Part shown: positions 1 through 64,000 of the stretch, piece after piece
Layout of the letters: each line of letters begins with the position of its first letter
Numbering within the stretch: the stretch's first letter is position 1
DNA from: Dysgonomonas sp. UBA5412
Lineage (GTDB): Bacteria > Bacteroidota > Bacteroidia > Bacteroidales > Dysgonomonadaceae
Length of the DNA stretch: 64,000 nt
Assembly (NCBI GenBank): GCA_002409595.1
Contig: DHNQ01000029.1
Location: 400,839 to 464,838, forward strand
Direction of reading: 5' to 3'
Program-made: the position numbers and the translations under genes
The notes under the pieces: model-generated
Database searches by the model: none
Told to the model about the DNA's origin: nothing
What the model saw: the letters and a program-made list of their open reading frames with translations, nothing else

Positions 1-2
1 TT

Positions 3-491
3 GAACCCATCTATGTTATTGAAGTAGAACTACAAGAAAATGAGATTGATTTATATTTTAGTGCCGAAGGAATATTAATTAAAACTATTGTAGACAACGA
101 CAATAGCAACAATGATTACGAGAATCATCTTCCTGAAACAGCGACAACTGAGATTACCTCTTTTATTGAAGAGAGATATCCTCAATCAAGAATTGTAGAG
201 ATAGAAAGAGAAAAGAGTAAAATAGAGGTTGATATTATTCATAATAATCTAAGCAAAGAGGTGGTATTCAACAATGACAAACAGTGGTTATATACATCGT
301 GGGATGTTAGAGTTAGAGAACTACCTCAAGCCGTATCAAGCATATTGAATACTCCACAATATATAGGATATCATATTGATGATGCTGAATACATAGAAAC
401 CGCCCAAGGAGATTACTATCTATTAGAACTTGAAAAAGGAGACAGAGATGTAAAAGTAAAGGTTGACATCAATGGAAATATCCTTAACTAG
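3..491 (+). CDS. PepSY-like (BLIP-like) repeat protein, 5' partial
   Basis: Frame is open from the window start (EPIYVIEVELQENEIDLYFSAEG...) through ORF 261..491. Repeated units of the type 'LPQAV...Y..Y.I.D.E...YYLLELEKG...V.VD.NGNIL' are typical of the Bacteroidota PepSY-like family. Confidence 0.7.
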   Translation, partial: EPIYVIEVELQENEIDLYFSAEGILIKTIVDNDNSNNDYENHLPETATTEITSFIEERYPQSRIVEIEREKSKIEVDIIHNNLSKEVVFNNDKQWLYTSWDVRVRELPQAVSSILNTPQYIGYHIDDAEYIETAQGDYYLLELEKGDRDVKVKVDINGNILN

Positions 492-502
492 ACACCCATT
501 AG

Positions 503-565
503 ATAAATAGCAAATAGAAAAGCGACATACAAAGAGTGTATGTCGCTTTTCTATTTGTTATTTAT
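503..565. terminator. Long bidirectional hairpin terminator between the PepSY-like gene and tRNA-Arg
   Basis: ATAAATAGCAAATAGAAAAGCGACATAC (503-530) pairs with GTATGTCGCTTTTCTATTTGTTATTTAT (538-565): 28 bp with one G-U pair, between convergent genes. Confidence 0.8.
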
Positions 566-568
566 TTG

Positions 569-640
569 TGACTCTGGCGGGAATCGAACCCACATCGAAG
601 GAACCGGAATCCTTTATTTTATCCATTAAACTACAGAGCC
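569..640 (-). tRNA. tRNA-Arg(CCG)
   Basis: Reverse complement GGCTCTGTAGTTTAATGGATAAAATAAAGGATTCCGGTTCCTTCGATGTGGGTTCGATTCCCGCCAGAGTCA has acceptor stem GGCTCTG/CAGAGTC, anticodon arm AAGGA-TTCCGGT-TCCTT and T-loop GTTCGATTC. CCA is not encoded. A -7 element TACTTTTG lies at 651-658 (minus strand). Confidence 0.95.
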
Positions 641-708
641 GTAAGCGACACAAAAGTATAAAATTAATCTCAGCTTTTAAATAGCTTATTCAGAAAAAGA
701 ATACAGCA

Positions 709-2529
709 CTATCTTTTTCCCAAATCAAGATACATGTTCTGGAAAAATGCCTTTGATTTCTTTTCTAATGAAGAATCTCCTTTTTGACGAATAATACTCC
801 GCTTATCATTGTCATAAGTGACAATACCCGTAGTATCCATCATTGTAAATCCATTAACATATGAATAAAATGCAAATTTATGAGCGTCGGGATTTAGTAC
901 ATCCTTACTGAAGACAAATTTCGAATGATCAATTTTCAATTGAGAGAGAAGTGTTGCAGCCAAATCGTTTTGGGAAGCATAATCAGAAACAACTTTTGGA
1001 GACTTAACTGCTCCCCCTATCCACACCATCGGGATATGAAAACGGTGAGGATCATTATTATCTATTCCTTGCGGATAAGACTGCATAGCATGGTCGGCAA
1101 TAAATATAATCAAAGTATTTTTCCATAGATCAGTCTTTTTATACTGCTCTACAAAATGCCCCAAGCATTCATCAGTATAAGATACCGCATTCAGAAAAGG
1201 CACATCAAACTTTGTCACCGGCACATCAAAAGGTTCATGACTGCTAAGAGTCAATATTGTTTTTACAAAAGGTTCTTCGTGACTTTTGGTTGTCAGATCA
1301 CGAAGCACTCTATCCGTAAGAAACTTATCAGGTGCGCCCCATTTAGTCATTCGTTCATTCAAAGGGAAATCTTTATCAGAAACCACTTCTTTTATACCAC
1401 ATGCTCCTATAAAATAGGAACGCATATTAGCAAAGTCGGCATCCCCTCCGTAATAAAAAGCAAGATCCTTATAACCTGCATCCTTCAACGATCTGGGAAT
1501 AGTAGGAAGATTTTCTGTCTTTTGAGGATATTTCATTATTGCCACAGTAGGATGAGCTGGATAACCACTCAATACAGACACCAAACCTCTGTCGGTTCGG
1601 AAACTATTGGCATAAAAATGATCAAACAAAATGCCCTCTTTTGCAAAACGGCTCATGTTGGGAGCGATAACAGAATCTAAAGCTACATCAGCAGAAAAAC
1701 TTTCCAAGACAAACAAAAGAATATTTGGACGATCGGTGTTCAACAATTGAGGGATACTGTCATTTTGAGGTTGATTATTCAATTCCTTAAATATAGAGAC
1801 AGCCTCTTCTTCAGGATAGAATTGATACTGAGAAGCAAAATCATCCGACTTAAAGAAAGAATACATCAAATTAAATTCGGGATTAATCGCAGCATGATTC
1901 AAAAACATCCGATCAGTAAAATAAGCCTGCCCTACATTCATTGTAGAAACTGTCACCCCTCCTCTAATTGGTAAAAACAACGCTCCTGTAAGCAAGAATA
2001 AGACCACAGCAGTTTTCCATATCGATTTGGGCACACGAAGAACCTGCAACTGTTTACCTATAAACAAGGCATATCCCCAATATGTAATCAAAACAAAAAT
2101 GATTGTAGCAACAAAACCGAATAAGACTTGCCACCATGACACACTGGCAAAAACCTCTTTAGGATTTTGCAAATAAAGGAAAACAGTAGAATCGAAATGA
2201 AACCCCCAATAAGGGTAAACGATTATGTCTATAACAGTAATAATAACTATCAAGGATAGAAATACAGCAAAATAGGCATTAAATATTTTAGTTGTAATAG
2301 ACGGCTTTATCCAAACAGAAGCAAGAAGAAGAAATCCGGGAAGAGCAGTCAAATAACCACTCATCGACAAATCTAAAGGAAGCCCGTGATATAAAATACT
2401 CACAACATCCGAAGCAGTAACATCCCCTCCCACAGCTGTATTCATCAACGTAAAAAAGATTTTACCAACAAGGAATATAAATATAAAGTATAAAAATACA
2501 GATACGAAAATAAAAACTCTTTGCTTCAT
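709..2529 (-). CDS. LTA synthase family / sulfatase-like membrane protein
   Basis: Five N-terminal TM helices, then 'RPNILLFVLESFS' and 'NSFRTDRGL' (catalytic Thr) and 'FIADH' alkaline-phosphatase-superfamily motifs. Confidence 0.85.
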   Translation of the reverse strand: MKQRVFIFVSVFLYFIFIFLVGKIFFTLMNTAVGGDVTASDVVSILYHGLPLDLSMSGYLTALPGFLLLASVWIKPSITTKIFNAYFAVFLSLIVIITVIDIIVYPYWGFHFDSTVFLYLQNPKEVFASVSWWQVLFGFVATIIFVLITYWGYALFIGKQLQVLRVPKSIWKTAVVLFLLTGALFLPIRGGVTVSTMNVGQAYFTDRMFLNHAAINPEFNLMYSFFKSDDFASQYQFYPEEEAVSIFKELNNQPQNDSIPQLLNTDRPNILLFVLESFSADVALDSVIAPNMSRFAKEGILFDHFYANSFRTDRGLVSVLSGYPAHPTVAIMKYPQKTENLPTIPRSLKDAGYKDLAFYYGGDADFANMRSYFIGACGIKEVVSDKDFPLNERMTKWGAPDKFLTDRVLRDLTTKSHEEPFVKTILTLSSHEPFDVPVTKFDVPFLNAVSYTDECLGHFVEQYKKTDLWKNTLIIFIADHAMQSYPQGIDNNDPHRFHIPMVWIGGAVKSPKVVSDYASQNDLAATLLSQLKIDHSKFVFSKDVLNPDAHKFAFYSYVNGFTMMDTTGIVTYDNDKRSIIRQKGDSSLEKKSKAFFQNMYLDLGKR

Positions 2530-2785
2530 TGTACTTAAGGAATTAATAGTAAATAGAGAATTGCACTAACTTACATTTTAACTAAAAAGTGACAAAGTTG
2601 TACACTTTTCTGCTATTTTTCAACATCTCTAACATCATTAACAAAAGACAACCTTCTGTTACAATACTACGATACAACAAAGATAAAGCTTATCACAAAA
2701 AACAAAGTCCATTTTATGGAATTTTACAACTACGAGTCTCTATTTAGTAAACAAATGAGAAGTCGAACAATTAAATCTGAATATT

Positions 2786-3421
2786 ATGGCTAACATTGAT
2801 ATGAACAAAGGAGGAAGAAACAAAAAGAACAAACCTCAAAAAAGAATTCTTAGAGTAGACTTTACCCCGATGGTAGATATGAATATGCTACTCATTACAT
2901 TCTTTATGTTTTGCACAACACTCAGCATTCCGCAAGCAATGGATATAGCCATGCCTGCACAAGGAGGAAATCAGCCTATCCCCGAATCTAAATCGGTTAC
3001 TGTTATCTTAGGAGAACAAGACAAAGTGTATTATTATGCGGGACTAGCCGATTATCAGAATTACGCCTCACTCAAAGAAACTGATTATATAGGCTTGCGA
3101 AATTTTCTTTTGGAAAGAAATGATAGGGTAGCATCCGAAATAAAAGATCTGAAACAAAAATATCATCGAAAGGAGATCAACGATGAAGAATTCAGATCGA
3201 AAGTTACAGAAACCAAAAGATCTAAAGAAGGACTAAATGTAGTAATAAAAGCAACTAAAGATTCGAATTACAAAAATCTTGTAGACGCATTGGATGAAAT
3301 GCAAATTTGTGCAGTAGATAAATATACTATTGTAGACATGGAAGATGGCGACAATTTTCTTTTAGAAAATCTGAAAACAAAAGGAGGATTAACTGCAATG
3401 AGTCAAAAAGCACAAAACTAA
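2786..3421 (+). CDS. exbD: ExbD/TolR family biopolymer transport protein
   Basis: 'RVDFTPMVDMNMLLITFFMFCTTL' TM segment with the conserved Asp; C-terminal 'VVIKATKDSNYKNLVDALDEM'. Confidence 0.9.
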   Translation: MANIDMNKGGRNKKNKPQKRILRVDFTPMVDMNMLLITFFMFCTTLSIPQAMDIAMPAQGGNQPIPESKSVTVILGEQDKVYYYAGLADYQNYASLKETDYIGLRNFLLERNDRVASEIKDLKQKYHRKEINDEEFRSKVTETKRSKEGLNVVIKATKDSNYKNLVDALDEMQICAVDKYTIVDMEDGDNFLLENLKTKGGLTAMSQKAQN

Positions 3422-3464
3422 AAAATAAACAAACTCCTCCGGTATTAGTAAATAATCATTTCAT

Positions 3465-3502
3465 AAGCAGGAGCTTTTCACTTAATAGGAAAGCTCCTGC
3501 TT
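3465..3502 (+). terminator. Intrinsic terminator after exbD
   Basis: AAGCAGGAGCTTT / AAAGCTCCTGCTT, 13-bp stem. Confidence 0.7.
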
Positions 3503-3574
3503 TCATATATAGTTTGACTAAAAAAGATAACGAAACACACATTTTTGCTAAAATAGAAAATTACACACCCATTC

Positions 3575-3607
3575 TTTGCAAAAAAAAGAAAATAATACCT
3601 ACCTTTG
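3575..3607 (+). promoter_or_regulatory. Bacteroidota sigma-A promoter upstream of the 686-aa secreted protein gene
   Basis: TTTG (3575-3578), 21-nt spacer, TACCTTTG (3600-3607); matches the TTTG-N19-21-TAnnTTTG consensus. Confidence 0.6.
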
Positions 3608-3877
3608 TCTCTCAAAATAAGGCAAATAAAAAAAGTTGCAGACTTACAAAAAAAATACAATCTTACGGAAGAGAAAATATTATTGACAACAAACTCAAAA
3701 CAAAAGTAATAGATAAGCTCTATTTTTCAGATAACAAACAAAGAATTACATAAATTTCCAACTCACGATTATTTCGAAAAAAAGACATATTACTTAGAGT
3801 TCCCAGACTTTATAAAAATTTATATCTCATATTAATCACATTCATAATAATGAAAATTTAGCATCAAAATCGTTAAA

Positions 3878-5938
3878 ATGAAAAGAACAAAAGTCAAATC
3901 AAAACTACGTATTCAGCAAATATTCACAATTTCATTTTTGCTGTTTATTTCATTAAACCTGATTTCCATACCTACGTATGCTCAGGTGACTATAGGATCA
4001 AATCTGGAGCCGGAAAAGGCAGCAGTATTAGATATCAAAGAAAAAGCAGATAAAGACGGAGGACCAACAGTCGAAAAAGGGGGACTGATCTTACCGCGCG
4101 TCAATTTGGAAAAGAAAAAACAACTTTATCCATTTATTCGTGAAAAAGGGTATAGTGCTTCTAACTATGACAACGCAAGTTACGACCCTAATGTGGCAGA
4201 CCCCGATTATGCAAAAGAGAAACCGGCTCACAAAGGTCTAATTGTATATAATCTGACTGAAAACGAAGAAGAAGAATTATGTCTGGGCTTGAATCAATGG
4301 GATGGTGAAGAATGGAATTGCTTTGAAGAAAAAATGGGAAATGCAATTGCCCATATAGTTAATTGCGACGACTTCAAAGTATTCGGATTATACAAATCAC
4401 CGGACAAATACCCCGATACACCAAGTGACGATGTTTCTTTAGACGCATCTAACTATGTAACAATAAAACTAAAGGTGACTAAGCCCGGAGCATACACAAT
4501 TACAGTTACTCCCAAATATGCAGCCGCACAAAATGATGAAACCAATGGTTATTTCTTCACAGCCAATGGAGTTTTCATGGAGAAAGGTGTGTACAACGTA
4601 ATATTACAGGGAAGTGGAACTCCTTTTTGGTATACCCCTAAGGGAAACATTGGCGATGAAGTGACTGTGGTAATGAATGATAAACCCTTAACCCTCGAAA
4701 ATGGCACAATCTGTGTAAAGGATGTACAAGTAGCTGACTATTCAAAAAAACCGAACTTTGAAATGGACTGCGGAAGAACTACTGTACATGGAGTTTATCA
4801 ACAAAACAAAGAATTAGATCCGACAAGCAATTATATTTCTGTATGGATAACAATGAATCCCAGTGACTCTTTTGTAGAGGGCTCAACAGTCTATCTGGAA
4901 ACAGATGTAGTGGATGGAATTAGCTTTGCGTCTGTACCAACATTAATTACAGCCGCAGATAAAGCTGCTGGAGAAAAGGAAATAATACTCAGAGGAAAAG
5001 GAAAACCTACGACAACAGATACTAAGAAAATGACAATTACATCCAATAGCTCCACAAGCGTAGCTACATGTTATGCTAATGTATCTGTGGCTTTCACTGT
5101 AAAAAAAACATATGGATGGGGATATTATGAAAATACAGCAGGATATTTAATGCAATCAGGTTCAGGAATTGGAAAGATTGCAGATGCAAATGTAAATTTT
5201 GGAACGGAAGACAATAGTACTGTGAAGGTTGTAAAATATAGTCCTACTCAAACCTTTAATCACGCTACACTATCCGGAGGAAGTGCATACAGCCCATCAA
5301 ACATTAAAGCAATGTTTGACCAAAATCCAGAAATTACATTAACCGGTTTTGACTTGGCAATTGCAGATGCATCTAATAGATCTCAGGTTGTAAACTATAT
5401 GGTTGATTATCTAAACAAAAGCGGAATACTCATATTCGTTTGTGAAAGAGACTATATGGCAAAATCATTCTTTGAAGCTTTATACCCTGGACTCACAGTA
5501 AAAGCGAGTGGTCTAATTTCGACAATTAGATTGCAATTTGGCTTTTTTAACGACGAAATACTAAATGGACCGTTTGGTGACATCAGAGGGAAGTTCTATG
5601 GGAATGATGCTGGGGGGACTATAAGTATATCCGGCTTACCTGAACAAGATATCATAGTATATGCAAGAGATTCAAACGGTAATCCAACAATGTTCCAGCA
5701 TAAGTTTTATAACTTAATATTCCTCGGAGACGGTGGTATATTTGCAAATTATAATGGCCAATCAGGATCTACCACCGGTACTGCTACAACCTATCCAGTT
5801 ACTATTGATAGTAATTCCAGACCAATCACTAAAACAAGTTGGTCCGGGGGAGATGTCGAAAATGCTCGATTGTTTGCTAATATTATGGCTTGGGCTGTAA
5901 AAACAGCACAAACTAAGGGGATATATGCTCCAAAATAA
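3878..5938 (+). CDS. Secreted QVTIG/LPRV-type protein with two internal beta-rich repeats (putative surface/adhesin-like), function unknown
   Basis: Signal peptide ending TYA|Q; N-terminal 'QVTIGS...AVLDIK...GGLILPRVNL...GLIVYN...WDG..W' block; two related repeats; C-terminal alpha/beta domain ('NLIFLGDGG', 'ENARLFANIMAWAV'). Confidence 0.65.
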   Translation: MKRTKVKSKLRIQQIFTISFLLFISLNLISIPTYAQVTIGSNLEPEKAAVLDIKEKADKDGGPTVEKGGLILPRVNLEKKKQLYPFIREKGYSASNYDNASYDPNVADPDYAKEKPAHKGLIVYNLTENEEEELCLGLNQWDGEEWNCFEEKMGNAIAHIVNCDDFKVFGLYKSPDKYPDTPSDDVSLDASNYVTIKLKVTKPGAYTITVTPKYAAAQNDETNGYFFTANGVFMEKGVYNVILQGSGTPFWYTPKGNIGDEVTVVMNDKPLTLENGTICVKDVQVADYSKKPNFEMDCGRTTVHGVYQQNKELDPTSNYISVWITMNPSDSFVEGSTVYLETDVVDGISFASVPTLITAADKAAGEKEIILRGKGKPTTTDTKKMTITSNSSTSVATCYANVSVAFTVKKTYGWGYYENTAGYLMQSGSGIGKIADANVNFGTEDNSTVKVVKYSPTQTFNHATLSGGSAYSPSNIKAMFDQNPEITLTGFDLAIADASNRSQVVNYMVDYLNKSGILIFVCERDYMAKSFFEALYPGLTVKASGLISTIRLQFGFFNDEILNGPFGDIRGKFYGNDAGGTISISGLPEQDIIVYARDSNGNPTMFQHKFYNLIFLGDGGIFANYNGQSGSTTGTATTYPVTIDSNSRPITKTSWSGGDVENARLFANIMAWAVKTAQTKGIYAPK

Positions 5939-5988
5939 AGACATTCGATAGTGAATATATATTTACTGATAGCTACTAAGTAAGAAGA

Positions 5989-6019
5989 ACGCGAGGAAAA
6001 TCATAAGATTTCCTCGCGT
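5989..6019. terminator. Bidirectional terminator between convergent genes
   Basis: ACGCGAGGAAA / TTTCCTCGCGT, 11-bp stem followed by a T-rich tail. Confidence 0.75.
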
Positions 6020-6049
6020 ATATTTTTGTTGGCTCTCCCAAAGAGAATC

Positions 6050-9000
6050 TTATATCATAAAGTGCAATCTATTTTGCAGATTCACTTCGGCGATACCGCC
6101 ATCTATATCCAAATATAATATATTCATGTTAGGATATATTTCTTTTATACGCTTCTCAACTCCCTTTGCTACTATGTGGTTAGCTATACAGCCAAAAGGT
6201 TGGAGACAAACCACTTTGTTTACTCCTTTACGTGCATAATGAGCTATCTCACCGGGAATCAGCCAGCCTTCTCCAAACTGATTAGAAAGATTCAATACCT
6301 CTGAAGCAGACTCCGCCTTAGCATAAATAGACTCCGAAGGTTCGTAAAATTTAAATGCACTCAATATTTTTTCTGACTTTTTCACCTTACCATTAATATA
6401 CCACCAAATAAGCGGCTTCAATGTTTTAGAAAAAATACTTTCCTCCTCAAGCCCGTTTGCTACATTTACTTTACTGTTTACAAAAAACTGCATCAGAAAG
6501 TCGAGTAATGGAGGAGTGGATACCTCCACATTCTTGGAGCGCAACCATTCCGATATATTAGCCTGAGCATAGTTATTATACTTAACAAATATCTCGCCGA
6601 TAAGCCCGACTTTAGAATATTCCTTGTCATGGATAGGTATATTATTAAAATCGTCAACAGCCTCTTTCAGCAGACGAAACAACACTTTCGGATTGTTAGC
6701 TCTCACAGCATCTATCCCTCGTTCGATATAGAAATCGAAGATAGCCTGCGAAGCTCCCTCTTTTCGTTCTCTGACAGATATAGAACCATGCATCTGTTGC
6801 AAGCCATCGCCATACAACACTAATGGAATCGCTATTTTTGCCACTTTTTTCCAATCCATAGCAAAATCACTTTCACCATTCTGATATGTTTCTCCCGAAC
6901 TGAGCGCAATGACCGGTATATCGTTAAAGCCGGCATTCAGCAGTCCGTTTTTGATTTGCGCTATATAATTTGTAGCCCGGCACTGTCCTCCCGTTTGAGT
7001 GATAGCCAGCACAATATCTTTAACATCATATTGCCCCGATTGCAATGTATTTATTATATCGCCCAACACGAGAGTAGAAGGATAGCAAACTTCATTATTA
7101 CCATACATCAAGCCCAAGTCAGCAGATACCTTATTCGATTTTGGCAGATTAGCAACCTTTAGCCCCATCAATTCACCCAAAGCGGGTGCAAAAGGAGACA
7201 AGAAGTCGCATAACCAAGGAATAAGAATCGTCTTATTATGATCTTTTTCTTTCTTGTAAGGAACCGAATATCCTTGATATTGTTTGGCAGACACCACATC
7301 GAGCGATTTAACAGCTTTCAACGATTCTACTAAAGAACGCAGGCGCAGACGTATAGATCCCGGACTCGCAATCTCGTCAATACGCAGTACGGTTATATTC
7401 TTACCCACAGCCTTCAAAATATCGCGCGTTTCGTCCATAAAGAATGAATCGGGACCACAACCGAATGAATTTAACTGAATCAACTGAATATTCTGAGGCA
7501 GTTTAGCTGCCTCCATTGCTGCCTGAACTACACGATTGGGATACGACCATTGCGATATAATATTCAGCTTACTGAATCCTGCACTTTCAGGTTTACGGAA
7601 AACATCGTCGGTAAGAACTGTCACCCCAAGATCGGATAAAATTTGTCCTACCTTTTGATGAATAAGAGGATCGGCATGATATGGGCGTCCGGCTACGACA
7701 AAGGTAAGCTCTCCACTCTCGACAGCCTTATCCAGCAGTTCTTTCTGATAGTCATGCAATTCTTTTTTAAGTCCGCCTCTTACGGCTAACGCTTTCTGAA
7801 ATGCAGCTTCGAAACGGTCTTTAGATACGCCCAATCCCGACAGATATGTAAAACAGCCATTGCGCAAAGCCTTATCGCTGCTAAAAGTAATTACAGGTTC
7901 GTCATAGGCTATACCATGTCTGTTTGCCGGATCTATCGAACTTTGGATTACATCGGGATAACCGCTGACAACAGGGCAGTTGAAAGAATTGGACGCTTGC
8001 CCGAATTCTTTTTCTTCTTTCGGCACTATCGGATAGAATATTCTATCGACCTTAGCTTCTATCAAGGACAAAATGTGTCCATGAACCAACTTGGCAGGGA
8101 AACAGATATTATCCGACATAACCCCTCCTACTCCTTTTTGATAAAGAGAGAATGTAGATTCGGGTGACAGACGAACATTAAACCCACATTCGGTAAATAG
8201 TGTATGCCAAAAAGGATAGTTGTCGAACATATTCAATACACGAGGAATACCGATCGTACGCCCACGTTCTATATTATCTGCATTTACCGGATGGTTGAAT
8301 AATATTTTATTTTTACGATCAAAGGCATTATAGCCTTCTTTACGGTCGTTATTTTTGTTATAAAAAACCTTTTCGCACTTATTACCGGCGTAACTGATAT
8401 TGCCATTATTGAATTTAAATCTAAGTACCGAACAAAGATTTGTACAGCCTTTACATGTCAACTCCTTAGAGTCGATAGAACTAAGATCGAACAATGCCTG
8501 CTCACCTGAGAAAGAGGTTTCTTTTTTAGTTTTTTGCCATAGACGTTGCGCATATAAAGCAGCACCTAAAGCTCCCATCAACTCAGGATGGTCGGTGGAA
8601 CTGACTGTCTTACCCGATAGCATCTCCAATGCTCGATATACTGCATCGTTACGGAATGTACCTCCTTGCACGACAATATGATTTCCAAGCATATTCAGAT
8701 TAGAAATCTTTAGCACTTTGAACAAACAGTTCTTAACTACCGAGTATGCCAATCCGGCAGCAATATCATCATTACCTGCATTTTCTCTTAGCGACTGTTT
8801 TACTTTCGAGTTCATAAATACGGTACAACGTGAACCCAGATCGCTCGGATATTTTGCAAGGCAAGCTGCACGTGCAAAATCGGACAACTCCATGTTCATT
8901 GTAGAAGCAAAATTCTGAAGGAAAGAGCCGCATCCGGCAGAGCAGGCCTCGTTAAGTTCTATATTAGATATAAGTCCGTTGTTTATAAAAATAGACTTAA

Positions 9001-10303
9001 TATCTTGTCCTCCGATGTCTAACACGAAGGAAACATTAGGGTCTACATATTGAGCTCCCGATAGATGGGCGATTGTTTCCACAATGCCATAATCAAGTCC
9101 TAGAGCCGATTTCATCAAGTCTTCACCATACCCCGTTGCTGCCGAGGAAAGAAACTTTACTTTCACCCCTTTTTCTTCTGCCTGCTGAAAGAACAGACTA
9201 AGTCCTTCCATTACTTTTTTAAGAGGGTTGCCTTCGTTATTTCCGTAGAACTTATAAATAATATTGGCATCGGTATCCATCACGACAACTTTTGATGTTG
9301 TAGAACCGGAGTCGATACCTAAAAAACATTCTACATTCTTGTCCTCACCAAGCTCTCGGAATTGAAGCGTTTTTATATTTCGGTTAGCATCCCATGCAAT
9401 GTATTCCAGTTCATCGTTAAATAAAGGAGTTAACGCCTCGGAATGATTGGACGATGTAGATATATTTAATTTAGTAATTAAGTTTTTCAGATCGAACAAA
9501 ACTTCCTTATCATTTTTATATAAAGCTGCTCCCCATGCCGGAAAGAATTCGCCATTCTGAGGAACTATAAAATCTGAGTCCGTCAACTTCAACACATCAC
9601 GAAACGATCTTCGTAGAGCCGGAATAAAGGTCAGCGGACCTCCGATGCACAGTATTTTAGGGACAACATCACAACCTCTAGCCAAAGTAGTTACCGATTG
9701 CAGTGCCACAGCATGTAGAATAGAGGCAGAAATATCCGACACAGAAATATTGCGACTGATCAGATTCTGTACATCTGTCTTAGCAAACACGCCGCATCGG
9801 GAAGCGATGGGATATATTTTTTCGTAATTAAGAGCTTTTTCGCCCAATTCGTTGACCGAAATATTCATCAAGCTCGCCATCTGGTCTATAAAGGCTCCTG
9901 TACCTCCGGCACAACTCCCATTCATACGAATATCAGGATGCTTACCTTCACTAAAGAAAACCATTTTGGCATCCTCCCCTCCTAAGTCTATAAGAGTATG
10001 AGCTTCTGTATAGGCATTTTTCACAACCTCAACGGCAGCGACAACCTCTTGAACGAATGGTATCCCCACACGTTCTCCGATTCCCATACCGGCAGAACCG
10101 GAAATATTAATTTCAAATTGCGTACCGGAATATTGAGTTTGTACTTTTTCTAATTCCGTAACCAAAGTTTGTTGTATGTTTGCCTGATGACGGCAATATG
10201 ATTTATGGACTATCTGAGAGTGATTGTCCAAAATGACAATCTTTACGGTGGTTGACCCCACATCGATTCCCATTCTATACTGTTGTTGTCCGTTATTCAT
10301 CAT
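6050..10303 (-). CDS. 2-hydroxyacyl-CoA dehydratase activase-related protein (2 x BadF/BadG/BcrA/BcrD ATPase + DUF2229-type C-terminus)
   Basis: Two ASKHA modules ('GIDVGSTT...DLGGED...CAGGTG...SRCGVF' and 'GIDSGSTT...DIGGQD...CSAGCG...SRCTVF'), 'CKGCTNLC', then 'SDNICFP', 'FGCGPD', 'NEVCYP' and 'QPFGCIANH'. Confidence 0.85.
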   Translation of the reverse strand: MMNNGQQQYRMGIDVGSTTVKIVILDNHSQIVHKSYCRHQANIQQTLVTELEKVQTQYSGTQFEINISGSAGMGIGERVGIPFVQEVVAAVEVVKNAYTEAHTLIDLGGEDAKMVFFSEGKHPDIRMNGSCAGGTGAFIDQMASLMNISVNELGEKALNYEKIYPIASRCGVFAKTDVQNLISRNISVSDISASILHAVALQSVTTLARGCDVVPKILCIGGPLTFIPALRRSFRDVLKLTDSDFIVPQNGEFFPAWGAALYKNDKEVLFDLKNLITKLNISTSSNHSEALTPLFNDELEYIAWDANRNIKTLQFRELGEDKNVECFLGIDSGSTTSKVVVMDTDANIIYKFYGNNEGNPLKKVMEGLSLFFQQAEEKGVKVKFLSSAATGYGEDLMKSALGLDYGIVETIAHLSGAQYVDPNVSFVLDIGGQDIKSIFINNGLISNIELNEACSAGCGSFLQNFASTMNMELSDFARAACLAKYPSDLGSRCTVFMNSKVKQSLRENAGNDDIAAGLAYSVVKNCLFKVLKISNLNMLGNHIVVQGGTFRNDAVYRALEMLSGKTVSSTDHPELMGALGAALYAQRLWQKTKKETSFSGEQALFDLSSIDSKELTCKGCTNLCSVLRFKFNNGNISYAGNKCEKVFYNKNNDRKEGYNAFDRKNKILFNHPVNADNIERGRTIGIPRVLNMFDNYPFWHTLFTECGFNVRLSPESTFSLYQKGVGGVMSDNICFPAKLVHGHILSLIEAKVDRIFYPIVPKEEKEFGQASNSFNCPVVSGYPDVIQSSIDPANRHGIAYDEPVITFSSDKALRNGCFTYLSGLGVSKDRFEAAFQKALAVRGGLKKELHDYQKELLDKAVESGELTFVVAGRPYHADPLIHQKVGQILSDLGVTVLTDDVFRKPESAGFSKLNIISQWSYPNRVVQAAMEAAKLPQNIQLIQLNSFGCGPDSFFMDETRDILKAVGKNITVLRIDEIASPGSIRLRLRSLVESLKAVKSLDVVSAKQYQGYSVPYKKEKDHNKTILIPWLCDFLSPFAPALGELMGLKVANLPKSNKVSADLGLMYGNNEVCYPSTLVLGDIINTLQSGQYDVKDIVLAITQTGGQCRATNYIAQIKNGLLNAGFNDIPVIALSSGETYQNGESDFAMDWKKVAKIAIPLVLYGDGLQQMHGSISVRERKEGASQAIFDFYIERGIDAVRANNPKVLFRLLKEAVDDFNNIPIHDKEYSKVGLIGEIFVKYNNYAQANISEWLRSKNVEVSTPPLLDFLMQFFVNSKVNVANGLEEESIFSKTLKPLIWWYINGKVKKSEKILSAFKFYEPSESIYAKAESASEVLNLSNQFGEGWLIPGEIAHYARKGVNKVVCLQPFGCIANHIVAKGVEKRIKEIYPNMNILYLDIDGGIAEVNLQNRLHFMI

Positions 10304-10312
10304 CTTGTAGTC

Positions 10313-10966
10313 TTAATTTGTATGGTTATCACAAGGTTTCAATGCATTGATTGTAAATTCTACCACATATTTCTCGTGATTGGCAATCAATGTATTATAT
10401 GTATTATATGGAATTTCCATTAGTGTCATCGCCAGATTTCCAAACATGAAAGGAAACATGCACATCGACAGCATATTTAATAAGAAATCGGCGGCAGGTG
10501 TATTGCGGATTGTACCTTTTGCTATTTCGTCCTCGATCCGTTGTTCTATTTTTGAAAACGAATTGTATGGATTTCGTTTCTTTATACGCTGAGTCAATCC
10601 TTCCGGATTCAAACTCACTTCGTTAAGAATAAAAGCCGCAATTTGCGGATACTCAAATAATAATTCGTAATACGTATGTATCCAAGTTTCGATCAATTCA
10701 AAGAAAGGCAAGTCTGAAGTTATCGTATCAAAAATTCTTTTGGTAAATATATCCAAAGCATCCTCAAAGATGATTTCGAATAATTTATACTTGGACTGAT
10801 AATAATAATTTACCATTGCCACATTTGTGCCGGATGCCTTAGCAATATCCCGTACACTCGTTCCTTTAAAACCATTCTTGATAAAAAGTTTTTGAGCTTC
10901 GATAAGTATCTTCTGCTTAACTTCCACAGAATGATTTGTTTCTAGTACATCTTTTTCACTAAACAT
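10313..10966 (-). CDS. TetR/AcrR family regulator, co-transcribed with the activase-like gene
   Basis: 'ILIEAQKLFIKNGFKGTSVRDIAKASGTNVAMVNYYYQSK' TetR HTH; 9-nt gap to the downstream gene. Confidence 0.92.
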   Translation of the reverse strand: MFSEKDVLETNHSVEVKQKILIEAQKLFIKNGFKGTSVRDIAKASGTNVAMVNYYYQSKYKLFEIIFEDALDIFTKRIFDTITSDLPFFELIETWIHTYYELLFEYPQIAAFILNEVSLNPEGLTQRIKKRNPYNSFSKIEQRIEDEIAKGTIRNTPAADFLLNMLSMCMFPFMFGNLAMTLMEIPYNTYNTLIANHEKYVVEFTINALKPCDNHTN

Positions 10967-11029
10967 GTGTTCTAAACAGTTGTTTAAACAGCAAAATTAA
11001 AAAAGAAATCAAAACTAAACAAGTGTTTA
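10960..11029. promoter_or_regulatory. Three TAAACA-N2-TGTTTA palindromes (putative TetR operators) around the promoter
   Basis: TAAACAGTTGTTTA at 10973-10986, TAAACAAGTGTTTA at 11016-11029, and degenerate TAAACATGTGTTCT at 10960-10973. The -7 element TAATTTTG (minus strand, 10992-10999) lies between the two perfect copies. Confidence 0.7.
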
Positions 11030-11087
11030 AGTATTGATTTCTTTTTTTAATTATATTTTTAAGAATTCAGAAAACTGAGATTGTTTC

Positions 11088-11834
11088 TTAAAACTTAAGC
11101 AAATCCAGAGCTTTTTCCATATCCTCAGGCGTATCTATACCTATCGTTTCTATATCTGTGTAGCCTACTTTTACTCGGTATCCATTTTCAATCCATCGAA
11201 GCTGCTCCAAGGATTCGGCTTTCTCCAATGATGATTGGGGTAAGGCTGTTATTTCAGACAATACATCTGTTTTATATGCATACATGCCGATATGCTTATA
11301 AAAGGTATGTCGATCTAACCACTCGGTATGATGTACATCTCGAATATAAGGTATGATGGAACGGCTAAAATATACGGCTTCGTCATTCTTATTGATAACC
11401 ACCTTCGGTGAGTTTGGATTGAACAACACTTCGAAACCATCTTCTTTTCTAAAAGGTTTTACCAAAGTGGCTAACCTTACTTTTTTGTCTGTAAAACAGT
11501 CTTTGATAGCCTCTATTTGTTGCGGTTGAATAAAGGGTTCGTCCCCTTGTATGTTAATAATGACATCAAAGTCGCCGGTTATTTTGGAAAATGCTTCTTG
11601 TATCCGATCCGTTCCGCTTCTATGCTCGGTGGAAGTCATTACGGCTTTTCCACCAAAAGCTTCAACCGCATCAAAAATACGGGAGTCGTCGGTAGCCACC
11701 CAAACTTCGTCAACTGATTTTTTCACTTGTTCATAAACGCGTTGTATCATCGGCTTGCCTTTCATATCAGCTAAAGGCTTGCCCGGAAAGCGGGAGGAGG
11801 CATAACGAGCCGGAATAATTGCTATAAACTTCAT
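11088..11834 (-). CDS. kdsB: 3-deoxy-manno-octulosonate cytidylyltransferase
   Basis: 'IIPARYASSRFPGKPLA', 'HRSGTDR', 'NIQGDEP', 'ESLEQLRW'. Start moved to ATG 11834 (ORF track 11915). Confidence 0.96.
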   Translation of the reverse strand: MKFIAIIPARYASSRFPGKPLADMKGKPMIQRVYEQVKKSVDEVWVATDDSRIFDAVEAFGGKAVMTSTEHRSGTDRIQEAFSKITGDFDVIINIQGDEPFIQPQQIEAIKDCFTDKKVRLATLVKPFRKEDGFEVLFNPNSPKVVINKNDEAVYFSRSIIPYIRDVHHTEWLDRHTFYKHIGMYAYKTDVLSEITALPQSSLEKAESLEQLRWIENGYRVKVGYTDIETIGIDTPEDMEKALDLLKF

Positions 11835-11941
11835 GTTTTTGATTGTTATAAAGTTGAAGACAAATTTAAGGAATAAGAACTCCAAATTAAAAGATATAAG
11901 CTGCTTTATTTCCAAAAATGGAGCGTATATTTGTACACATT

Positions 11942-12313
11942 ATGAATAAGGTATTACTTAGTATAGGAACAAATACTGACAGAGAGGTCAATTTGGCTCA
12001 TTGTCACGAATTACTTAATAATATATTTGACGAAATACATTATTCGCAGACTTCTATAACGGAACCTTACGGGCATAAGTATAAAAACGACTTCCTTAAT
12101 CAATTAGCCATTGCTTATTCCGAAAAAGACAAAGACTCGATTTATCAACTGCTAAAAGATACCGAAAAAAAGATGGGAAGAAAGACAACTGACAAGGATA
12201 CGGGGGTGGTTGTCATCGACATTGATCTGGTAATATGGAATGAGGAAGTGTTAAAGCCATCAGATATATCCCGCAGTTATATTGCAGATCTTTTGCCAAC
12301 ACTAAATATATAG
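11942..12313 (+). CDS. folK: HPPK (2-amino-4-hydroxy-6-hydroxymethyldihydropteridine diphosphokinase), short form
   Basis: 'VLLSIGTN', 'FLNQ', 'E..MGR', 'IDIDL'. Likely start ATG 11942. Confidence 0.75.
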   Translation: MNKVLLSIGTNTDREVNLAHCHELLNNIFDEIHYSQTSITEPYGHKYKNDFLNQLAIAYSEKDKDSIYQLLKDTEKKMGRKTTDKDTGVVVIDIDLVIWNEEVLKPSDISRSYIADLLPTLNI

Positions 12314-13183
12314 GCTATTCGGGTTTCCTTTCCACAAACTATTCTGTATCTTTTCCAAGACAGCCTCACTATTATCTGTAAATTTTCGGGCAAAGTAGGG
12401 AAAACGCTTCCCATATTCGTCGTTAAATTCAATATGGTCTTTCAGGAAATCGACATGCCTTTCTTCTATCACAGCCGGAGGGACAGCAACTTCCCAATCG
12501 GTATAGGTAAGGCTTGATGCTACATTATCCAGAAAAGGAGAATTGCCTATTATGGTTTGAAAAAAGGCCTCGTCAGGAACTAATGTATGTTTAAAGAACT
12601 CAATATATCGCTTATCTTCATCAATCGTTTTTAATATATAATCTACACATTCCCGAGTGAGGGCAAACCACTGAGTTCCTGCATATACAGTAAAAGGTGC
12701 GGTACGTTTGACATTCAATTTCTTCAACAACACTTCGAGTAAAAACTTAGGATTATAAAGCTTCAGATTGCGACGTTCGAAGTTAAAATAGTAATATTGA
12801 TAACGTTCAACGGGTTTAAAGGGAACGGGAACGGGAGCTAAGTCTATATATTCTTTTTTTTGTTGCAGCAAATCGAGAAGAAATTGCTTGCTTCTGATAG
12901 GGTAATCGACTCCGCTAAGCAGGATATAATAATCGGCATCAGAAAAGTGCGAAACCCCATATCTGAGTAGAGCTAAAGAGGCTTCTATCATAGAATATCC
13001 ACCCCACTTTATATCAATATGCTGAGGAATAATATGCACATTAGTATATTCGGGCATATAATTGACGTCAGACTTTTTGTCTATATGTATATAAAAGCAA
13101 TCGTCGGATCTATACAACGCTTCAATTAAGCGATCTAAATGCCTGAAATTATTATGAGCCAGTATTAAATAACATATCTTCAT
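12302..13183 (-). CDS. Core-2/I-branching-type glycosyltransferase (GT14-like)
   Basis: 'YLILAH', 'FYIHIDKK', 'WGGYSMIEA', 'LLSGVDYP', 'GTQWFAL', 'PDEAFFQT', 'FARKF'. Likely start ATG 13183. Confidence 0.85.
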   Translation of the reverse strand: MKICYLILAHNNFRHLDRLIEALYRSDDCFYIHIDKKSDVNYMPEYTNVHIIPQHIDIKWGGYSMIEASLALLRYGVSHFSDADYYILLSGVDYPIRSKQFLLDLLQQKKEYIDLAPVPVPFKPVERYQYYYFNFERRNLKLYNPKFLLEVLLKKLNVKRTAPFTVYAGTQWFALTRECVDYILKTIDEDKRYIEFFKHTLVPDEAFFQTIIGNSPFLDNVASSLTYTDWEVAVPPAVIEERHVDFLKDHIEFNDEYGKRFPYFARKFTDNSEAVLEKIQNSLWKGNPNSLYI

Positions 13184-13267
13184 CTGAGGGAAAAGCTTTT
13201 CACAAAAGTATATAAAAAAAGCCATCATATACAATGACAGCTTTTTTCATATATTGAGAATCGTTGA

Positions 13268-15205
13268 TTAACGTTTTCTTTTTGTACTATTTGTTTTATT
13301 TTTCTCTTTCAGCTGTTGTTGTTGAATGCGTTGAGCTTCTTCGAGACGAGCCATAAAACCTGATTTCTTTTTAGGTTTTGCTTTATTAGCTTCTAGCTTA
13401 GCTAACACTTTGTCTTCGTTAATAATATAACGGAATCCAATAGTCAACAAGATTGTGATCAACAGAGATAGGAAATAATAATATGTAAGCCCTGATGGAT
13501 AATCATTCAATACAAACAAGAACACTAAAGGCATCAGATACATCATCCATTTCATACCCGGCATCTGTTGTTGTCCGGTATTGGTCATCTCCATATTAAA
13601 CTTTGTGTAGATAATGTTAGTCACAGTCATCAGTATACAGAACAAACTAATATGTGTTCCGATTAATGGAATATGATTTTTCCACTCGATGATAGCATCA
13701 TAAGTAGAAAGGTCGGTAGCCCAAAGGAAGCTTTGCTGACGCAACTCTATTGCATTCGGGAAGAATGAGAATAAAGCAATCAGGATAGGCATTTGCAATA
13801 GTAGTGGCACACACCCACTCATCGGGTTAACTCCAGCCTTATTATACAGAGCCATCGTTTCTCGTTGCTTCTCCATAGCCTGTTCTTGCTTAGGATATTT
13901 CGCCCCTATTTCTTCAACCTGAGGTCGTAGCACCCGCATCTTGGCAGATGACATAAAGGACTTGTATGTCAGTGGTGATATTACAAGCTTAACGATTATT
14001 GTCAATAGCAATATAATGATACCCATCGACAGACCTGTTCCTTTCAACAGATTAAAGATTGGTATTACAAAATATTGATTCACCCAGCGGAAAAGTGTCC
14101 AACCCAGTGGAACTAGTTTATCCAAATCAAGTTGATGATTTGCATCACTAATATGATCGTCATACCCTTTCAGCAAGGAGAAAGACATTGGTCCGAGATA
14201 GAAAGTAAATCCGGCTTTGACAGAGCCTGATGTCATATCCATCTGTGCAGGAGCATATATTTTAGCTTCGAATGCTTTTAGATATTCACTATTTTCGTCA
14301 GTAACAAGAGCTTTAGAATCTAACAATGCTGTTTCTATCTTATCATCAGCAATAAGGATCGGCGAAAAAAATTGATTCTTAAATGCAATCCATTTAGCAG
14401 GCTCTTTTACTTCTACTTCTTCATTTTTATCACTGCTTAATTCTTTCACATCTCCTCCGAGATACTTATAGCATAAGTGAGAATAACGTTGTTCGTTCTT
14501 TACACTTTTCTCTTGTCTACGCAACTTCTGCGCCCAATCGAGTTCTATAATATCAGCTTTTTCACGATTTAGCATCGATCCCAACCCTACCAGATTGATA
14601 TCATATTTAAGCATATAATCGTTTTCAGCTAATTTATAGATAAAATCTACGTGTTGATTCGCCGAATAAGAGAATCTCATTATCAAAGAATTATCACTAT
14701 CTGATTTTATTGGAGTAAATATCAGCTCATTCGTGCTGAGAATCTTATTTTCTTTGTTAGTCAACAGAAGCGAAAAATCAGCATCATTATTAAAGAGGTA
14801 TAATGAATCTCCGTCGTAACGAGAATACTCTTTCAATTGCACACTGACCATCTTTCCTCCTTTTGAAGAAAAAACGACCTTCAATTTATTATTCTCAAGA
14901 GTTACAAGTTCTTCAGCTCTCGAATTAATGGTTTGTAGCGAGTCGGTAATCGTAGAAGCCGAGTCTTTTTGTTGAATCGGTGCTGCAAAGAAACTATCAA
15001 CAATATTCTCTTCGTTATTAGTTGTGGAATCTTTCCGATCGGCAAGTTTTTGTTCTCTTTCTAGAGTTTGTACATATTCCAAGGAATCTCTCCTAAACTG
15101 TTCTTTTTGTTTCGCTACCTCTTCGGCAGAAGGTCTGCTCAACAAGGTAAATCCGATGATTACAGCTGCAATAAGCACAAATCCGGTAATCGTATTCTTG
15201 TCCAT
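13268..15205 (-). CDS. yidC: Membrane protein insertase YidC
   Basis: N-terminal TM, large periplasmic domain, 'SSAKMRVLRP', 'GVNPMSGCVPLLLQMPIL', 'PSGLTYYY'. Confidence 0.96.
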   Translation of the reverse strand: MDKNTITGFVLIAAVIIGFTLLSRPSAEEVAKQKEQFRRDSLEYVQTLEREQKLADRKDSTTNNEENIVDSFFAAPIQQKDSASTITDSLQTINSRAEELVTLENNKLKVVFSSKGGKMVSVQLKEYSRYDGDSLYLFNNDADFSLLLTNKENKILSTNELIFTPIKSDSDNSLIMRFSYSANQHVDFIYKLAENDYMLKYDINLVGLGSMLNREKADIIELDWAQKLRRQEKSVKNEQRYSHLCYKYLGGDVKELSSDKNEEVEVKEPAKWIAFKNQFFSPILIADDKIETALLDSKALVTDENSEYLKAFEAKIYAPAQMDMTSGSVKAGFTFYLGPMSFSLLKGYDDHISDANHQLDLDKLVPLGWTLFRWVNQYFVIPIFNLLKGTGLSMGIIILLLTIIVKLVISPLTYKSFMSSAKMRVLRPQVEEIGAKYPKQEQAMEKQRETMALYNKAGVNPMSGCVPLLLQMPILIALFSFFPNAIELRQQSFLWATDLSTYDAIIEWKNHIPLIGTHISLFCILMTVTNIIYTKFNMEMTNTGQQQMPGMKWMMYLMPLVFLFVLNDYPSGLTYYYFLSLLITILLTIGFRYIINEDKVLAKLEANKAKPKKKSGFMARLEEAQRIQQQQLKEKNKTNSTKRKR

Positions 15206-15238
15206 CTATAGTTTAAAATAAATTTATATATTCCTTTA

Positions 15239-16849
15239 TTATTTCTTCTTATTATCTACAACCGCTTTTACAAAACTTAAAAACAAAGGATTGGGAGAAA
15301 CAACCGTACTATTGTATTCGGGATGGAACTGAACTCCTAAATACCATTTTTTACCTTGAAGTTCTACAACCTCAACCAGATCCATATCCGGGTTGATACC
15401 GGTACATTTCATTCCATTCTTCTCAAAATCTTCTCTGTAATCGCCATTAAATTCGAAACGGTGACGATGACGTTCCTCTATCATTTTCTTTCCGTAAGCT
15501 TTATAAACGAGAGAACCTTTTTCCAATTCACATTTATAAGCTCCAAGGCGCATAGTTCCGCCCATATTGGTAACGTTCTTTTGCTCTTCCATAAGGTCTA
15601 TAACCTTAAATGGCGTATGAGGATTCATTTCAGTAGAATTTGCATCTTCTAATCCCAATACATTACGGGCAAATTCGATTACCATACATTGCATACCCAA
15701 ACAAATTCCAAATGTAGGAACATCTTTTTCTCGTGCATATTTCAGAGCAACTAACTTACCTTCCAGCCCTCGCTGGCCAAAACCGGGAGCAATAATTATG
15801 CCATCCATTGAAGATAAAGTTTTTTCGACATTATCTTCGGTCAACTTGTCAGATAAGATAAAGTGAAGATCTAGTTTTCTATCATTATATATAGCTGCCT
15901 GCAACAATGATTCGTTTATAGATTTGTAAGCGTCTGGCAACTCTACGTATTTGCCCACAATAGCTATACGAATAGTTTCTTTTGCGTGTTTTTTCTTGTC
16001 CAAGAAGCCTCTCCAATCTTTCATTTCCGGCTTCTCATCTATTGGCATACCAAGCTTGCGCAACACGATCTCGTCCATATTTTGCTCCTGCATTTTCAAA
16101 GGAACTTCATATATTGTCGATACATCTACTGATTGAACAACGGCATCGACTTCTACATTACAAAATAGCGCTACTTTCTTTAATATATCTTTGTTAAGCG
16201 GATGTTCGGTACGCAACACCAACATATCAGGCTGCACCCCTTCGGATTGAAGCTGTTTCACTGAATGTTGAGTAGGTTTAGTCTTCACCTCTTTGGCTGC
16301 GGCTATATATGGTACATAAGTAAGATGTACACACAGGCAGTTTTTACCCAATTCCCAGCGCAATTGGCGAACGCTCTCGATGAAAGGCAGAGACTCAATA
16401 TCTCCGACCGTTCCACCTATTTCGGTTATAACAAAATCATAATTATATTTTGTACCGAGCATCTTTATATTACGCTTGATTTCGTCGGTAATATGCGGTA
16501 CGATCTGAACTGTTTTTCCAAGATAATCTCCTTTACGTTCTTTATTTATCACATTCTGATAAATACGTCCGGTAGTAATATTATTATCCTTGTGCGTCGG
16601 CTGATTAAGGAAGCGCTCATAGTGTCCTAAATCCAAGTCGGCCTCATGACCATCAACTGTTACATAACATTCTCCATGTTCGTATGGGTTTAATGTTCCC
16701 GGGTCGATATTGATATATGGATCTAGTTTTTGAATAGTTACTTTATACCCTCTTGCTTGTAAAAGCTTACCTAATGATGAGGCGATAATTCCTTTCCCCA
16801 ACGAAGATATAACACCTCCTGTTACAAATATATACTTTGTATTAGCCAC
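15239..16849 (-). CDS. pyrG: CTP synthase
   Basis: 'FVTGGVISSLGKG', 'KTKPTQHSV', 'GICLGMQ', 'QFHPE'. Confidence 0.98.
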   Translation of the reverse strand: MANTKYIFVTGGVISSLGKGIIASSLGKLLQARGYKVTIQKLDPYINIDPGTLNPYEHGECYVTVDGHEADLDLGHYERFLNQPTHKDNNITTGRIYQNVINKERKGDYLGKTVQIVPHITDEIKRNIKMLGTKYNYDFVITEIGGTVGDIESLPFIESVRQLRWELGKNCLCVHLTYVPYIAAAKEVKTKPTQHSVKQLQSEGVQPDMLVLRTEHPLNKDILKKVALFCNVEVDAVVQSVDVSTIYEVPLKMQEQNMDEIVLRKLGMPIDEKPEMKDWRGFLDKKKHAKETIRIAIVGKYVELPDAYKSINESLLQAAIYNDRKLDLHFILSDKLTEDNVEKTLSSMDGIIIAPGFGQRGLEGKLVALKYAREKDVPTFGICLGMQCMVIEFARNVLGLEDANSTEMNPHTPFKVIDLMEEQKNVTNMGGTMRLGAYKCELEKGSLVYKAYGKKMIEERHRHRFEFNGDYREDFEKNGMKCTGINPDMDLVEVVELQGKKWYLGVQFHPEYNSTVVSPNPLFLSFVKAVVDNKKK

Positions 16850-17101
16850 GACTTTTCGTTTTATATTTTTTTAAATTCCAAAAAGAAAGGACAAAAGTAC
16901 AAAAAATATTTGGATACATGCCTCAAAAATGAGGTGTTACAAACCTAGTGAAATCAAAATATTTATTAACAGTCACTGCATACCACTTTTAATAGGAAAG
17001 ATACTTTTATTTCGAATGATGAGCCAACTCTTTTTGTAGATGTAAAAAGGAATTCAACCCATAAAAACATATAAAATCTTATGTAATAAATATTTTTATA
17101 C

Positions 17102-17133
17102 TAAATTTGCACACTTGAAATACATGTGTGCAA
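17102..17133 (+). promoter_or_regulatory. Promoter -7 element overlapped by palindrome TTGCACAC-N11-GTGTGCAA
   Basis: TAAATTTG at 17102-17109; palindrome arms at 17107-17114 and 17126-17133, 8 nt before the TetR ATG. Confidence 0.6.
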
Positions 17134-17141
17134 TTTAAGAT

Positions 17142-17732
17142 ATGGCCATAAACAAAACTCGAAATATTCTGATTGATGTAGCACGCCAGTTGTTTGCAAA
17201 ACTCGGTGTCGACAACACAACTATGAACGATATAGCTGTAGCCTCACATAAGGGACGACGTACTCTTTACACATATTTCAACAATAAGAACGAGGTATAT
17301 CAGGCAGTGTTGGAAACGGAATTGGATCAGATGTATCACGCTTTACAGTCTGTTGCCAATAAAAATCTTCCGGCAGACGAGAAATTACTTTTATTTTTCT
17401 ATACACGCTTCGATGCTATAAAAAATGTTGTAGCGAGAAACGGTACGTTGAAAGCTGATTTCTTTCGTGATATATGGCGTGTGCAAAATGTACGTAAAGC
17501 CTTCGATCGAAAAGAAATTCAGGTACTTAAAGATATATTAAATAAGGGAGTAGAAGAGGGCACATTCGAGATGCCCGACACTCAGGCTACTGCCGAAATT
17601 CTCCATCATGCACTTAAAGGGCTTGAAGTTCCATACATACGGGGGCAGATACGTGCCGAAAGCCTGCAAACCGAATCGCAAAGAGAGAATATTGCTTACC
17701 TTATCTTTGAAGGTATAAAAAAGAAGAAATAA
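17142..17732 (+). CDS. TetR/AcrR family regulator upstream of fabG
   Basis: 'LIDVARQLFAKLGVDNTTMNDIAVASHKGRRTLYTYF' HTH. Confidence 0.92.
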   Translation: MAINKTRNILIDVARQLFAKLGVDNTTMNDIAVASHKGRRTLYTYFNNKNEVYQAVLETELDQMYHALQSVANKNLPADEKLLLFFYTRFDAIKNVVARNGTLKADFFRDIWRVQNVRKAFDRKEIQVLKDILNKGVEEGTFEMPDTQATAEILHHALKGLEVPYIRGQIRAESLQTESQRENIAYLIFEGIKKKK

Positions 17733-17758
17733 TCTAAATATATTAAATTATATAAATT

Positions 17759-18505
17759 ATGAAATTACTTGAAGGTAAAACAGCTGTCATCACCGGTGCA
17801 GCGCGCGGTATTGGTAAAGCCATTGCCCTAAGATATGCAGCAGAAGGAGCAAATATTGCATTCACAGACCTTGCTATAGACGACAATGCGAAAGCTACTG
17901 AAGCCGAAATTGCAAAATTTGGCGTAAAAGCAAAAGGGTATGCATCTAATGCTGCCAATTTCGAAGAAACACACAAGGTGGTAGACGAAATATTAAAAGA
18001 TTTCGGACGAATCGATATTCTTGTCAACAATGCAGGTATCACTCGTGATGGATTGATGATACGCATGAGTGAGCAACAATGGGATATGGTAATAAATATC
18101 AACCTTAAATCGGCATTCAACTTTATCCACGCCATCACTCCTATTATGTTGAAACAAAAAGGTGGTAGTATTATCAATATGAGTTCTGTTGTAGGGCTTT
18201 CAGGAAATGCAGGACAAACTAACTATTCAGCGTCTAAAGCCGGTATGATCGGATTAGCTAAATCCATCGCTAAAGAAGTTGGATCAAGAGGCATTCGTGC
18301 CAACTGCATCTGTCCGGGATTCATCATCACTGAAATGACCGGTGTGCTTTCTGATGAAGTAAAACAAAAATGGGCAGAACAAATACCTTTGCGTCGCGGA
18401 GGAACACCTGAAGATGTGGCTAATGTAGCAGTATTCTTAGGTTCAGACCTATCTTCTTACGTATCAGGACAAGCCATCCCAGTTTGTGGTGGTATGAATA
18501 TGTAA
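17759..18505 (+). CDS. fabG: 3-oxoacyl-ACP reductase
   Basis: 'TGAARGIG', 'NNAGITRD', 'NYSASK', 'PGFIITEMT'. Confidence 0.93.
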   Translation: MKLLEGKTAVITGAARGIGKAIALRYAAEGANIAFTDLAIDDNAKATEAEIAKFGVKAKGYASNAANFEETHKVVDEILKDFGRIDILVNNAGITRDGLMIRMSEQQWDMVININLKSAFNFIHAITPIMLKQKGGSIINMSSVVGLSGNAGQTNYSASKAGMIGLAKSIAKEVGSRGIRANCICPGFIITEMTGVLSDEVKQKWAEQIPLRRGGTPEDVANVAVFLGSDLSSYVSGQAIPVCGGMNM

Positions 18506-18540
18506 TCTCACATCTTATTTTATAAGATATAACCATAAAA

Positions 18541-18569
18541 AAAGGTTTCGGATATATTCCGAAACCTTT
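18541..18569. terminator. Bidirectional terminator fabG/rlmH
   Basis: AAAGGTTTCGGA / TCCGAAACCTTT stem. Confidence 0.8.
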
Positions 18570-18570
18570 A

Positions 18571-19044
18571 TTATTCGTGATGGTAAGGCTCATTATTTAA
18601 TATTGTCATTGCCCTATATAGTTGCTCTACAAATATCAATCGCACCATCTGATGGGAGAATGTCATACGCGACAAGGTCAGTTTTTCGTTCGCCTTATCA
18701 TAGACGGAAGACGAAAATCCATAGGGGCCTCCTATTACAAACACGAGCCGCTTGCCTACGGTGTGAGTTTTCTTTTCTATATACGAAGCAAATTGAGTTG
18801 AGGTATATTCTTTCCCTTTATCATCTAATAAAACAAGGCAGTCTCCGGCTTGTATCGTTTTCAGAATCAATTCCCCTTCACGATCCTTTTGCTGTTCTGC
18901 TGTCAAATTTTTAGTATTCTTAACATCCGGTATGATCTGTATTTCGAAAGGAATATAGTGCTCCAGCCTTTTCTTATATTCGTTTACAGCATCTATAAAA
19001 TAACCGGCATCCGTTTTGCCTATAGCTAAAAGAACAATCTTCAT
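18571..19044 (-). CDS. rlmH: 23S rRNA (pseudouridine1915-N3)-methyltransferase
   Basis: 'FVIGGPYG', 'TFSHQMVRLIFVEQLYRA', C-terminal 'PYHHE'. Likely start ATG 19044. Confidence 0.96.
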   Translation of the reverse strand: MKIVLLAIGKTDAGYFIDAVNEYKKRLEHYIPFEIQIIPDVKNTKNLTAEQQKDREGELILKTIQAGDCLVLLDDKGKEYTSTQFASYIEKKTHTVGKRLVFVIGGPYGFSSSVYDKANEKLTLSRMTFSHQMVRLIFVEQLYRAMTILNNEPYHHE

Positions 19045-19144
19045 AAAAATATCTTTAAAACGCAAAAATAGTCATTTTTCGCTTTTAGCTGATAAAAAAC
19101 AAACGGACAACCAACAGTCATCCGCTTCATATATTTATTTTTCT

Positions 19145-19984
19145 CTATTTAGTGGCATCTATAACACCTCTGAAATACCCAATAGACTCTGCTATGCCGG
19201 CCAAAGGCGCTTTCATATTGCGTTCGTATTCCAAGCTACAAGCCCCTGAATAACCTACCTTGCGAAGCATTCTTACAAATGCAGGTATATCAATAACCCC
19301 ACGACCTATTTCTCCAGTCTTACCTTCTTTTGTGGCAGCAGAAGTATTTTTCATATGTATGTCAAAAACTCTGTCTTTATATCTTTCCAGATCAAGAATC
19401 GGGTCTTGTCCGTCTCGTGCATCGTGACCTATATCGAGACACATACCTATACGAGGATCAAGGTCTTTTACATTTTCATAGATATCTGTCGCATTCGGAT
19501 ATAATTTAATGTCAGGACCATGCAGATGGATCGCATATTTGAAGTCATATTCTTTCACCTTCTGATCTACATAAGGTAACAATTCGTAGTTGGGAACTCC
19601 GACAATAAGCTTTACCCCTACTCTTTTCGCATATTCAAAAGCCTTATCTATCTCTTCTTTCGTTTTCATATAGATAGGACCCACAGCGTATCCGGTTACA
19701 TTATGTGCAGCCAACTTTGCATGAAAGGCTGCGATTTCATCATCCGTACTATTGAGCGGCAAATGAAAATCTTTGATACAAAGATAATGCACATCCACCT
19801 CTTGCATCATTTTTAGAGTTTCGTCCAGATTGAAGTTTACAAAAGTGTATCCGGCAATAGCTACTTTAAATAATTCATCATTATTTTCCGATGGACGATC
19901 CGGTGTTCCGGCTAAAATATTTCCCGACATAAAAATGGTGTGCGCGAACACAACAAGCAAGATTAGTTTTAAATTCTTCTTCAT
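19145..19984 (-). CDS. Exported sugar-phosphate isomerase/epimerase (xylose isomerase-like TIM barrel)
   Basis: Signal peptide; 'AIHLHGP', 'CLDIGH', 'DIHMKN', 'SLEYE' metal-binding pattern. Confidence 0.8.
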   Translation of the reverse strand: MKKNLKLILLVVFAHTIFMSGNILAGTPDRPSENNDELFKVAIAGYTFVNFNLDETLKMMQEVDVHYLCIKDFHLPLNSTDDEIAAFHAKLAAHNVTGYAVGPIYMKTKEEIDKAFEYAKRVGVKLIVGVPNYELLPYVDQKVKEYDFKYAIHLHGPDIKLYPNATDIYENVKDLDPRIGMCLDIGHDARDGQDPILDLERYKDRVFDIHMKNTSAATKEGKTGEIGRGVIDIPAFVRMLRKVGYSGACSLEYERNMKAPLAGIAESIGYFRGVIDATK

Positions 19985-20226
19985 GGCTTTAGTATTTTAA
20001 GGATTAAGGTTTAATTTGATTAGACTATTATCTATACACAAATGTATAAAATATTCAAGAAAATTAACAAGATGACTTTATTTTATTTTATCAAAATGAA
20101 GTAATATAAAACATCCTATGAATTAATCAAACGTCTTTTATTCAGAAAAATAAAACACAAATTACATATTTCATAAGAAAAACAACTATATTTGCCGCTC
20201 ATTTATTTTTAACTAAAAAAAACCTT

Positions 20227-21063
20227 ATGAAAGCTACAAAACTATTAATTCTATTAACATTTATTTTAACCGGACTAACCTTCTCATCATGTAGTGATGA
20301 TGATGAAAATGAAAAAACTATTAACACTTTTGGTCCCAAAAATGTATTCACAGGAGATCTACCTAAAACAGTAGGGATATCTAGCGTGAAATACAATACA
20401 GAAGGACTAGTTGAGGAGATGTCCAACCTTTATTATAAAATCACATTCGAATATCAGACAAAATTAAAATCAGCAAACGACACAAAAAGCGTATTGATGA
20501 CAGTAAATGATCTAGAGGATCCTGAGAATAGCTATACTGCCGTATTTGAAATAGGGGAAAATGGGTTTGCGAGCAAAGCTTTAGAAACTTATGTTGACAA
20601 AACAACTGACACCTGGGAGTTTAAATATAATAATGACGGACAGCTAAACTATATGAAAAGAAGTGAGGGTGACAACGAGATCACGACGATAACATATACT
20701 GACGGCAATATAACTGGAATAAAGATGGTATCTGACGACAAAAACGAAGGTACTTATTCAGCTTCAATAGCATATACCTCAGAAGTTCATTCCAAAGGAA
20801 TCGAAAATAAAGGCTGCATAATGCTCTTCGATATAACTTTTGGCATTGATATGGATGAAATGGAGATTGCATACTATGCGGGATTGCTTGGACGTGCAAC
20901 AAAAAACCTACCATTAACAATGACTCAAACATACACTTATTCTGATGAACCGTCATCAAGCAACACATATAACTTTGATTGGACATTAAACGCAAAAGGC
21001 TACCCAGTAAAAGTAAATTTCGAGGATGAAGAAGACATGGATTTCATAGAATTCGCTTGGTAA
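20227..21063 (+). CDS. Surface lipoprotein, DUF4595-like beta-rich family
   Basis: Lipobox FSS|C followed by acidic SDDDENE; repeated 'Y...G' strands; 'YYAGLLG...NLP' motif. Confidence 0.65.
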   Translation: MKATKLLILLTFILTGLTFSSCSDDDENEKTINTFGPKNVFTGDLPKTVGISSVKYNTEGLVEEMSNLYYKITFEYQTKLKSANDTKSVLMTVNDLEDPENSYTAVFEIGENGFASKALETYVDKTTDTWEFKYNNDGQLNYMKRSEGDNEITTITYTDGNITGIKMVSDDKNEGTYSASIAYTSEVHSKGIENKGCIMLFDITFGIDMDEMEIAYYAGLLGRATKNLPLTMTQTYTYSDEPSSSNTYNFDWTLNAKGYPVKVNFEDEEDMDFIEFAW

Positions 21064-21083
21064 CAAGAATAACTAAAATATAG

Positions 21084-21117
21084 AAAAAAGTGTATCAAAA
21101 ACTGATACACTTTTTTT
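21084..21117 (+). terminator. Intrinsic terminator
   Basis: AAAAAAGTGTATCA / TGATACACTTTTTT followed by a T-run. Confidence 0.8.
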
Positions 21118-21229
21118 ATTCAAAAAATTATTTGTCTTAAATAAGCTCTTTATATTTTAGAAGTGTAAGAATAAAAATACTTAATTATATATAAATTCAC
21201 TTATATTTGTAATATAAAAAAATAAACTT

Positions 21230-22096
21230 ATGCGAACAATACCTGACTCGGAACTGATTATAAATAGTGACGGAAGTGCATTTCATCTACACATTAAGCC
21301 GGAACAACTCTCGGACAAAATCATTATGATGGGCGATCCTGATAGGGTTAACCTCACAGCCTCTTTTTTCGACAGTATCGAATGCAACATTCAGAGTCGT
21401 GAGTTTCATACTATTACCGGTTTGTATAAAGGAAAACGCATCACAGCCTTATCTCATGGCATCGGACCCGACAATATAGATATTGTTATTACAGAATTGG
21501 ATGCTTTGGCAAACGTAGACTTTGAATCGAGAGAGGTCAAAAAAGAGTTTAAACAATTGACAATGGTGCGCGTAGGCACATCTGGAGGATTACAGCCACA
21601 TTGCCCGATCGGATCGTATGTAGTTGCGGCAAAATCAATAGGTTTTGATGGTGTGTTAAATTATTATGAGGGGCGAAATAATATAACTTTAAACGATTTT
21701 GAAGCTGCATTCAAACAACACGTAAATTGGAATCCTCTACACTGCTCTCCGTATGTGATAAAAGCTGATGAAGAATTAGTTCAACGCGTAGGACATGATA
21801 TGATACAAGGGGTGACTATTTCGGCTATTGGTTTTTACGGGCCTCAGGGCAGATATGTACGCATGCCTTTGGCAAACCCCGACTTAAATAGTAAGATAGA
21901 ATCGTTCGAATATGAAGGGGATACGATAACCAACTATGAAATGGAGAGTGCACCTTTGGCTGGTTTAGGCAGACTGATGGGACACAAGGCTATGACGGTA
22001 TGCACCATAATAGCAAACAGATTGGCTGGAGAATCGAATGCCAACTATAAAGGATCGATCGAAGACCTTATCAAAACCGTATTAGACCGAATTTAA
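21230..22096 (+). CDS. Nucleoside phosphorylase (PNP/UDP family)
   Basis: 'MGDPDRV', 'HGIG', 'RVGTSGGLQ', 'GFYGPQGR', 'NYEMES'. Confidence 0.9.
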   Translation: MRTIPDSELIINSDGSAFHLHIKPEQLSDKIIMMGDPDRVNLTASFFDSIECNIQSREFHTITGLYKGKRITALSHGIGPDNIDIVITELDALANVDFESREVKKEFKQLTMVRVGTSGGLQPHCPIGSYVVAAKSIGFDGVLNYYEGRNNITLNDFEAAFKQHVNWNPLHCSPYVIKADEELVQRVGHDMIQGVTISAIGFYGPQGRYVRMPLANPDLNSKIESFEYEGDTITNYEMESAPLAGLGRLMGHKAMTVCTIIANRLAGESNANYKGSIEDLIKTVLDRI

Positions 22097-22752
22097 TGAA
22101 ACGAAAGAAGGGTAAAATACTAAAAAAAATTAGTTTGATTATAATTATACCTTTAATCACAATCATTCTTGTTATTCTTTTTGCCAATTGGAAGATTCCA
22201 TACGACTCAAAAGATTATATATATAGCAGTACGGATAGTATCCCTGCTCAAAAAGCAGCTTTAGTATTGGGGGCTTCCCGATATATTGGCAATGTACCTA
22301 ATCCATATTTTACATACCGAATACAAGCTGCAGCTGAATTGTACAACGCCGGTAAGGTAAAATCGTTTGTAGTGAGTGGAGACAATCGGACACATGATTA
22401 TAATGAGGCTGAAGATATGCGCAGTGCATTAATAGAAGCCGGAGTTCCCGACAGTATTATCCATTGTGATTATGCAGGGCTTCGCACTTTAGACTCTGTT
22501 GTGAGAATGAACAAAATATTCGGACAGGATTCCTTTATTGTTGTTTCACAAAAGTTTCACAACGAGAGAGCTATATTTATTGCTCGTCATTCGGGACTCG
22601 ACGTATATGGATACAATGCAAAAGATCTCACTCTCAGCCGTTTTTCATCTCGCACCAAAATAAGAGAAGTATTAGCGCGTGTGAAAGTTCTTATTGATTT
22701 GGCAACAAACAAACAACCTCGCCACCTTGGAGAGGAAATAGATATCAACTAA
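22096..22752 (+). CDS. sanA: SanA/YdcF (DUF218) family membrane protein
   Basis: N-terminal TM, 'ALVLGA', 'VSGDN...YNE', 'DYAGLRTLDS', 'SQKFHNERA'. Confidence 0.85.
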   Translation: MKRKKGKILKKISLIIIIPLITIILVILFANWKIPYDSKDYIYSSTDSIPAQKAALVLGASRYIGNVPNPYFTYRIQAAAELYNAGKVKSFVVSGDNRTHDYNEAEDMRSALIEAGVPDSIIHCDYAGLRTLDSVVRMNKIFGQDSFIVVSQKFHNERAIFIARHSGLDVYGYNAKDLTLSRFSSRTKIREVLARVKVLIDLATNKQPRHLGEEIDIN

Positions 22753-22775
22753 CTGTGTAACCATAAAAATAATTT

Positions 22776-23921
22776 ATGAAAAAACTACTATTTACTCTAC
22801 TACTGTGTGTAACATACACCATTAGTTATGCTCAAAATTCGAACGATGAGCTATTGAAAAAATTGGTGGAGAAAAACGTTCTTACTCAAAGTGAGGCTGA
22901 TTCTCTAAGTTCTTCTACTGCACCGAAGAATGAATCTAAATCATTTATTCAGTCTGTAGAAAAGGTCAGAGAAGGATTTAACACTCCTTACATGCAATTT
23001 GGCGGATATGGTATGTTAATGTATAAATATAATGACATGAGTAGCGTCAAACATAATGTAGATGCCAGAGTCTTATTTCTGAATGTGGAAGGAAAAATAT
23101 TTAAAAATTTCAGATATTATGCTTTGATGGAATTTATAAATCCAACTCTTACAGAATACTTTGTAGAGTGGACACCTTCAAGCCGCTTCAACTTGAAAGT
23201 AGGACAGATGAAAACTCCTTTTTCGTTAGAGAATCAACAATCTTTAACGACTCTCGAATCCATTGTGAACAGCAGATCTGTGTCTGCATTAGCTGGTATG
23301 GGTGACGATGTGCTAAAGAAGCAGAATAATAAAAATAATGGAGGACGTGATATGGGTATATTAACATACGGAAGCTTGTTCAGTACCCCAACTCACGATC
23401 TTGTCGAATATGCTATCGGGCTCTATCAAGGAACGGGGCTTATCACAAGCGAGACAAACAACACAAAAGACTTCATAGCCAATATTATGATCCAGCCAAT
23501 CAAAGGATTCCGCATTGGTGGAGGCGGGTATTTTGGTCAAGCCAAATATGGTAATGCCCAAGGATTGGCATTGAATCATGTTCGTAACCGCTGGATAGTA
23601 AGTTCTGATTACAAAAATGATAGGTTATATGCTCGTGCGGAATGGATAAAAGCTAATGATGGAGGAATTGAAAAAGAAGGCATACACGGAACGGCTTTGT
23701 GGTATTTCATTCCTCAGCGGTTAAATGCTTTTGCAAAAGCTGATTATCTAAATCAGAACAAAGATATTAATAGTGAAGTTATAGATTACACTATAGGTGT
23801 TAACTATTACTTTTATAAATCATGTCGTTTTCAATTGAATTATACATATTCAGACTATTCAAACAAATGGAATGCTCCTAACTCAAATACAGTATTAGGA
23901 CAAATGCAGATAGTATTCTAA
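22776..23921 (+). CDS. Outer-membrane porin (phosphate-selective OprO/OprP-like)
   Basis: Signal peptide ending SYA|Q, 'GQMKTPFSLEN', amphipathic strands, C-terminal Phe ('QMQIVF'). Confidence 0.75.
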   Translation: MKKLLFTLLLCVTYTISYAQNSNDELLKKLVEKNVLTQSEADSLSSSTAPKNESKSFIQSVEKVREGFNTPYMQFGGYGMLMYKYNDMSSVKHNVDARVLFLNVEGKIFKNFRYYALMEFINPTLTEYFVEWTPSSRFNLKVGQMKTPFSLENQQSLTTLESIVNSRSVSALAGMGDDVLKKQNNKNNGGRDMGILTYGSLFSTPTHDLVEYAIGLYQGTGLITSETNNTKDFIANIMIQPIKGFRIGGGGYFGQAKYGNAQGLALNHVRNRWIVSSDYKNDRLYARAEWIKANDGGIEKEGIHGTALWYFIPQRLNAFAKADYLNQNKDINSEVIDYTIGVNYYFYKSCRFQLNYTYSDYSNKWNAPNSNTVLGQMQIVF

Positions 23922-24104
23922 AAGTTTATTCATTTTATAGGAAGAGCCAACTAAAAAGCAATAAAGAAACTCCATCCGTAATAGATTGACAATATCCCCA
24001 AAAGCAATCTATTACGGATGAAATATTTTACGAATCCTCATCTCTATTTCTCTATATTAAGAAATAAATGTAACTTTGAAATAGTTATACCAATACATTT
24101 CATT

Positions 24105-25496
24105 ATGCATCGAAACAATATCATCACAGCTATCTCTACCCCTGCAGGTATTGGAGGTATAGCTATTATACGACTTTCGGGAGAGGGTTCGATTAAACTC
24201 GCCGATACTATTTTTGAAGCAAAAGGAGATAAAAAACTTGTAGATCAAAAGCCAAACACAATTCATTTTGGAAATATAATAAAGGATGAGTGTGTACTCG
24301 ACGAAGTTTTAGTCAGTATATTTAAAGCGCCTCATTCTTTTACAGGAGAAGACGTTGTAGAAATATCTTGTCATGGATCTCTATTTATACAACAAAATAT
24401 ATTACAACTCTTAATCTCTCAGGGTGCATCATTAGCTCAGCCCGGAGAATTTACACAACGAGCTTTTCTCAATGGCAAAATGGATCTTTCGCAGGCTGAA
24501 TCTGTTGCAGATCTTATTGCTTCGTCATCAGCAGCGACACATCGTTTAGCGATGAATCAGATGAGAGGAGGGTTTAGCAATAAGTTAATAGAATTACGAA
24601 CAGAGCTCTTAAACTTTGTTTCTCTCATCGAATTAGAATTAGACTTCTCGGAGGAAGATGTAGAATTTGCGAATCGAAGCAAGCTGAAAGAAGCTGCATT
24701 ATACATAGAAACTCATATACAAAAACTGGCAGACTCATTTAGTCTGGGTAATGTTGTAAAAACGGGAATTCCTGTAGCCATAATAGGGGAAACTAATGCA
24801 GGAAAATCGACACTCTTAAATACGCTATTACATGAAGAAAAAGCGATTGTATCGGAAATACATGGTACTACACGAGATGTAATAGAAGATACGATCAATA
24901 TTGAAGGTCTGACTTTTCGATTGATAGACACTGCCGGAATACGAGATACTACTGACGAAATAGAAACTATTGGTATAGAGCGCACATTCAAAAAGATAGA
25001 GCAAGCAAACATTATACTATGGCTTGTAGACGCAGGAGTGGCAGACGAACATATACTTGATCTGGCAAATAAGATTCTTCCTGTTACAGAAAATAAGAAA
25101 TTAATCCTTGTTTTCAATAAAGTAGATACAATATCTCCGGAACGAAAAACGAAGAAAGAATATCTGCTTCAATCACAGATATCAGATCGCATATTCATTT
25201 CTGCTAAATACGACCAAGGGACGAAGGAGCTAGAACAGACTTTATTGGAAGCAGCTAATATTCCCGAAATAGGAGAACAAGATATAATCGTTACCAATAT
25301 GCGCCACTATGAGGCTTTAGAAAAGGCATTGATTGCGATCCAAAGAGTTTCTGAAGGGCTGGATCTGAATATATCAGGAGATTTTCTATCTCAAGACATT
25401 AGAGAATGCATGTATTACTTAGGAGAAATAGCAGGTCAAATATCTACAGATGATATATTGGGAAATATTTTTAGTAAATTCTGTATCGGAAAGTAA
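24105..25496 (+). CDS. mnmE: tRNA modification GTPase MnmE
   Basis: 'ITAISTP', 'GEFTQRAFLNGKMDL', 'GETNAGKS', 'GTTRD', 'DTAG', terminal 'FSKFCIGK'. Likely start ATG 24105. Confidence 0.98.
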   Translation: MHRNNIITAISTPAGIGGIAIIRLSGEGSIKLADTIFEAKGDKKLVDQKPNTIHFGNIIKDECVLDEVLVSIFKAPHSFTGEDVVEISCHGSLFIQQNILQLLISQGASLAQPGEFTQRAFLNGKMDLSQAESVADLIASSSAATHRLAMNQMRGGFSNKLIELRTELLNFVSLIELELDFSEEDVEFANRSKLKEAALYIETHIQKLADSFSLGNVVKTGIPVAIIGETNAGKSTLLNTLLHEEKAIVSEIHGTTRDVIEDTINIEGLTFRLIDTAGIRDTTDEIETIGIERTFKKIEQANIILWLVDAGVADEHILDLANKILPVTENKKLILVFNKVDTISPERKTKKEYLLQSQISDRIFISAKYDQGTKELEQTLLEAANIPEIGEQDIIVTNMRHYEALEKALIAIQRVSEGLDLNISGDFLSQDIRECMYYLGEIAGQISTDDILGNIFSKFCIGK

Positions 25497-25669
25497 CTTG
25501 GTAAAATAACAACAAATTAAAAGTAGATAAATATACTGTATTTCAATTAATTATATATACAATTTAGATTTTGCAAAAACTTTATTTTCTTAATTCACCG
25601 TAAATATTTGCTGCAATATTACAACGAATGATTATATTTGCCGTAAACAAATGTAAAAACAGTACAGCT

Positions 25670-26794
25670 ATGGAAATCAAGTTAATCAAACGTAAATCAA
25701 AAACCACAAATCGGGTTTCTCTTTCGTTGGAGTATTATATGGGATATACTAAAACCGAAGAGGGCAAAATCAAACACAATCGGAAGTACGAAACATTGGA
25801 ATATTATTTGATTGATCCTGCACGTACTAAAGCTGAGAAAGAACATAATAAAACGAATCTTGAAATGGCTGAGGCTGTAAAAGCCAAACGATTGCTAGCT
25901 TCACAAAATAAACAGTATGGCTTTACAGTGGAATACAAGATAAGAACCAACCTAGTCGAATACATAAAAGGACTGATAGATCAACGCAAAAACTCTCCGG
26001 GGAATTATGGAAATTGGGATAGTTCTCTAAAACATCTGATAGCTTATGCAGGGCATGACACCACTTTTGAAGGAGTAGACAAAGCGTTTGTAGAAGGTTT
26101 CAAAAACTATTTAGCCAATACCGCTAAGACAAAGAGTGGAACAAATCTTTCAGCCAATAGCCAAAGTAGCTACTTCTTAAAGCTGAAAGCGACATTGAAC
26201 CAAGCCATTGAAGACGGCATTATCCCCCATAGTCCTGCACAAACAGTAAAGCCAGCCAAAACAGAAGATACCCACAGAGAATATCTAACATTAGAAGAGT
26301 TACAAAAGCTAGTAAAGGAAGAATGTAAATTTCCTGTATTGAAGCAAGCATTCTTGTTTTCTTGTCTAACAGGTATGCGATGGAGTGATATTCAAAAACT
26401 GACTTGGAGCGAAGTGCAGGAAATGAACGGACAGACCCGAATCCTTTTCCGACAAAAAAAGACTAAAGGTTTTGAATATTTGGATATATCAGACCAAGCT
26501 GTAAAGTATTTAGGAGAACGAGGAAAACCAGATGAGCGAGTATTTGTATCTCTCAAATATTCTGCATGGCACAATCAAGCATTAGAAAAATGGTGTATGA
26601 AAGCAGGGATACTGAAAGACATCACATTCCATTGTGGAAGACATACATTTGCAGTTATGCAGCTAAACTTAGGAACAGAAATTTATACAGTATCAAAGCT
26701 GTTGGGACATAAGGAATTGAAAACGACTCAAATTTATGCTCGTATTTTAGATGAGAAAAAGAGAGAGGCAGTAAATAAAATGCCTGAATTATAG
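25670..26794 (+). CDS. Tyrosine recombinase/integrase (Bacteroidota mobilisable-element type)
   Basis: Catalytic set looks complete: TGMR, KKT, HCGRH, LLGH, TQIY. N-terminal arm-binding and SAM-like regions. Likely start ATG 25670. Confidence 0.92.
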   Translation: MEIKLIKRKSKTTNRVSLSLEYYMGYTKTEEGKIKHNRKYETLEYYLIDPARTKAEKEHNKTNLEMAEAVKAKRLLASQNKQYGFTVEYKIRTNLVEYIKGLIDQRKNSPGNYGNWDSSLKHLIAYAGHDTTFEGVDKAFVEGFKNYLANTAKTKSGTNLSANSQSSYFLKLKATLNQAIEDGIIPHSPAQTVKPAKTEDTHREYLTLEELQKLVKEECKFPVLKQAFLFSCLTGMRWSDIQKLTWSEVQEMNGQTRILFRQKKTKGFEYLDISDQAVKYLGERGKPDERVFVSLKYSAWHNQALEKWCMKAGILKDITFHCGRHTFAVMQLNLGTEIYTVSKLLGHKELKTTQIYARILDEKKREAVNKMPEL

Positions 26795-26934
26795 AATTTC
26801 TGTATAATTATATTGCATTTAAGTTAAGATGTCTTATCATTAAGATTTTTAGCATCTAAAAGCTCAATTTCATTTTTCAGATAGGCTAAGTCTATTTTCA
26901 TTGGATGATATTTATCTAGATGCATACTAAATAA

Positions 26935-27798
26935 TTGCTTTTTGGTTTCAATTTTGAAGATTTATGTGTAAAAGCTGTATCAAACCGTTTTGAACAAATC
27001 CCTACTGAAAGCAAGACAATGTATATTGACCCGATGTTGTTTAATATACCATTGGCGATAGGCGATAGAAGCGAGACTATACAGGATAACTCTTGTGCAT
27101 TGATGGGAACTCGCTTCCCCGTGGAGGGTAATGCAGTCAGATTGTTTATGCAATGGGGAAAAGACCTTCCGGCACAACATCTGGATATGGATTTGAGTTG
27201 TCATATAGCTTTGTCTCATACAACTACGGTCTGCTCATACTATAACCTGACAGCTCCGGGTGCTAAACATAGCGGGGATATAAGAAGTATTCCTAATAAA
27301 GTGGGTACAGCGGAGTATATTGAACTAGATATAAACGAGCTAACTCGTGTCGGCGCTCAATATGTCGTTTTTACCTGTAATGCTTACAGTAATGGGGCTA
27401 TCTCGCCTAATCTGGTAGTAGGATGGATGAACTCGGCTCATCCGATGAAGATATCCGAAAAAACGGGTGTAGCTTACGATCCGTCCTGTGTACAGCATCA
27501 GGTAAGAGTGTCTAAAAGTTTATCGAAAGGTTTGGTATTTGGAGTACTCGAAGTAACTACCCGTGAGATCATCTGGCTTGAAATGCCTTTCGGCGGACAG
27601 ATAGTTGCCAATATGAATGCAAAGAATGTGGAAGCGTTGATAGCAAAATTGAAAGGCAAAACTACCATAGGTAACTTACTGGCAATAAAAGCTGCGGCTC
27701 AGAATATTGAAATAATTGATGCCGACAATGCTGATGAATCTTACACTATGCAATGGGCAATGAATACGGCAGCTGTGACGAAGTTGCTGATTGATTAG
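26935..27798 (+). pseudogene. Probable 5'-truncated C-terminal part of a large Bacteroidales protein with a TerD-like domain
   Basis: Frame is closed by TAA at 26932-26934 immediately before TTG, and the first ATG is at 27019. TerD-like motifs 'HLDMDLSC', 'HSGDIRS', 'GTAEYIELD', 'NAYS'. From memory, homologues are much longer. Confidence 0.55.
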
Positions 27799-27807
27799 AG
27801 AAAAAAT

Positions 27808-27836
27808 AGGCAAGGTATTTTATGAGTACCTTGCCT
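27808..27836 (+). terminator. Intrinsic terminator after the TerD-like fragment
   Basis: AGGCAAGGTA / TACCTTGCCT, 10-bp stem. Confidence 0.7.
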
Positions 27837-27985
27837 GTAAATTTTAAAGGTATCACTACGAATGTATATAGTTAATTACCATATTGCTTTGTAGATAAAA
27901 AAGGACGCTTTCATCAAATACGACATAAGGACTACCTATTTTAAAACAAAGAACTCTTTGTATATCACAAAACAGAACAGCTCGT

Positions 27986-28129
27986 TATTTTGGCTTAAGC
28001 TATAAAAACTGCACAGACTAAAAGTATATATACCTCAAAACAAAAACATTCGAGAGCTAATAATATTATATTTTCAATAATAGTTACTAAGAAAAAAGAA
28101 CAAGAGGTAAATAATAAGATCTCCTCGCG
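27986..28129 (+). pseudogene. Decayed copy of the 3' end, 3' UTR and terminator of the 3878..5938 gene
   Basis: 27986-28045 aligns without gaps to 5881-5940 at 46/60 identities. 28046-28129 aligns to 5941-6018 with 6 gap positions. Trp codon TGG has become TAA at 27996-27998. Confidence 0.8.
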
Positions 28130-28314
28130 CTCCTTTTATTTTCAGAATATTAGGAAGATCCATTTTTGCATACTTCCTGATCTTCAATCAATCACTATAC
28201 ATAAGAGAGCCTGATTCCTCTGAAGGGTTTAAACATTCGATTTACAAAAGTGTTAATTAAAGACAATAGGTTTTCCTTTTTGTCGTATATTTGTACAGTT
28301 AAAACATATGTAAT

Positions 28315-29160
28315 ATGAAAGCTATAAAATCTTCTTTTTGTTTATTTGTGATGGCACTCTTAGTTTTATCGTCTTGTAAAACAGAGAAGAAGACTGATGT
28401 ACCTAATGATGTGGTCTATGACTCAATATCTGTTGCCAGAATCTATCATTTGGATAATGACTCTACAAAACCATCTTGCTCCCTTAAGATAAACTATATC
28501 TTCCCTATCAAATACACAGATGAGAAGGTGTTGGCTAATATGCAAAAAGAGCTAAACTATGCAATGATGGAGGATGAAAAATATGAAAATCTAAAGCCTG
28601 CAGCAGCTGTTGACAAATATATTGAAGACTATATAGAGAACTACAAAAATGATGCTAAGGAACAATTTCCCGATTGGCAGGACTCTCACGACACCGAAGA
28701 TTATTTTTCCTATTACAAAACTTTGAATACAAAAATTTTATTTGATATGGGAGGCATTACGTCCTATCAAATATCCTCCATGGATTATAAAGGAGGAGCA
28801 AATTCGTCGACAGCCTATCGCAATATTGTATTAGACCTTCAAACAGGCAATACTGTGAAAGAACAAGATATATTTCGCTCCGAATACAAGAAATTATTAA
28901 ACGATATGCTAATTCGTAAGATAGTTAATCAAAACAAGGTACAAAAACCGGAGGATCTTTTAGAATTTGGATATTGGGGAATAGAAGACCTGACCTCAAA
29001 CAATAATTTTTCAGTCGACTCAGCAGGACTAACCTATATTTTTAATCCCGGAGAATACTCTGCACCCAGTTTAGGCGAGATTCGTGTATTTTTGCCATAT
29101 AACGAAATACAAGATATGCTAAATATCAACTCTCCAATATATAGATTTTCAGAAAAATAA
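28315..29160 (+). CDS. DUF3298/DUF4163 (RsiV/PdaC-like) lipoprotein
   Basis: Lipobox LSS|C; 'DYKGGANS', 'LDLQTG', 'NNNFSVD..GLTYIFNPGEYSAPSLG'. Confidence 0.8.
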   Translation: MKAIKSSFCLFVMALLVLSSCKTEKKTDVPNDVVYDSISVARIYHLDNDSTKPSCSLKINYIFPIKYTDEKVLANMQKELNYAMMEDEKYENLKPAAAVDKYIEDYIENYKNDAKEQFPDWQDSHDTEDYFSYYKTLNTKILFDMGGITSYQISSMDYKGGANSSTAYRNIVLDLQTGNTVKEQDIFRSEYKKLLNDMLIRKIVNQNKVQKPEDLLEFGYWGIEDLTSNNNFSVDSAGLTYIFNPGEYSAPSLGEIRVFLPYNEIQDMLNINSPIYRFSEK

Positions 29161-29161
29161 C

Positions 29162-29782
29162 ATGAACATAATACTTAAATATTTCCCTAATATAACATCG
29201 GAGCAAAAAAAGCAATTCGAAGCACTATATGATCTGTATGTCGATTGGAACTCAAAGATCAATGTAATATCCCGAAAAGATATTGAAAATCTATACACCC
29301 ACCACGCATTACATTCCTTAGCGATTGCCAAACTCATAACATTCACCGATGGCAGTCAGATAATGGATGTAGGAACAGGAGGAGGCTTTCCCGGAATTCC
29401 CTTAGCCATTCTTTTTCCTAAATGTAAATTTCTGTTAGTAGACAGCATTGGAAAAAAAGTCAGAGTAGCCACAGAAGTTGCACAAGCTATTGGTTTGAAA
29501 AATGTCGAATTTCGCCATTGCAGAGCAGAAGACGAAAAAAGGACATTCGACTTTGTAGTAAGTCGGGCAGTGATGCCCTTACCCGATTTGGTGAAAATCG
29601 TGAAAAAGAATGTATCGAAAGAGCAACGAAATGCACTACCCAATGGTATAATCTGCCTAAAAGGTGGAAACTTGGATAGTGAACTCAAACCGTTTAAGAA
29701 AACAGCAGAAGCCGATGATCTGTCTATGTACTTTGAAGAAGAATACTTTAAGACAAAAAAGATAGTCTACGTCTTAATTTAA
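29162..29782 (+). CDS. rsmG: 16S rRNA (guanine527-N7)-methyltransferase
   Basis: 'WNSKINVISR', 'HALHSL', 'DVGTGGGFPGIPLAI', 'SRAV', 'LKGG'. Confidence 0.96.
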   Translation: MNIILKYFPNITSEQKKQFEALYDLYVDWNSKINVISRKDIENLYTHHALHSLAIAKLITFTDGSQIMDVGTGGGFPGIPLAILFPKCKFLLVDSIGKKVRVATEVAQAIGLKNVEFRHCRAEDEKRTFDFVVSRAVMPLPDLVKIVKKNVSKEQRNALPNGIICLKGGNLDSELKPFKKTAEADDLSMYFEEEYFKTKKIVYVLI

Positions 29783-30174
29783 TATATATTACTCATATTT
29801 GGATTATTCAATTTCAATCAGGCTCTAAGATAAGATCTTGACATATATTACTTATACATTTGTTTAGTACCTAATACACCAATAGATTTTTTTCAGAGAA
29901 TGAAAAAAAATTTAAGCTACCGAAGATCGTAAATCTCTAATTTTCTATTTTCAAGTCCTCTTTACCACTTAGGATAAGCACTAAATCAAACACTTACCCA
30001 TTTATATTGATTTATTACAAACTGACTTATACTCCGACTTTGTCAGAAACTAAAGGATATTCTATTTTTGTATTATTATAACATTAGTTATAGCAAGAAA
30101 CTGTTAACTTTCATAGGAAAGTTATATCTTTATAGTATTATTAATTTTAATGAAAAGTCTTTATAGATAGCTAT

Positions 30175-30816
30175 ATGAACGTAAAAATATTCGAATTTAA
30201 TCCCATTAGTGAGAACACATATATTGCATACGATGAAACAAAAGAATGTGTTATAATAGATCCGGGTTGTTTTTTCCCTGACGAAAAAGTTTTATTACTC
30301 GACTTTATCTTGGATAATGACCTTGTTGTGAAACATTTATTAAATACCCATCTCCATTTTGACCATGTATTTGGAAACAATTTTATATATGAACAGTTTA
30401 AGCTCGAAACAGAGGCCAACAAAGGAGACGAATTTCTGTTGGAGGAAATGCCTACACAACTGCAAATGTTTGGTTTCAAAAATGAAGGAGCAATCATTCC
30501 CAAAATTGGGAAATATCTAAAAGAAAACGATATTGTAAAGTTTGGAAAACAGCAATTTGTCGTTTTTGAAGTACCCGGACATTCGCCTGGCAGCCTAGCC
30601 TTCTACAATGAAAAAGCAGGTTGTGTATTTGTTGGCGATGCCCTATTCAGAGGAAGTGTGGGACGTACGGATCTGGCGGGAGGGAATCATCAACAATTAA
30701 TCAAAGGCATTAAAGAAAAGTTGCTAACATTACCCAAAGAAACTGTCGTATATTCAGGGCATGGACCTCTGACGACAATAGGAGACGAGATCAAAAGTAA
30801 TTTTTATTTACAATAA
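30175..30816 (+). CDS. MBL-fold metallo-hydrolase (glyoxalase II-like)
   Basis: 'THLHFDHVFG', 'PGHSPG', 'GDALF', 'GHGP'. Confidence 0.9.
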   Translation: MNVKIFEFNPISENTYIAYDETKECVIIDPGCFFPDEKVLLLDFILDNDLVVKHLLNTHLHFDHVFGNNFIYEQFKLETEANKGDEFLLEEMPTQLQMFGFKNEGAIIPKIGKYLKENDIVKFGKQQFVVFEVPGHSPGSLAFYNEKAGCVFVGDALFRGSVGRTDLAGGNHQQLIKGIKEKLLTLPKETVVYSGHGPLTTIGDEIKSNFYLQ

Positions 30817-30835
30817 AACAGACGAGGAAATACTT

Positions 30836-33688
30836 ATGAAAAGCGAAAGATTTGAATCCCGACACATTGGTATCAATGAACACGATGAGAGAGTGATGCT
30901 GAACAAAATAGGTGCAAAATCTCTTGATGAACTTATTGAACAAACTATACCTCAGGATATTCGTTTAGAAAGAGGATTGCATTTACCCGAAGCACTCAGC
31001 GAGCATGAGTATGCAGAAGAGATGGCTTTGATGGCTTCAAAAAATCGAATAAATGCATGCTATATCGGTATGGGGTGGTATGACACTGTTGTGCCTGCAC
31101 CAATCTTCCGCAATGTATTCGAGAATCCTGTTTGGTACACCTCCTACACTCCATATCAGGCTGAAATATCTCAAGGACGTCTCGAAGCATTGATGAATTT
31201 TCAGACTATGGTTAGCCAACTCACAGCCCTACCTTTATCCAACTGTTCATTGTTGGATGAGGCTACTGCCGGAGCAGAAGCCGCAACCATGATGCATGCT
31301 TTACGCACTCGCGAACAAATAAAAAATAATGCAAATAAACTTTTTGTTGACAAAAATATTTTTCCACAAACGTTAGCCGTCATCAATACACGCAGTCAGC
31401 CGCAGGGAATAGAAGTTGTGGTAGGCGATTTTCAGCAAACAGAATTAGACAATGGGTTCTTTGGAGCAATCATACAATATCCAAACTCAGAAGGGCATGT
31501 GGTCGATTATTCCGCCTTTACACAAAAAGCTCATGCAGCAGAATGTAAAGTCGCTGTTGCCACAGACCTTATGGCTCTGACTCTCTTGGTTCCTCCCGGC
31601 GAATGGGGAGCAGATATTGCTTTCGGCAGCAGCCAGAGATTTGGAGTTCCAATGTTTTATGGTGGACCTTCTGCCGGATTTTTTGCCACTAAAGAAGAAT
31701 ATAAGCGAAATGTACCGGGACGTATAATAGGCATATCAAAAGATACTTATGGTAAATCAGCATATCGCATGGCTTTGCAGACTCGTGAGCAACATATAAA
31801 GAGAGAAAAGGCGACTTCTAATATCTGTACTGCACAGGCTTTGCTTGCCACTATGGCGGGCTTCTATGCTGTATATCATGGACCTAAAGGATTAAGAAGA
31901 ATTGCAAAACGAATTCATTCCGTGACAGCACTTATTGCAGACGAATTGCGTGAACTCGGTTACACAATTGTTCACAATCAATATTTTGACACTCTAAAAA
32001 TCATTTTACCGGTAAATATAGATCAGGATTCAGTCCGTATGTATTCCGAAATGCGAGATATAAACCTGCGTTATTTCGAAAGTGGAGAATTAGGAATAAG
32101 CATAGACGAGACTATTACCGAATATAAGGCTCACGAACTATTGGCTTTATTCTCTTTAGCAGTAGGACGCACGGAAGTGTTTATGATAGACGATCTGCCT
32201 GAAAAAATGATATTGAAAGATGACTTCTTACGAAAAAGCCCTTTCTTACAGCACGACGTATTCAATTCATATCATACCGAAACTGAACTAATGCGCTACA
32301 TCAAACGGTTAGACAGAAAGGATATTTCGCTTGCACATTCTATGATTTCGTTAGGATCTTGTACAATGAAGCTAAATGCAGCCTCAGAATTGTTGCCACT
32401 ATCTTTGGGTGGATTCCAAAACATACATCCTTTTGCACCTAAATCTCAGACACAAGGATATAATGAACTCATTGAAGAATTGGGAGAATACTTGAAAGAA
32501 ATAACTGGCTTTGCAGGAGTTAGCTTCCAGCCAAACTCCGGAGCGGCCGGTGAATATGCAGGATTGATGACCATCCGCAAATATCAGGAAAGCATAGGAG
32601 AAGGGCATCGCAATATAATATTAATTCCGGCATCAGCACACGGAACTAATCCAGCGTCAGCAATTCAAGCCGGATATGAAACAGTAACTATCGACTGCGA
32701 CTCTCATGGAAATGTAGTTCTGGAAGATTTAAGGACAAAAGCAGAATTACACAAAGATAAGCTAGCAGGCTGTATGATCACATATCCGTCTACTCATGGA
32801 ATCTTTGAAAAGAAAATAAAGGAAATGTGTCAGGTTGTCCACGACAATGGAGGGCAAGTTTATATGGACGGAGCCAATATGAATGCTCAAGTAGGCTTAA
32901 CCAATCCGGGCTTTATTGGAGCAGATGTATGCCATCTGAATTTGCACAAGACATTTGCAATACCTCACGGAGGAGGAGGACCGGGAGAAGGCCCTATCTG
33001 TGTTGCAGAACACCTTGTCCCATTCCTACCACATCACCCCGAAGAAGACGGCAGTTGTGTAAACACAGTTGCATCTGCACCTTATGGCAGCGCAGGCATA
33101 CTTCCTATCACTTACGGATATATACGCATGATGGGTCCTGAGGGATTGACTCGTGCTACTAAAATAGCAATTTTGAGCGCTAACTATTTAGTAGAATGCC
33201 TAAAAGACACATACGGCATTGTATATACCGGAATATCGGGCAGAGTAGGACACGAACTAATATTGGAATGTCGCAAGATAAAGGAAACATCAGGCATCAC
33301 AGAATCGGATATTGCAAAGCGCTTGATGGATTATGGATACCACGCCCCCACACTATCGTTTCCTGTTCATGGAACTTTGATGATAGAACCAACTGAGAGC
33401 GAAAGTCTTGCAGAACTCAATAGATTTGTAGATACAATGAATCAGATCTGGGAAGAAATTAAAGAAGTAGAAAACGGAACGTATACTAAGGAAGATAATG
33501 TATTGGTAAATGCTCCACATCCCGAATACGAAGTTTGTGGAGATGAATGGAAACATGCCTATCCTCGTTCCAAGGCTGCTTATCCTTTAGAATTTGTAAA
33601 AGACAATAAATTTTGGATCAATGTGGCACGCGTAGACAATGCCTATGGTGATCGAAACTTAGTTACTTGTTTATGCGATATGGGATAA
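30836..33688 (+). CDS. gcvP: Glycine dehydrogenase (decarboxylating), P protein
   Basis: 'YTSYTPYQAEISQGRLE', 'REQHIKREKATSNICT', 'LGSCTMKLN', 'HLNLHKTF' (PLP Lys). Confidence 0.98.
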   Translation: MKSERFESRHIGINEHDERVMLNKIGAKSLDELIEQTIPQDIRLERGLHLPEALSEHEYAEEMALMASKNRINACYIGMGWYDTVVPAPIFRNVFENPVWYTSYTPYQAEISQGRLEALMNFQTMVSQLTALPLSNCSLLDEATAGAEAATMMHALRTREQIKNNANKLFVDKNIFPQTLAVINTRSQPQGIEVVVGDFQQTELDNGFFGAIIQYPNSEGHVVDYSAFTQKAHAAECKVAVATDLMALTLLVPPGEWGADIAFGSSQRFGVPMFYGGPSAGFFATKEEYKRNVPGRIIGISKDTYGKSAYRMALQTREQHIKREKATSNICTAQALLATMAGFYAVYHGPKGLRRIAKRIHSVTALIADELRELGYTIVHNQYFDTLKIILPVNIDQDSVRMYSEMRDINLRYFESGELGISIDETITEYKAHELLALFSLAVGRTEVFMIDDLPEKMILKDDFLRKSPFLQHDVFNSYHTETELMRYIKRLDRKDISLAHSMISLGSCTMKLNAASELLPLSLGGFQNIHPFAPKSQTQGYNELIEELGEYLKEITGFAGVSFQPNSGAAGEYAGLMTIRKYQESIGEGHRNIILIPASAHGTNPASAIQAGYETVTIDCDSHGNVVLEDLRTKAELHKDKLAGCMITYPSTHGIFEKKIKEMCQVVHDNGGQVYMDGANMNAQVGLTNPGFIGADVCHLNLHKTFAIPHGGGGPGEGPICVAEHLVPFLPHHPEEDGSCVNTVASAPYGSAGILPITYGYIRMMGPEGLTRATKIAILSANYLVECLKDTYGIVYTGISGRVGHELILECRKIKETSGITESDIAKRLMDYGYHAPTLSFPVHGTLMIEPTESESLAELNRFVDTMNQIWEEIKEVENGTYTKEDNVLVNAPHPEYEVCGDEWKHAYPRSKAAYPLEFVKDNKFWINVARVDNAYGDRNLVTCLCDMG

Positions 33689-33770
33689 AAAACCTAAAAT
33701 ACATTATATTTGTAAACATAATTGAAGTAAAAACCGTTTATTTATAATAATAAACACAATATATAGAACT

Positions 33771-34091
33771 ATGAGAATGAAGATTTTTTTAATAACACTA
33801 GTATTAACCCTTGGCTTAGGAACAACTTTAGTTGCCCAAAACCAGAAAGCTCCATTGAAGAATGATAAGGAAACTGTTTTGTTCGACGTATCAATGACTT
33901 GTGAAAACTGTCAGAAACGAATCGAGAAAAATATTGCTTTCGAAAAAGGGGTTACAGATATGAAAGTCGATCTTGCAAATAAGACTGTATTAGTTGAGTT
34001 CAAAAAGACTCAGACATCGGTTGACAAACTACAAGCAGCCATTGCAAAGTTAGGATATGATGTAAAAATACATAAAGACGGAAAAGAATGA
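33771..34091 (+). CDS. Exported heavy-metal-associated (HMA) domain protein
   Basis: Signal peptide ending LVA|Q; 'MTCENC' CxxC; 'LGY' end motif. Confidence 0.85.
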   Translation: MRMKIFLITLVLTLGLGTTLVAQNQKAPLKNDKETVLFDVSMTCENCQKRIEKNIAFEKGVTDMKVDLANKTVLVEFKKTQTSVDKLQAAIAKLGYDVKIHKDGKE

Positions 34092-34543
34092 AAAAGTTAT
34101 TTATTATGATTGCTGCTGCAGCATTATTATATAGTTGTGGTGGTAACACTCAAAAAAAAGAAGAATCTCAGGCCTCAGTCGAAGATTTTTCAGCGATTGC
34201 CGAATCTGTTTCGGATGGACATAATGCACAGAATTCTTTAGATTATGAAGGCATCTATACCGGAACACTACCTACGGCAAGTGGTGAGGGAATGTTGGTT
34301 ACTATTACATTAAGCGATAGTACATATACCAGAAACATCGAATATATAGGTAAAAAAGGTAGCAAAACTGAAGAAAAAGGTAAATATACATGGGGCAAAG
34401 ATGGCAGTGTAATCACACTCCAGAATGTAGATAAAGAGTCTCCAAGCCAATATTTTGTTGGAGAAAACACCTTAACTCAGTTAGATATGGATGGTAATAA
34501 AATAACCGGAGATATGGCAGAATTATATATTTTGAAAAAGTAA
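34088..34543 (+). CDS. NlpE N-terminal-domain (copper-resistance) lipoprotein
   Basis: Lipobox LYS|C; 'SLDYEGIYTGTLPTASGEG', 'QLDMDGNKI'. Confidence 0.8.
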   Translation: MKKLFIMIAAAALLYSCGGNTQKKEESQASVEDFSAIAESVSDGHNAQNSLDYEGIYTGTLPTASGEGMLVTITLSDSTYTRNIEYIGKKGSKTEEKGKYTWGKDGSVITLQNVDKESPSQYFVGENTLTQLDMDGNKITGDMAELYILKK

Positions 34544-34562
34544 AAAATTCTAACGATTATAA

Positions 34563-34598
34563 ACAAAGGTCGGATTTATTAAAAAATCCGACCTTTGT
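34563..34598 (+). terminator. Intrinsic terminator after gcvP-HMA-NlpE
   Basis: ACAAAGGTCGGATTT / AAATCCGACCTTTGT, 15-bp stem. Confidence 0.8.
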
Positions 34599-34798
34599 CT
34601 TTTATTAATTGAACAGTATATGATTTTTTCTTCTTTTATTCTGATAAAAGAAGAAATCATAGCACTTATAATTAACAGAACAAAAAGCATCCTCAATCAT
34701 ATCATTTTTTTACAAAAAAACGCTATTTAATTTTCACATTAATACAAATTAAATACCTTTGCATGTAATTTAATAGTAAAAACGTCCAAAATAGAAAA

Positions 34799-35836
34799 AT
34801 GAGCTATTTAATAAAACCTCTAAAATACCATGCCCTACTCGGCTTACAACAAACAGAATTGGGGATAAAACAGATAAAAGATTTTTTTCAACAAAATCTA
34901 TCTTCAGAATTACGTTTAAGAAGAGTTACAGCTCCCCTATTCGTATTAAAAGGAATGGGTATAAACGACGACCTGAATGGCGTAGAGCGTGCAGTAAATT
35001 TCCCAATAAAAGATATGGATGACGAATGTGCCGAAATTGTACATTCTCTCGCAAAATGGAAGAGACTCACCCTAGCCGATTATGGCATAAATGAAGGCTA
35101 CGGTATATATACCGACATGAATGCCATAAGGGCTGACGAGGAGTTGGGCAACCTCCACTCCCTATATGTAGATCAGTGGGACTGGGAAATGGTGATGTCG
35201 CCGGAAAATAGAAATTTAGACTTCTTGAAAGAAGTTGTAAATCGAATATATGCTGCATTGGTGCGCACAGAATATCTTGTCTACGAATTATTCCCTGCTA
35301 TTACTCCGATCTTGCCTTCGGAGATAAAATTTATCCACTCAGAAGAGTTACTACAAAGATATCCCGATCTGACAACTAAGGAACGAGAGAACGAGATAGC
35401 CAAAGAATACGGTGCAGTATTTATCATCGGTATCGGAGGCGCATTAAGCAACGGCAAACCACATGACGGACGCGCCCCTGATTATGACGACTGGACCACC
35501 CGCTCCGAAAATGGCTATCATGGCCTCAATGGAGACCTTATTGTGTGGAATCCCGTATTAGGGCAAGGAATGGAATTGTCGTCAATGGGTATCCGTGTAA
35601 ATAAAGAAACTTTGTTGGAGCAGCTAAAAGTATCGGGACAAGAAGACCGCAAGGATTTATATTTCCATAAGCGTTTGCTAAACGAAGAATTACCTCAGTC
35701 TATTGGTGGTGGAATTGGTCAATCTCGCCTTTGTATGTTCTATTTGAGAAAGGGACATATCGGAGAGATTCAGGCTGGCATATGGCCGGAGAAAATGCGC
35801 AAAGAAGCAGAAGCTTTTGGCATGCCACTTATTTAA
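34799..35836 (+). CDS. asnA: Aspartate-ammonia ligase
   Basis: 'EIVHSLAKWKR', 'YVDQWDWE', 'HDGRAPDYDDW', 'IGGGIGQSR'. Confidence 0.96.
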   Translation: MSYLIKPLKYHALLGLQQTELGIKQIKDFFQQNLSSELRLRRVTAPLFVLKGMGINDDLNGVERAVNFPIKDMDDECAEIVHSLAKWKRLTLADYGINEGYGIYTDMNAIRADEELGNLHSLYVDQWDWEMVMSPENRNLDFLKEVVNRIYAALVRTEYLVYELFPAITPILPSEIKFIHSEELLQRYPDLTTKERENEIAKEYGAVFIIGIGGALSNGKPHDGRAPDYDDWTTRSENGYHGLNGDLIVWNPVLGQGMELSSMGIRVNKETLLEQLKVSGQEDRKDLYFHKRLLNEELPQSIGGGIGQSRLCMFYLRKGHIGEIQAGIWPEKMRKEAEAFGMPLI

Positions 35837-35988
35837 ATCGTATTTTATAAAAAGATTTAAATAACTTTATTCTACCTTTCGATTGGAATAAAGAAGAGAT
35901 GTTAAATCAATATTTTTTTATAACTTTATATTTAAGGATGTTTTATCAGAAACATCCTTTGTTTTTATTAATTCAAGCTAAAAAAAAC

Positions 35989-37659
35989 ATGGAGAATAAA
36001 GTTAGAATTCATTGTACTAATACAGATACTTACAAAGACTTTCCGACAGGAACAAGCCTTACTGAAATATTAAAAGTATTTTCGCCACAGACAAAATATC
36101 GCGTTGTAAACGCCAAAGTAAATAACAAAACAGAGCCACTATATTATCAGCCTTATCATAATAAGACAGTTACATTTATTGATCTATCCGAAGCTTCCGG
36201 TATGCGCACATACGTACGTTCGTTATGTTTCTTATTAGCAAAGGCTGTTTCGGAAGTATTTCCTGAAGGGCAATTGTATATCGAACATCCTATTTCTCTC
36301 GGATACTTCTGTCGTATAATCAATGTCTCTAATGTCATAGACGAGAAAGCCATTGTTGCGATCAAAGAAAAAATGCAGGAATATGTAAATGCAGATATTC
36401 CTTTTGAAGGAGTAGAAGAGGAAACTGATCAGGTGGTAAAGATGTTTAGAGATAAAGGATTTGAAGATAAAGCTCTATTACTGGAAACAACCGGCGAGAT
36501 ATATTCTAAATATTATAGATTAGGAGATTCTGTCGATTACTTTTATAGCTGCCTTGTACCTTCCACCGGCTATATTGATATTTATGATCTGGAACTATAT
36601 CACGACGGGTTATTACTACGAGTTCCCAATCGAAGCAATCCCGTAGAATTGGAGCCTCGCATAGAACAACCAATGATGTATAATGTATATAAAGAGCATC
36701 TTAAGTTTCTAAACATCATAGGTATGGATAATGTTGGAGATATGAACAAAGCCAATAAGGAAGGTCTGATCACTAATATTATAAAAGTAGCCGAAGCATA
36801 CCAAGAGAAAACAATTGCTAATATAGCAGAGCAGATAGCAGCACGTTCCGAAGATGGAGTTCGAGTTGTTCTAATCTCCGGACCATCATCGTCCGGAAAA
36901 ACGACTTTCAGAATGAGACTGGAAGTACAATTGATGGTGAATCTGATGAAACCTGTAGGTTTATCTCTTGATAATTATTTTGTAGACAGACATCTTACCC
37001 CACTGGATGAAAATGGAGGATACGATTTCGAATCTTTATATGCTTTAGATATTCCCAAGTTTAATGAGGATCTTGAAAACCTATTAAGCGGAAAAGAAAT
37101 AGAACTACCAACATTCAACTTCACAACAGGGAAACGAGAGTATAAAGGAGATAAGTTAAAGCTAGAGGAGCATACTATTCTTGTTATAGAAGGTATCCAC
37201 GGATTAAATCCTGATCTAACTGCCGGGATTCCCGATAACCAGAAATATGGAATATATGTATCGGCACTAACCACAATATCTTTAGACAATCATAACTGGA
37301 TACCGACTACAGACAATCGCCTTCTACGTCGTTTAATTCGCGACCATAGATATAGAAACTACTCTGCAATAGATACTCTTTCGCGTTGGCAAAGTGTTCG
37401 CCGCGGCGAAGATAAATGGATTTTCCCATATCAGGAAAATGCTGATGTGATGTTTAACTCGGCTATGATATACGAATTTGCCGCTTTGCGCCGCTATGCA
37501 GAACCTATTCTGCTTCAAGTACCGAACAACGCTCCTGAATATGCAGAAGCCCACCGTCTTCTTAAATTCTTAAAGTATTTTAATTACATAAATGACAGAG
37601 AGTTGCCACCAACATCACTACTGCGAGAATTTGTAGGCGGAAGCAGTTTCAAATATTAA
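35989..37659 (+). CDS. udk: Uridine/nucleoside kinase with ThrRS-like N-terminal domains
   Basis: TGS-like N-terminus; 'ISGPSSSGKTT', 'EGIHGLN', 'RLLRRLIRD'. Likely start ATG 35989. Confidence 0.85.
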   Translation: MENKVRIHCTNTDTYKDFPTGTSLTEILKVFSPQTKYRVVNAKVNNKTEPLYYQPYHNKTVTFIDLSEASGMRTYVRSLCFLLAKAVSEVFPEGQLYIEHPISLGYFCRIINVSNVIDEKAIVAIKEKMQEYVNADIPFEGVEEETDQVVKMFRDKGFEDKALLLETTGEIYSKYYRLGDSVDYFYSCLVPSTGYIDIYDLELYHDGLLLRVPNRSNPVELEPRIEQPMMYNVYKEHLKFLNIIGMDNVGDMNKANKEGLITNIIKVAEAYQEKTIANIAEQIAARSEDGVRVVLISGPSSSGKTTFRMRLEVQLMVNLMKPVGLSLDNYFVDRHLTPLDENGGYDFESLYALDIPKFNEDLENLLSGKEIELPTFNFTTGKREYKGDKLKLEEHTILVIEGIHGLNPDLTAGIPDNQKYGIYVSALTTISLDNHNWIPTTDNRLLRRLIRDHRYRNYSAIDTLSRWQSVRRGEDKWIFPYQENADVMFNSAMIYEFAALRRYAEPILLQVPNNAPEYAEAHRLLKFLKYFNYINDRELPPTSLLREFVGGSSFKY

Positions 37660-37685
37660 AAAATAATGAGATAATTATTTCAACA

Positions 37686-37716
37686 AGTAGAGATTACTAA
37701 GGTAGTCTCTATTTTT
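37686..37716. terminator. Bidirectional terminator udk/rnc
   Basis: TAGAGATTAC-TAAG-GTAGTCTCTA hairpin followed by a T-run. Confidence 0.65.
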
Positions 37717-37748
37717 ATTATATAATATAAGGTTGTGTAAAGAGTGTT

Positions 37749-38591
37749 TTATTTTACTTCAGCATTAGTATCTTCTTCTTCTTTCTGTAAACTCAGATAA
37801 GTTTCGCTTTGCAATTGCTGTTGGGCTTCATGCAATCTCAAAATATGATCCTTAAAACCTAAGTTACGTTGCAATTTATTAAATGCTTCTTTTGCAGCCT
37901 TTTGTTGCGATTCCTTCTTCGAGTAACCGGTTCCCACACCGGCTTGTTCGCCTAGTATGACGACTGCCGTTTTGAATATAGGAGTATTATTCTCATCAAC
38001 AAAGCTATCAATAAGATCAAAGCTTACCGATATTTTTTGCTTTTGGCTCCATTCTATCAAACGAGACTTATAATTTGCTTCTAACTCTGCAACAGTCTCT
38101 ATATTCAAATGTTGCTGTATAAGCTTCTCAAAAACAAATCTTTTAGCAGCCCGATATCCCTGATCCAGATATATAGCTCCAATCAATGCCTCAAGAGCAT
38201 TTCCATACATATGCGTATTGGGAGTTGTGTTTCGTGTCGAAGATTTTATCAGCTTATCAATTCCAATCTCTAAGGCTAATTTATTTAAGGTCTCACGCTG
38301 GACTATTTTCGAACGCATGTTGGTAAGGAATCCCTCTTTTTTATATTCGAACTCCTTAAATACAATATCAGCAACTATGGCATCAAGAATAGCATCACCC
38401 AAAAACTCTAACCGTTCATTATTTATCCATCTACCATCTTTCAATTTTATTGAAGAAGATTTGTGTAGTAGAGCCTGATCGTATAAAGTTATGTTATAAG
38501 GGCAAAATCCTAATATTTTGCTAAAAGATACGTAAGGCTCCTTCCCTCTTTTAGGAAGAAGCCTTATACCTCGATATATTTTTCTAAACAC
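37749..38591 (-). CDS. rnc: Ribonuclease III
   Basis: 'NNERLEFLGDAIL', 'NALEALIGAIYLD', dsRBD 'GYSKKESQQKAA'. Confidence 0.97.
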   Translation of the reverse strand: MFRKIYRGIRLLPKRGKEPYVSFSKILGFCPYNITLYDQALLHKSSSIKLKDGRWINNERLEFLGDAILDAIVADIVFKEFEYKKEGFLTNMRSKIVQRETLNKLALEIGIDKLIKSSTRNTTPNTHMYGNALEALIGAIYLDQGYRAAKRFVFEKLIQQHLNIETVAELEANYKSRLIEWSQKQKISVSFDLIDSFVDENNTPIFKTAVVILGEQAGVGTGYSKKESQQKAAKEAFNKLQRNLGFKDHILRLHEAQQQLQSETYLSLQKEEEDTNAEVK

Positions 38592-38599
38592 GTTGTGTT

Positions 38600-39862
38600 T
38601 TATTTCTTAAACTTTTTTACTATAACACAAGCATTATGTCCTCCAAACCCAAAGGTATTGGATAAAGCTACATTAACTTCGCGTTCTTGTGCTTTATTAA
38701 AGGTCAAATTTAATTTGTAATCTATATCAGGATCTTCATCTCCTTCCGTAAAGTTGATTGTCGGAGGCACTATATTATTCTGGATAGACAGCACACAAAA
38801 CATTGTTTCTAATGCTCCGGCAGCACCTAACAAGTGACCGGTCATAGATTTTGTGGAGCTGATATTCAGATTATATGCGTGCTCGCCGAATACCTCTTTT
38901 ATAGCCTTTATTTCCGAAGGGTCTCCAACAGGTGTAGATGTTCCATGCACATTGATATAATCCATATCGCTAGGATTAAGATTAGCATCTTGCAAGGCAT
39001 TTCTCATCACCAATTTTGCGCCTAAACCATCAGGATGTGACGCTGTTAGATGATAAGCATCTGCCGACATACCACCGCCTGCAACTTCTGCGTAAATTTT
39101 AGCACCACGAGCTAAAGCATGTTCCAGTTCTTCAAAGATAAGACATGCCGATCCCTCTCCGATAACAAATCCATCGCGACTCGCACTAAATGGACGTGAT
39201 GCTGTTTGAGGAGAATCGTTGCGTGTAGAAAGAGCTGTCATTGCATTGAAGCCACCAACACCCGATGCTGTAATAGCAGCCTCAGCACCACCTACTATCA
39301 TAACATCTGCCTTGCCCAATCGGATATGATCGAACGCAGATATAGCACTATGTGTAGAAGAAGCGCAAGCCGATACAGTACCATAATTTGGTCCTCTAAG
39401 GCCATGACGGATAGAAATCAAGCCTGATGCAATATCCGAAATCATCTTAGGGATAAAGAACGGATTGAACTTCGGTCCCATATCTTCGTGTGTAAAATAA
39501 TATCCAACTTCTTCTTCAAAAGTTTTGATACCACCTATACCGGCAGACATGATAACTCCGATTCTATCGCAATTTTCTGTAGCAAAATCTAACTTTGAGT
39601 CAGCTATTGCTTCTTCCGAAGACCCGATAGCCAACAATGTATATCTGTCACATTTGCGAATTTCTTTTCTATCTAAATATTTAGACGGATCGAAATCTTT
39701 TACTTCGCAAGCGAACTGTGTTTTGAATTTTGACGCATCAAAATGAGTAATAGGTCCAGCCCCACTCATTCCCTTGAGGGCATTGCCCCATGTAGTCTCT
39801 ACATTGTTACCAAGAGGTGATATTGAACCTAGACCTGTTACTACTACTCTTTTTAATTCCAT
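38600..39862 (-). CDS. fabF: 3-oxoacyl-ACP synthase II
   Basis: 'SACASS', 'HGTSTPVGD', 'TGHLLGAAG', 'NTFGFGGHN'. Confidence 0.97.
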   Translation of the reverse strand: MELKRVVVTGLGSISPLGNNVETTWGNALKGMSGAGPITHFDASKFKTQFACEVKDFDPSKYLDRKEIRKCDRYTLLAIGSSEEAIADSKLDFATENCDRIGVIMSAGIGGIKTFEEEVGYYFTHEDMGPKFNPFFIPKMISDIASGLISIRHGLRGPNYGTVSACASSTHSAISAFDHIRLGKADVMIVGGAEAAITASGVGGFNAMTALSTRNDSPQTASRPFSASRDGFVIGEGSACLIFEELEHALARGAKIYAEVAGGGMSADAYHLTASHPDGLGAKLVMRNALQDANLNPSDMDYINVHGTSTPVGDPSEIKAIKEVFGEHAYNLNISSTKSMTGHLLGAAGALETMFCVLSIQNNIVPPTINFTEGDEDPDIDYKLNLTFNKAQEREVNVALSNTFGFGGHNACVIVKKFKK

Positions 39863-39883
39863 ACTTAAAATTTGGAAAAAAGA

Positions 39884-40120
39884 TTATTTTGCATTTGCTT
39901 CAATGTAAGAAACTGCGTCTCCTACTGTAGCGATTTTTTCAGTTTGATCATCTGGAATAGAAATACCAAATTCCTTTTCGAATTCCATGATTAATTCTAC
40001 TGTATCAAGTGAATCAGCTCCTAAGTCGTTAGTGAAGCTTGCTGTATCTGTTACTTCAGATTCTTCAACACCTAACTTATCAACAATAATTGCTTTCACT
40101 TTTGATGCTACTTCTGACAT
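39884..40120 (-). CDS. acpP: Acyl carrier protein
   Basis: '[12 protein letters not shown]'. Confidence 0.98.
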
Positions 40121-40229
40121 AATTTTTAGTTTTGATTAATAATAATTTTTTTATTTCTAATTTTGTCGGTGCAAAGTAACAGTTTTTTATATATATGAAA
40201 CAAATATTTTGTTGATAAAATAGTTAAAA

Positions 40230-40256
40230 CTGCACATTATTTTTATTTGTGTGCAG
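40230..40256. promoter_or_regulatory. Palindrome CTGCACAT-N11-GTGTGCAG in the acpP/purN divergent spacer
   Basis: Arms at 40230-40237 and 40249-40256; same core and 11-nt spacer as the 17107-17133 palindrome. Confidence 0.55.
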
Positions 40257-40275
40257 CTATATCAAAAATTACAGA

Positions 40276-40842
40276 ATGAAAAAAATAGCCATTTTTGCCT
40301 CAGGATCAGGATCTAATGCAGAAAATATCATTAATTACTTCTCAAATAAGCCTTATATAGAAGTGTCTCTCATTGTATCTAATAAAGAGGATGCCTATGT
40401 GCACCAACGGGCAAAAAAGCTAAATATAGAAGCTGTAACATTCACAAAACGAGATTTTGAGACAACCAATAAGGTTGTGGATTATCTGAAAAACAAGGAT
40501 ATAGACTTCATCGTTCTAGCCGGTTTTTTGCTAAAAGTACCTCACAATCTGCTGGATCAATATCCTGACAAAATCGTTAATATACATCCAGCCCTACTTC
40601 CAAAGTTTGGAGGAAAAGGTATGTATGGAGACAATGTACATAAAGCAGTAGTAGAAGCAGGTGAAACAGAATCGGGAATAACCATTCATTATGTGAATGA
40701 AAATTATGACGAAGGCAATATTATATTTCAGGCAACATGCCCGATATTGAAAACCGACACTTATGAAGACGTTGCAAAAAAAGTGCATACACTTGAGTAT
40801 ATACACTTTCCCATTATCCTTGATCAGTTATTAAAAAAATAA
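40276..40842 (+). CDS. purN: Phosphoribosylglycinamide formyltransferase
   Basis: 'IFASGSGSNA', 'NIHPALLPKFGG', 'YDEG'. Likely start ATG 40276. Confidence 0.96.
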   Translation: MKKIAIFASGSGSNAENIINYFSNKPYIEVSLIVSNKEDAYVHQRAKKLNIEAVTFTKRDFETTNKVVDYLKNKDIDFIVLAGFLLKVPHNLLDQYPDKIVNIHPALLPKFGGKGMYGDNVHKAVVEAGETESGITIHYVNENYDEGNIIFQATCPILKTDTYEDVAKKVHTLEYIHFPIILDQLLKK

Positions 40843-40850
40843 CATCTTCT

Positions 40851-41843
40851 TTATTTTATCTTACGCATTACCGGCTGACTGGCAGGTCTAACACCGTTAG
40901 TTGGAGATTCTGACTCATTCGACTGAATCCATTGATCATTTACAGTTCGTGATATTACCCTTGTCCGACCATCTGAAACTCGTTCTTCTTCGCTTTTTTT
41001 TGCTGCATTAGAATCCTCAGTATCCTTGATCACAACATCCACAGTTTTCCCATCAGCAGTCGTTTCTCTTCTTACAACCGGTAAAGGTGCTGGTTCAGGA
41101 CGTTTTTTCAAAACAGTAGGGTCTACTACCGCAGCAGAAGCCGTTGTCCGCTGTTGCATAAAATCATTAGTCAGGTAAACCGGAATTTTCAATCGGTCCA
41201 ATGTCTTATCTGAAACCAAAAACCATATCTCCCCATAAGGATTACCGGATGCCGTGTTAGTTACCCTAGTCTCCCTTTTTATTACTTCTCCGGGAAAAAG
41301 CTCGCTTACAACAGAATGAGCAACCTCAACTCCATTTATATAATATGTAGGTTTACCATCAAAATTCACATATCTAGAAGCCAGTTCCTCTACCGATGTT
41401 TCCCTTATTTTGAGGAGACTATCAGCGATCTGACTGGCAACCTGCTCTTTCTTTCTGCGAGAGCGATGCTCTCTTGCCAATCGAAAAGCTAAAGCATCGT
41501 TATTTCCATTATTTAATTTTTTCTCTAAATCAACTTCGCGCAAGAGACGATCAACATCTAATGCAGCCTCTTCCAATCCGCTATAATCCGACTCATTATC
41601 CAGAAATATAGAATCTACTTCGGCAGTATGAGTTTTGCGGAACAAGAAATCAGCATATGAGTCTCTCAATCCACTACCCACAGTATTTACCACCTTAGTA
41701 GTTTCTCCATTACTAAGGGTATACTTCTTCTTCCCTATCTCTTCCGCCTCCCGTTTAGTAGGCGCTCTGTATATTTGAGCAGAAACAAGTATAGGAAATA
41801 CTACCATTAATATTAATAGTAAAATGTACCTGTTTACATTCAT
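40851..41843 (-). CDS. Exported hypothetical protein with a central plug-like segment
   Basis: Signal peptide ending VSA|Q; 'KPTYYINGVEV...LFPGEV...NPYGEIWF'; low-complexity C-terminus. Likely start ATG 41843. Confidence 0.6.
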   Translation of the reverse strand: MNVNRYILLLILMVVFPILVSAQIYRAPTKREAEEIGKKKYTLSNGETTKVVNTVGSGLRDSYADFLFRKTHTAEVDSIFLDNESDYSGLEEAALDVDRLLREVDLEKKLNNGNNDALAFRLAREHRSRRKKEQVASQIADSLLKIRETSVEELASRYVNFDGKPTYYINGVEVAHSVVSELFPGEVIKRETRVTNTASGNPYGEIWFLVSDKTLDRLKIPVYLTNDFMQQRTTASAAVVDPTVLKKRPEPAPLPVVRRETTADGKTVDVVIKDTEDSNAAKKSEEERVSDGRTRVISRTVNDQWIQSNESESPTNGVRPASQPVMRKIK

Positions 41844-42057
41844 TTTTAAGCTCGTTTTTCTAAGTTTATGTTTATACAAAATATGCTTGAATATTGTTGC
41901 AAAGATATATGTTTTTTCTATAAAGTCATTCGTAATCACATTATTTAGCAAATACACAAAATATTTTAAGTCTTTTATAAACTTATGATTATTGATAAGG
42001 TTGCAGATAATTGTTATATTTGTGTATTAGAAAATCAACTATAAAAAATATTAATTC

Positions 42058-43698
42058 ATGGCAACACCTCCGTTTAAGTATCAGGAGACTTTTCCTCTAG
42101 GAAAAGACAAAACTGAGTATTATCTCTTATCTAAAGATTATATATCAACAGCAGATTTTGAAGGTCAGGAGATATTGAAAGTAGCACCCGAAGCTTTAAC
42201 TTTGCTTGCACAACACGCTTTTCACAATGTAGAATTCTTGCTTCGCCCCGAACATCAGGCGCAAGTAGCAAAAATTCTATCCGATCCCGAAGCCAGTGAT
42301 AATGACAAGTTCGTTGCATTAACATTTCTTCGCAATTCCGAAATCTCAGCAAAAGGAATATTACCTTTCTGTCAAGATACGGGAACAGCTATAATAATGG
42401 GCAAAAAGGGTCAAAATGTATGGACCGGCGGAAATGACGAAGAAGCATTATCGAAAGGAGTATATAACACCTTTACACAAGACAATCTTCGCTATTCGCA
42501 AAATGCACCATTAGACATGTATAAAGAGGTTAATACAGGAACTAACCTTCCTGCCCAGATTGACTTATATGCCATAAATGGAAACGAATATAAATTTTTA
42601 TTTGTCGCTAAAGGTGGAGGTTCAGCTAACAAAACTTATTTGTACCAGGAAACAAAGGCTTTGCTGACTCCTGAAAAACTAGAACCATTCCTTGTCGAAA
42701 AAATGAAATCATTAGGTACAGCCGCATGTCCTCCCTACCACATTGCATTTGTTATTGGAGGTACATCTGCTGAAACAAATCTGAAAGTGGTAAAACTAGC
42801 TTCTACCAAATATTATGACGAATTGCCTACCTCAGGCAATGAAGGAGGGCAAGCTTTCCGCGACTTGGAAATGGAAGCCAAGCTACTAAAGGCTGCACAA
42901 GAACTTGGTCTAGGAGCTCAATTTGGTGGTAAATTTTTCGCTCACGACATTCGTGTAGTTCGTATGCCTCGCCACGGAGCATCATGCCCGGTAGGAATGG
43001 GAGTTTCTTGTTCGGCAGACAGAAATATAAAAGGTAAAATTAATAAAGACGGTATCTGGCTAGAAAAACTGGAAGACAATCCGACTCGTTTAATACCTGA
43101 AGAGCTTCGTCAGGCAGGAGAAGGCGGTGGTGTAAAAATAGACCTTAACCGTCCGATGAAAGAAATTTTAGCAGAATTGACCAAATATCCGGTTTCTACA
43201 CGTTTGTCCCTTACGGGTACAATTATAGTAGGGCGTGACATTGCCCATGCTAAACTGCAAGAAAGAATAGACAAAGGTGAAGGGCTTCCTCAATATATAA
43301 AAGATCATCCTATATATTATGCAGGTCCGGCAAAAACCCCTAAAGGATATGCCAGTGGCTCTATGGGTCCAACTACCGCAGGTCGTATGGACTCTTATGT
43401 AGACTCATTCCAATCTCATGGAGGAAGTCTGATTATGATCGCTAAAGGTAACCGTAGCCAACAGGTAACAGATGCCTGCAAGAAGCATGGTGGCTTCTAT
43501 CTAGGCAGTATCGGAGGACCGGCTGCGATCTTGGCTCAAAACAGTATAAAGAGTTTAGAGTGCCTCGAATATCCTGAATTAGGAATGGAAGCTATCTGGA
43601 AAATAGAAGTTGTGGATTTCCCTGCATTTATATTGGTAGATGATAAAGGAAATGATTTCTTCAAGCAACTAAAACCCGTAAACTGTTCAATGTGCTAA
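42058..43698 (+). CDS. Class I (Fe-S) fumarate hydratase
   Basis: 'PFCQDTG', 'AKGGGSANK', 'GTAACPPYH', 'RHGASCP', 'GPTTAGRMD'. Confidence 0.96.
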
Positions 43699-43720
43699 TA
43701 AAGTATTTATTGAAATAAAT

Positions 43721-43754
43721 AAAAAAGGCTAATCTTGTAGGATTAGCCTTTTTT
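43721..43754 (+). terminator. Terminator after fumarase
   Basis: AAAAAAGGCTAATC / GATTAGCCTTTTTT. Confidence 0.8.
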
Positions 43755-43792
43755 CATTTATCTGATAATTGTACTTTTGGGGTAATAAAAAA

Positions 43793-43826
43793 TAAAAGCC
43801 TGACTAGATCCTAGTCAGGCTTTTTA
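43793..43826 (-). terminator. Terminator after rplT
   Basis: AAAAGCCTGACTAG / CTAGTCAGGCTTTT. Confidence 0.8.
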
Positions 43827-43840
43827 TCGTAAAGCAGTAA

Positions 43841-44185
43841 TTATTTTACTTTAGCTACAATTGCTTTGAAAGCCTCCGGATGATTCATCGCCAAGTCGGC
43901 AAGAACTTTACGGTTGATTTCAACACCATTTTTGTGAAGAGCTCCCATTAGGCGAGAGTAAGACATTCCTTCAAGACGTGCAGCTGCATTGATACGTTGT
44001 ATCCAAAGTGCACGGAAGTTGCGTTTTTTAGCACGACGGTCACGGAATGCATAAGTCAGACCTTTTTCCCAAGTGTTCTTGGCTACTGTCCAAACGTTCT
44101 TTCTTGCACCGTAATAACCTCTTGTTAGTTTTAATACTTTTTTTCTGCGGTTGCGTGACGCAACATGATTGACTGATCTAGGCAT
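43841..44185 (-). CDS. rplT: 50S ribosomal protein L20
   Basis: 'MPRSVN', '[15 protein letters not shown]', '[10 protein letters not shown]'. Confidence 0.99.
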
Positions 44186-44289
44186 AATTTAAATGTTTTG
44201 AATGTTAGCGGTTCCCTTTTCTTTTTAAGAAACTCTTTGGTGCATACATCCGGTTAATAAATCTTTTAACTTGCTTAAAAAAAACAAAA

Positions 44290-44487
44290 TTATTTAAGAG
44301 CTAATAATTTCTTCACTGCTTTTTCATCCACTTTGTGAACTGTGCTAGTGTGAGTTAAGTTTCTCTTTTGTTTTTTTGTTTTCTTAGTCAAAATGTGACT
44401 TTTGAAAGCATGTTTTCTTTTGATTTTTCCTGATCCGGTAAGGGCAAACCTCTTTTTGGCACCGGAATTAGTCTTCATTTTTGGCAT
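44290..44487 (-). CDS. rpmI: 50S ribosomal protein L35
   Basis: '[14 protein letters not shown]'. Confidence 0.99.
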
Positions 44488-44532
44488 CTCAGTTTATTAA
44501 TTTAATTATTTAAAGACAATTAATATAATTGT

Positions 44533-45162
44533 TTATTCTTCTTTCTTTTCTTCTTCTTTATCCTCTTTCTTCTCTACAACTTTTTTTCCTGCATCTTTAG
44601 GTTTAGCCGGCGCTGTATTTTTAGGAGGGGTCTTCTTAGGAGAAAGCATCATAATCATTCTTTTTCCTTCAAGAGCCGGGAGTTGATCCACTTTTCCATA
44701 ATCTTCCAATTCTGTTGCAAAGCGAAGAAGCAATACTTCTCCTTGTTCTTTGAATAAAATAGAACGACCTTTAAAGAAAACGTATGCTTTCAATTTTGAT
44801 CCTTCTTCAAGGAAACTTTTTGCGTGTTTAAGCTTAAAGTTAAAATCGTGATCATCAGTTTGAGGTCCGAAACGGATTTCTTTAACTACAACTTTCACAG
44901 ATTTAGCCTTAGCTTCTTTCTGTTTCTTTTTTTGTTGATACAGAAATTTTTGATAATCGGTAATTCTGCAAACAGGAGGTTCTGCTGTGGGAGAAATTTC
45001 AACCAAGTCCAACTCTAAGTTATCGGCCAAGCGTAAAGCTTCTTGTATAGTATATACACCTTGCTCTACATTGTCGCCGACTAAGCGAACTTCTCTTGCA
45101 CGGATATTTCCGTTGATCTTATGTAACTCTTCTCTACGATTATTAAATCTGTTGTTTCTCAT
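44533..45162 (-). CDS. infC: Translation initiation factor IF-3
   Basis: '[13 protein letters not shown]', '[14 protein letters not shown]'; K/E/P-rich tail. Confidence 0.98.
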
Positions 45163-45341
45163 TCAAAAACTGTTAGAATTATCCTGTATCTTTTTATTTT
45201 GTTTTTATTTATATTCTTTATTAGTAAAATAAAGCCGGATGCAAAGGTAATAAAAAACTTATCGAATATATAAAATTCTTATATCTTTTTAATCTTAAGA
45301 GGGGTGGCTTATATTTCTGTAGCTAACACATTTACATATCC

Positions 45342-45375
45342 AAAGAAAAACCCTCCAAAAAGATAGAGGGCTTTC
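45342..45375 (-). terminator. Terminator after thrS
   Basis: Minus strand AAAGCCCTC...GAGGGTTTTTCTTT; a separate infC promoter (TACCTTTG, 45242-45249) follows. Confidence 0.6.
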
Positions 45376-45396
45376 CAGATATATCAGTTTAAATGA

Positions 45397-47349
45397 TTAG
45401 GCTTCGTGTTCCCATGCATTCATCATTTTTTCTATCTCCTCATTCAATTGGGCTGCAAAGCTAGTAAATTTCATAGAACCTTTATCTCCTTCGCCTTGTT
45501 TTCTCACAGACACTTCTTCTGTCTCAGCTTCTTTTTCTCCAACTATAAGCAAATAAGGGATTCTTTTCAACTCGTTATCTCTAATTTTCCTACCAATTTT
45601 TTCATTTCGGTCATCCACCTGCGAGCTTATTCCCTGTTGCTTCAAATAGCCCGATACCCGATACGCATAATCATTGAATTTTTCGCTGATTGGCAATACA
45701 ACAGCCTGATCGGGAGCCAGCCATAATGGGAATTTACCTGCTGTATGTTCAATCAAGACAGCTATAAAGCGCTCCATAGATCCAAATGGCGCACGGTGAA
45801 TCATTACCGGACGGTGCTTCTGATTGTCAGCTCCGGTATATTCCAACTCGAAACGTTCAGGGAGATTATAGTCTACTTGAATAGTACCTAGTTGCCAACG
45901 GCGTCCCAGAGCATCCTTTACCATGAAGTCCAATTTAGGACCATAGAAGGCAGCTTCTCCAAGTTCTACTTTGGCGCGCAAGCCCTTTTCTTCACAAGCT
46001 TCTATAATAGCACGCTCAGCTTTTTCCCAATTTTCGTCGCTACCAATGTATTTTTCTTTATTGTTCGGGTCACGCAAAGATATTTGAGCTTCAAAATTTT
46101 CAAAATCCAATGCTTTGAAAATGATAAAGATGATATCCATTACTTTCAGAAACTCTGTCTTCAGCTGATCGGGAGTACAGAATAAGTGAGCATCATCTTG
46201 AGTAAAACCTCTCACACGGGTCAATCCATGAAGTTCTCCACTTTGCTCGTAACGATATACTGTTCCGAATTCTGCTAAACGCAAAGGAAGATCTTTATAT
46301 GAGCGAGGAACAACTTTATATATCTCACAGTGGTGAGGACAGTTCATCGGCTTCAACAAAAATTCTTCGCCTTCTTCCGGTGTATGTATAGGCTGGAAAG
46401 AATCCTGACCATATTTTGCATAGTGTCCCGAAGTTACATAAAGCATTTTACTACCAATATGTGGGGTCATCACTTGTTGATATTCAAATCTTTTTTGAAT
46501 CTTCTTCAAAAAATCTTCGAGTTTCAATCGCAACTGTGTTCCACGAGGAAGCCACAACGGAAGTCCTTTTCCTACATTTTCGGAGAATGCAAACAATTCG
46601 AGTTCTTTACCTATTTTGCGGTGATCTCGTTTCTTAGCCTCTTCGAGCATGACAAGGTATTCGTCCAACATTTTCTTCTTAGGAAAAGTGATCCCATAAA
46701 GACGTGTCAGCTGTTTACGCTTCTCATCACCTCTCCAATATGCTCCTGCGGCACTAAGTATCTTTACTGCCTTAATGTATGAAGTATTGGGTAAGTGAGG
46801 ACCACGACAAAGGTCGGTAAAAACGCCCTGTGTGTATGTTGTTATCGTTCCGTCTGCAAGATCATTGATGAGCTCAACTTTATAATTTTCATGACGGCCT
46901 TCAAACATTTTTAAGGCATCAGCCTTCGATATACTCTGACGTCTGATTTCTTCTTTGTTGGCAATCAGTTCCATCATTTTTGCTTCGATTTTTGGAAAAT
47001 CAGCATCTTTGACCGGTGTATCACCAAAATCTATATCGTAATAAAATCCGTTTTCGATAGCAGGTCCGATACCAAATTTGGCGTCAGGATACAATATTTG
47101 TACGGCTTCGGCCATAAGGTGAGCAGAAGAATGCCAATAGGCATGTTTACCATCTTCGTCTTCCCATTTCAATAATTCGATCGTAGAATCTGTATCAATA
47201 GGCCGGGTCAGATCCCAAACTTGTCCATTGACTTTGGCGGCAAGCACTTCTTGTGCCAGACGCGAACTGATACTTTCTGCTACTTGCATCGAGGTGGTGC
47301 CTTTTGCAAACTCACGCACCGAACCATCCGGAAATGTAATTTTTATCAT
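45397..47349 (-). CDS. thrS: Threonine-tRNA ligase
   Basis: 'WHSSAHL', 'DLCRGPH', 'RDHRKIG', 'KPMNCPHH', 'FYGPKLD'. Likely start ATG 47349. Confidence 0.98.
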
Positions 47350-47548
47350 TTTGTTTCTATTTATATTATGCAACTCCTACAAACAAGCTGCTTTTGAATT
47401 TGCAAAAATAATCAATTTTACAGACTTAATGATATTATAAATTAGATTTTATAATAGATAATCTGTATGAATGATTGTGAAGAATATCTGAAAATAAATA
47501 AACCTTCATGCAACAACATGAAGGTTTATTTACATATCTCAAGAATGA

Positions 47549-49603
47549 TTATTCTGTCATACGTTTTATTATACTATAAGCTTCTACTACTCCCATCTCT
47601 CCGGCTTTGCGCATATCGTCTAATGCACGATTTTTATCTTTCACCTGAAAACGAGCCAAACCTCGGTTATAATAAGCTTCGGCAAATTCGGCATCGCGTC
47701 TGATAGCTTCATTATAGTCGAGAATAGCTGCTCTGAAATCATTTTGCCGGTATCGGATTCCGGCTCTGTTATAGTAAGCATATATAAATTCAGGATTCAA
47801 TTCTACAACCTTATTGTAATTCTTGATAATGAGGTCATATTCTATTTTTCCCGGATTAAGGATTGCTGAGGTAGATGACATCGGATCGTCTTTCTTTACT
47901 CCCCCCAAAGTTGCTAAATCTGCTTGTTCGCTCTTTCTATCATATTCAGGAACGTTTTCTTTCAGGTTAAGCTGTTTGGTATATACAACAGCCAGATTAA
48001 AATAAGCCAATGTAAATTTAGGATCTATACTGATCGCTTTATTAAAGTCTTCGATTGAATTTGAAAAGTCCTGAACCAACATATAATCCATCGCCCTTGC
48101 AAAGTATAAGTCAGCATCTGCCGGTTGTGTAGCAATGCGCTTCGATAGGTCGTCGATAGATTTGAAATGCTCTTGTATTTGTAATTCGTTCAGAGAACCT
48201 TCGCTATTAGTTATCCTCAATTTACGAGCCAACACATTCTTTTTGTTCATCGCATCTATAAACTGGCTATAATAAACAAAGCGGCGGAGATCATTCGGCT
48301 TTTCGTAATATGATACAATGAACTGCGGTTCAAGATCGAGTCGGACTGCTTTATTTTGTATCCGTCCTCTGGCATCATTATTATATTTACTTTTTTCTTC
48401 TTCTGCTTTATCTGCAACTACAAGTAAGTTGAACTTATCAATATCTTTATCTGATTTCTCACGAGTTTTTTCATTATCGCTCTTTTCATCAGTCTGTCCG
48501 GCTAGCAATTCTTTACTCTTGCGACGTTCTTCACTACGAGCATAAGCAATATCTCTTTCTGCTCCTTTCATATCGTTCTGACGTCGTTTGATTTCAGCTC
48601 TTGTGTAGAATCCATGATAGAATTCAGGATATTCTGCCAAAACAGCATTTAAGTCGTCTAATGCTCCGGCATAATCGCCAATATTATTTTTGAGCAACGA
48701 ACGGTTGAAGTATGCCATATAGTTATTCGGCTCAAACTTCAAGACCACATCAAAGTCTGCGATAGCACGATTGTCGTCTCCGACTTGCGAACGCAACAAT
48801 CCTCTATTAAAACGAGCTATTATATTATTATCGTCAAGGTCTATAACTTTATCATAGTCCGCCATAGCACCTCGCAAGTCGTTTTTAGAATATCGGACAA
48901 GTCCCCGATTTATATAATTGCCTACCATAAGCGGATCTAAGCGTATTGCTTCGTCCAGATCTTTGATAGCATTATCATAGTCTTTCTTATAATAATACAA
49001 TAATCCTCGCATAGAATAAGATTGAGGGAGATATTTATCCAACTTAATCGCCTGATTATAACTATTAAAAGCTTGGACAGTATCTCCTTTTTCCTGATAC
49101 AATGCTCCTTGCGAAAGAAAACCTTGTGTATAGGTAGGATATGATTTTAATAATGTATTCAAGTATTTTTCGGCCTCGTCATAGTCTTTTTTCTGTATAT
49201 TGACTATCCCCATATTGATAAGGGCAAATTTATCATTGGGATATACTTCCAATGTTTTCTCGTAGTCTTCTAATGCTCCATCATAGTTATTCTGATTCTG
49301 TCGGGCATCGGCGCGCAACTGATAGGCCTTAGACATAAACGGATTCCTTTCGAGAGCGAGTGTGCAGTCGTCCTCTGTACCTTTATAATCATCGAGATAA
49401 TACTTGGCTATTGCCCGATAGAAATAAGGTTCGGCGAGATAGGGCTTAGCCTTTATCGCCTGATTAAAATACTGAATAGCCAAGACGTAGTCTTCGAAAT
49501 ATAACGAATTACGCCCGATCAATATAACCCGATCTGTATTTATCTGGGCTACTGACAGTAAGCTATTCAAAAGTAAGAAAACGAAAAAAATAAATTTCTT
49601 CAC
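47549..49603 (-). CDS. Exported tetratricopeptide-repeat protein
   Basis: GTG start, signal peptide ending SVA|Q, many 'AY.NRG...A..D...AI' TPR units. Confidence 0.9.
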   Translation of the reverse strand: MKKFIFFVFLLLNSLLSVAQINTDRVILIGRNSLYFEDYVLAIQYFNQAIKAKPYLAEPYFYRAIAKYYLDDYKGTEDDCTLALERNPFMSKAYQLRADARQNQNNYDGALEDYEKTLEVYPNDKFALINMGIVNIQKKDYDEAEKYLNTLLKSYPTYTQGFLSQGALYQEKGDTVQAFNSYNQAIKLDKYLPQSYSMRGLLYYYKKDYDNAIKDLDEAIRLDPLMVGNYINRGLVRYSKNDLRGAMADYDKVIDLDDNNIIARFNRGLLRSQVGDDNRAIADFDVVLKFEPNNYMAYFNRSLLKNNIGDYAGALDDLNAVLAEYPEFYHGFYTRAEIKRRQNDMKGAERDIAYARSEERRKSKELLAGQTDEKSDNEKTREKSDKDIDKFNLLVVADKAEEEKSKYNNDARGRIQNKAVRLDLEPQFIVSYYEKPNDLRRFVYYSQFIDAMNKKNVLARKLRITNSEGSLNELQIQEHFKSIDDLSKRIATQPADADLYFARAMDYMLVQDFSNSIEDFNKAISIDPKFTLAYFNLAVVYTKQLNLKENVPEYDRKSEQADLATLGGVKKDDPMSSTSAILNPGKIEYDLIIKNYNKVVELNPEFIYAYYNRAGIRYRQNDFRAAILDYNEAIRRDAEFAEAYYNRGLARFQVKDKNRALDDMRKAGEMGVVEAYSIIKRMTE

Positions 49604-49652
49604 TATAAGGTCTATTAATCATTGAGTAGCAAATATATAAAAATACATCTAT

Positions 49653-49687
49653 AAAAAAGAAGAGAGGCTGTACAGGCCTCTCTTTTT
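49653..49687 (-). terminator. Terminator after wzc
   Basis: AAGAGAGGC / GCCTCTCTT stem with a T-run on the minus strand. Confidence 0.7.
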
Positions 49688-49697
49688 AATATATTTT

Positions 49698-52109
49698 TTA
49701 GTTTTCAAAATAGTCATCGTGGTAGTAAGTATTCTTCTTGAGATAGTAGGTCTTATCGCCATAATACCGCGATGTACCATAATACCCTTCCCTGCCTTTG
49801 ACATCATTGAAAACTAACGCCATATTTTCTACTCCATCATATTTCAATTGGCTGATAACACTTTTGAAGAATGCTCTGTTGGTCTTAGCTCGCCTTACAA
49901 CAAAAATGGTCGTATCAGCAATTTCTGATAACACGTATGCATCAGAAACCAGCCCGACCGGACTACAGTCTATTATCACATAGTCATATATCTCTTGCAG
50001 GTGTTCCAATACTTGTCGGGTTTTTGCCGTCTTAATCAACTCACTCGGATTGGGCGGCAAAGTCCCTGCCGGTATTATATCAAAGCCATAGTCAGGATGG
50101 GAAATTGTTATTTCTTCTAGTGTAACCTGACCGATCAGATAATTAGAAATACCCTTCTGTGTATCTAACTGCAAGGTCTTTCCTACTGATGGACGCCTTA
50201 AGTCTAAGTCGACAATAACAACTTTTTTCCCAGTCAACTGATAAACCGACGCAATATTAGTGGCTATAAACGTTTTTCCATCTGCCGGCTCTGTCGAGGT
50301 AACTAATACTGTTATTTTATTTTCGCGTTGAGCCATATATTCTATACGCACCCGCATATTACGAAACGATTCGGCAAAGCTGGATTTCGGATAGTTCTTG
50401 ACCAATACAACTCCGTTTGCTAATTTTTTAGATACATTTTCAATTGTTTCTATAACAGGAAGTCCTGATATTTTTTCACACTCCTCTTTTGTTGTAACAG
50501 AAAAGTTAAGCACTTCTTCTTTTACTACAACAAAGATAAGAGGTATTATCAAACCTATTATGAAGAAATAAACATAGTTCTTTCCTATTTCTCCGCCATT
50601 AACGGCTCCGCCCATCTGACGAGGTTCTTCCCAGATGGAGTTATCCGGTGTGTTAGATGCTTTCTGTATCTTAGCCTCATATTGTCTTTGTGTGAGGTAT
50701 TGATGATACATTTCATTTACGCGAAATTCTCGTTGAAATTTAATTAGATCACGCTCTTGAGGAGGTAAATTCTCAATCTTTAATTCGAGAACTTTGTATT
50801 TTCGAATCAGATTGTCTTTCTGATTCTGCAAATTGATCTGAAGCACCTGAACTTCTGTCAATATCTTTTTTCTTAAATCGTTAAGCTGATCAACAGTTTT
50901 ATTATATACCGGATTTTTAGCACCTAGATTGCGAGATCTCTCTAAGAGTTCATTATAACTTTTGATATAATCGCTCAGCACTCTATTATCTATATTTAAG
51001 CTAATGGGGTCTAACAGATCTTCACTACCCATTATGGTTTGCTTCATCTTTTCGGTTAACAGCAAAATGGATCGTTCCTTGATCGACAACGCATCTTTTT
51101 CTCTGTTGGCGCTATCTAATTCTATCCTCAACGAGTTTGAAGAAATATCATAAACTCCCGTTTCTTTTTGAAAATCTTCGAGTTTTAGTCGAGAATAATC
51201 CAAGGAATCGTTTATAAGTTTTAGCTGATTGTCCAAAAATTCTATTGTAAGTTCGGCTTGTTCATTTTTTAACGAAAGACTATATTCCTGAAACTCTTTT
51301 AATAATGTATTCATATAGTCTACATCTCTCGCAGGATTTGTTCCGTTCATAGATATGATCAGAATTGTAGAATTTTCTCCTTGAGGTCTCGAAGCTACTC
51401 TCCCATTATACATACCGATCAATTGATCATCTGATAGGAATCTGAAACTAATACTAGCCAGATCAGGTTTAAAAGCGTTTACACCTGAAACAAATGCTGA
51501 TGTTTTGTGTAGCTTTATTTTGAAAAGGCTACATTCTACCTCTTCTTCGTATGAGGCTATGATTGAAACTTTATCTTCTTTATCAGGATTTTCTTTATAA
51601 CTTATTTCACATTTATTGTCATCAATATATGTAAGGTCATAAGCATAATTATATGCTCCGGGCTGAATATCCAATACTTCGACCTGAATGGGAGTGTCTG
51701 TATAAAAATTAATTGTCTTGAAACGGGTATCTTTGAAATAATCGACTCTCATACGAGGAGGCAGTTTGCCTACTGTCCGTTTAGTTAGACCGTATGATTC
51801 TAATACAATTTGCTGATTCTCTGTATTACGTAGCAAGCTGGCTGTAGGAACTGCTCCTGCAACAACGCTAGCTGCATTTTTGTCTTCCATAATCATCATG
51901 GCCTGAACATAAAATACAGGAACCCACGATTTATTTTTTATATAGGCATATGCAAGAAACAGACCTATTGATATGACGAAGAGATACCAATATTTCAAGA
52001 TACGGTAAAACCAAAGAACAAAATCAAAAGAGATTGTCGTTTTAGATTTTACTTCCTCAAAATAAGGATCAAAGTCTATCGGTTTTTTATTATTTAAGTT
52101 AGTTTCCAT
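49698..52109 (-). CDS. wzc: Polysaccharide co-polymerase / BY tyrosine kinase (Wzc)
   Basis: Two TMs flanking a coiled-coil periplasmic region; 'ESFRNMR', 'PADGKT', 'DLDLRRP', 'IIDCSP'; Tyr-rich tail. Confidence 0.92.
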   Translation of the reverse strand: METNLNNKKPIDFDPYFEEVKSKTTISFDFVLWFYRILKYWYLFVISIGLFLAYAYIKNKSWVPVFYVQAMMIMEDKNAASVVAGAVPTASLLRNTENQQIVLESYGLTKRTVGKLPPRMRVDYFKDTRFKTINFYTDTPIQVEVLDIQPGAYNYAYDLTYIDDNKCEISYKENPDKEDKVSIIASYEEEVECSLFKIKLHKTSAFVSGVNAFKPDLASISFRFLSDDQLIGMYNGRVASRPQGENSTILIISMNGTNPARDVDYMNTLLKEFQEYSLSLKNEQAELTIEFLDNQLKLINDSLDYSRLKLEDFQKETGVYDISSNSLRIELDSANREKDALSIKERSILLLTEKMKQTIMGSEDLLDPISLNIDNRVLSDYIKSYNELLERSRNLGAKNPVYNKTVDQLNDLRKKILTEVQVLQINLQNQKDNLIRKYKVLELKIENLPPQERDLIKFQREFRVNEMYHQYLTQRQYEAKIQKASNTPDNSIWEEPRQMGGAVNGGEIGKNYVYFFIIGLIIPLIFVVVKEEVLNFSVTTKEECEKISGLPVIETIENVSKKLANGVVLVKNYPKSSFAESFRNMRVRIEYMAQRENKITVLVTSTEPADGKTFIATNIASVYQLTGKKVVIVDLDLRRPSVGKTLQLDTQKGISNYLIGQVTLEEITISHPDYGFDIIPAGTLPPNPSELIKTAKTRQVLEHLQEIYDYVIIDCSPVGLVSDAYVLSEIADTTIFVVRRAKTNRAFFKSVISQLKYDGVENMALVFNDVKGREGYYGTSRYYGDKTYYLKKNTYYHDDYFEN

Positions 52110-52126
52110 TATCTGCTATCTGCCAT

Positions 52127-52870
52127 TTAGAAATTATATAAAATAGAAAAAAGAAGGAATTGGAATGGAATCAATAATGTTGTTGTAAATGAACTCAATG
52201 AACTAACATTGAAAAATGAGTTTTTGTTCGTTGGAAAATATATTACATCATTAGGTTGGATATAATAATATTCCGATTGAATAACATCTTGAGTTCTCAA
52301 ATCAAAAGTTTTCTGATCGGTTCCTCCCTGATCATTTTTTCTTAATATCGTAACCCTTGTCAGGTCCATAGTCCCGGTTGTCTGTTGCGATATGGCAAGA
52401 GCCTGATAAATAGTCAGGTTATCTTTATACACCTGATATGATCCTCGCTTATCATTGGCATAAATATAAAAGAAATTATTCGCCATAGTCACCCTTACTT
52501 GTACATCTTTCACCGACTCCTGCATTACTTTTTGGATAATAAGCTCAGCTTCCTGAACCGTATGTCCGGCTATTTTAGCCGCCCCAAAAAAGGGCAAAAC
52601 AACGGTACTGTCTTCGTAAATTGTGTAAGTTTTAGAAGCATTTTGATCATTAGTAATAACAGTATTAAATGTAGCGACCAATTCGGCATCACTCGACGAT
52701 ATACCACACGAAATCATATCACCTACACCTAGCTTATACTCCTGAAAGTCTACTAAAGGATATTGCTTATCAATAGCCAGCAAGTAATTTATCTCTTCAC
52801 TTGATATACATGAAGAAAACAAACCTAGGAAGGAGAAACAAGTTACTAAAAGATATATTATATATTTCAT
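52127..52870 (-). CDS. wza: Polysaccharide export lipoprotein (Wza-like), copy 2
   Basis: Lipobox FSS|C; 'YKLGVGD', 'PFFGAAKIAG.T', 'YYIQPNDVIY'. Confidence 0.85.
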   Translation of the reverse strand: MKYIIYLLVTCFSFLGLFSSCISSEEINYLLAIDKQYPLVDFQEYKLGVGDMISCGISSSDAELVATFNTVITNDQNASKTYTIYEDSTVVLPFFGAAKIAGHTVQEAELIIQKVMQESVKDVQVRVTMANNFFYIYANDKRGSYQVYKDNLTIYQALAISQQTTGTMDLTRVTILRKNDQGGTDQKTFDLRTQDVIQSEYYYIQPNDVIYFPTNKNSFFNVSSLSSFTTTLLIPFQFLLFSILYNF

Positions 52871-52871
52871 A

Positions 52872-53684
52872 CTAAAAAACTCTGAGTATTATAATAATAA
52901 CACCTGCCACCGACGTCAACAACCCGAACAACCCTGTAAAAGAAGTTGTAGAGCCCAAGAATTTACTTTTAGTCTGAGGCACATACAATACATCGTTAGG
53001 CTGTATGTAATAAAACTCTGTATCAATAATCTCTTTACTTCGAAGGTCGAATGTTTTAGTTATAGAACCGTTCTCATTTTGTCGGATAATGGTAACTTTA
53101 GACCTATCGCCATATGGACCTATATTAGTTGCAATAGCCAAAGCCTGATAGATAGTCATAGAAGTGCTGGTCATTGTAACACGATTAGCTCCGGCTTCTC
53201 CCAGAACACTAAAATATCTATTTGCTAAAGTAACATCGGCCATTGTACCTTCGGCAAACTCATTGAGTTTCTTGCTCAAAATTGTTTTTATTTGCAACAT
53301 GGTAAGTCCCTGCACATACACCTTGCCTATATAAGGAAAGTTTATTGTACCATCAGCATACACATTAGTCGGTCTTATATTCCATGTATTCTCAAGACCT
53401 CTTATTTGAGATCCTACATCCACTCCTGTCCTATCAGTATAGCCCTGATGTGTGAATTGCGGTGTATAGCCCGAAAACATACGGGCAGTCTCCTGATCCC
53501 AAGCATACACAACAATACTCAACTGGTCGCCGGGTATAACTTTATATTCTTCCGGTTTTACGAGCAATTCCGGATGATCTAATTTTATGTCTTGCAATAA
53601 ATCAGTCTGCTTGCTGGTTACGCAAGAACTAAGGCTGGCAATAACAGCGAGTAGTATAAAAAATATCTTACTTAAGATCTTCAT
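52872..53684 (-). CDS. wza: Polysaccharide export lipoprotein (Wza-like), copy 1
   Basis: Lipobox LSS|C; 'YKVIPGDQL', 'DGTINFPYIG', 'YYIQPNDVLYV'. Confidence 0.88.
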   Translation of the reverse strand: MKILSKIFFILLAVIASLSSCVTSKQTDLLQDIKLDHPELLVKPEEYKVIPGDQLSIVVYAWDQETARMFSGYTPQFTHQGYTDRTGVDVGSQIRGLENTWNIRPTNVYADGTINFPYIGKVYVQGLTMLQIKTILSKKLNEFAEGTMADVTLANRYFSVLGEAGANRVTMTSTSMTIYQALAIATNIGPYGDRSKVTIIRQNENGSITKTFDLRSKEIIDTEFYYIQPNDVLYVPQTKSKFLGSTTSFTGLFGLLTSVAGVIIIILRVF

Positions 53685-53706
53685 AAAATAACGTCACTCC
53701 GGGTTC

Positions 53707-54273
53707 TTAGTTTCTTTTTCCTTCTACGGATTTAACTCTATAACGGCAATTAACTCTTCCTTTGATAAGGTTATTAAGCTTACTTTTGATTAGTTGTTTG
53801 CGTATACCTGAGATTTTATCTATAAAAAGAATACCTTCTATGTGGTCGTATTCATGCTGAATGCAACGGGCAAAGAATGAATCGTACTCCTCATCGTGAG
53901 AATTAAAATTTTCGTCAAGATACTGTATTCGTATTTTCGCCTCACGTTCCACAGCCTCATTGATACCCGGCAGGCTAAGACATCCCTCGTCCATCTTCAC
54001 CACGTCTCCGGTACGCTCTACAATTTGAGGATTGATAAATACTTTCTTAAAGCCCGCGTATTTAGGTTCATCTTCTGCCAGCGGCTCCAAGTCTATAACA
54101 AACAGACGAATATCTAAACCTATCTGAGGTGCAGCCAAGCCAATGCCATCAGCATTATACATGGTTTCGAACATATTTTCGATAAGCTGTTTTAAATTGG
54201 GATAATCGGCTGGAATATCTTGTGCTACTTTTCGCAACACCGGTTGTCCATACAAGTATATTGGTAAAATCAT
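53707..54273 (-). CDS. def: Peptide deformylase (cytoplasmic, canonical)
   Basis: [21 protein letters not shown]. Confidence 0.97.
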
Positions 54274-54289
54274 ATAATTTTTTTGATAT

Positions 54290-54715
54290 TCAATTGTTTC
54301 GTAATCGCAGACTTTCCATGTAGCTTTGCAATATAATTACTGCACTGACTTCATCCACAAGAGCTTTGTTTTGTCTGTCTTTTTTTTTCAAGCCTGCATC
54401 AATTATCGTTTTCTGTGCCAACACCGATGTAAAGCGTTCATCATATAACACAACCGGAATTGTAGGATAAAGCGACTTTAGCTTGTTTACAAAAGGACGT
54501 ATATGCTTCATATTATCTGAATACTCATTATTCATTTGCTTTGGCAGCCCCACAACAATGCACTCTACATCTTCTTTTTCGAGATACGATTTCAAATAGT
54601 TCAATAAAGTATGAGTAGGTACAGTAGTTAAGCCGTTTGCTATTATTTTGAGCGTATCGGATATTGCTATACCTGTACGTTTCGTCCCATAATCCAATGC
54701 TAAAAGTCGTCCCAT
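54290..54715 (-). CDS. ruvX: YqgF/RuvX pre-16S rRNA nuclease
   Basis: '[13 protein letters not shown]', 'VVGLP', 'DERFTS', 'VDEVSA..ILQSY'. Confidence 0.95.
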
Positions 54716-54796
54716 ATTAATCGGCAAAGGTAGAAAAAAATCATTACCCCCGCATAAAATTCAGGTTAATACTTACATAAACAGAGTTATAGACTC

Positions 54797-55639
54797 CTAT
54801 ATTGTATCAAAAGTATCGGAAGTTCCATTTCCCGAATCTTTAAGATGTTCAAAATTCCTTCGTTTCAATTGGAAATCGCGACCCAGATATTTCTCTCTTA
54901 CAATTTCATTTTCAGCCAATTCTTCGGCTGATCCCTGAAACAAGACTTTACCTTCGAACAAAAGATATGCACGATCGGTAATACTTAGCGTTTCGTCAAC
55001 ATTATGGTCGGTAATAAGAATACCAATATTTTTATATTTCAGCTTTGCTACAATCTCCTGAATATCTTGTACTGCAATAGGGTCTACTCCGGCAAATGGT
55101 TCGTCGAGCATTATAAACTTAGGGTCGATAGCCAAACAGCGTGCTATCTCGGCACGACGCCTCTCTCCTCCCGACAGCCTGTCTCCTGTATTTTTTCGCA
55201 CTTTATGCAAACCAAATTCATCAATCAAACTTTCCAGTTTTTCTTTCTGATAGGCAGTCGACTGTTTTGTCATCTCCAATACCGATCGTATATTATCTTC
55301 TACCGTCATCTTGCGAAAGATGGAAGCCTCTTGAGCCAAATAGCCGATACCGTTTTGTGCCCGTTTATAAACCGGATATTTAGTTATTTCTTGTTCGTTA
55401 AGGAATATTTTTCCTTCATTCGGCATTACAAGACCAACGGTCATATAGAAAGTTGTAGTTTTGCCGGCTCCATTAGGTCCAAGCAATCCTACAATTTCAC
55501 CTTGTTTTACATCAATAGAAACATGATTAACTACTGTCCGGGATTTATATCTCTTTACAAGATTTTCGGTACGGAGTACCATTCTTTCCACTGACTTAGC
55601 AGAAGCCTCATTTCTTTTAATTGTTTTTTCCTGATCCAT
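54797..55639 (-). CDS. lptB: LPS export ABC transporter ATPase
   Basis: 'GPNGAGKTT', 'GIGYLAQEASIFR', 'LSGGERRR', 'LDEPFAGVDP'. Confidence 0.96.
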   Translation of the reverse strand: MDQEKTIKRNEASAKSVERMVLRTENLVKRYKSRTVVNHVSIDVKQGEIVGLLGPNGAGKTTTFYMTVGLVMPNEGKIFLNEQEITKYPVYKRAQNGIGYLAQEASIFRKMTVEDNIRSVLEMTKQSTAYQKEKLESLIDEFGLHKVRKNTGDRLSGGERRRAEIARCLAIDPKFIMLDEPFAGVDPIAVQDIQEIVAKLKYKNIGILITDHNVDETLSITDRAYLLFEGKVLFQGSAEELAENEIVREKYLGRDFQLKRRNFEHLKDSGNGTSDTFDTI

Positions 55640-55658
55640 GCCTTATCAAAGGGTATTT

Positions 55659-56678
55659 TTAATCTAAAATAGTAACCCAACCATGAGTGTCCGGCTCATC
55701 TCCAAGCTGAATGCCTCTTAGTTTATTATATAGCTTAGTGCTAACCGGGCCGGCATTACCATCTTTAGCTATCACGTACGATTTATCTTCGTCTATATCG
55801 TCCACTCTCAGAATCGGACTGATAACGGCAGCTGTACCCACCTGACCGGCTTCTTCAAATGTAGCCAGTTCTTCTTCCGGTACTTGTCTGCGTTCAACCT
55901 TCATTCCCATATCTTCAGCCAGTTGCATAAGGCTTCTATTGGTTATAGAAGGAAGTATAGATGTGGAAAGTGGTGTGATATATGTATTATTTTTTATTCC
56001 GAAAAAGTTTGCCGGACCACATTCGTCCAGATATTTTTTCTCTTTAGCATCCAGATAAAGTACTGCCGAATATCCCATTTCGTGCGCTTTGTGACCAGCA
56101 ACAAGGCTTGCTGCATAATTTCCGCCGATCTTGATTGTTCCTGTACCAAGAGGCGCAGCACGATCATATCCGCGAAGGATAACGACCGGTGTAGGTTTGA
56201 AACCTTCTTTGAAGTATGGACCTACGGGTGTAACAAATACTAGAAACAAATACTCATTTGCAGGTTTTACACCTACCTGAGCTCCCATACCCAAAAGTAA
56301 TGGGCGAATATATAATGCAGCTCCACTACCATAAGGTGGAATAAAGCGTTCGTTTAGTTTTACGGCTTTCTTCACAGTCTCTTCGAATACTTCGACAGGC
56401 AGCTCTGCCATCATAATACCATGACATGACGATTGCATACGCAAGGCATTATCCCGCATTCTGAAAACACGAATTTTGCCATCTTTTCCTTTAAATGCCT
56501 TTAGCCCCTCAAAGGCTTCTTGTCCGTAGTGCAGACAAGTGGCGGCCATGTGGATGTCAATACTTTCAGATGTAGTTTCGGTAGGAGTACTCCATTTTCC
56601 ATCTTTGTAATAACTTCTTACATTATAATCTGTCTTCATGTATCCGAAAGACAAATTCGACCAGTCTATTGCATCCAT
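55659..56678 (-). CDS. ilvE: Branched-chain amino acid aminotransferase
   Basis: 'LHYGQEAFEGLKA', 'LYIRP', 'KIGGNYA', 'ILPSIT'. Confidence 0.96.
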   Translation of the reverse strand: MDAIDWSNLSFGYMKTDYNVRSYYKDGKWSTPTETTSESIDIHMAATCLHYGQEAFEGLKAFKGKDGKIRVFRMRDNALRMQSSCHGIMMAELPVEVFEETVKKAVKLNERFIPPYGSGAALYIRPLLLGMGAQVGVKPANEYLFLVFVTPVGPYFKEGFKPTPVVILRGYDRAAPLGTGTIKIGGNYAASLVAGHKAHEMGYSAVLYLDAKEKKYLDECGPANFFGIKNNTYITPLSTSILPSITNRSLMQLAEDMGMKVERRQVPEEELATFEEAGQVGTAAVISPILRVDDIDEDKSYVIAKDGNAGPVSTKLYNKLRGIQLGDEPDTHGWVTILD

Positions 56679-56850
56679 TTTAGTATATTTTTTAAGATCA
56701 GTATAATTGATAGATTTGTTTACTTTTACAAAAATACAATTTTAGCTGACATTCGGGTTTAAAAAGCAATATTATGTTTTACAAAAACAATTATCAGAAT
56801 CTTTTGTGGCTGAATCTTTCCTTTTTAAGAATAAAAAGATCGCCTTTAAT

Positions 56851-57462
56851 CTATTCACTCAACCTGTCGATAAACAAAATTCCTTGAAGGTGGTCAAATT
56901 CGTGCTGAAAGATAATACCGGTAAAGTCACCACCGCGCGCACCACCCGACAATCGTTCTTTGATAAGCTCTCCCCGTTCGTTATAATACTCTACATCCAC
57001 CCAAGCATAACGCTTAGTAGTACCCGACATATCGGGAATGGACAAACAGCCATCGCCTTCGAAGTTTATTATCTCTTCCGAGTGGTTTACAATACGAGGA
57101 TTTATCGCTGCTTCAACATTTCTTTCCGGTTTATCCATACGCATAAAAAGAAATAAATTTCGGCTGACACCAACTTGTGGTGCTGCAAGCCCTACTCCAA
57201 GTTCTTCAGCCAACGTCAATTTCAAACGTTGAATAAAATGTTGAAAATCTTTATCTCTAACAATATCTTGAGGGTTCGCAAAATCTATACTCTTTTGGCG
57301 AAGAAGCAAAGAGTCTTCCTTATTAGTCGTCAGCAAGACCCTAAAAGGAGTATTTGCATCCGAATCTACAATTATTTTTCTTTCTGTATCTGTCATATAT
57401 TTAATAGAATTACATGCCGGCAATACAAAGCAAACGGCTAATATGAATAATATTTTTTTCAC
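56851..57462 (-). CDS. def: Second peptide deformylase with a predicted lipoprotein signal peptide
   Basis: GTG at 57462 gives (M)KKILFILAVCFVLPA|C; motifs GVGLAAPQVG, EG-DGCLS and QHEFDH. Confidence 0.85.
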   Translation of the reverse strand: MKKILFILAVCFVLPACNSIKYMTDTERKIIVDSDANTPFRVLLTTNKEDSLLLRQKSIDFANPQDIVRDKDFQHFIQRLKLTLAEELGVGLAAPQVGVSRNLFLFMRMDKPERNVEAAINPRIVNHSEEIINFEGDGCLSIPDMSGTTKRYAWVDVEYYNERGELIKERLSGGARGGDFTGIIFQHEFDHLQGILFIDRLSE

Positions 57463-57628
57463 CTTGTTTTCTGTATTAATATTCTGCAAAGATAAGAAAA
57501 AAGCAAATTATCTTTGGTTTATAAAAGAGTATAGATACATAGCTAAATACAAAATATTAATCAATATGATCAAAGGTGTGACAAATGTTCCATTTTTGCG
57601 ACATATTAAATAAAGCTAACTCCGCCGG

Positions 57629-58117
57629 ATGAAACAAGAGGTAAAAAGAGATGAATTGTTTTTAGAAATGATACACCAGAATGAGGGTATTATTTATAAA
57701 GTCGTTTCTTTTTATGCTGATGCAGAACACCCCATTGGAGATTTATATCAGGAAGTGGTCTTGAACCTTTGGAAATCATATCCTTCATTCAGAGGAGAAA
57801 GCAAATATTCTACATGGATATATCGCATTGCATTAAACACATGTGTATCGTTCTATCGCCGCAATAAAAAAAATGTAACGTATGTGGATATTTCTGTCGA
57901 CATGCCGGAAATAGAAGACAGCAGTGAAGAAATTCAGGAACTTTACAAACTGATCAATTGCTTAGGCAAAATAGAGCGCGCCTTAGTATTACTTTATTTA
58001 GACGACAAGTCGTATAAAGAAATAGCTGAGATAACAGGACTATCGGTAACTAATGTGGCTACAAAGCTGAGCCGGATAAAAGAAAAGTTAAGACTAATGT
58101 CTAACGGACAAAACTAA
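57629..58117 (+). CDS. ECF sigma factor
   Basis: 'DLYQEVVLNLW', 'STWIYRIALNTC', region 4 'SYKEIAEITGLSVTNVATKLSRIK'. Confidence 0.95.
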   Translation: MKQEVKRDELFLEMIHQNEGIIYKVVSFYADAEHPIGDLYQEVVLNLWKSYPSFRGESKYSTWIYRIALNTCVSFYRRNKKNVTYVDISVDMPEIEDSSEEIQELYKLINCLGKIERALVLLYLDDKSYKEIAEITGLSVTNVATKLSRIKEKLRLMSNGQN

Positions 58118-58122
58118 TAGTT

Positions 58123-58701
58123 ATGGATTTAGATAATATAAAGAAAAAATGGCAGGAGACAGAGATAAAGCCGAATCTTGAAACAGAAAAGATTTGCGCC
58201 ATGCTGTCGAACAAAGGATACAGTGCCTTCAACAGTTTACTCCGATACGAAAAGATGGGAATGATAGCGATGGTAGCCTGTTTGGGCTTAGGCTATTTGA
58301 TATTCTCAAGATACCCGTTGATAGTCATTATATATTGCACTTCTGCAACATTCGGTTTTTTCTGGCAATTGTATAAATGGAAAAAACTAAAAAATACAAA
58401 TATTGCCGAAATGACAATCATGGAAGTATCTACCTTATTTTATTGGTATAGGAAAGTGATATACAAAGAGTTTTTCTTAGGAGTAGTATGGTTTATATTA
58501 TTTTTTATCATACTCGGATATTTGGAAATTACACATGACCCTTCATTCAGAAGCCTTCGCATCACAATATTTATTGCCGGAGCCTTTATTGGTTTAATAG
58601 GCGCAATTGTTACTTATAAATTAATGTATTGGAACAATATAAAAAAGCTCGCTACGGCAATAAAAGAAGTAGAGGAATTTGAAGAAGAAAATCATAAATA
58701 A
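58123..58701 (+). CDS. Four-TM membrane protein, putative anti-sigma factor
   Basis: 'MDLDNIKKKW' N-terminus, four hydrophobic segments, 5 nt after the sigma gene. Confidence 0.65.
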   Translation: MDLDNIKKKWQETEIKPNLETEKICAMLSNKGYSAFNSLLRYEKMGMIAMVACLGLGYLIFSRYPLIVIIYCTSATFGFFWQLYKWKKLKNTNIAEMTIMEVSTLFYWYRKVIYKEFFLGVVWFILFFIILGYLEITHDPSFRSLRITIFIAGAFIGLIGAIVTYKLMYWNNIKKLATAIKEVEEFEEENHK

Positions 58702-58717
58702 CTTAATATCACAAACG

Positions 58718-59641
58718 ATGAGAACAAACAAGTTTATTCTTTCCTTATTTACATTATTATTAGTAATAACTCAAATCTCAATTGCACAGAATTCAGATAA
58801 ATATACAGGATCTCTACTTTGGAAGATATCAGGAAACAACCTGAACCAACCTTCTTATATACTAGGAACACACCATCTGGCGCATGTCAGTTTTGTAGAT
58901 AGTATTGCAGGATTGAAAAAAACGCTTAATGATGTTGATCAGATTGTAGGCGAATTAGTATTGGACGATATGCCTGCTTTGCAAACACAAATGCAACAAG
59001 CCGCATTGATGCCCAAAGGAGAAACTTATGCCGACCTGCTTACTAAGGATGAACTTCAAACCTTAGACGCGGGACTAAAAAGTCTTTTCACCGTCGGGCT
59101 CGAACAATTTGGACAATTAAAACCGGGAATGCTATCCTCTCTATATACTGTAACAATGTATGCTAAACAGCATCCTGAATTCAACCCGATGTCTCACGAA
59201 GCAATAGATGCCTATGTGCAACGGATAGGTAAAGAAAATGGCAAAAGCATTCTTGGACTTGAAACAATAGACGACCAGATATATGCACTATTTAATGCAG
59301 AGCCATTAAAGGATCAGGCCAAATCTCTAGTTTGTTTGACACAGAACATTAATACGATAGAAAAACTGATGGATAAATTGAATGAATATTACAAAACCGG
59401 CAATCTGGCAGAGATGTATAATCTGTCTTTCAATAATCCAGAAGACCCTTGTCCAACCTCAGCTATTGCAAAAAGTGCTTTATCAACAGACAGAAACAAT
59501 AAATGGTTAGAAAAACTACCGGCAATTATGAACGAAAAATCAAATCTGATAGCAGTAGGAGCTTTACATCTTGTCGGAGAAGACGGATTACTTATCCAAT
59601 TATCCAACATGGGCTATACAGTGGAAGCTGTAAAAGAATAA
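58718..59641 (+). CDS. TraB/GumN (Tiki-like) exported metalloprotein
   Basis: Signal peptide; 'SLLWKISG', 'YILGTHH', 'GLET', 'RNNKW', 'AVGALHL'. Likely start ATG 58718. Confidence 0.9.
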   Translation: MRTNKFILSLFTLLLVITQISIAQNSDKYTGSLLWKISGNNLNQPSYILGTHHLAHVSFVDSIAGLKKTLNDVDQIVGELVLDDMPALQTQMQQAALMPKGETYADLLTKDELQTLDAGLKSLFTVGLEQFGQLKPGMLSSLYTVTMYAKQHPEFNPMSHEAIDAYVQRIGKENGKSILGLETIDDQIYALFNAEPLKDQAKSLVCLTQNINTIEKLMDKLNEYYKTGNLAEMYNLSFNNPEDPCPTSAIAKSALSTDRNNKWLEKLPAIMNEKSNLIAVGALHLVGEDGLLIQLSNMGYTVEAVKE

Positions 59642-59643
59642 GG

Positions 59644-60024
59644 CTAAACGAGATTTCTTATAATCCAGAATAATAGAATAACAATCAGTATTCCCCATAC
59701 CGATATTTTAGAATAAAGAGCTTTCCTCAGTCGGGGAAAGCTTTCTTTTCCTCCAAAATATTCGAGATATAAGCAAAGCAAGACATATGGTATAGCAATT
59801 ACCAACAGAGGGTTGCTAAAAAAAGATTCTTTTATTCGCAGATGCAACAAATGATGGATAGCCCGCTGCGACCCGCATCCGGGACAATCTAAACCTGTCA
59901 TTTTATGAAAAGTACATTGTGGAAAAAAATCATTTTCAGCAGGGCTAAACAGATAATAAAATACTCCCCCGATTATGATAAGAATCATAATAATAACCAA
60001 TCGAAGGATATATTTCTTTTCCAT
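59644..60024 (-). CDS. DUF2752 membrane protein
   Basis: 'CTFHKMTGLDCPGCGSQRA'. Confidence 0.85.
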   Translation of the reverse strand: MEKKYILRLVIIMILIIIGGVFYYLFSPAENDFFPQCTFHKMTGLDCPGCGSQRAIHHLLHLRIKESFFSNPLLVIAIPYVLLCLYLEYFGGKESFPRLRKALYSKISVWGILIVILLFWIIRNLV

Positions 60025-60070
60025 CGTCTATCTTTTAAAGTTTACCGATCGCACCCTACCCTATACAGAT

Positions 60071-60610
60071 TCAGAAAAAAAACAGACCTAACATGCTACC
60101 GAATATTATCAAAACCACATAGCAAGCCGGAATAAACAACAAGCCTATCAGTGCCCACAGTTTAGCCTTATTGGCATACTCCTGAGCCTTTGCATAATCT
60201 TTTGCATAATACAGAGACTCTACTTTAGCAGCATAAAAGACACCTACAATACTGATGGGGGAACAACAGAAAAGTGATATTAATATAGACTCTATCAGCC
60301 AGTTTTTAGGCATCTGGATGATATCGTCAAAACTGCTCGATTCTGGGTTATTATAACTATCGGCACGTTTGGGAGCTACATCTTTGACAGAAGGTTGCTT
60401 ATCAAAAGGCTGTTCATTTTGCTTAGGCTCAGATGTGTTCTTATCAAACAAGAACCTCAATTCTTCTACATCTCCTGCCTCTACCCAATCTGCCATACCC
60501 GAACGCCAAACCATCGTATTACGGGCTATCGGATGACGACGAAGATCGCCTATAGCAATAGGGCCACGCTGCTGTTTGCTTGCAGCGTCTATATAATAAT
60601 ATTTTACCAT
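60071..60610 (-). CDS. GYF_2 + CD225/dispanin domain protein
   Basis: N-terminal 'QQRGPI...TMVWRSGMADW'; C-terminal 'PKNWLIESILISLFCCSP..IVGVFYAAKV...G/A.A...A'. Confidence 0.85.
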   Translation of the reverse strand: MVKYYYIDAASKQQRGPIAIGDLRRHPIARNTMVWRSGMADWVEAGDVEELRFLFDKNTSEPKQNEQPFDKQPSVKDVAPKRADSYNNPESSSFDDIIQMPKNWLIESILISLFCCSPISIVGVFYAAKVESLYYAKDYAKAQEYANKAKLWALIGLLFIPACYVVLIIFGSMLGLFFF

Positions 60611-60640
60611 TAAGAAAATTTCGGATTTACAAGCTTCCGA

Positions 60641-63019
60641 TTATTTGAATATTTTATCTATCCCCACCGAAGTATTGTTACTATTGGATGGCACATCGTC
60701 TTCACTTGTACTTCTATCACAAACACCATAACCCGGAACGGAGACAAATTGGTCATTTTGTTTGTAACCAAGTTTAGGATTCTCATATACTTTCTTCATA
60801 AACAGACCAAATATAGGCAGAGCCATAGCTGCACCTTGTCCGTCGATAGTACGGTCGAAGTGAATGGAACGATCTTCACCACCTACCCAACATCCGGCTG
60901 CCAGCTTAGGCGTGAAACCCATATACCATCCATCAGAGTTATTTTGAGTAGTACCTGTTTTTCCTCCCATCGGAGCTGTTATTCCGTAGTTCCTTCTGAC
61001 ACGTCCTCCCGTTCCGCCATCCACTACGCCTCTGAGCATATCAAGCATTTTAACATAAGAGCCTTCGCTAAATACCTCTTCGAGTTTAGGAGTAAAAGAT
61101 GCAATTGTATTTCCCGAACGGTCTTCGATATGTGTTATATATAAAGGTACGGAGCGAACCCCCTTGTTAGCAAAAGCCGTATATGCTGCCGTCATTTCGG
61201 CTACAGACACATCGTGCGTACCCAATGCCATAGAAACAACAGGGTCGATATGACCAGTAATACCGAATGAATGAAGCAAACGGGCAAATGTATAAGGTGA
61301 TGTCCTACTCATCAGATATGCAGTAACAAGGTTATCTGAATTTTGGAGTCCCCACTTTATAGTTACTTTTTCTCCAAATTTGGCAGAACGCCCTCCGCGA
61401 GGAGTCCATTCCTTTCCTGTTTCGGTTATCAAGGTTTGAGGTACATAAAGCATTTCGTCGCAAGGAGTTGCACCTTCTTCCATAGCCAGTGTATAAAGAT
61501 ATGGTTTGATAGTAGATCCTACCTGACGGCGTCCCATATTGACCATATCATATTGGAAATATTTGTAATCTATTCCCCCTACATAAGCTTTCACATAGCC
61601 TGTATAAACGTCCATCGCCATAAATCCGGTTCTCAGGAAACTCTTGTGATAGCGAATAGAGTCCCACGGAGTCATCACGGTATCTATTTCGCCTTTCCAC
61701 GAAAAGACTTTCATATCAACCGGTTTTTTGAACTCTGTATATATTTCTTTTTCGGAAAGACCGTCTCTTTTCAGACTTCTATATCTGTCGGTATTCTTCA
61801 TTGACCGATAGAGTAATGTGTCCACATCTTTTGCTACCGACGAAGAGAATGGAGCATATTTACGTCCTTTCTTTTCTTTATCAAAAGCGGGTTGTAATTC
61901 TTTACTAAAATGTTCGGCAACAGCTTCTTCTGCATATTGCTGCATCTGAGAGTCTATGGTAGTATAGATTTTAAGACCGTCAGTCGACAAACTATAACTG
62001 CTTCCATCAGGTTTTTTATTCTTATTACACCATCCATAAAGAGGATTTGTTTCCCAGCTAACCGAATCGGCAGCGTATTGCTCCTTTTGCCACGAAGCAT
62101 AATTATCCTTATTGGGTTTCTTTGCATTCAGCGTTATTCTCAAATATTCTCTCAGATAAGGAGCTAATCCTGCATTATGGCTGGCTCGTCTATAATCAAG
62201 CTTCAGCGGTTTTACTTTTAAAGTATCAAACTGCTGTTCGCTGATATAATCATATTTCTCCATTTGAGAAAAGACTACGTTTCTGCGATTTTGAGTAAGT
62301 TCGGGTCTTATACGAGGATTATATAACGAAGAATTGTTACACATCCCAACAAGCATTGCCGCCTCCTCGATAGTAAGGTCTTTCGGCTTTTTGCCAAAAT
62401 AAACTTGTGCAGCCGACTGGATACCGACAGCATTGTTTCCAAAATCGTACTGATTGAAATAGAGATTAATTATTTCTTCTTTTGTGTAGTATCGTTCCAA
62501 TTTTACAGCTATAACCCACTCTATCGGTTTGCGCAAAAACACACGTACCATCCAATTTTCGGCAGGGGGTGAGTACAATTGTTTCGCCAATTGCTGTGTA
62601 ATGGTACTACCTCCACTGGTTTTATGTCCCGACAAGGTTTGTACTACTGCCCGTGTAAGTCCGATAATATCTATTCCCGAATGAGAAAAATATCGGGTAT
62701 CTTCTGTCGCCACAAGTGCCTGTACCAAATAAGGAGGAAGTTCGTCGTAACTGGAATAGATACGATTATTTCTGACCAGAGAATAAGTCCCCAACTGAAC
62801 ACCATCTGAGGAATAGACTTGAGAAGCATACTTGTCTATCGGATTTTCCAATTCTTCCACATCCGGCATATATCCGATCACCCCTGTGCTGATAAGGGTG
62901 AACAGAGTAATAACAAGAGCCACGATACAAGCAAAAATCAACCACAATGTTTTTACTATTTGCTTGGGTGTAAATTTATTTAGAAATTTATTTTTCTTCT
63001 TTTTTGTTTTCCTATCCAT
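60641..63019 (-). CDS. Class A penicillin-binding protein (PBP1A-type)
   Basis: 'ATEDTRY', 'GGSTITQQLAK', transpeptidase 'STIK', 'SDN', 'KTGT'. Likely start ATG 63019. Confidence 0.93.
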   Translation of the reverse strand: MDRKTKKKKNKFLNKFTPKQIVKTLWLIFACIVALVITLFTLISTGVIGYMPDVEELENPIDKYASQVYSSDGVQLGTYSLVRNNRIYSSYDELPPYLVQALVATEDTRYFSHSGIDIIGLTRAVVQTLSGHKTSGGSTITQQLAKQLYSPPAENWMVRVFLRKPIEWVIAVKLERYYTKEEIINLYFNQYDFGNNAVGIQSAAQVYFGKKPKDLTIEEAAMLVGMCNNSSLYNPRIRPELTQNRRNVVFSQMEKYDYISEQQFDTLKVKPLKLDYRRASHNAGLAPYLREYLRITLNAKKPNKDNYASWQKEQYAADSVSWETNPLYGWCNKNKKPDGSSYSLSTDGLKIYTTIDSQMQQYAEEAVAEHFSKELQPAFDKEKKGRKYAPFSSSVAKDVDTLLYRSMKNTDRYRSLKRDGLSEKEIYTEFKKPVDMKVFSWKGEIDTVMTPWDSIRYHKSFLRTGFMAMDVYTGYVKAYVGGIDYKYFQYDMVNMGRRQVGSTIKPYLYTLAMEEGATPCDEMLYVPQTLITETGKEWTPRGGRSAKFGEKVTIKWGLQNSDNLVTAYLMSRTSPYTFARLLHSFGITGHIDPVVSMALGTHDVSVAEMTAAYTAFANKGVRSVPLYITHIEDRSGNTIASFTPKLEEVFSEGSYVKMLDMLRGVVDGGTGGRVRRNYGITAPMGGKTGTTQNNSDGWYMGFTPKLAAGCWVGGEDRSIHFDRTIDGQGAAMALPIFGLFMKKVYENPKLGYKQNDQFVSVPGYGVCDRSTSEDDVPSNSNNTSVGIDKIFK

Positions 63020-63238
63020 ATAGTATAAATAAATGCGAATCTTAAGCACCTGCAAATTTATATAAAACGTTTCAATATTGTAGATAAAAAAGCTTAAATG
63101 GTTAAAATCCTTTAAGGACAATGTTTTTTCCCGTTGCCTTTTGACGATCAGAAACATATATTTTCAAGAGAATACATATTCTTTATCTATATGATAGATT
63201 AAACATTTGAGAATTTTTTTATTTTAACTTTTAAGATT

Positions 63239-63805
63239 ATGGCAAAATACACACCACGATTGGTAAATAAAATTGTATCCCTGATAGAAGCGGATACTTA
63301 TACAATAAGCGAAATATGCGAAACTCTGCGCATAAGCAGAAATAGTTTTTATGAATGGAAAAGGGAAAGACCGGAATTTGCAGCCATGATAGATGATGCA
63401 ATGGAACGCCGAGACGAGATGTTGCTGCTAAAAGCGCGCCGGTCGCTGATGGAAAAACTGGATGGATATACAGTAAGGGAAGTGAAGGTTACGTACGAAC
63501 CTGACAAATATGATACGGAACAAATGAAGATAAAATCAAAAGTGATAAAAACAAAAGAATGTCCACCGGATATGGCTACGATCAAGCTCGTACTGGAACG
63601 CAACGACAGGAAGAAAGCTTCTGCCCAAAGGGAGTCTATTGAGGAAACTCAGCCGGCTGTGATTATTGTGCAAGACGAGGAAACGAAAACAAATTTGGAA
63701 ATACTACGTCTGAACGGGGGTGAACCGGGCGGAGCTTTGATTTATAAGAAAGAAGGTGATATAATTGTAAAACGAAAAGAGGGCGAAAAGTGTACAACTT
63801 TGTAA
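63239..63805 (+). CDS. Phage terminase-small-subunit-like HTH protein (orphan)
   Basis: 'ISEICETLRISRNSFYEWKRERPEFA', 'ARRSL...GYT..E', 'PPDMATIKLVL'. Confidence 0.6.
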   Translation: MAKYTPRLVNKIVSLIEADTYTISEICETLRISRNSFYEWKRERPEFAAMIDDAMERRDEMLLLKARRSLMEKLDGYTVREVKVTYEPDKYDTEQMKIKSKVIKTKECPPDMATIKLVLERNDRKKASAQRESIEETQPAVIIVQDEETKTNLEILRLNGGEPGGALIYKKEGDIIVKRKEGEKCTTL

Positions 63806-63847
63806 CCTTTTAGTTAAAAAGAAGCAAGGCTGCGGCATACGAAAAGA

Positions 63848-64000
63848 TCACAGTGGGTCTACATCGTAATGCAACAGAATAGGACGCAGATCGGTATTAT
63901 CGAATACAGCAGCCTGATGGAAATGAATAATATCCCTTACTTTTTGGATAGATGCTGTATTCTCTATTTTGAGTAGTATATTTCGGATATATAGCGACTG
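63848..64000 (-). CDS. priA: Primosomal protein N', 3' end only
   Basis: Minus-strand frame ...QSLYIRNILLKIE...LHYDVDPL* resembles the PriA C-terminus (DVDP motif). Confidence 0.75.
   Translation of the reverse strand, partial: QSLYIRNILLKIENTASIQKVRDIIHFHQAAVFDNTDLRPILLHYDVDPL

Follow-up and report, generated by a model that had tools for sequence, protein, structure and literature searches.

Our analysis suggests that a 196-aa TetR-family protein encoded ahead of fabG in Dysgonomonas sp. UBA5412 acts as the transcription factor behind a fatty-acid regulon that is limited to part of the Bacteroidales, and the reading that we prefer, and hold to be likely, is that it acts by repression at all six of its operators with an acyl thioester as effector. 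In fact, a motif was found that is shared by these operators, conserved among relatives and co-occurring with the regulator gene. Searches of the literature yielded no characterised equivalent, and the protein would be the first testable candidate for the control of membrane-lipid synthesis in the Bacteroidales, a group found in the gut as well as in the environment.

The palindrome and its chance expectation

A sequence-only reading of the window, that is, the whole stretch of 64,000 nt that was analysed, had claimed that the same palindrome stands at tetR-fabG and at acpP-fabF/purN, and both the coordinates and the sequences proved exact (Table 1). Site 1 reads TTGCACAC-ttgaaatacat-GTGTGCAA and site 2 reads CTGCACAT-tatttttattt-GTGTGCAG, the arms of the latter being complementary at 7/8 positions. 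The core TGCACA-N13-TGTGCA occurs twice in the window where 0.07 copies are expected, and two or more copies were reached in none of 100 shuffles. In the whole 3.13-Mb Dysgonomonas genome 3 copies of the core are exact, 3 carry one mismatch, 83 carry two and 992 carry three; from the genomic counts of the two hexamers (492 and 535), the expectation for any one spacing is 0.084 pairs, against 3 seen at N13 and 0-1 at each of the other spacings from 0 to 40. Moreover, the pattern read backwards as a control gave no copy in 19 genomes of the genus, the window's own included, and with a class-balanced position weight matrix six sites alone in the genome score above 14 bits (18.5-36.3). It is thus confirmed that the palindrome lies far above chance. 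The operator consensus is TTGC(A>T,G)CA-N11-TG(T>A)GCAA, with half-sites 19 bp apart from centre to centre and a spacer without conservation.

Table 1. Features of the tetR-fabG and acpP-fabF-rnc loci, in positions of the window
Feature	Position	Strand	Remark
-7 box TAAATTTG of the tetR-fabG promoter	17102-17109	+	overlaps the left operator arm
Operator 1	17107-17133	.	core TGCACA-N13-TGTGCA at 17108-17132, ahead of tetR-fabG
tetR	17142-17732	+	196-aa TetR-family regulator, presumed operator-binding protein; Pfam TetR_N
fabG	17759-18505	+	3-oxoacyl-ACP reductase, second gene of the tetR operon; TIGR01830, 329.5 bits against a cut-off of 297.75
Bidirectional terminator hairpin	18541-18569	.	ends the tetR-fabG operon and the convergent rlmH
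acpP-fabF-rnc	37749-40120	-	operon downstream of operator 2; acpP 39884-40120, fabF 38600-39862, rnc 37749-38591
acpP core promoter	40172-40204	-	predicted; -33 TTTG at 40201-40204, -7-like TACTTTGC at 40172-40179
Operator 2	40230-40256	.	core at 40231-40255; 109 nt upstream of the acpP ATG
purN	40276-40842	+	divergent neighbour; Pfam Formyl_trans_N

The presumed regulator and its own putative operator

The gene identities assumed at the outset were borne out: fabG passes its equivalog cut-off, ACP, FabF and PurN were recovered, and the regulator carries TetR_N (PF00440) in residues 10-56 with 46.3 bits against a cut-off of 24, which places it in the TetR/AcrR family. Its second Pfam match, TetR_C_27, falls just short of its cut-off (26.0 against 26.1 bits), and among 13 NCBIfam matches no equivalog cut-off is reached. 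The AlphaFold2 model is all-helical with 9 helices, at a poor mean pLDDT of 67, and the closest solved relatives are 3f0c, QacR, YfiR and Bacillus FadR. In the helix-turn-helix of 27 orthologs most positions are invariant, including N25-A32 and G38-F46. The fabG that follows, the sole close FabG in the genome, is separated from tetR by 26 nt without a terminator, and linkage as tetR-fabG or tetR-KASIII-fabG was seen in 27 of 30 loci taken from across the order.

The -7 consensus of the Bacteroidota, known from Bacteroides promoters, is TAnnTTTG, and operator 1 overlaps such a box and ends 8 nt before the tetR ATG, so that by sequence the palindrome lies over the regulator's own promoter, as would be expected for autoregulation. 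In orthologous tetR loci TAnnTTTG likewise overlaps the left arm; in 42 of 43 loci of the Dysgonomonas type the palindrome is located 5-26 nt before the ATG (median 11 nt). Moreover, an operator precedes tetR in almost every family, even where the protein identity falls to 34%, and has the form CGCACA/TGCGCA-N13-TGTGCA in Parabacteroides, Tannerellaceae and many other families.

Six predicted targets in the Dysgonomonas genome

All six sites with at most one mismatch are upstream of lipid or acyl-CoA genes, which agrees with the enrichment at fab genes that had been anticipated. The predicted targets are tetR-fabG, acpP-fabF-rnc, fabI, a FadD-like acyl ligase, mce-carboxyltransferase-BCCP and an OadA/PycB-like biotin enzyme. 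Of these, mce passes TIGR03081 and the carboxyltransferase matches TIGR01117 and Pfam Carboxyl_trans; the other neighbours of the sites are BCCP, a FabI-like SDR, an AMP-binding ligase and a PYC_OADA protein with a biotinyl domain. Footprints in the genus were found at fabI in 16/18, at the fadD-like gene in 18/18 and at the oadA-like gene in 17/18 genomes (own genome counted), and at mce the exact site is present in 12 genomes. Within every class both the arms and the distance to the ATG stay constant and the spacer is variable, the median distances being 11 nt for tetR, 109 for acpP, 96 for mce, 65 for fabI, 6 for fadD-like and 214 for oadA-like. It should be kept in mind that the Dysgonomonas positive sets were partly found via the motif itself; the sets independent of it are those from Parabacteroides and from the gene-first searches for fabI, fadD-like and oadA-like.

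The proposal of a fatty-acid synthesis regulon is therefore supported and at the same time altered in extent. It gains fabI, the FadD-like ligase, mce-carboxyltransferase-BCCP and the OadA-like gene; on the other side, no site was found in this genome at fabH, fabD, lpxC-fabZ or the ACC operon, and so the regulon does not cover the whole fatty-acid pathway. The mce, carboxyltransferase and OadA-like genes, with chemistry of the propionate/transcarboxylase type, are not explained by a simple fatty-acid-synthesis model.

Distribution across the Bacteroidales

That the motif would travel with its regulator held across 201 Bacteroidales genomes: of the 33 genomes with TetR, 28 contain the exact motif, against 21 of the 168 without it (Fisher p = 3.5e-16), with 1.8 and 0.17 exact sites per genome, respectively. 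In other families the extra targets include fabK, FadL, accC-pccB, a FadD-like gene and methylmalonyl-CoA mutase. Among about 290 genomes of the phylum, TetR was not found outside the Bacteroidales.

acpP as the probable target of the second site

Operator 2 lies 25-26 nt from the acpP-sense TTTG and 19 nt before the purN ATG, just as first described, and it had been left open whether acpP-fabF, purN or both share the TetR operator. The downstream genes encode PP-binding and the N and C domains of ketoacyl-synt (Pfam), and the order acpP-fabF-rnc is kept in all loci examined. The site itself is conserved well beyond the genus: it is found upstream of acpP in 17/18 Dysgonomonas genomes, in 12/12 Parabacteroides (exact; these genomes were picked via tetR) and in at least 9 further families, and altogether 39 loci in more than 10 families carry the exact site at 103-114 nt upstream of acpP. 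It is absent upstream of acpP in 21 genomes without TetR, where the best match has 3-6 mismatches. The blocks of the acpP promoter are conserved in an intergenic alignment of Dysgonomonas, Parabacteroides and the genome G019, and the -7 region is present in the TetR-less genomes too.

Considering that the distance from the site to the acpP promoter holds when purN is distant or absent, acpP is the conserved target. In G019 the purN ATG is 133 nt further from the site, and in four families the site has no adjacent purN. The acpP-fabF half of the proposal is thus upheld; purN is set aside as a conserved target, since the site is present with or without purN nearby, and judging from these arrangements it probably is not one, although a local effect on purN may exist.

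Promoter geometry and the proposed mechanism

The operators fall at different places relative to the promoters. At tetR, fabI and the fadD-like gene the operator overlaps the TAnnTTTG -7 box; at acpP and mce alike its end lies 50-52 nt upstream of that box, and at the oadA-like gene it is about 110 nt upstream. Repression is a well-founded prediction only for the first three, and uniform repression is not implied by the geometry, because the other three operators do not overlap the promoter.

The following mechanism is proposed. We infer from the sequence comparisons that this TetR binds the palindrome and that it would recognise the two-arm operator of the consensus given above. As the 19-bp spacing of the half-sites is too wide for one TetR dimer, two dimers would probably sit on each operator, by analogy with QacR and Bacillus FadR. 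Where the -7 box or start is overlapped (tetR-fabG, fabI, fadD-like), occupancy would have to block RNA polymerase, and at tetR-fabG this would amount to autoregulation by TetR, while transcription of acpP-fabF-rnc, mce-carboxyltransferase-BCCP and the OadA-like gene would be modulated from upstream; our preferred view is that TetR represses at all six operators. By analogy the effector is probably a long-chain acyl thioester (acyl-CoA or acyl-ACP), through which the acyl-chain pool could exert feedback on de novo synthesis as well as on uptake. What speaks against this guess at the effector is that most TetR ligands free their protein from DNA, so that acyl-CoA would induce the synthesis genes, which is not obviously sensible.

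Alternative explanations

The sign of control can be read differently, following the logic of E. coli FadR and mycobacterial FasR: TetR would repress the promoters that it overlaps, activate from the upstream sites, and be released by the acyl thioester. TetR-family activators and dual regulators are established, with FasR and the LuxR/HapR-type as examples; acpP and mce are two independent targets with the same interval between operator end and -7 box, and a position as fixed as that of the acpP site across more than ten families is typical of activator sites. However, the acpP promoter is kept in TetR-less genomes that have no site, which means that activation is not required, and one would hardly expect acpP-fabF to be activated when fabG and fabI, which serve the same pathway, are repressed. 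We regard such a dual regulator as unlikely. An extended form, for which our expectation is just as low, would make TetR a two-mode master regulator of membrane lipids in some Bacteroidales, repressing tetR-fabG, fabI/fabK, fadD and fadL and activating from a fixed upstream position acpP-fabF, mce-carboxyltransferase-BCCP, the OadA-like gene and accC. If this were true, a soluble transcarboxylase-like (methyl)malonyl-CoA/propionyl-CoA module would be tied to fatty-acid synthesis, and such a connection in regulation and metabolism is not known from any phylum.

It is very improbable that some other, unlinked transcription factor binds the palindrome and has the tetR gene as just one of its targets. 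The half-site spacing, atypical for a single TetR dimer, would fit such a factor, but the motif tracks the TetR gene through the genomes compared and is found at the tetR promoter in almost all families, the helix-turn-helix of TetR is conserved as strongly as the half-site, and its full-length relatives QacR and Bacillus FadR use long two-dimer operators. Hardly any weight is left for a by-product of chance or promoter composition (TTTGCA after a -7 box) or for RNA or DNA hairpins. It is true that the left arm at tetR and fadD-like overlaps the TTTG of the -7 box, and that TAnnTTTG is common, with 113 copies in the window; against this stand the excess of hexamer pairs at spacing 13 only, and the conservation of both arms far from the -7 box at acpP, mce and oadA-like. 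As to hairpins, the recurrent arm variants TGAGCA (fadD-like), TGCTCA (oadA-like) and TGTGCG (fabI), in 16-18 genomes each, are never compensated in the partner arm. The acpP and mce sites are also upstream of the predicted transcription starts.

Comparison with known regulators

Several known systems resemble the one proposed here in part. FapR of Bacillus (fapR-plsX-fabD-fabG) likewise heads a fabG operon and, as is proposed for TetR here, is autoregulated and controls dispersed FAS II operons including fabI and fabF; it differs in having a DeoR-type helix-turn-helix with a hot-dog domain and no homology to TetR, malonyl-CoA as effector, and a regulon without uptake, mce or carboxyltransferase genes. 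Identity with FapR was rejected, as Pfam gives only TetR_N and TetR_C_27 in our regulator. FabR of E. coli and DesT of Pseudomonas are, like the proposed repressor, TetR-family repressors acting on fab genes. Their DNA binding is modulated by acyl-CoA or acyl-ACP, sometimes as co-repressor, and this offers a precedent for the feedback model that we prefer. However, they control fabA/fabB or desCB alone, from short contiguous (18-bp) palindromes for one dimer, and belong to Proteobacteria only; the 13 NCBIfam matches include neither a FabR nor a DesT model, and with the different operator architecture this identity too was rejected.

E. coli FadR (a GntR protein) and mycobacterial FasR (TetR) respond to acyl-CoA and activate fatty-acid synthesis from upstream sites. 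E. coli FadR also represses fadL and fadD, and this mix of targets resembles the FadD-like gene here and FadL in other families; it is, however, not a TetR protein, and activation is only putative for the Dysgonomonas TetR. FasR was rejected as an identity, since NF053731 gives 29.6 bits against a cut-off of 330 and matches the helix-turn-helix region only.

Bacillus FadR (YsiA) comes closer, being, as is proposed for this TetR, a TetR-fold, autoregulated regulator of fatty-acid genes, with weak full-length similarity to it (NF053878, E = 1.6e-8; PDB 3whb, 1vi0, 5gp9 and 8sv6). An ortholog it is not, as NF053878 reaches 34.6 bits against a cut-off of 200. The targets differ, beta-oxidation for FadR against FAS II, uptake/activation and the carboxyltransferase set as predicted for the Dysgonomonas TetR, and so do the operators, a contiguous 21-bp pseudo-palindrome against two arms of 6-7 bp with 11-13 free bases between them. 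According to PMC5397183, Bacillus FadR occupies its long pseudo-palindromic operator in the form of a dimer of dimers, and long-chain acyl-CoA releases it. QacR of S. aureus (operator IR1), among the best full-length PDB profile matches (E about 1e-8), is a multidrug-efflux regulator with a single operator whose centre is also sequence-specific. On its 28-bp operator two dimers bind cooperatively, as related in PMC5397183 from its reference 18, and by this analogy QacR would be the best structural precedent for an operator of 25-27 bp.

The palindrome and its chance expectation

In the window, the core TGCACA-N13-TGTGCA is matched twice where 0.07 matches are expected, and none of 100 shuffles reaches two. 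In fact both palindromes are exact and lie where the sequence-only reading had placed them, and its identification of the neighbouring genes (TetR_N, FabG, ACP, FabF, RNase III and PurN) holds as well. Over the whole genome, 3 matches are exact, 3 carry one mismatch, 83 two and 992 three. The two hexamers occur 492 and 535 times in the genome, which predicts 0.084 pairs per spacing; three exact pairs are found at spacing 13 and zero or one at each other spacing from 0 to 40, and no peak appears for the everted arrangement in the genome-wide spacing count.

Features of the Dysgonomonas sp. UBA5412 genome discussed in the text (positions with a C number are on assembly contigs, the others in the window)
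Feature	Position	Strand	Description
Window	C1:400839-464838		3.13-Mb, 31-contig assembly
tetR -7 box TAAATTTG	17102-17109		overlaps left arm of operator 1
Operator 1, TTGCACAC-ttgaaatacat-GTGTGCAA	17107-17133		exact; in front of tetR-fabG
tetR	17142-17732		196-aa TetR_N protein
Box TATCTTTG (TAnnTTTG)	17702-17709		within 3' end of tetR, 50 nt ahead of fabG ATG
fabG	17759-18505		TIGR01830 equivalog cut-off passed
acpP, fabF, rnc	below 40120	minus	ACP, FabF, RNase III
purN-sense -7-like box TAATTTTG	40158-40165	plus
acpP-sense -7-like box TACTTTGC	40172-40179	minus
Operator 2, CTGCACAT-tatttttattt-GTGTGCAG	40230-40256		exact; between acpP and purN
purN	from 40276
ORF divergent from mce	C1:160485-160760	minus	91 aa (locus L001 4486-4761)
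mce operon site	C1:160979		outside window; exact; 96 nt upstream of four-gene operon
mce operon gene 1			methylmalonyl-CoA epimerase; TIGR03081, above cut-off
mce operon gene 2			516-aa carboxyltransferase; best match TIGR01117 mmdA; Pfam Carboxyl_trans
mce operon gene 3			58-aa ORF
mce operon gene 4			149-aa biotin carrier (BCCP)
fabI site	C6:180834		TGCACA-N13-TGTGCG, one mismatch; 66 nt before FabI-like enoyl reductase
FabI-like reductase	C6:180925-181740
FabK ortholog	C24:319505-320569
fadD-like site	C31:45299		TGCACA-N13-TGAGCA in gene sense, one mismatch; 6 nt before 555-aa AMP-binding fatty-acid ligase
oadA-like site	C3:52984		TGCTCA-N13-TGTGCA in gene sense, one mismatch; 211 nt before the gene
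oadA-like gene	C3:50994-52772		593-aa OadA/PycB-like enzyme, C-terminal biotinyl domain

Six predicted operators in one genome

With a class-balanced PWM, only six sites of the genome score above 14 bits, and all six, the best of the genome, adjoin lipid or acyl-CoA genes. The sequence-only reading had linked the motif to fab genes, which is borne out at fabG, acpP-fabF and fabI and fails at fabH, fabD, lpxC-fabZ and the pccB-like/accC operon; upstream of these last, as upstream of fabK, the FadL-like OMP, the KAS III paralog, mutA and psd, the best matches in the genome have 3-5 mismatches, the background level in random 400-nt windows. The FabI-like protein has FabI equivalogs as its best NCBIfam matches, all under their cut-offs. 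The genome encodes a FabK ortholog as well; the enoyl reductase gene bearing an operator in Dysgonomonas is only fabI, and in four other families it is fabK.

The terminator-ended mce operon was read in a relative (G002), because stretches of N hide portions of the carboxyltransferase, small ORF and BCCP in the window's own genome (L001 about 6750-8200; C1:162.7-164.2 kb). No gene for a membrane beta subunit lies within the operon (L285 283-2997 in G002; C1:161098-164100 in the window's own genome), unlike the Na+-pumping methylmalonyl-CoA decarboxylase. With the OadA/PycB-like enzyme added, whose gene has an operator of its own, the encoded proteins look like a soluble 12S/1.3S/5S transcarboxylase set. 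The 91-aa ORF divergent from mce, kept in most Dysgonomonas genomes, matches no Pfam or NCBIfam family. Moreover, the oadA-like leader (about 95 nt) has an inverted repeat (e.g. gcata...tatgc) about 20-95 nt upstream of the ATG (L179-L196), found with varying stem sequence in most genomes of the genus downstream of the -7 box TAAATTTG, and this may be a leader structure.

Conservation in the genus and across Bacteroidales

Among 30 relatives searched, each of 17 same-genus genomes has two or three exact sites and a 51%-complete genome has one, and the control pattern, read backwards, has no match in the same-genus genomes. By tblastn, these exact sites lie at tetR-fabG, purN<>acpP-fabF-rnc and mce-carboxyltransferase. 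Some positive sets were chosen via the motif itself, while gene-first searches, independent of the motif, found the fabI site in 16 of 18 genomes of the genus as well as in another family, the fadD-like site in all 18 and, exact, in another family, and the oadA-like site in 17 of 18. In one Dysgonomonas species the third exact site (G014:C1:103702-103726; L096 3001-3025) precedes not mce but phosphatidylserine decarboxylase, by 233 nt; psd of the window's own genome has no site.

Within each site class the arms and the distance to the ATG are fixed and the spacer varies (medians of the distance: tetR 11, acpP 109, mce 96, fabI 65, fadD-like 6, oadA-like 214 nt). Where the recurrent arm variants TGAGCA, TGCTCA and TGTGCG occur, the partner arm never changes to match, so that a hairpin or RNA element is rejected in favour of two half-sites read independently by protein. 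These variants also show that substitutions are tolerated at the fourth base of the half-site, TGC(A>T,G)CA.

Upstream of tetR the site is exact in Dysgonomonas and has the form CGCACA/TGCGCA-N13-TGTGCA in Parabacteroides and Tannerellaceae (80 loci). In 12 of 12 Parabacteroides genomes, picked through tetR and not through the motif, an exact site lies 111-113 nt upstream of acpP. Of 201 Bacteroidales genomes sampled evenly, 33 have the TetR (E <= 1e-30); exact sites, 60 in total, occur in 28 of these, against 21 of the 168 genomes without it, where 28 sites, or 0.17 per genome, amount to the chance level (Fisher p = 3.5e-16). Outside Bacteroidales, about 290 genomes of the phylum were searched, and the TetR is in none of them at E <= 1e-25. 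Where the TetR is missing, the best match in the 250 nt ahead of acpP has 3-6 mismatches (21 genomes examined), and most of these genomes keep the acpP core promoter (TTTG, about 20 nt, TtcTTTGCA). An artefact of promoter composition is thus rejected by the excess at spacing 13, by the co-occurrence with the TetR and by the TetR-less acpP promoters that lack the site.

The acpP site occurs in at least nine further families. Other families also have the motif ahead of fabK (four families), the genes of a FadL/Toluene_X porin and related OMPs, accC-pccB, the methylmalonyl-CoA mutase gene and a FadD-like gene. Across families, this gene set makes the regulon consistently one of acyl-chain synthesis, uptake and activation, and there is also a recurrent methylmalonyl/propionyl-CoA component. 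The tetR operon is tetR-fabG, and in Parabacteroides tetR-KAS III-fabG; in Parabacteroides gordonii a 224-aa ORF follows fabG after a 1-nt gap (L060 5312-5986), which by its look we take to be an RluA-type pseudouridine synthase. In another family, two exact operators 73 nt upstream of fabK overlap, 21 nt apart with one arm common (G189:C17:16725-16770; L252 3001-3046). Several assemblies named 'Prevotella sp.' (L009, L018, L019, L021, L027) have a TetR that shares 92-96% identity with that of Dysgonomonas, and these assemblies are probably mislabelled bins or records.

Targets, promoter geometry and proposed mechanism

For the second operator, the sequence-only reading had named acpP-fabF and/or purN as the target. 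In Dysgonomonas and Parabacteroides the site lies 17-20 nt from the purN ATG; in one relative (G019) this ATG is 133 nt further off with the distance to the acpP promoter unchanged, and four families have the acpP site without an adjacent purN. The conserved target is therefore acpP-fabF-rnc, and purN is rejected as such. Two -7-like boxes stand back to back between acpP and purN (40158-40179), and Parabacteroides has TTTGCAcTGCAAATTTA at the same spot. Should purN be transcribed from the purN-sense box, the operator would fall in its 5'UTR, so that a local roadblock effect on purN is possible in these two genera.

With promoter positions taken from consensus boxes and conservation, the -7 box overlaps the left arm of the operator at tetR and at the fadD-like gene (TATTTTTG), and at fabI (TATTTTTG) it spans spacer and right arm. 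TetR occupancy at these three would occlude the promoter or the transcription start, and the overlap predicts repression, including autorepression. The box TATCTTTG in the last part of tetR could serve as an internal promoter giving an operator-independent basal level of the essential fabG. Between the end of the operator and a conserved -7 box downstream there are 50-52 nt at acpP and mce and about 110 nt at the oadA-like gene. From such upstream sites the TetR could activate, or it could repress from afar, for instance by covering an A-rich upstream element, with which the A-rich acpP spacer in all families agrees.

Measured between their centres, the half-sites are separated by 19 bp, and the middle of the operator carries no information (0.0-0.5 bit per position). 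In TetR-DNA complexes, one dimer is unable to span such a spacing. The detectable full-length relatives of this TetR are QacR and Bacillus FadR. The latter binds an extended operator as two dimers and is released by long-chain acyl-CoA, and QacR, as cited in the same paper, also binds an extended operator as two dimers (PMC5397183). By this precedent and the wide spacing, we infer two TetR dimers per operator. An AF2 model (27-sequence alignment) has pLDDT 67, and its HTH is of poor quality. Analogy and the make-up of the regulon (the FadD-like ligase; FadL elsewhere) suggest that the effector would most likely be a long-chain acyl thioester. If this acted as a co-repressor, in the manner of FabR and DesT, feedback would reach both supply routes coherently. 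A serious alternative, in view of the mce and carboxyltransferase targets, is induction by malonyl- or methylmalonyl-CoA as in FapR.

Significance and comparison with known regulators

The reading of a TetR-controlled fatty-acid regulon is supported and now extends to six operons, to Parabacteroides and to other Bacteroidales. Full-text searches of the literature turned up no characterised fatty-acid regulator of Bacteroidota, the main Bacteroides regulon reconstruction mentions neither TetR nor fab genes, and to our knowledge no transcription factor of fatty-acid synthesis has been characterised in this phylum; FapR, FabT, FabR, DesT, FadR and FasR all come from other phyla. The finding gives a named candidate protein, a precise operator and a predicted six-operon regulon in Dysgonomonas; Parabacteroides, which is found in the gut and is of medical interest, and many further Bacteroidales have predicted regulons of the same kind. 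Antibiotics are directed against FAS II enzymes, and the way in which gut Bacteroidales respond to fatty acids from outside matters for how useful such inhibitors are. It is puzzling that the predicted control covers FAS II only in part (fabG, acpP-fabF and one enoyl reductase), and that it would extend from lipid genes to a methylmalonyl-CoA epimerase/carboxyltransferase/BCCP set and an OadA-like enzyme.

As for family membership, the TetR reaches no NCBIfam equivalog cut-off: it scores 34.6 bits against the cut-off of 200 for Bacillus FadR and 29.6 against 330 for FasR, and has no match to an NCBIfam model for FabR/DesT. It is thus predicted to act like a lipid regulator of the FapR or FabR type yet to stand outside those families, that is, as a new, order-restricted TetR-type fatty-acid regulator with an unusual wide-spaced operator and a mixed regulon.

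Follow-up and report, generated by a model that had tools for sequence, protein, structure and literature searches.

Peptide deformylase (PDF) is the textbook case of a co-translational, ribosome-docked cytoplasmic enzyme and is an antibiotic target. Its catalytic motifs are GxGxAAxQ, EGCLS, which provides a Cys ligand, and HExxH, which provides two His ligands and the catalytic Glu; the classical enzyme uses oxygen-labile Fe(II). To our knowledge, PDF has otherwise been known only from the cytoplasm and from organelles. In type 1B enzymes such as E. coli Def (EC 3.5.1.88) the protein ends in a helix, alpha-3, and the C-terminal helix of E. coli PDF binds the ribosome (summarised in PMC5591237). 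Phage PDFs that lack the C-terminal domain, including those of Vibrio phage Vp16 and cyanophage S-SSM7 (PDB 3UWA), show that activity is possible without the alpha-3 helix (PMC5591237). Accessory PDFs, such as Def2 of Vibrio cholerae and forms carried on integrons or plasmids, occur as second copies beside a housekeeping gene, are cytoplasmic, often reside on mobile elements and have been linked to actinonin tolerance (Lamberioux et al. 2025, PMC12690207). The text of that survey contains neither 'lipoprotein' nor 'Bacteroid*', and uses 'signal peptide' and 'periplasm' once each, in other contexts.

The window analyzed here, a stretch of 64,000 nucleotides from Dysgonomonas sp. UBA5412, contains a second PDF gene of a different kind. 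The genome carries exactly two PF01327 genes. One is a canonical housekeeping def of 188 aa located downstream of ruvX (53707..54273, minus strand), with no signal and with a basic C-terminal helix; it was assigned as such in an earlier sequence-only reading of the window, and its scores against PF01327 (182.5 bits) and NF001159 (183.6 bits) bear this out. The other, at 56851..57462 on the same strand as are all features below, encodes a 203-aa paralogue from a GTG start (stop codon included in the coordinates) with 32% identity to the resident def. The paralogue is a true PF01327 peptide deformylase in which the metal and catalytic residues are all present: the profile HMM match has an E-value of 1.3e-34 and 119.5 bits against a cut-off of 22.8, and the TIGR00079 score of 109.1 bits exceeds the cut-off of 103.95. 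An AlphaFold2 model (pLDDT 92, pTM 0.86) retrieved PDFs without exception among its top 50 Foldseek matches in the PDB. The best match was T. maritima PDF (1LME; TM 0.89-0.94, rmsd 1.7 Å), and the cyanophage enzyme 3UWA was among the top structural matches (TM 0.91). The paralogue thus shares with type 1B PDFs (E. coli Def, 1LME and the resident def) the Pfam family, the three motifs, the fold and a hydrophobic S1' pocket. It differs from them in having an additional N-terminal helix as well as a signal peptide with a lipobox Cys, in lacking the basic alpha-3 helix, in the Asp that opens motif 2, and in belonging to a separate clade on a long branch.

Motif 1 is G-V-G-L-A-A-P-Q (residues 89-96, 57175..57198), motif 2 is D-G-C-L-S with the metal-ligand Cys139 (residues 137-141, 57040..57054), and motif 3 is H-E-F-D-H with two metal-ligand His and the catalytic Glu (residues 187-191, 56890..56904). 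The two Gly and the Gln of motif 1, the G-C-L-S of motif 2 and the H, E, D and H of motif 3 are invariant in 150 clade sequences, as are, in E. coli numbering, G43, G45, Q50, C90, L91, H132, E133 and H136; the earlier statement that the Cys and HEXXH ligands are kept therefore holds for the clade as well as for the window protein. Positions lining the S1' pocket are hydrophobic throughout the clade (V, F/Y, V/I, I/V), as for Met. An invariant active site combined with such a pocket is the pattern expected of a working enzyme with the classical substrate. Some features would fit a protein that is not a deformylase, but a binder or decoy for formyl-peptides or PDF inhibitors (actinonin), or an amidase acting on another N-acyl substrate with the PDF fold. 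The first residue of motif 2 is Asp in 120/120 close relatives and 15/30 distant members, with Glu in the other distant members and the canonical defs, and the position of E. coli PDF Arg97 is Ser in 112 of the 120 close relatives. Moreover, tandem forms in the clade have a degenerate first domain (HAITH in L007), so non-catalytic PDF domains do arise within it. Given that metal ligands, catalytic Glu and oxyanion Gln are invariant, we regard such a function as improbable. Cysteines aligned with positions 133 and 202 of the window protein, a candidate clade-specific disulfide that would speak for a periplasmic location, occur together in 64 of 70 clade cases and are absent from canonical defs. 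A phylogeny-aware test of this association had only 2 independent contrasts, and the window protein itself has neither Cys.

The cellular location of the paralogue depends on where translation begins. The open frame extends over 56851..57489, and the GTG at 57462, taken as the start in the sequence-only reading, gives a product whose translation begins (M)KKILFILAVCFVLPA-C-NSIKYMTDTE; public gene calls give an identical 203-aa product. A putative -7 promoter element of the Bacteroidota type (TATCTTTG, 57487..57494) lies 32 nt upstream of this GTG; the consensus reportedly stems from Bayley et al. in 2000. In the window and in six Dysgonomonas-type orthologues TAnnTTTG stands 31-36 nt 5' of the start, and three further orthologues have it at -21, -27 and -47. 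An in-frame TTG further upstream (57489) was rejected as the start because it falls within the conserved -7 box.

An internal ATG at 57396, codon M23, had been flagged as a start that would remove the signal, and it does exist. Initiation there would yield a cytoplasmic accessory PDF, a backup or inhibitor-tolerant enzyme like Def2 of Vibrio cholerae, with the upstream 'signal' untranslated or irrelevant. Accessory PDFs are common (PMC12690207), and phage PDFs without the C-terminal helix function in vivo (PMC5591237). About one third of database entries are annotated from Met23 at a length of ~180 aa, and Met23 is conserved at 90% or above within the close Dysgonomonas-type subclade, which leaves room for a minor cytoplasmic isoform that may be made there. 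However, residue 23 is Phe in most distant clade members, so that the ATG is not a conserved alternative start, and TAnnTTTG is found between the start and the internal ATG in one orthologue only. At the protein level, the 22 codons upstream of it keep the character of a signal peptide despite very divergent DNA, also in genomes annotated with the 180-aa form; D. gadei, D. hofstadii and strain Marseille-P4677 encode this signal in frame, from a GTG start, 5' of the annotated ATG. Nor, judging by its synteny, does the gene lie on a mobile element. We consider a purely cytoplasmic accessory enzyme very improbable. By sequence comparison, the 180-aa entries are start-site miscalls: the true start would be the GTG, and truncation of many database entries at the internal ATG conceals the signal peptide.

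Residues 1-16 (MKKILFILAVCFVLPA, 57415..57462) read as a signal peptide, with a basic n-region (KK) and a 13-residue hydrophobic core ahead of Cys17, and the AlphaFold2 model predicts a helix at residues 2-20. Cys17 (codon TGT, 57412..57414) is the putative lipid-modified +1 Cys of a lipobox, L-P-A-C. A Cys aligns at this site in 100/150 clade sequences and in 0/21 canonical defs. Lipoboxes were scored as [LVI][ASTVI][GAS]C whose Cys falls within positions 15-35 (PROSITE PS00013), a basic n-region and an uncharged h-region, and the window lipobox misses the strict pattern solely through Pro at -2. This Pro, recognized as atypical from the outset, turned out to be specific to this species; orthologues have mostly Ser, Tyr or Phe there. 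Because of it, LspA processing of the window protein is uncertain. Signal peptidase I (SPI) cleavage or signal anchoring could take its place, and by the sequence the catalytic domain would be outside either way.

A lipobox-type or SPI-type signal is present on ~95% of full-length relatives, as counted over 30 Bacteroidales genomes, ~40 named genomes and >100 clusters at 50% identity. Among the Bacteroidales genomes, which represent different families, 27/30 encode a signal with the Cys, 2/30 a signal without it and 1/30 no signal. The strict PS00013 lipobox was found in 95 of 141 relatives and a relaxed pattern in 27, the remainder having mostly SPI-type signals; of the 150 best representatives of clusters at 50% identity, 73 carry lipobox-type and 32 other signals. 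In D. capnocytophagoides, D. macrotermitis, Fermentimonas, Proteiniphilum and Lentimicrobium the lipobox is replaced by ...MA followed by Q[F/L]T..E. An alignment of orthologues thus shows the signal kept clade-wide and the Cys exchanged for an SPI-type signal in some lineages, from which it follows that the conserved trait is export and not lipidation. This conservation confirms, at the level of sequence, that the signal-like N-terminus did not arise by chance.

The surface-export motif of Bacteroidota lipoproteins is C-X-K-(D/E)2 (Lauber et al. 2016, PMC5080379). The window protein has C-N-S-I-K-Y, which lacks both this motif and any comparable acidic stretch from +2 to +6, in agreement with the non-acidic residues noted earlier; no acidic residue occurs at +2 to +6 in 96/122 clade lipoboxes, and the surface-export motif is present in the relatives L022, L024, L025 and L031. 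With periplasm-facing Bacteroidota lipoproteins (PMC5080379) the paralogue has in common a Sec-type signal, a +1 Cys and the lack of a K-(D/E)2 motif; it differs in carrying a PDF enzyme as cargo and in its atypical Pro at -2. As the surface-export motif is missing, the anchor of the window protein is likely to face the periplasm.

Two further differences from canonical defs lie at the ends of the catalytic domain. A clade-specific N-terminal helix (57367..57396, from the model and the alignment) begins with the cap motif [M/F]-[T/S]-x-x-E (M23-T-D-T-E...), so that it includes the internal ATG, and DSSP assigns a helix to residues 25-32 of the AlphaFold2 model. The cap motif is kept clade-wide, most of the distant members having Phe where the window protein has Met, and is absent from canonical defs. 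In the SPI-type variants, predicted cleavage falls directly before it, which is a further point against cytoplasmic synthesis from the ATG. At the other end, the protein stops with LQGILFIDRLSE (56854..56889), 12 aa past HExxH and just beyond the FIDR turn, so that it has no counterpart of the alpha-3 helix seen in type 1B PDFs. Tails after HExxH measure 10-13 aa in most clade members, as against a basic tail of ~40 aa in 21/21 canonical Bacteroidales defs; E. coli Def also has a basic C-terminal helix. Lacking the ribosome-docking helix, the paralogue cannot be a co-translational enzyme. The phage PDFs likewise combine a type 1B-like core with a short C-terminus near the eta-3 turn, but they work in the cytoplasm of the host and carry no signal peptide, whereas the paralogue is chromosomal, syntenic in Dysgonomonas and provided with an export signal. 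Chromosomal context and export signal also set it apart from the accessory PDFs. Taken together, the signal, the lost C-terminal helix, the invariant catalytic residues and the lack of an acidic motif after the Cys strongly support the original proposal that this normally cytoplasmic enzyme has here an exported copy of the lipoprotein type.

The sequence-only reading had guessed that similar proteins might exist in other Bacteroidales, and relatives were indeed found in 30 Bacteroidales genomes and beyond. Exported sequences (41 rows) separate from canonical defs (22 rows) with an SH-aLRT of 99 on a branch of 1.42; on this sequence evidence the exported PDFs are an old monophyletic Bacteroidota clade that exists alongside the housekeeping def. 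Carriers make up ~16% of sampled Bacteroidales genomes and ~2% of other Bacteroidota. They include Saprospiraceae, soil Chitinophagales (Taibaiella and Edaphocola, the latter a soil MAG), Paludibacter, a Lentimicrobium from biofilm, Fermentimonas and Proteiniphilum from anaerobic digesters, and sludge and gut taxa. Some members occur as fusions with a Peptidase_M1 aminopeptidase, a Peptidase_M15 domain, a thioredoxin-like domain or an AXE1 esterase, which lends weak support to the scheme proposed below; the PDF-M1 fusion is one MAG protein only. No description of exported PDFs was found by full-text searching, the coverage of which is incomplete so that a mention elsewhere is possible, and a large group of exported Bacteroidota deformylases has apparently been undescribed so far.

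Within Dysgonomonas the gene has a conserved context: one flank holds an ECF sigma factor, a 192-aa membrane protein (an anti-sigma candidate) and TraB/GumN, and the opposite flank ilvE-lptB-ruvX-def; by this synteny it is chromosomal and not part of a mobile element. The unit of ECF sigma factor, 192-aa membrane protein and TraB/GumN is conserved within Dysgonomonas only. Regions of ~14 kb around 20 distant members were also surveyed, by all-against-all BLAST of three flanking ORFs per side and by a Pfam scan of two neighbors per side (80 ORFs in all). No neighbor family recurred past close relatives among these 20 members, and gene context therefore gives no functional clue. A search of the window's own genome for an exported methionine aminopeptidase as a partner found three M24 genes, 0/3 of which have a signal peptide.

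We propose that the paralogue is a competent PDF that is Sec-exported, probably lipidated, and acts post-translationally on N-formyl-methionyl N-termini outside the cytoplasm, and we hold this explanation as a whole to be probable. The N-terminal signal peptide would direct the protein to the Sec pathway, lipid would probably be attached at Cys17, and a very short tether of ~6 residues would hold the enzyme at the periplasm-facing membrane surface. There it could deformylate N-formyl-methionyl N-termini, so that periplasmic fMet-peptides, whether imported or shed from the cell's own envelope, would lose their formyl block and could then be degraded by exopeptidases that require a free alpha-amino group. 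The metal and the substrate in this scheme we infer; the occurrence of the clade in aerobic Chitinophagales as well, despite the oxygen lability of Fe(II) in classical PDF, is counted against it and bears both on the metal and on activity in an oxidizing periplasm.

What such an enzyme would do for the cell is a separate matter. Scavenging or unblocking of peptides is a possible role that we favor only tentatively. Envelope housekeeping presupposes the same mechanism and differs in the physiological role alone: its substrates would be the fMet of the bacterium's own N-out inner-membrane proteins and cleaved signal peptides missed by the ribosomal PDF, not external peptides. Deformylation of N-out membrane proteins and of signal sequences is prevented by SRP, which guards nascent chains bearing such a sequence against PDF, and fMet stays on N-out proteins (PMC5454389); substrates for an envelope PDF therefore exist. 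The ~6-residue tether between Cys17 and the domain in the window protein and its close relatives would keep the active site at the membrane surface, and a chromosomal gene that is syntenic within Dysgonomonas does not look accessory. In contrast, the low carriage of the clade argues that there is no general envelope requirement, and the several members that have 20-40-residue linkers and surface-export motifs, or that are soluble periplasmic proteins, match membrane-embedded substrates poorly. On balance we rate envelope housekeeping as unlikely, and as somewhat less likely than scavenging. Detoxification of formylated antimicrobial peptides appears quite unlikely, and it is likewise rather unlikely that the role is something else.

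The remaining proposal is that the main role is immune masking, in which the bacterium would destroy its own released formyl-peptide agonists of animal formyl-peptide receptors. Signal peptides and membrane proteins give rise to formyl peptides that act as receptor agonists (PMC5454389 and references therein), and record titles (D. macrotermitis, a Hadza gut MAG) place Dysgonomonas species in the guts of insects and humans. However, relatives belong to soil, sludge and digester taxa, the clade being present in Saprospiraceae, Taibaiella, Edaphocola, Paludibacter, Lentimicrobium, Fermentimonas and Proteiniphilum, which makes host-immune masking unlikely as a general role and the least general of those proposed. 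The window protein, moreover, has no surface-export motif and probably faces the periplasm. As the main function we give masking little chance. Scavenging or envelope N-terminus processing fits the distribution of the clade better.

The broader reading is that Bacteroidota dedicate a step of their own to deformylation outside the cytoplasm. An old monophyletic exported clade of at least ~100 clusters at 50% identity would perform this step, which would likely serve to unblock fMet-peptides for periplasmic exopeptidases. Its members would be mostly lipid-anchored, some soluble in the periplasm, some equipped with a surface-export motif, and some tandem or fused to envelope hydrolases. We put the chances of this reading at about even. 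If it is correct, side effects on the formyl-peptide signals exposed by these bacteria would be expected. Deformylation would then take place in the cell envelope too, where formylated N-termini that escape the ribosomal enzyme arrive, a compartment not previously recognized for an N-terminal processing enzyme thought to work only at the ribosome. For PDF inhibitors, the exported enzyme would constitute a second, periplasmic target or sink. Peptide-degrading Bacteroidota would possess an extra step in the handling of N-blocked peptides, and gut communities could contain an altered pool of immune agonists of the formyl-peptide type.

The open reading frame of the exported peptide deformylase (PDF) spans 56851..57489 on the reverse strand, and initiation at GTG 57462 gives a 203-aa protein beginning (M)KKILFILAVCFVLPA-C-NSIKYMTDTERK, the same product as in public gene calls on identical contigs. 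Pfam PF01327 recognizes the protein at E=1.3e-34 and the TIGR00079 equivalog at 109.1 bits (cut-off 103.95), and the motifs GVGLAAPQ, DGCLS, and HEFDH are all present. The canonical def at 53707..54273 (-) was confirmed at 182.5 bits and is only 32% identical to the exported PDF; the 3.13 Mb assembly, which is 99.9% complete, contains exactly these two PF01327 genes. The sequence-only reading had described a second PDF copy with catalytic motifs and a signal-like start alongside a canonical def, and all of these elements are present.

The predicted export signal is supported by four independent samples of relatives, which gave the same answer. The 120 closest database proteins, which are named Dysgonomonas or 'Prevotella' MAGs, either carry a basic, hydrophobic leader ending in [L/F/M/Y]-[S/A]-[A/S]-C or are annotated as 180-aa proteins from the Met matching ATG 57396. 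In the DNA of D. gadei, D. hofstadii, and strain Marseille-P4677, an in-frame signal peptide with a GTG start lies upstream of that Met, indicating that the short entries are start-site miscalls. The 180-181 aa annotation is found at these three loci (L081, L085, and L079, respectively) and in about a third of the close database entries; because the true start is a GTG, annotation from the internal ATG hides the signal peptide in public records. Among 201 Bacteroidales genomes representing 167 genera, about 32 contain a second copy that aligns as far as the N-terminal extension, and the best 30 loci divide into 27 with a signal and Cys, two with a signal lacking the Cys, and one with no signal. 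A global profile search of 1.84 billion cluster representatives returned 98 matches at E<=1e-30. Lipobox-type signals are present in 73 of the best 150 matches and other signal peptides in 32; a further 15 have an N-terminal extension with no detectable hydrophobic signal, several being visibly truncated at the annotated start, and the other 30 are 10 fragments and about 20 PDFs that look canonical or are N-truncated. The strict PROSITE PS00013 lipobox pattern fits 95 of 141 sequences and a relaxed pattern 27 of 141. In several lineages (D. capnocytophagoides, D. macrotermitis, Fermentimonas, Proteiniphilum, and Lentimicrobium) the lipobox is replaced by a signal-peptidase-I-type site, cut between ...MA and Q[F/L]T..E directly before the first conserved helix, suggesting that export itself is what is conserved.

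It had been considered that translation might begin at the internal ATG 57396, which would remove the signal. The corresponding residue, Met23, opens a clade-wide motif, [M/F/L/V/W]-[T/S]-x-x-[E/D/Q], that in the AlphaFold2 model caps a clade-specific helix (residues 25-32). The Dysgonomonas-type subclade has Met here and most of the distant members have Phe, which makes this a conserved hydrophobic position rather than a conserved start codon. The sequence TAnnTTTG, which Bayley et al. reportedly described in 2000 as the Bacteroidota-type -7 promoter consensus, occurs as a putative element at 57487..57494 (-), 32 nt upstream of the GTG. Six Dysgonomonas-type orthologues have it at -31 to -36 and three others at -21, -27, and -47; a copy between the start and the internal ATG was seen in a single orthologue. 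The Phe substitutions and the -7 box upstream of the GTG argue against initiation at 57396; a minor cytoplasmic isoform made from this ATG may exist in Dysgonomonas, but nothing points to one. TTG 57489, although in frame, was ruled out as a start because it sits within the putative -7 element.

The n-region of the exported PDF is KK with no twin arginine, so export by Sec is expected. Surface export of Bacteroidota lipoproteins is signaled by C-X-K-(D/E)2 (PMC5080379). The window protein reads C-N-S-I-K-Y, in agreement with the earlier description of the residues after Cys as not acidic, and 96 of 122 clade lipoboxes likewise lack any acidic residue from +2 to +6. The window protein is therefore provisionally assigned a periplasm-facing anchor. 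Some distant members have exact surface-export motifs (CKKDD, CQKDD, CSKED, CAKEE) together with long linkers, suggesting that part of the family may be surface-exposed. The Pro at lipobox -2 is indeed atypical, being found in two of 122 sequences, both of which are the window's own protein (L003 and P0001). If LspA rejected this lipobox, cleavage would fall to signal peptidase I or the protein would stay anchored by its signal, and the catalytic domain would lie outside the cytoplasm whichever route applied. At window protein positions 133 (N) and 202 (S), corresponding to alignment columns 307 and 385, Cys is present in 98 and 70 of the 150 exported-clade sequences. Both are present together in 64 of 70 cases and neither is found in 21 canonical defs (a phylogeny-aware test was without power); the pair, both members of which are missing from the window protein, could be a clade-specific disulfide of the kind expected in a periplasmic protein.

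An AlphaFold2 model of the exported PDF, built from a 63-sequence alignment, has a pLDDT of 92 and a pTM of 0.86. Foldseek matched the model to PDFs only, the best being that of T. maritima (1LME; TM 0.89-0.94 on the target, rmsd 1.7 A), followed by those of Acinetobacter, Synechococcus, and cyanophage S-SSM7; a sequence search of solved structures found none closer than E=3e-20. G43, G45, Q50, C90, L91, H132, E133, and H136 are invariant in all 150 clade sequences (E. coli PDF numbering, the sole use made of the E. coli sequence), and the S1' pocket positions remain hydrophobic, which together are the sequence signature of a working deformylase. Canonical Bacteroidales defs have a basic C-terminal helix of ~40 residues (21 of 21); the C-terminus of the exported clade mostly extends 10-13 residues past HExxH. 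E. coli PDF binds the ribosome through this alpha-3 helix, and PDFs of phages can be active even without it (PMC5591237). The exported clade is monophyletic with respect to canonical defs (SH-aLRT 99, branch length 1.42), and this separation and the short C-terminus indicate an old paralogous lineage rather than a recent duplicate. The next-best matches to the catalytic core are Cyanobacteria and Saccharibacteria PDFs at 38-44% identity (L121-L158), as against 32-35% for the resident Bacteroidales def, so the clade may have arisen from a source other than the canonical Bacteroidota def lineage. A second accessory type in other Bacteroidota (L161, L165, L172, L173) has WEGCLSIPG as motif 2 and an acidic tail of 29 residues, and lacks a signal peptide; accessory PDFs in Bacteroidota are thus of at least two distinct types.

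Tandem and fused forms also occur. L007 (G066:C9), L008 (G198:C93), and P0124 are 382-389 aa proteins with two PDF domains behind a single lipoprotein signal, the first degenerate (motif 2 ETCAT and motif 3 HAITH in L007; motif 3 HEMAH in L008) and the second intact; in the tree, the first domains group as a separate pair on long branches. Fused clade members from the global search are P0152, P0219, P0204, P0160, P0176, P0196, P0181, and P0165. A PDF-AXE1 esterase fusion (640 aa) forms a 16-member cluster, and a candidate PDF-Peptidase_M1 fusion (821 aa) is a single MAG protein. Other candidate partners are Peptidase_M15, a thioredoxin-like/AhpC-TSA domain, a metallo-beta-lactamase fold, DUF3089, DUF6250, and an N-terminal DUF1684. 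The fusions hint at an envelope hydrolase setting.

Named carriers of the exported type include D. gadei, D. hofstadii, D. capnocytophagoides, D. macrotermitis, Paludibacter, Fermentimonas, Proteiniphilum, Massilibacteroides, an Odoribacteraceae MAG, and Lentimicrobium, and beyond the order Saprospiraceae and Chitinophagales (Taibaiella, Edaphocola); in a phylum-wide sample it was present in about 8 of 401 genomes. Masking from host sensing, one of the roles proposed initially, is disfavored as a general function because carriers span gut, digester, sludge, and soil. Fe(II) may not be the metal of the exported enzyme, since the Fe(II) form of PDF is oxygen-labile and aerobes are among the carriers. 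The gene neighborhood is kept within Dysgonomonas only, with a different context elsewhere. A divergent unit (57629..59641) encoding an ECF sigma-70 factor (57629-58117, +), a 192-aa membrane protein that is an anti-sigma candidate (58123-58701, +), and a TraB/GumN-family protein with a signal peptide (58679-59641, +) is followed by PDF, ilvE, lptB, ruvX, and def. The Wzc-like tyrosine kinase is 803 aa in the window (49698..52109) and in L033; on the near-identical L034 contig from another sample (13354..15766) it is two genes of 386 and 387 aa, so that sample may have a frameshift or stop variant, or its assembly may be in error.

The family, fold, intact active site, conserved export signal, lost ribosome-docking helix, and separate clade together make it likely that the exported PDF is an extracytoplasmic, post-translational deformylase. 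fMet-peptides are released by lysed neighbors. Signal-sequence-bearing nascent chains are also shielded from PDF by SRP, fMet is retained on N-out membrane proteins, and signal peptides may keep their formyl group after release (PMC5454389). Formylated substrates are thus plausibly available outside the cytoplasm. Periplasmic amino- and dipeptidyl-peptidases require a free alpha-amino group, and removal of the formyl block would open fMet-peptides to these enzymes and to catabolism; for this reason unblocking is put first among the possible roles, albeit tentatively. Processing of the cell's own envelope N-termini ranks second and is more doubtful. No exported methionine aminopeptidase was found in the window's genome.

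[quoted passage not shown] It shares a short C-terminus with phage PDFs but differs from them in its export signal and its stable chromosomal context. More than one PDF is present in nearly half of bacterial genomes, often on mobile elements (2025 accessory-PDF survey, PMC12690207). The text of that survey contains neither lipoproteins nor Bacteroid*, and 'signal peptide' and 'periplasm' only in other contexts, and full-text literature searches found no periplasmic, secreted, exported, or lipoprotein deformylase. The large exported clade thus appears undescribed, and would place a known enzyme in an unexpected compartment.
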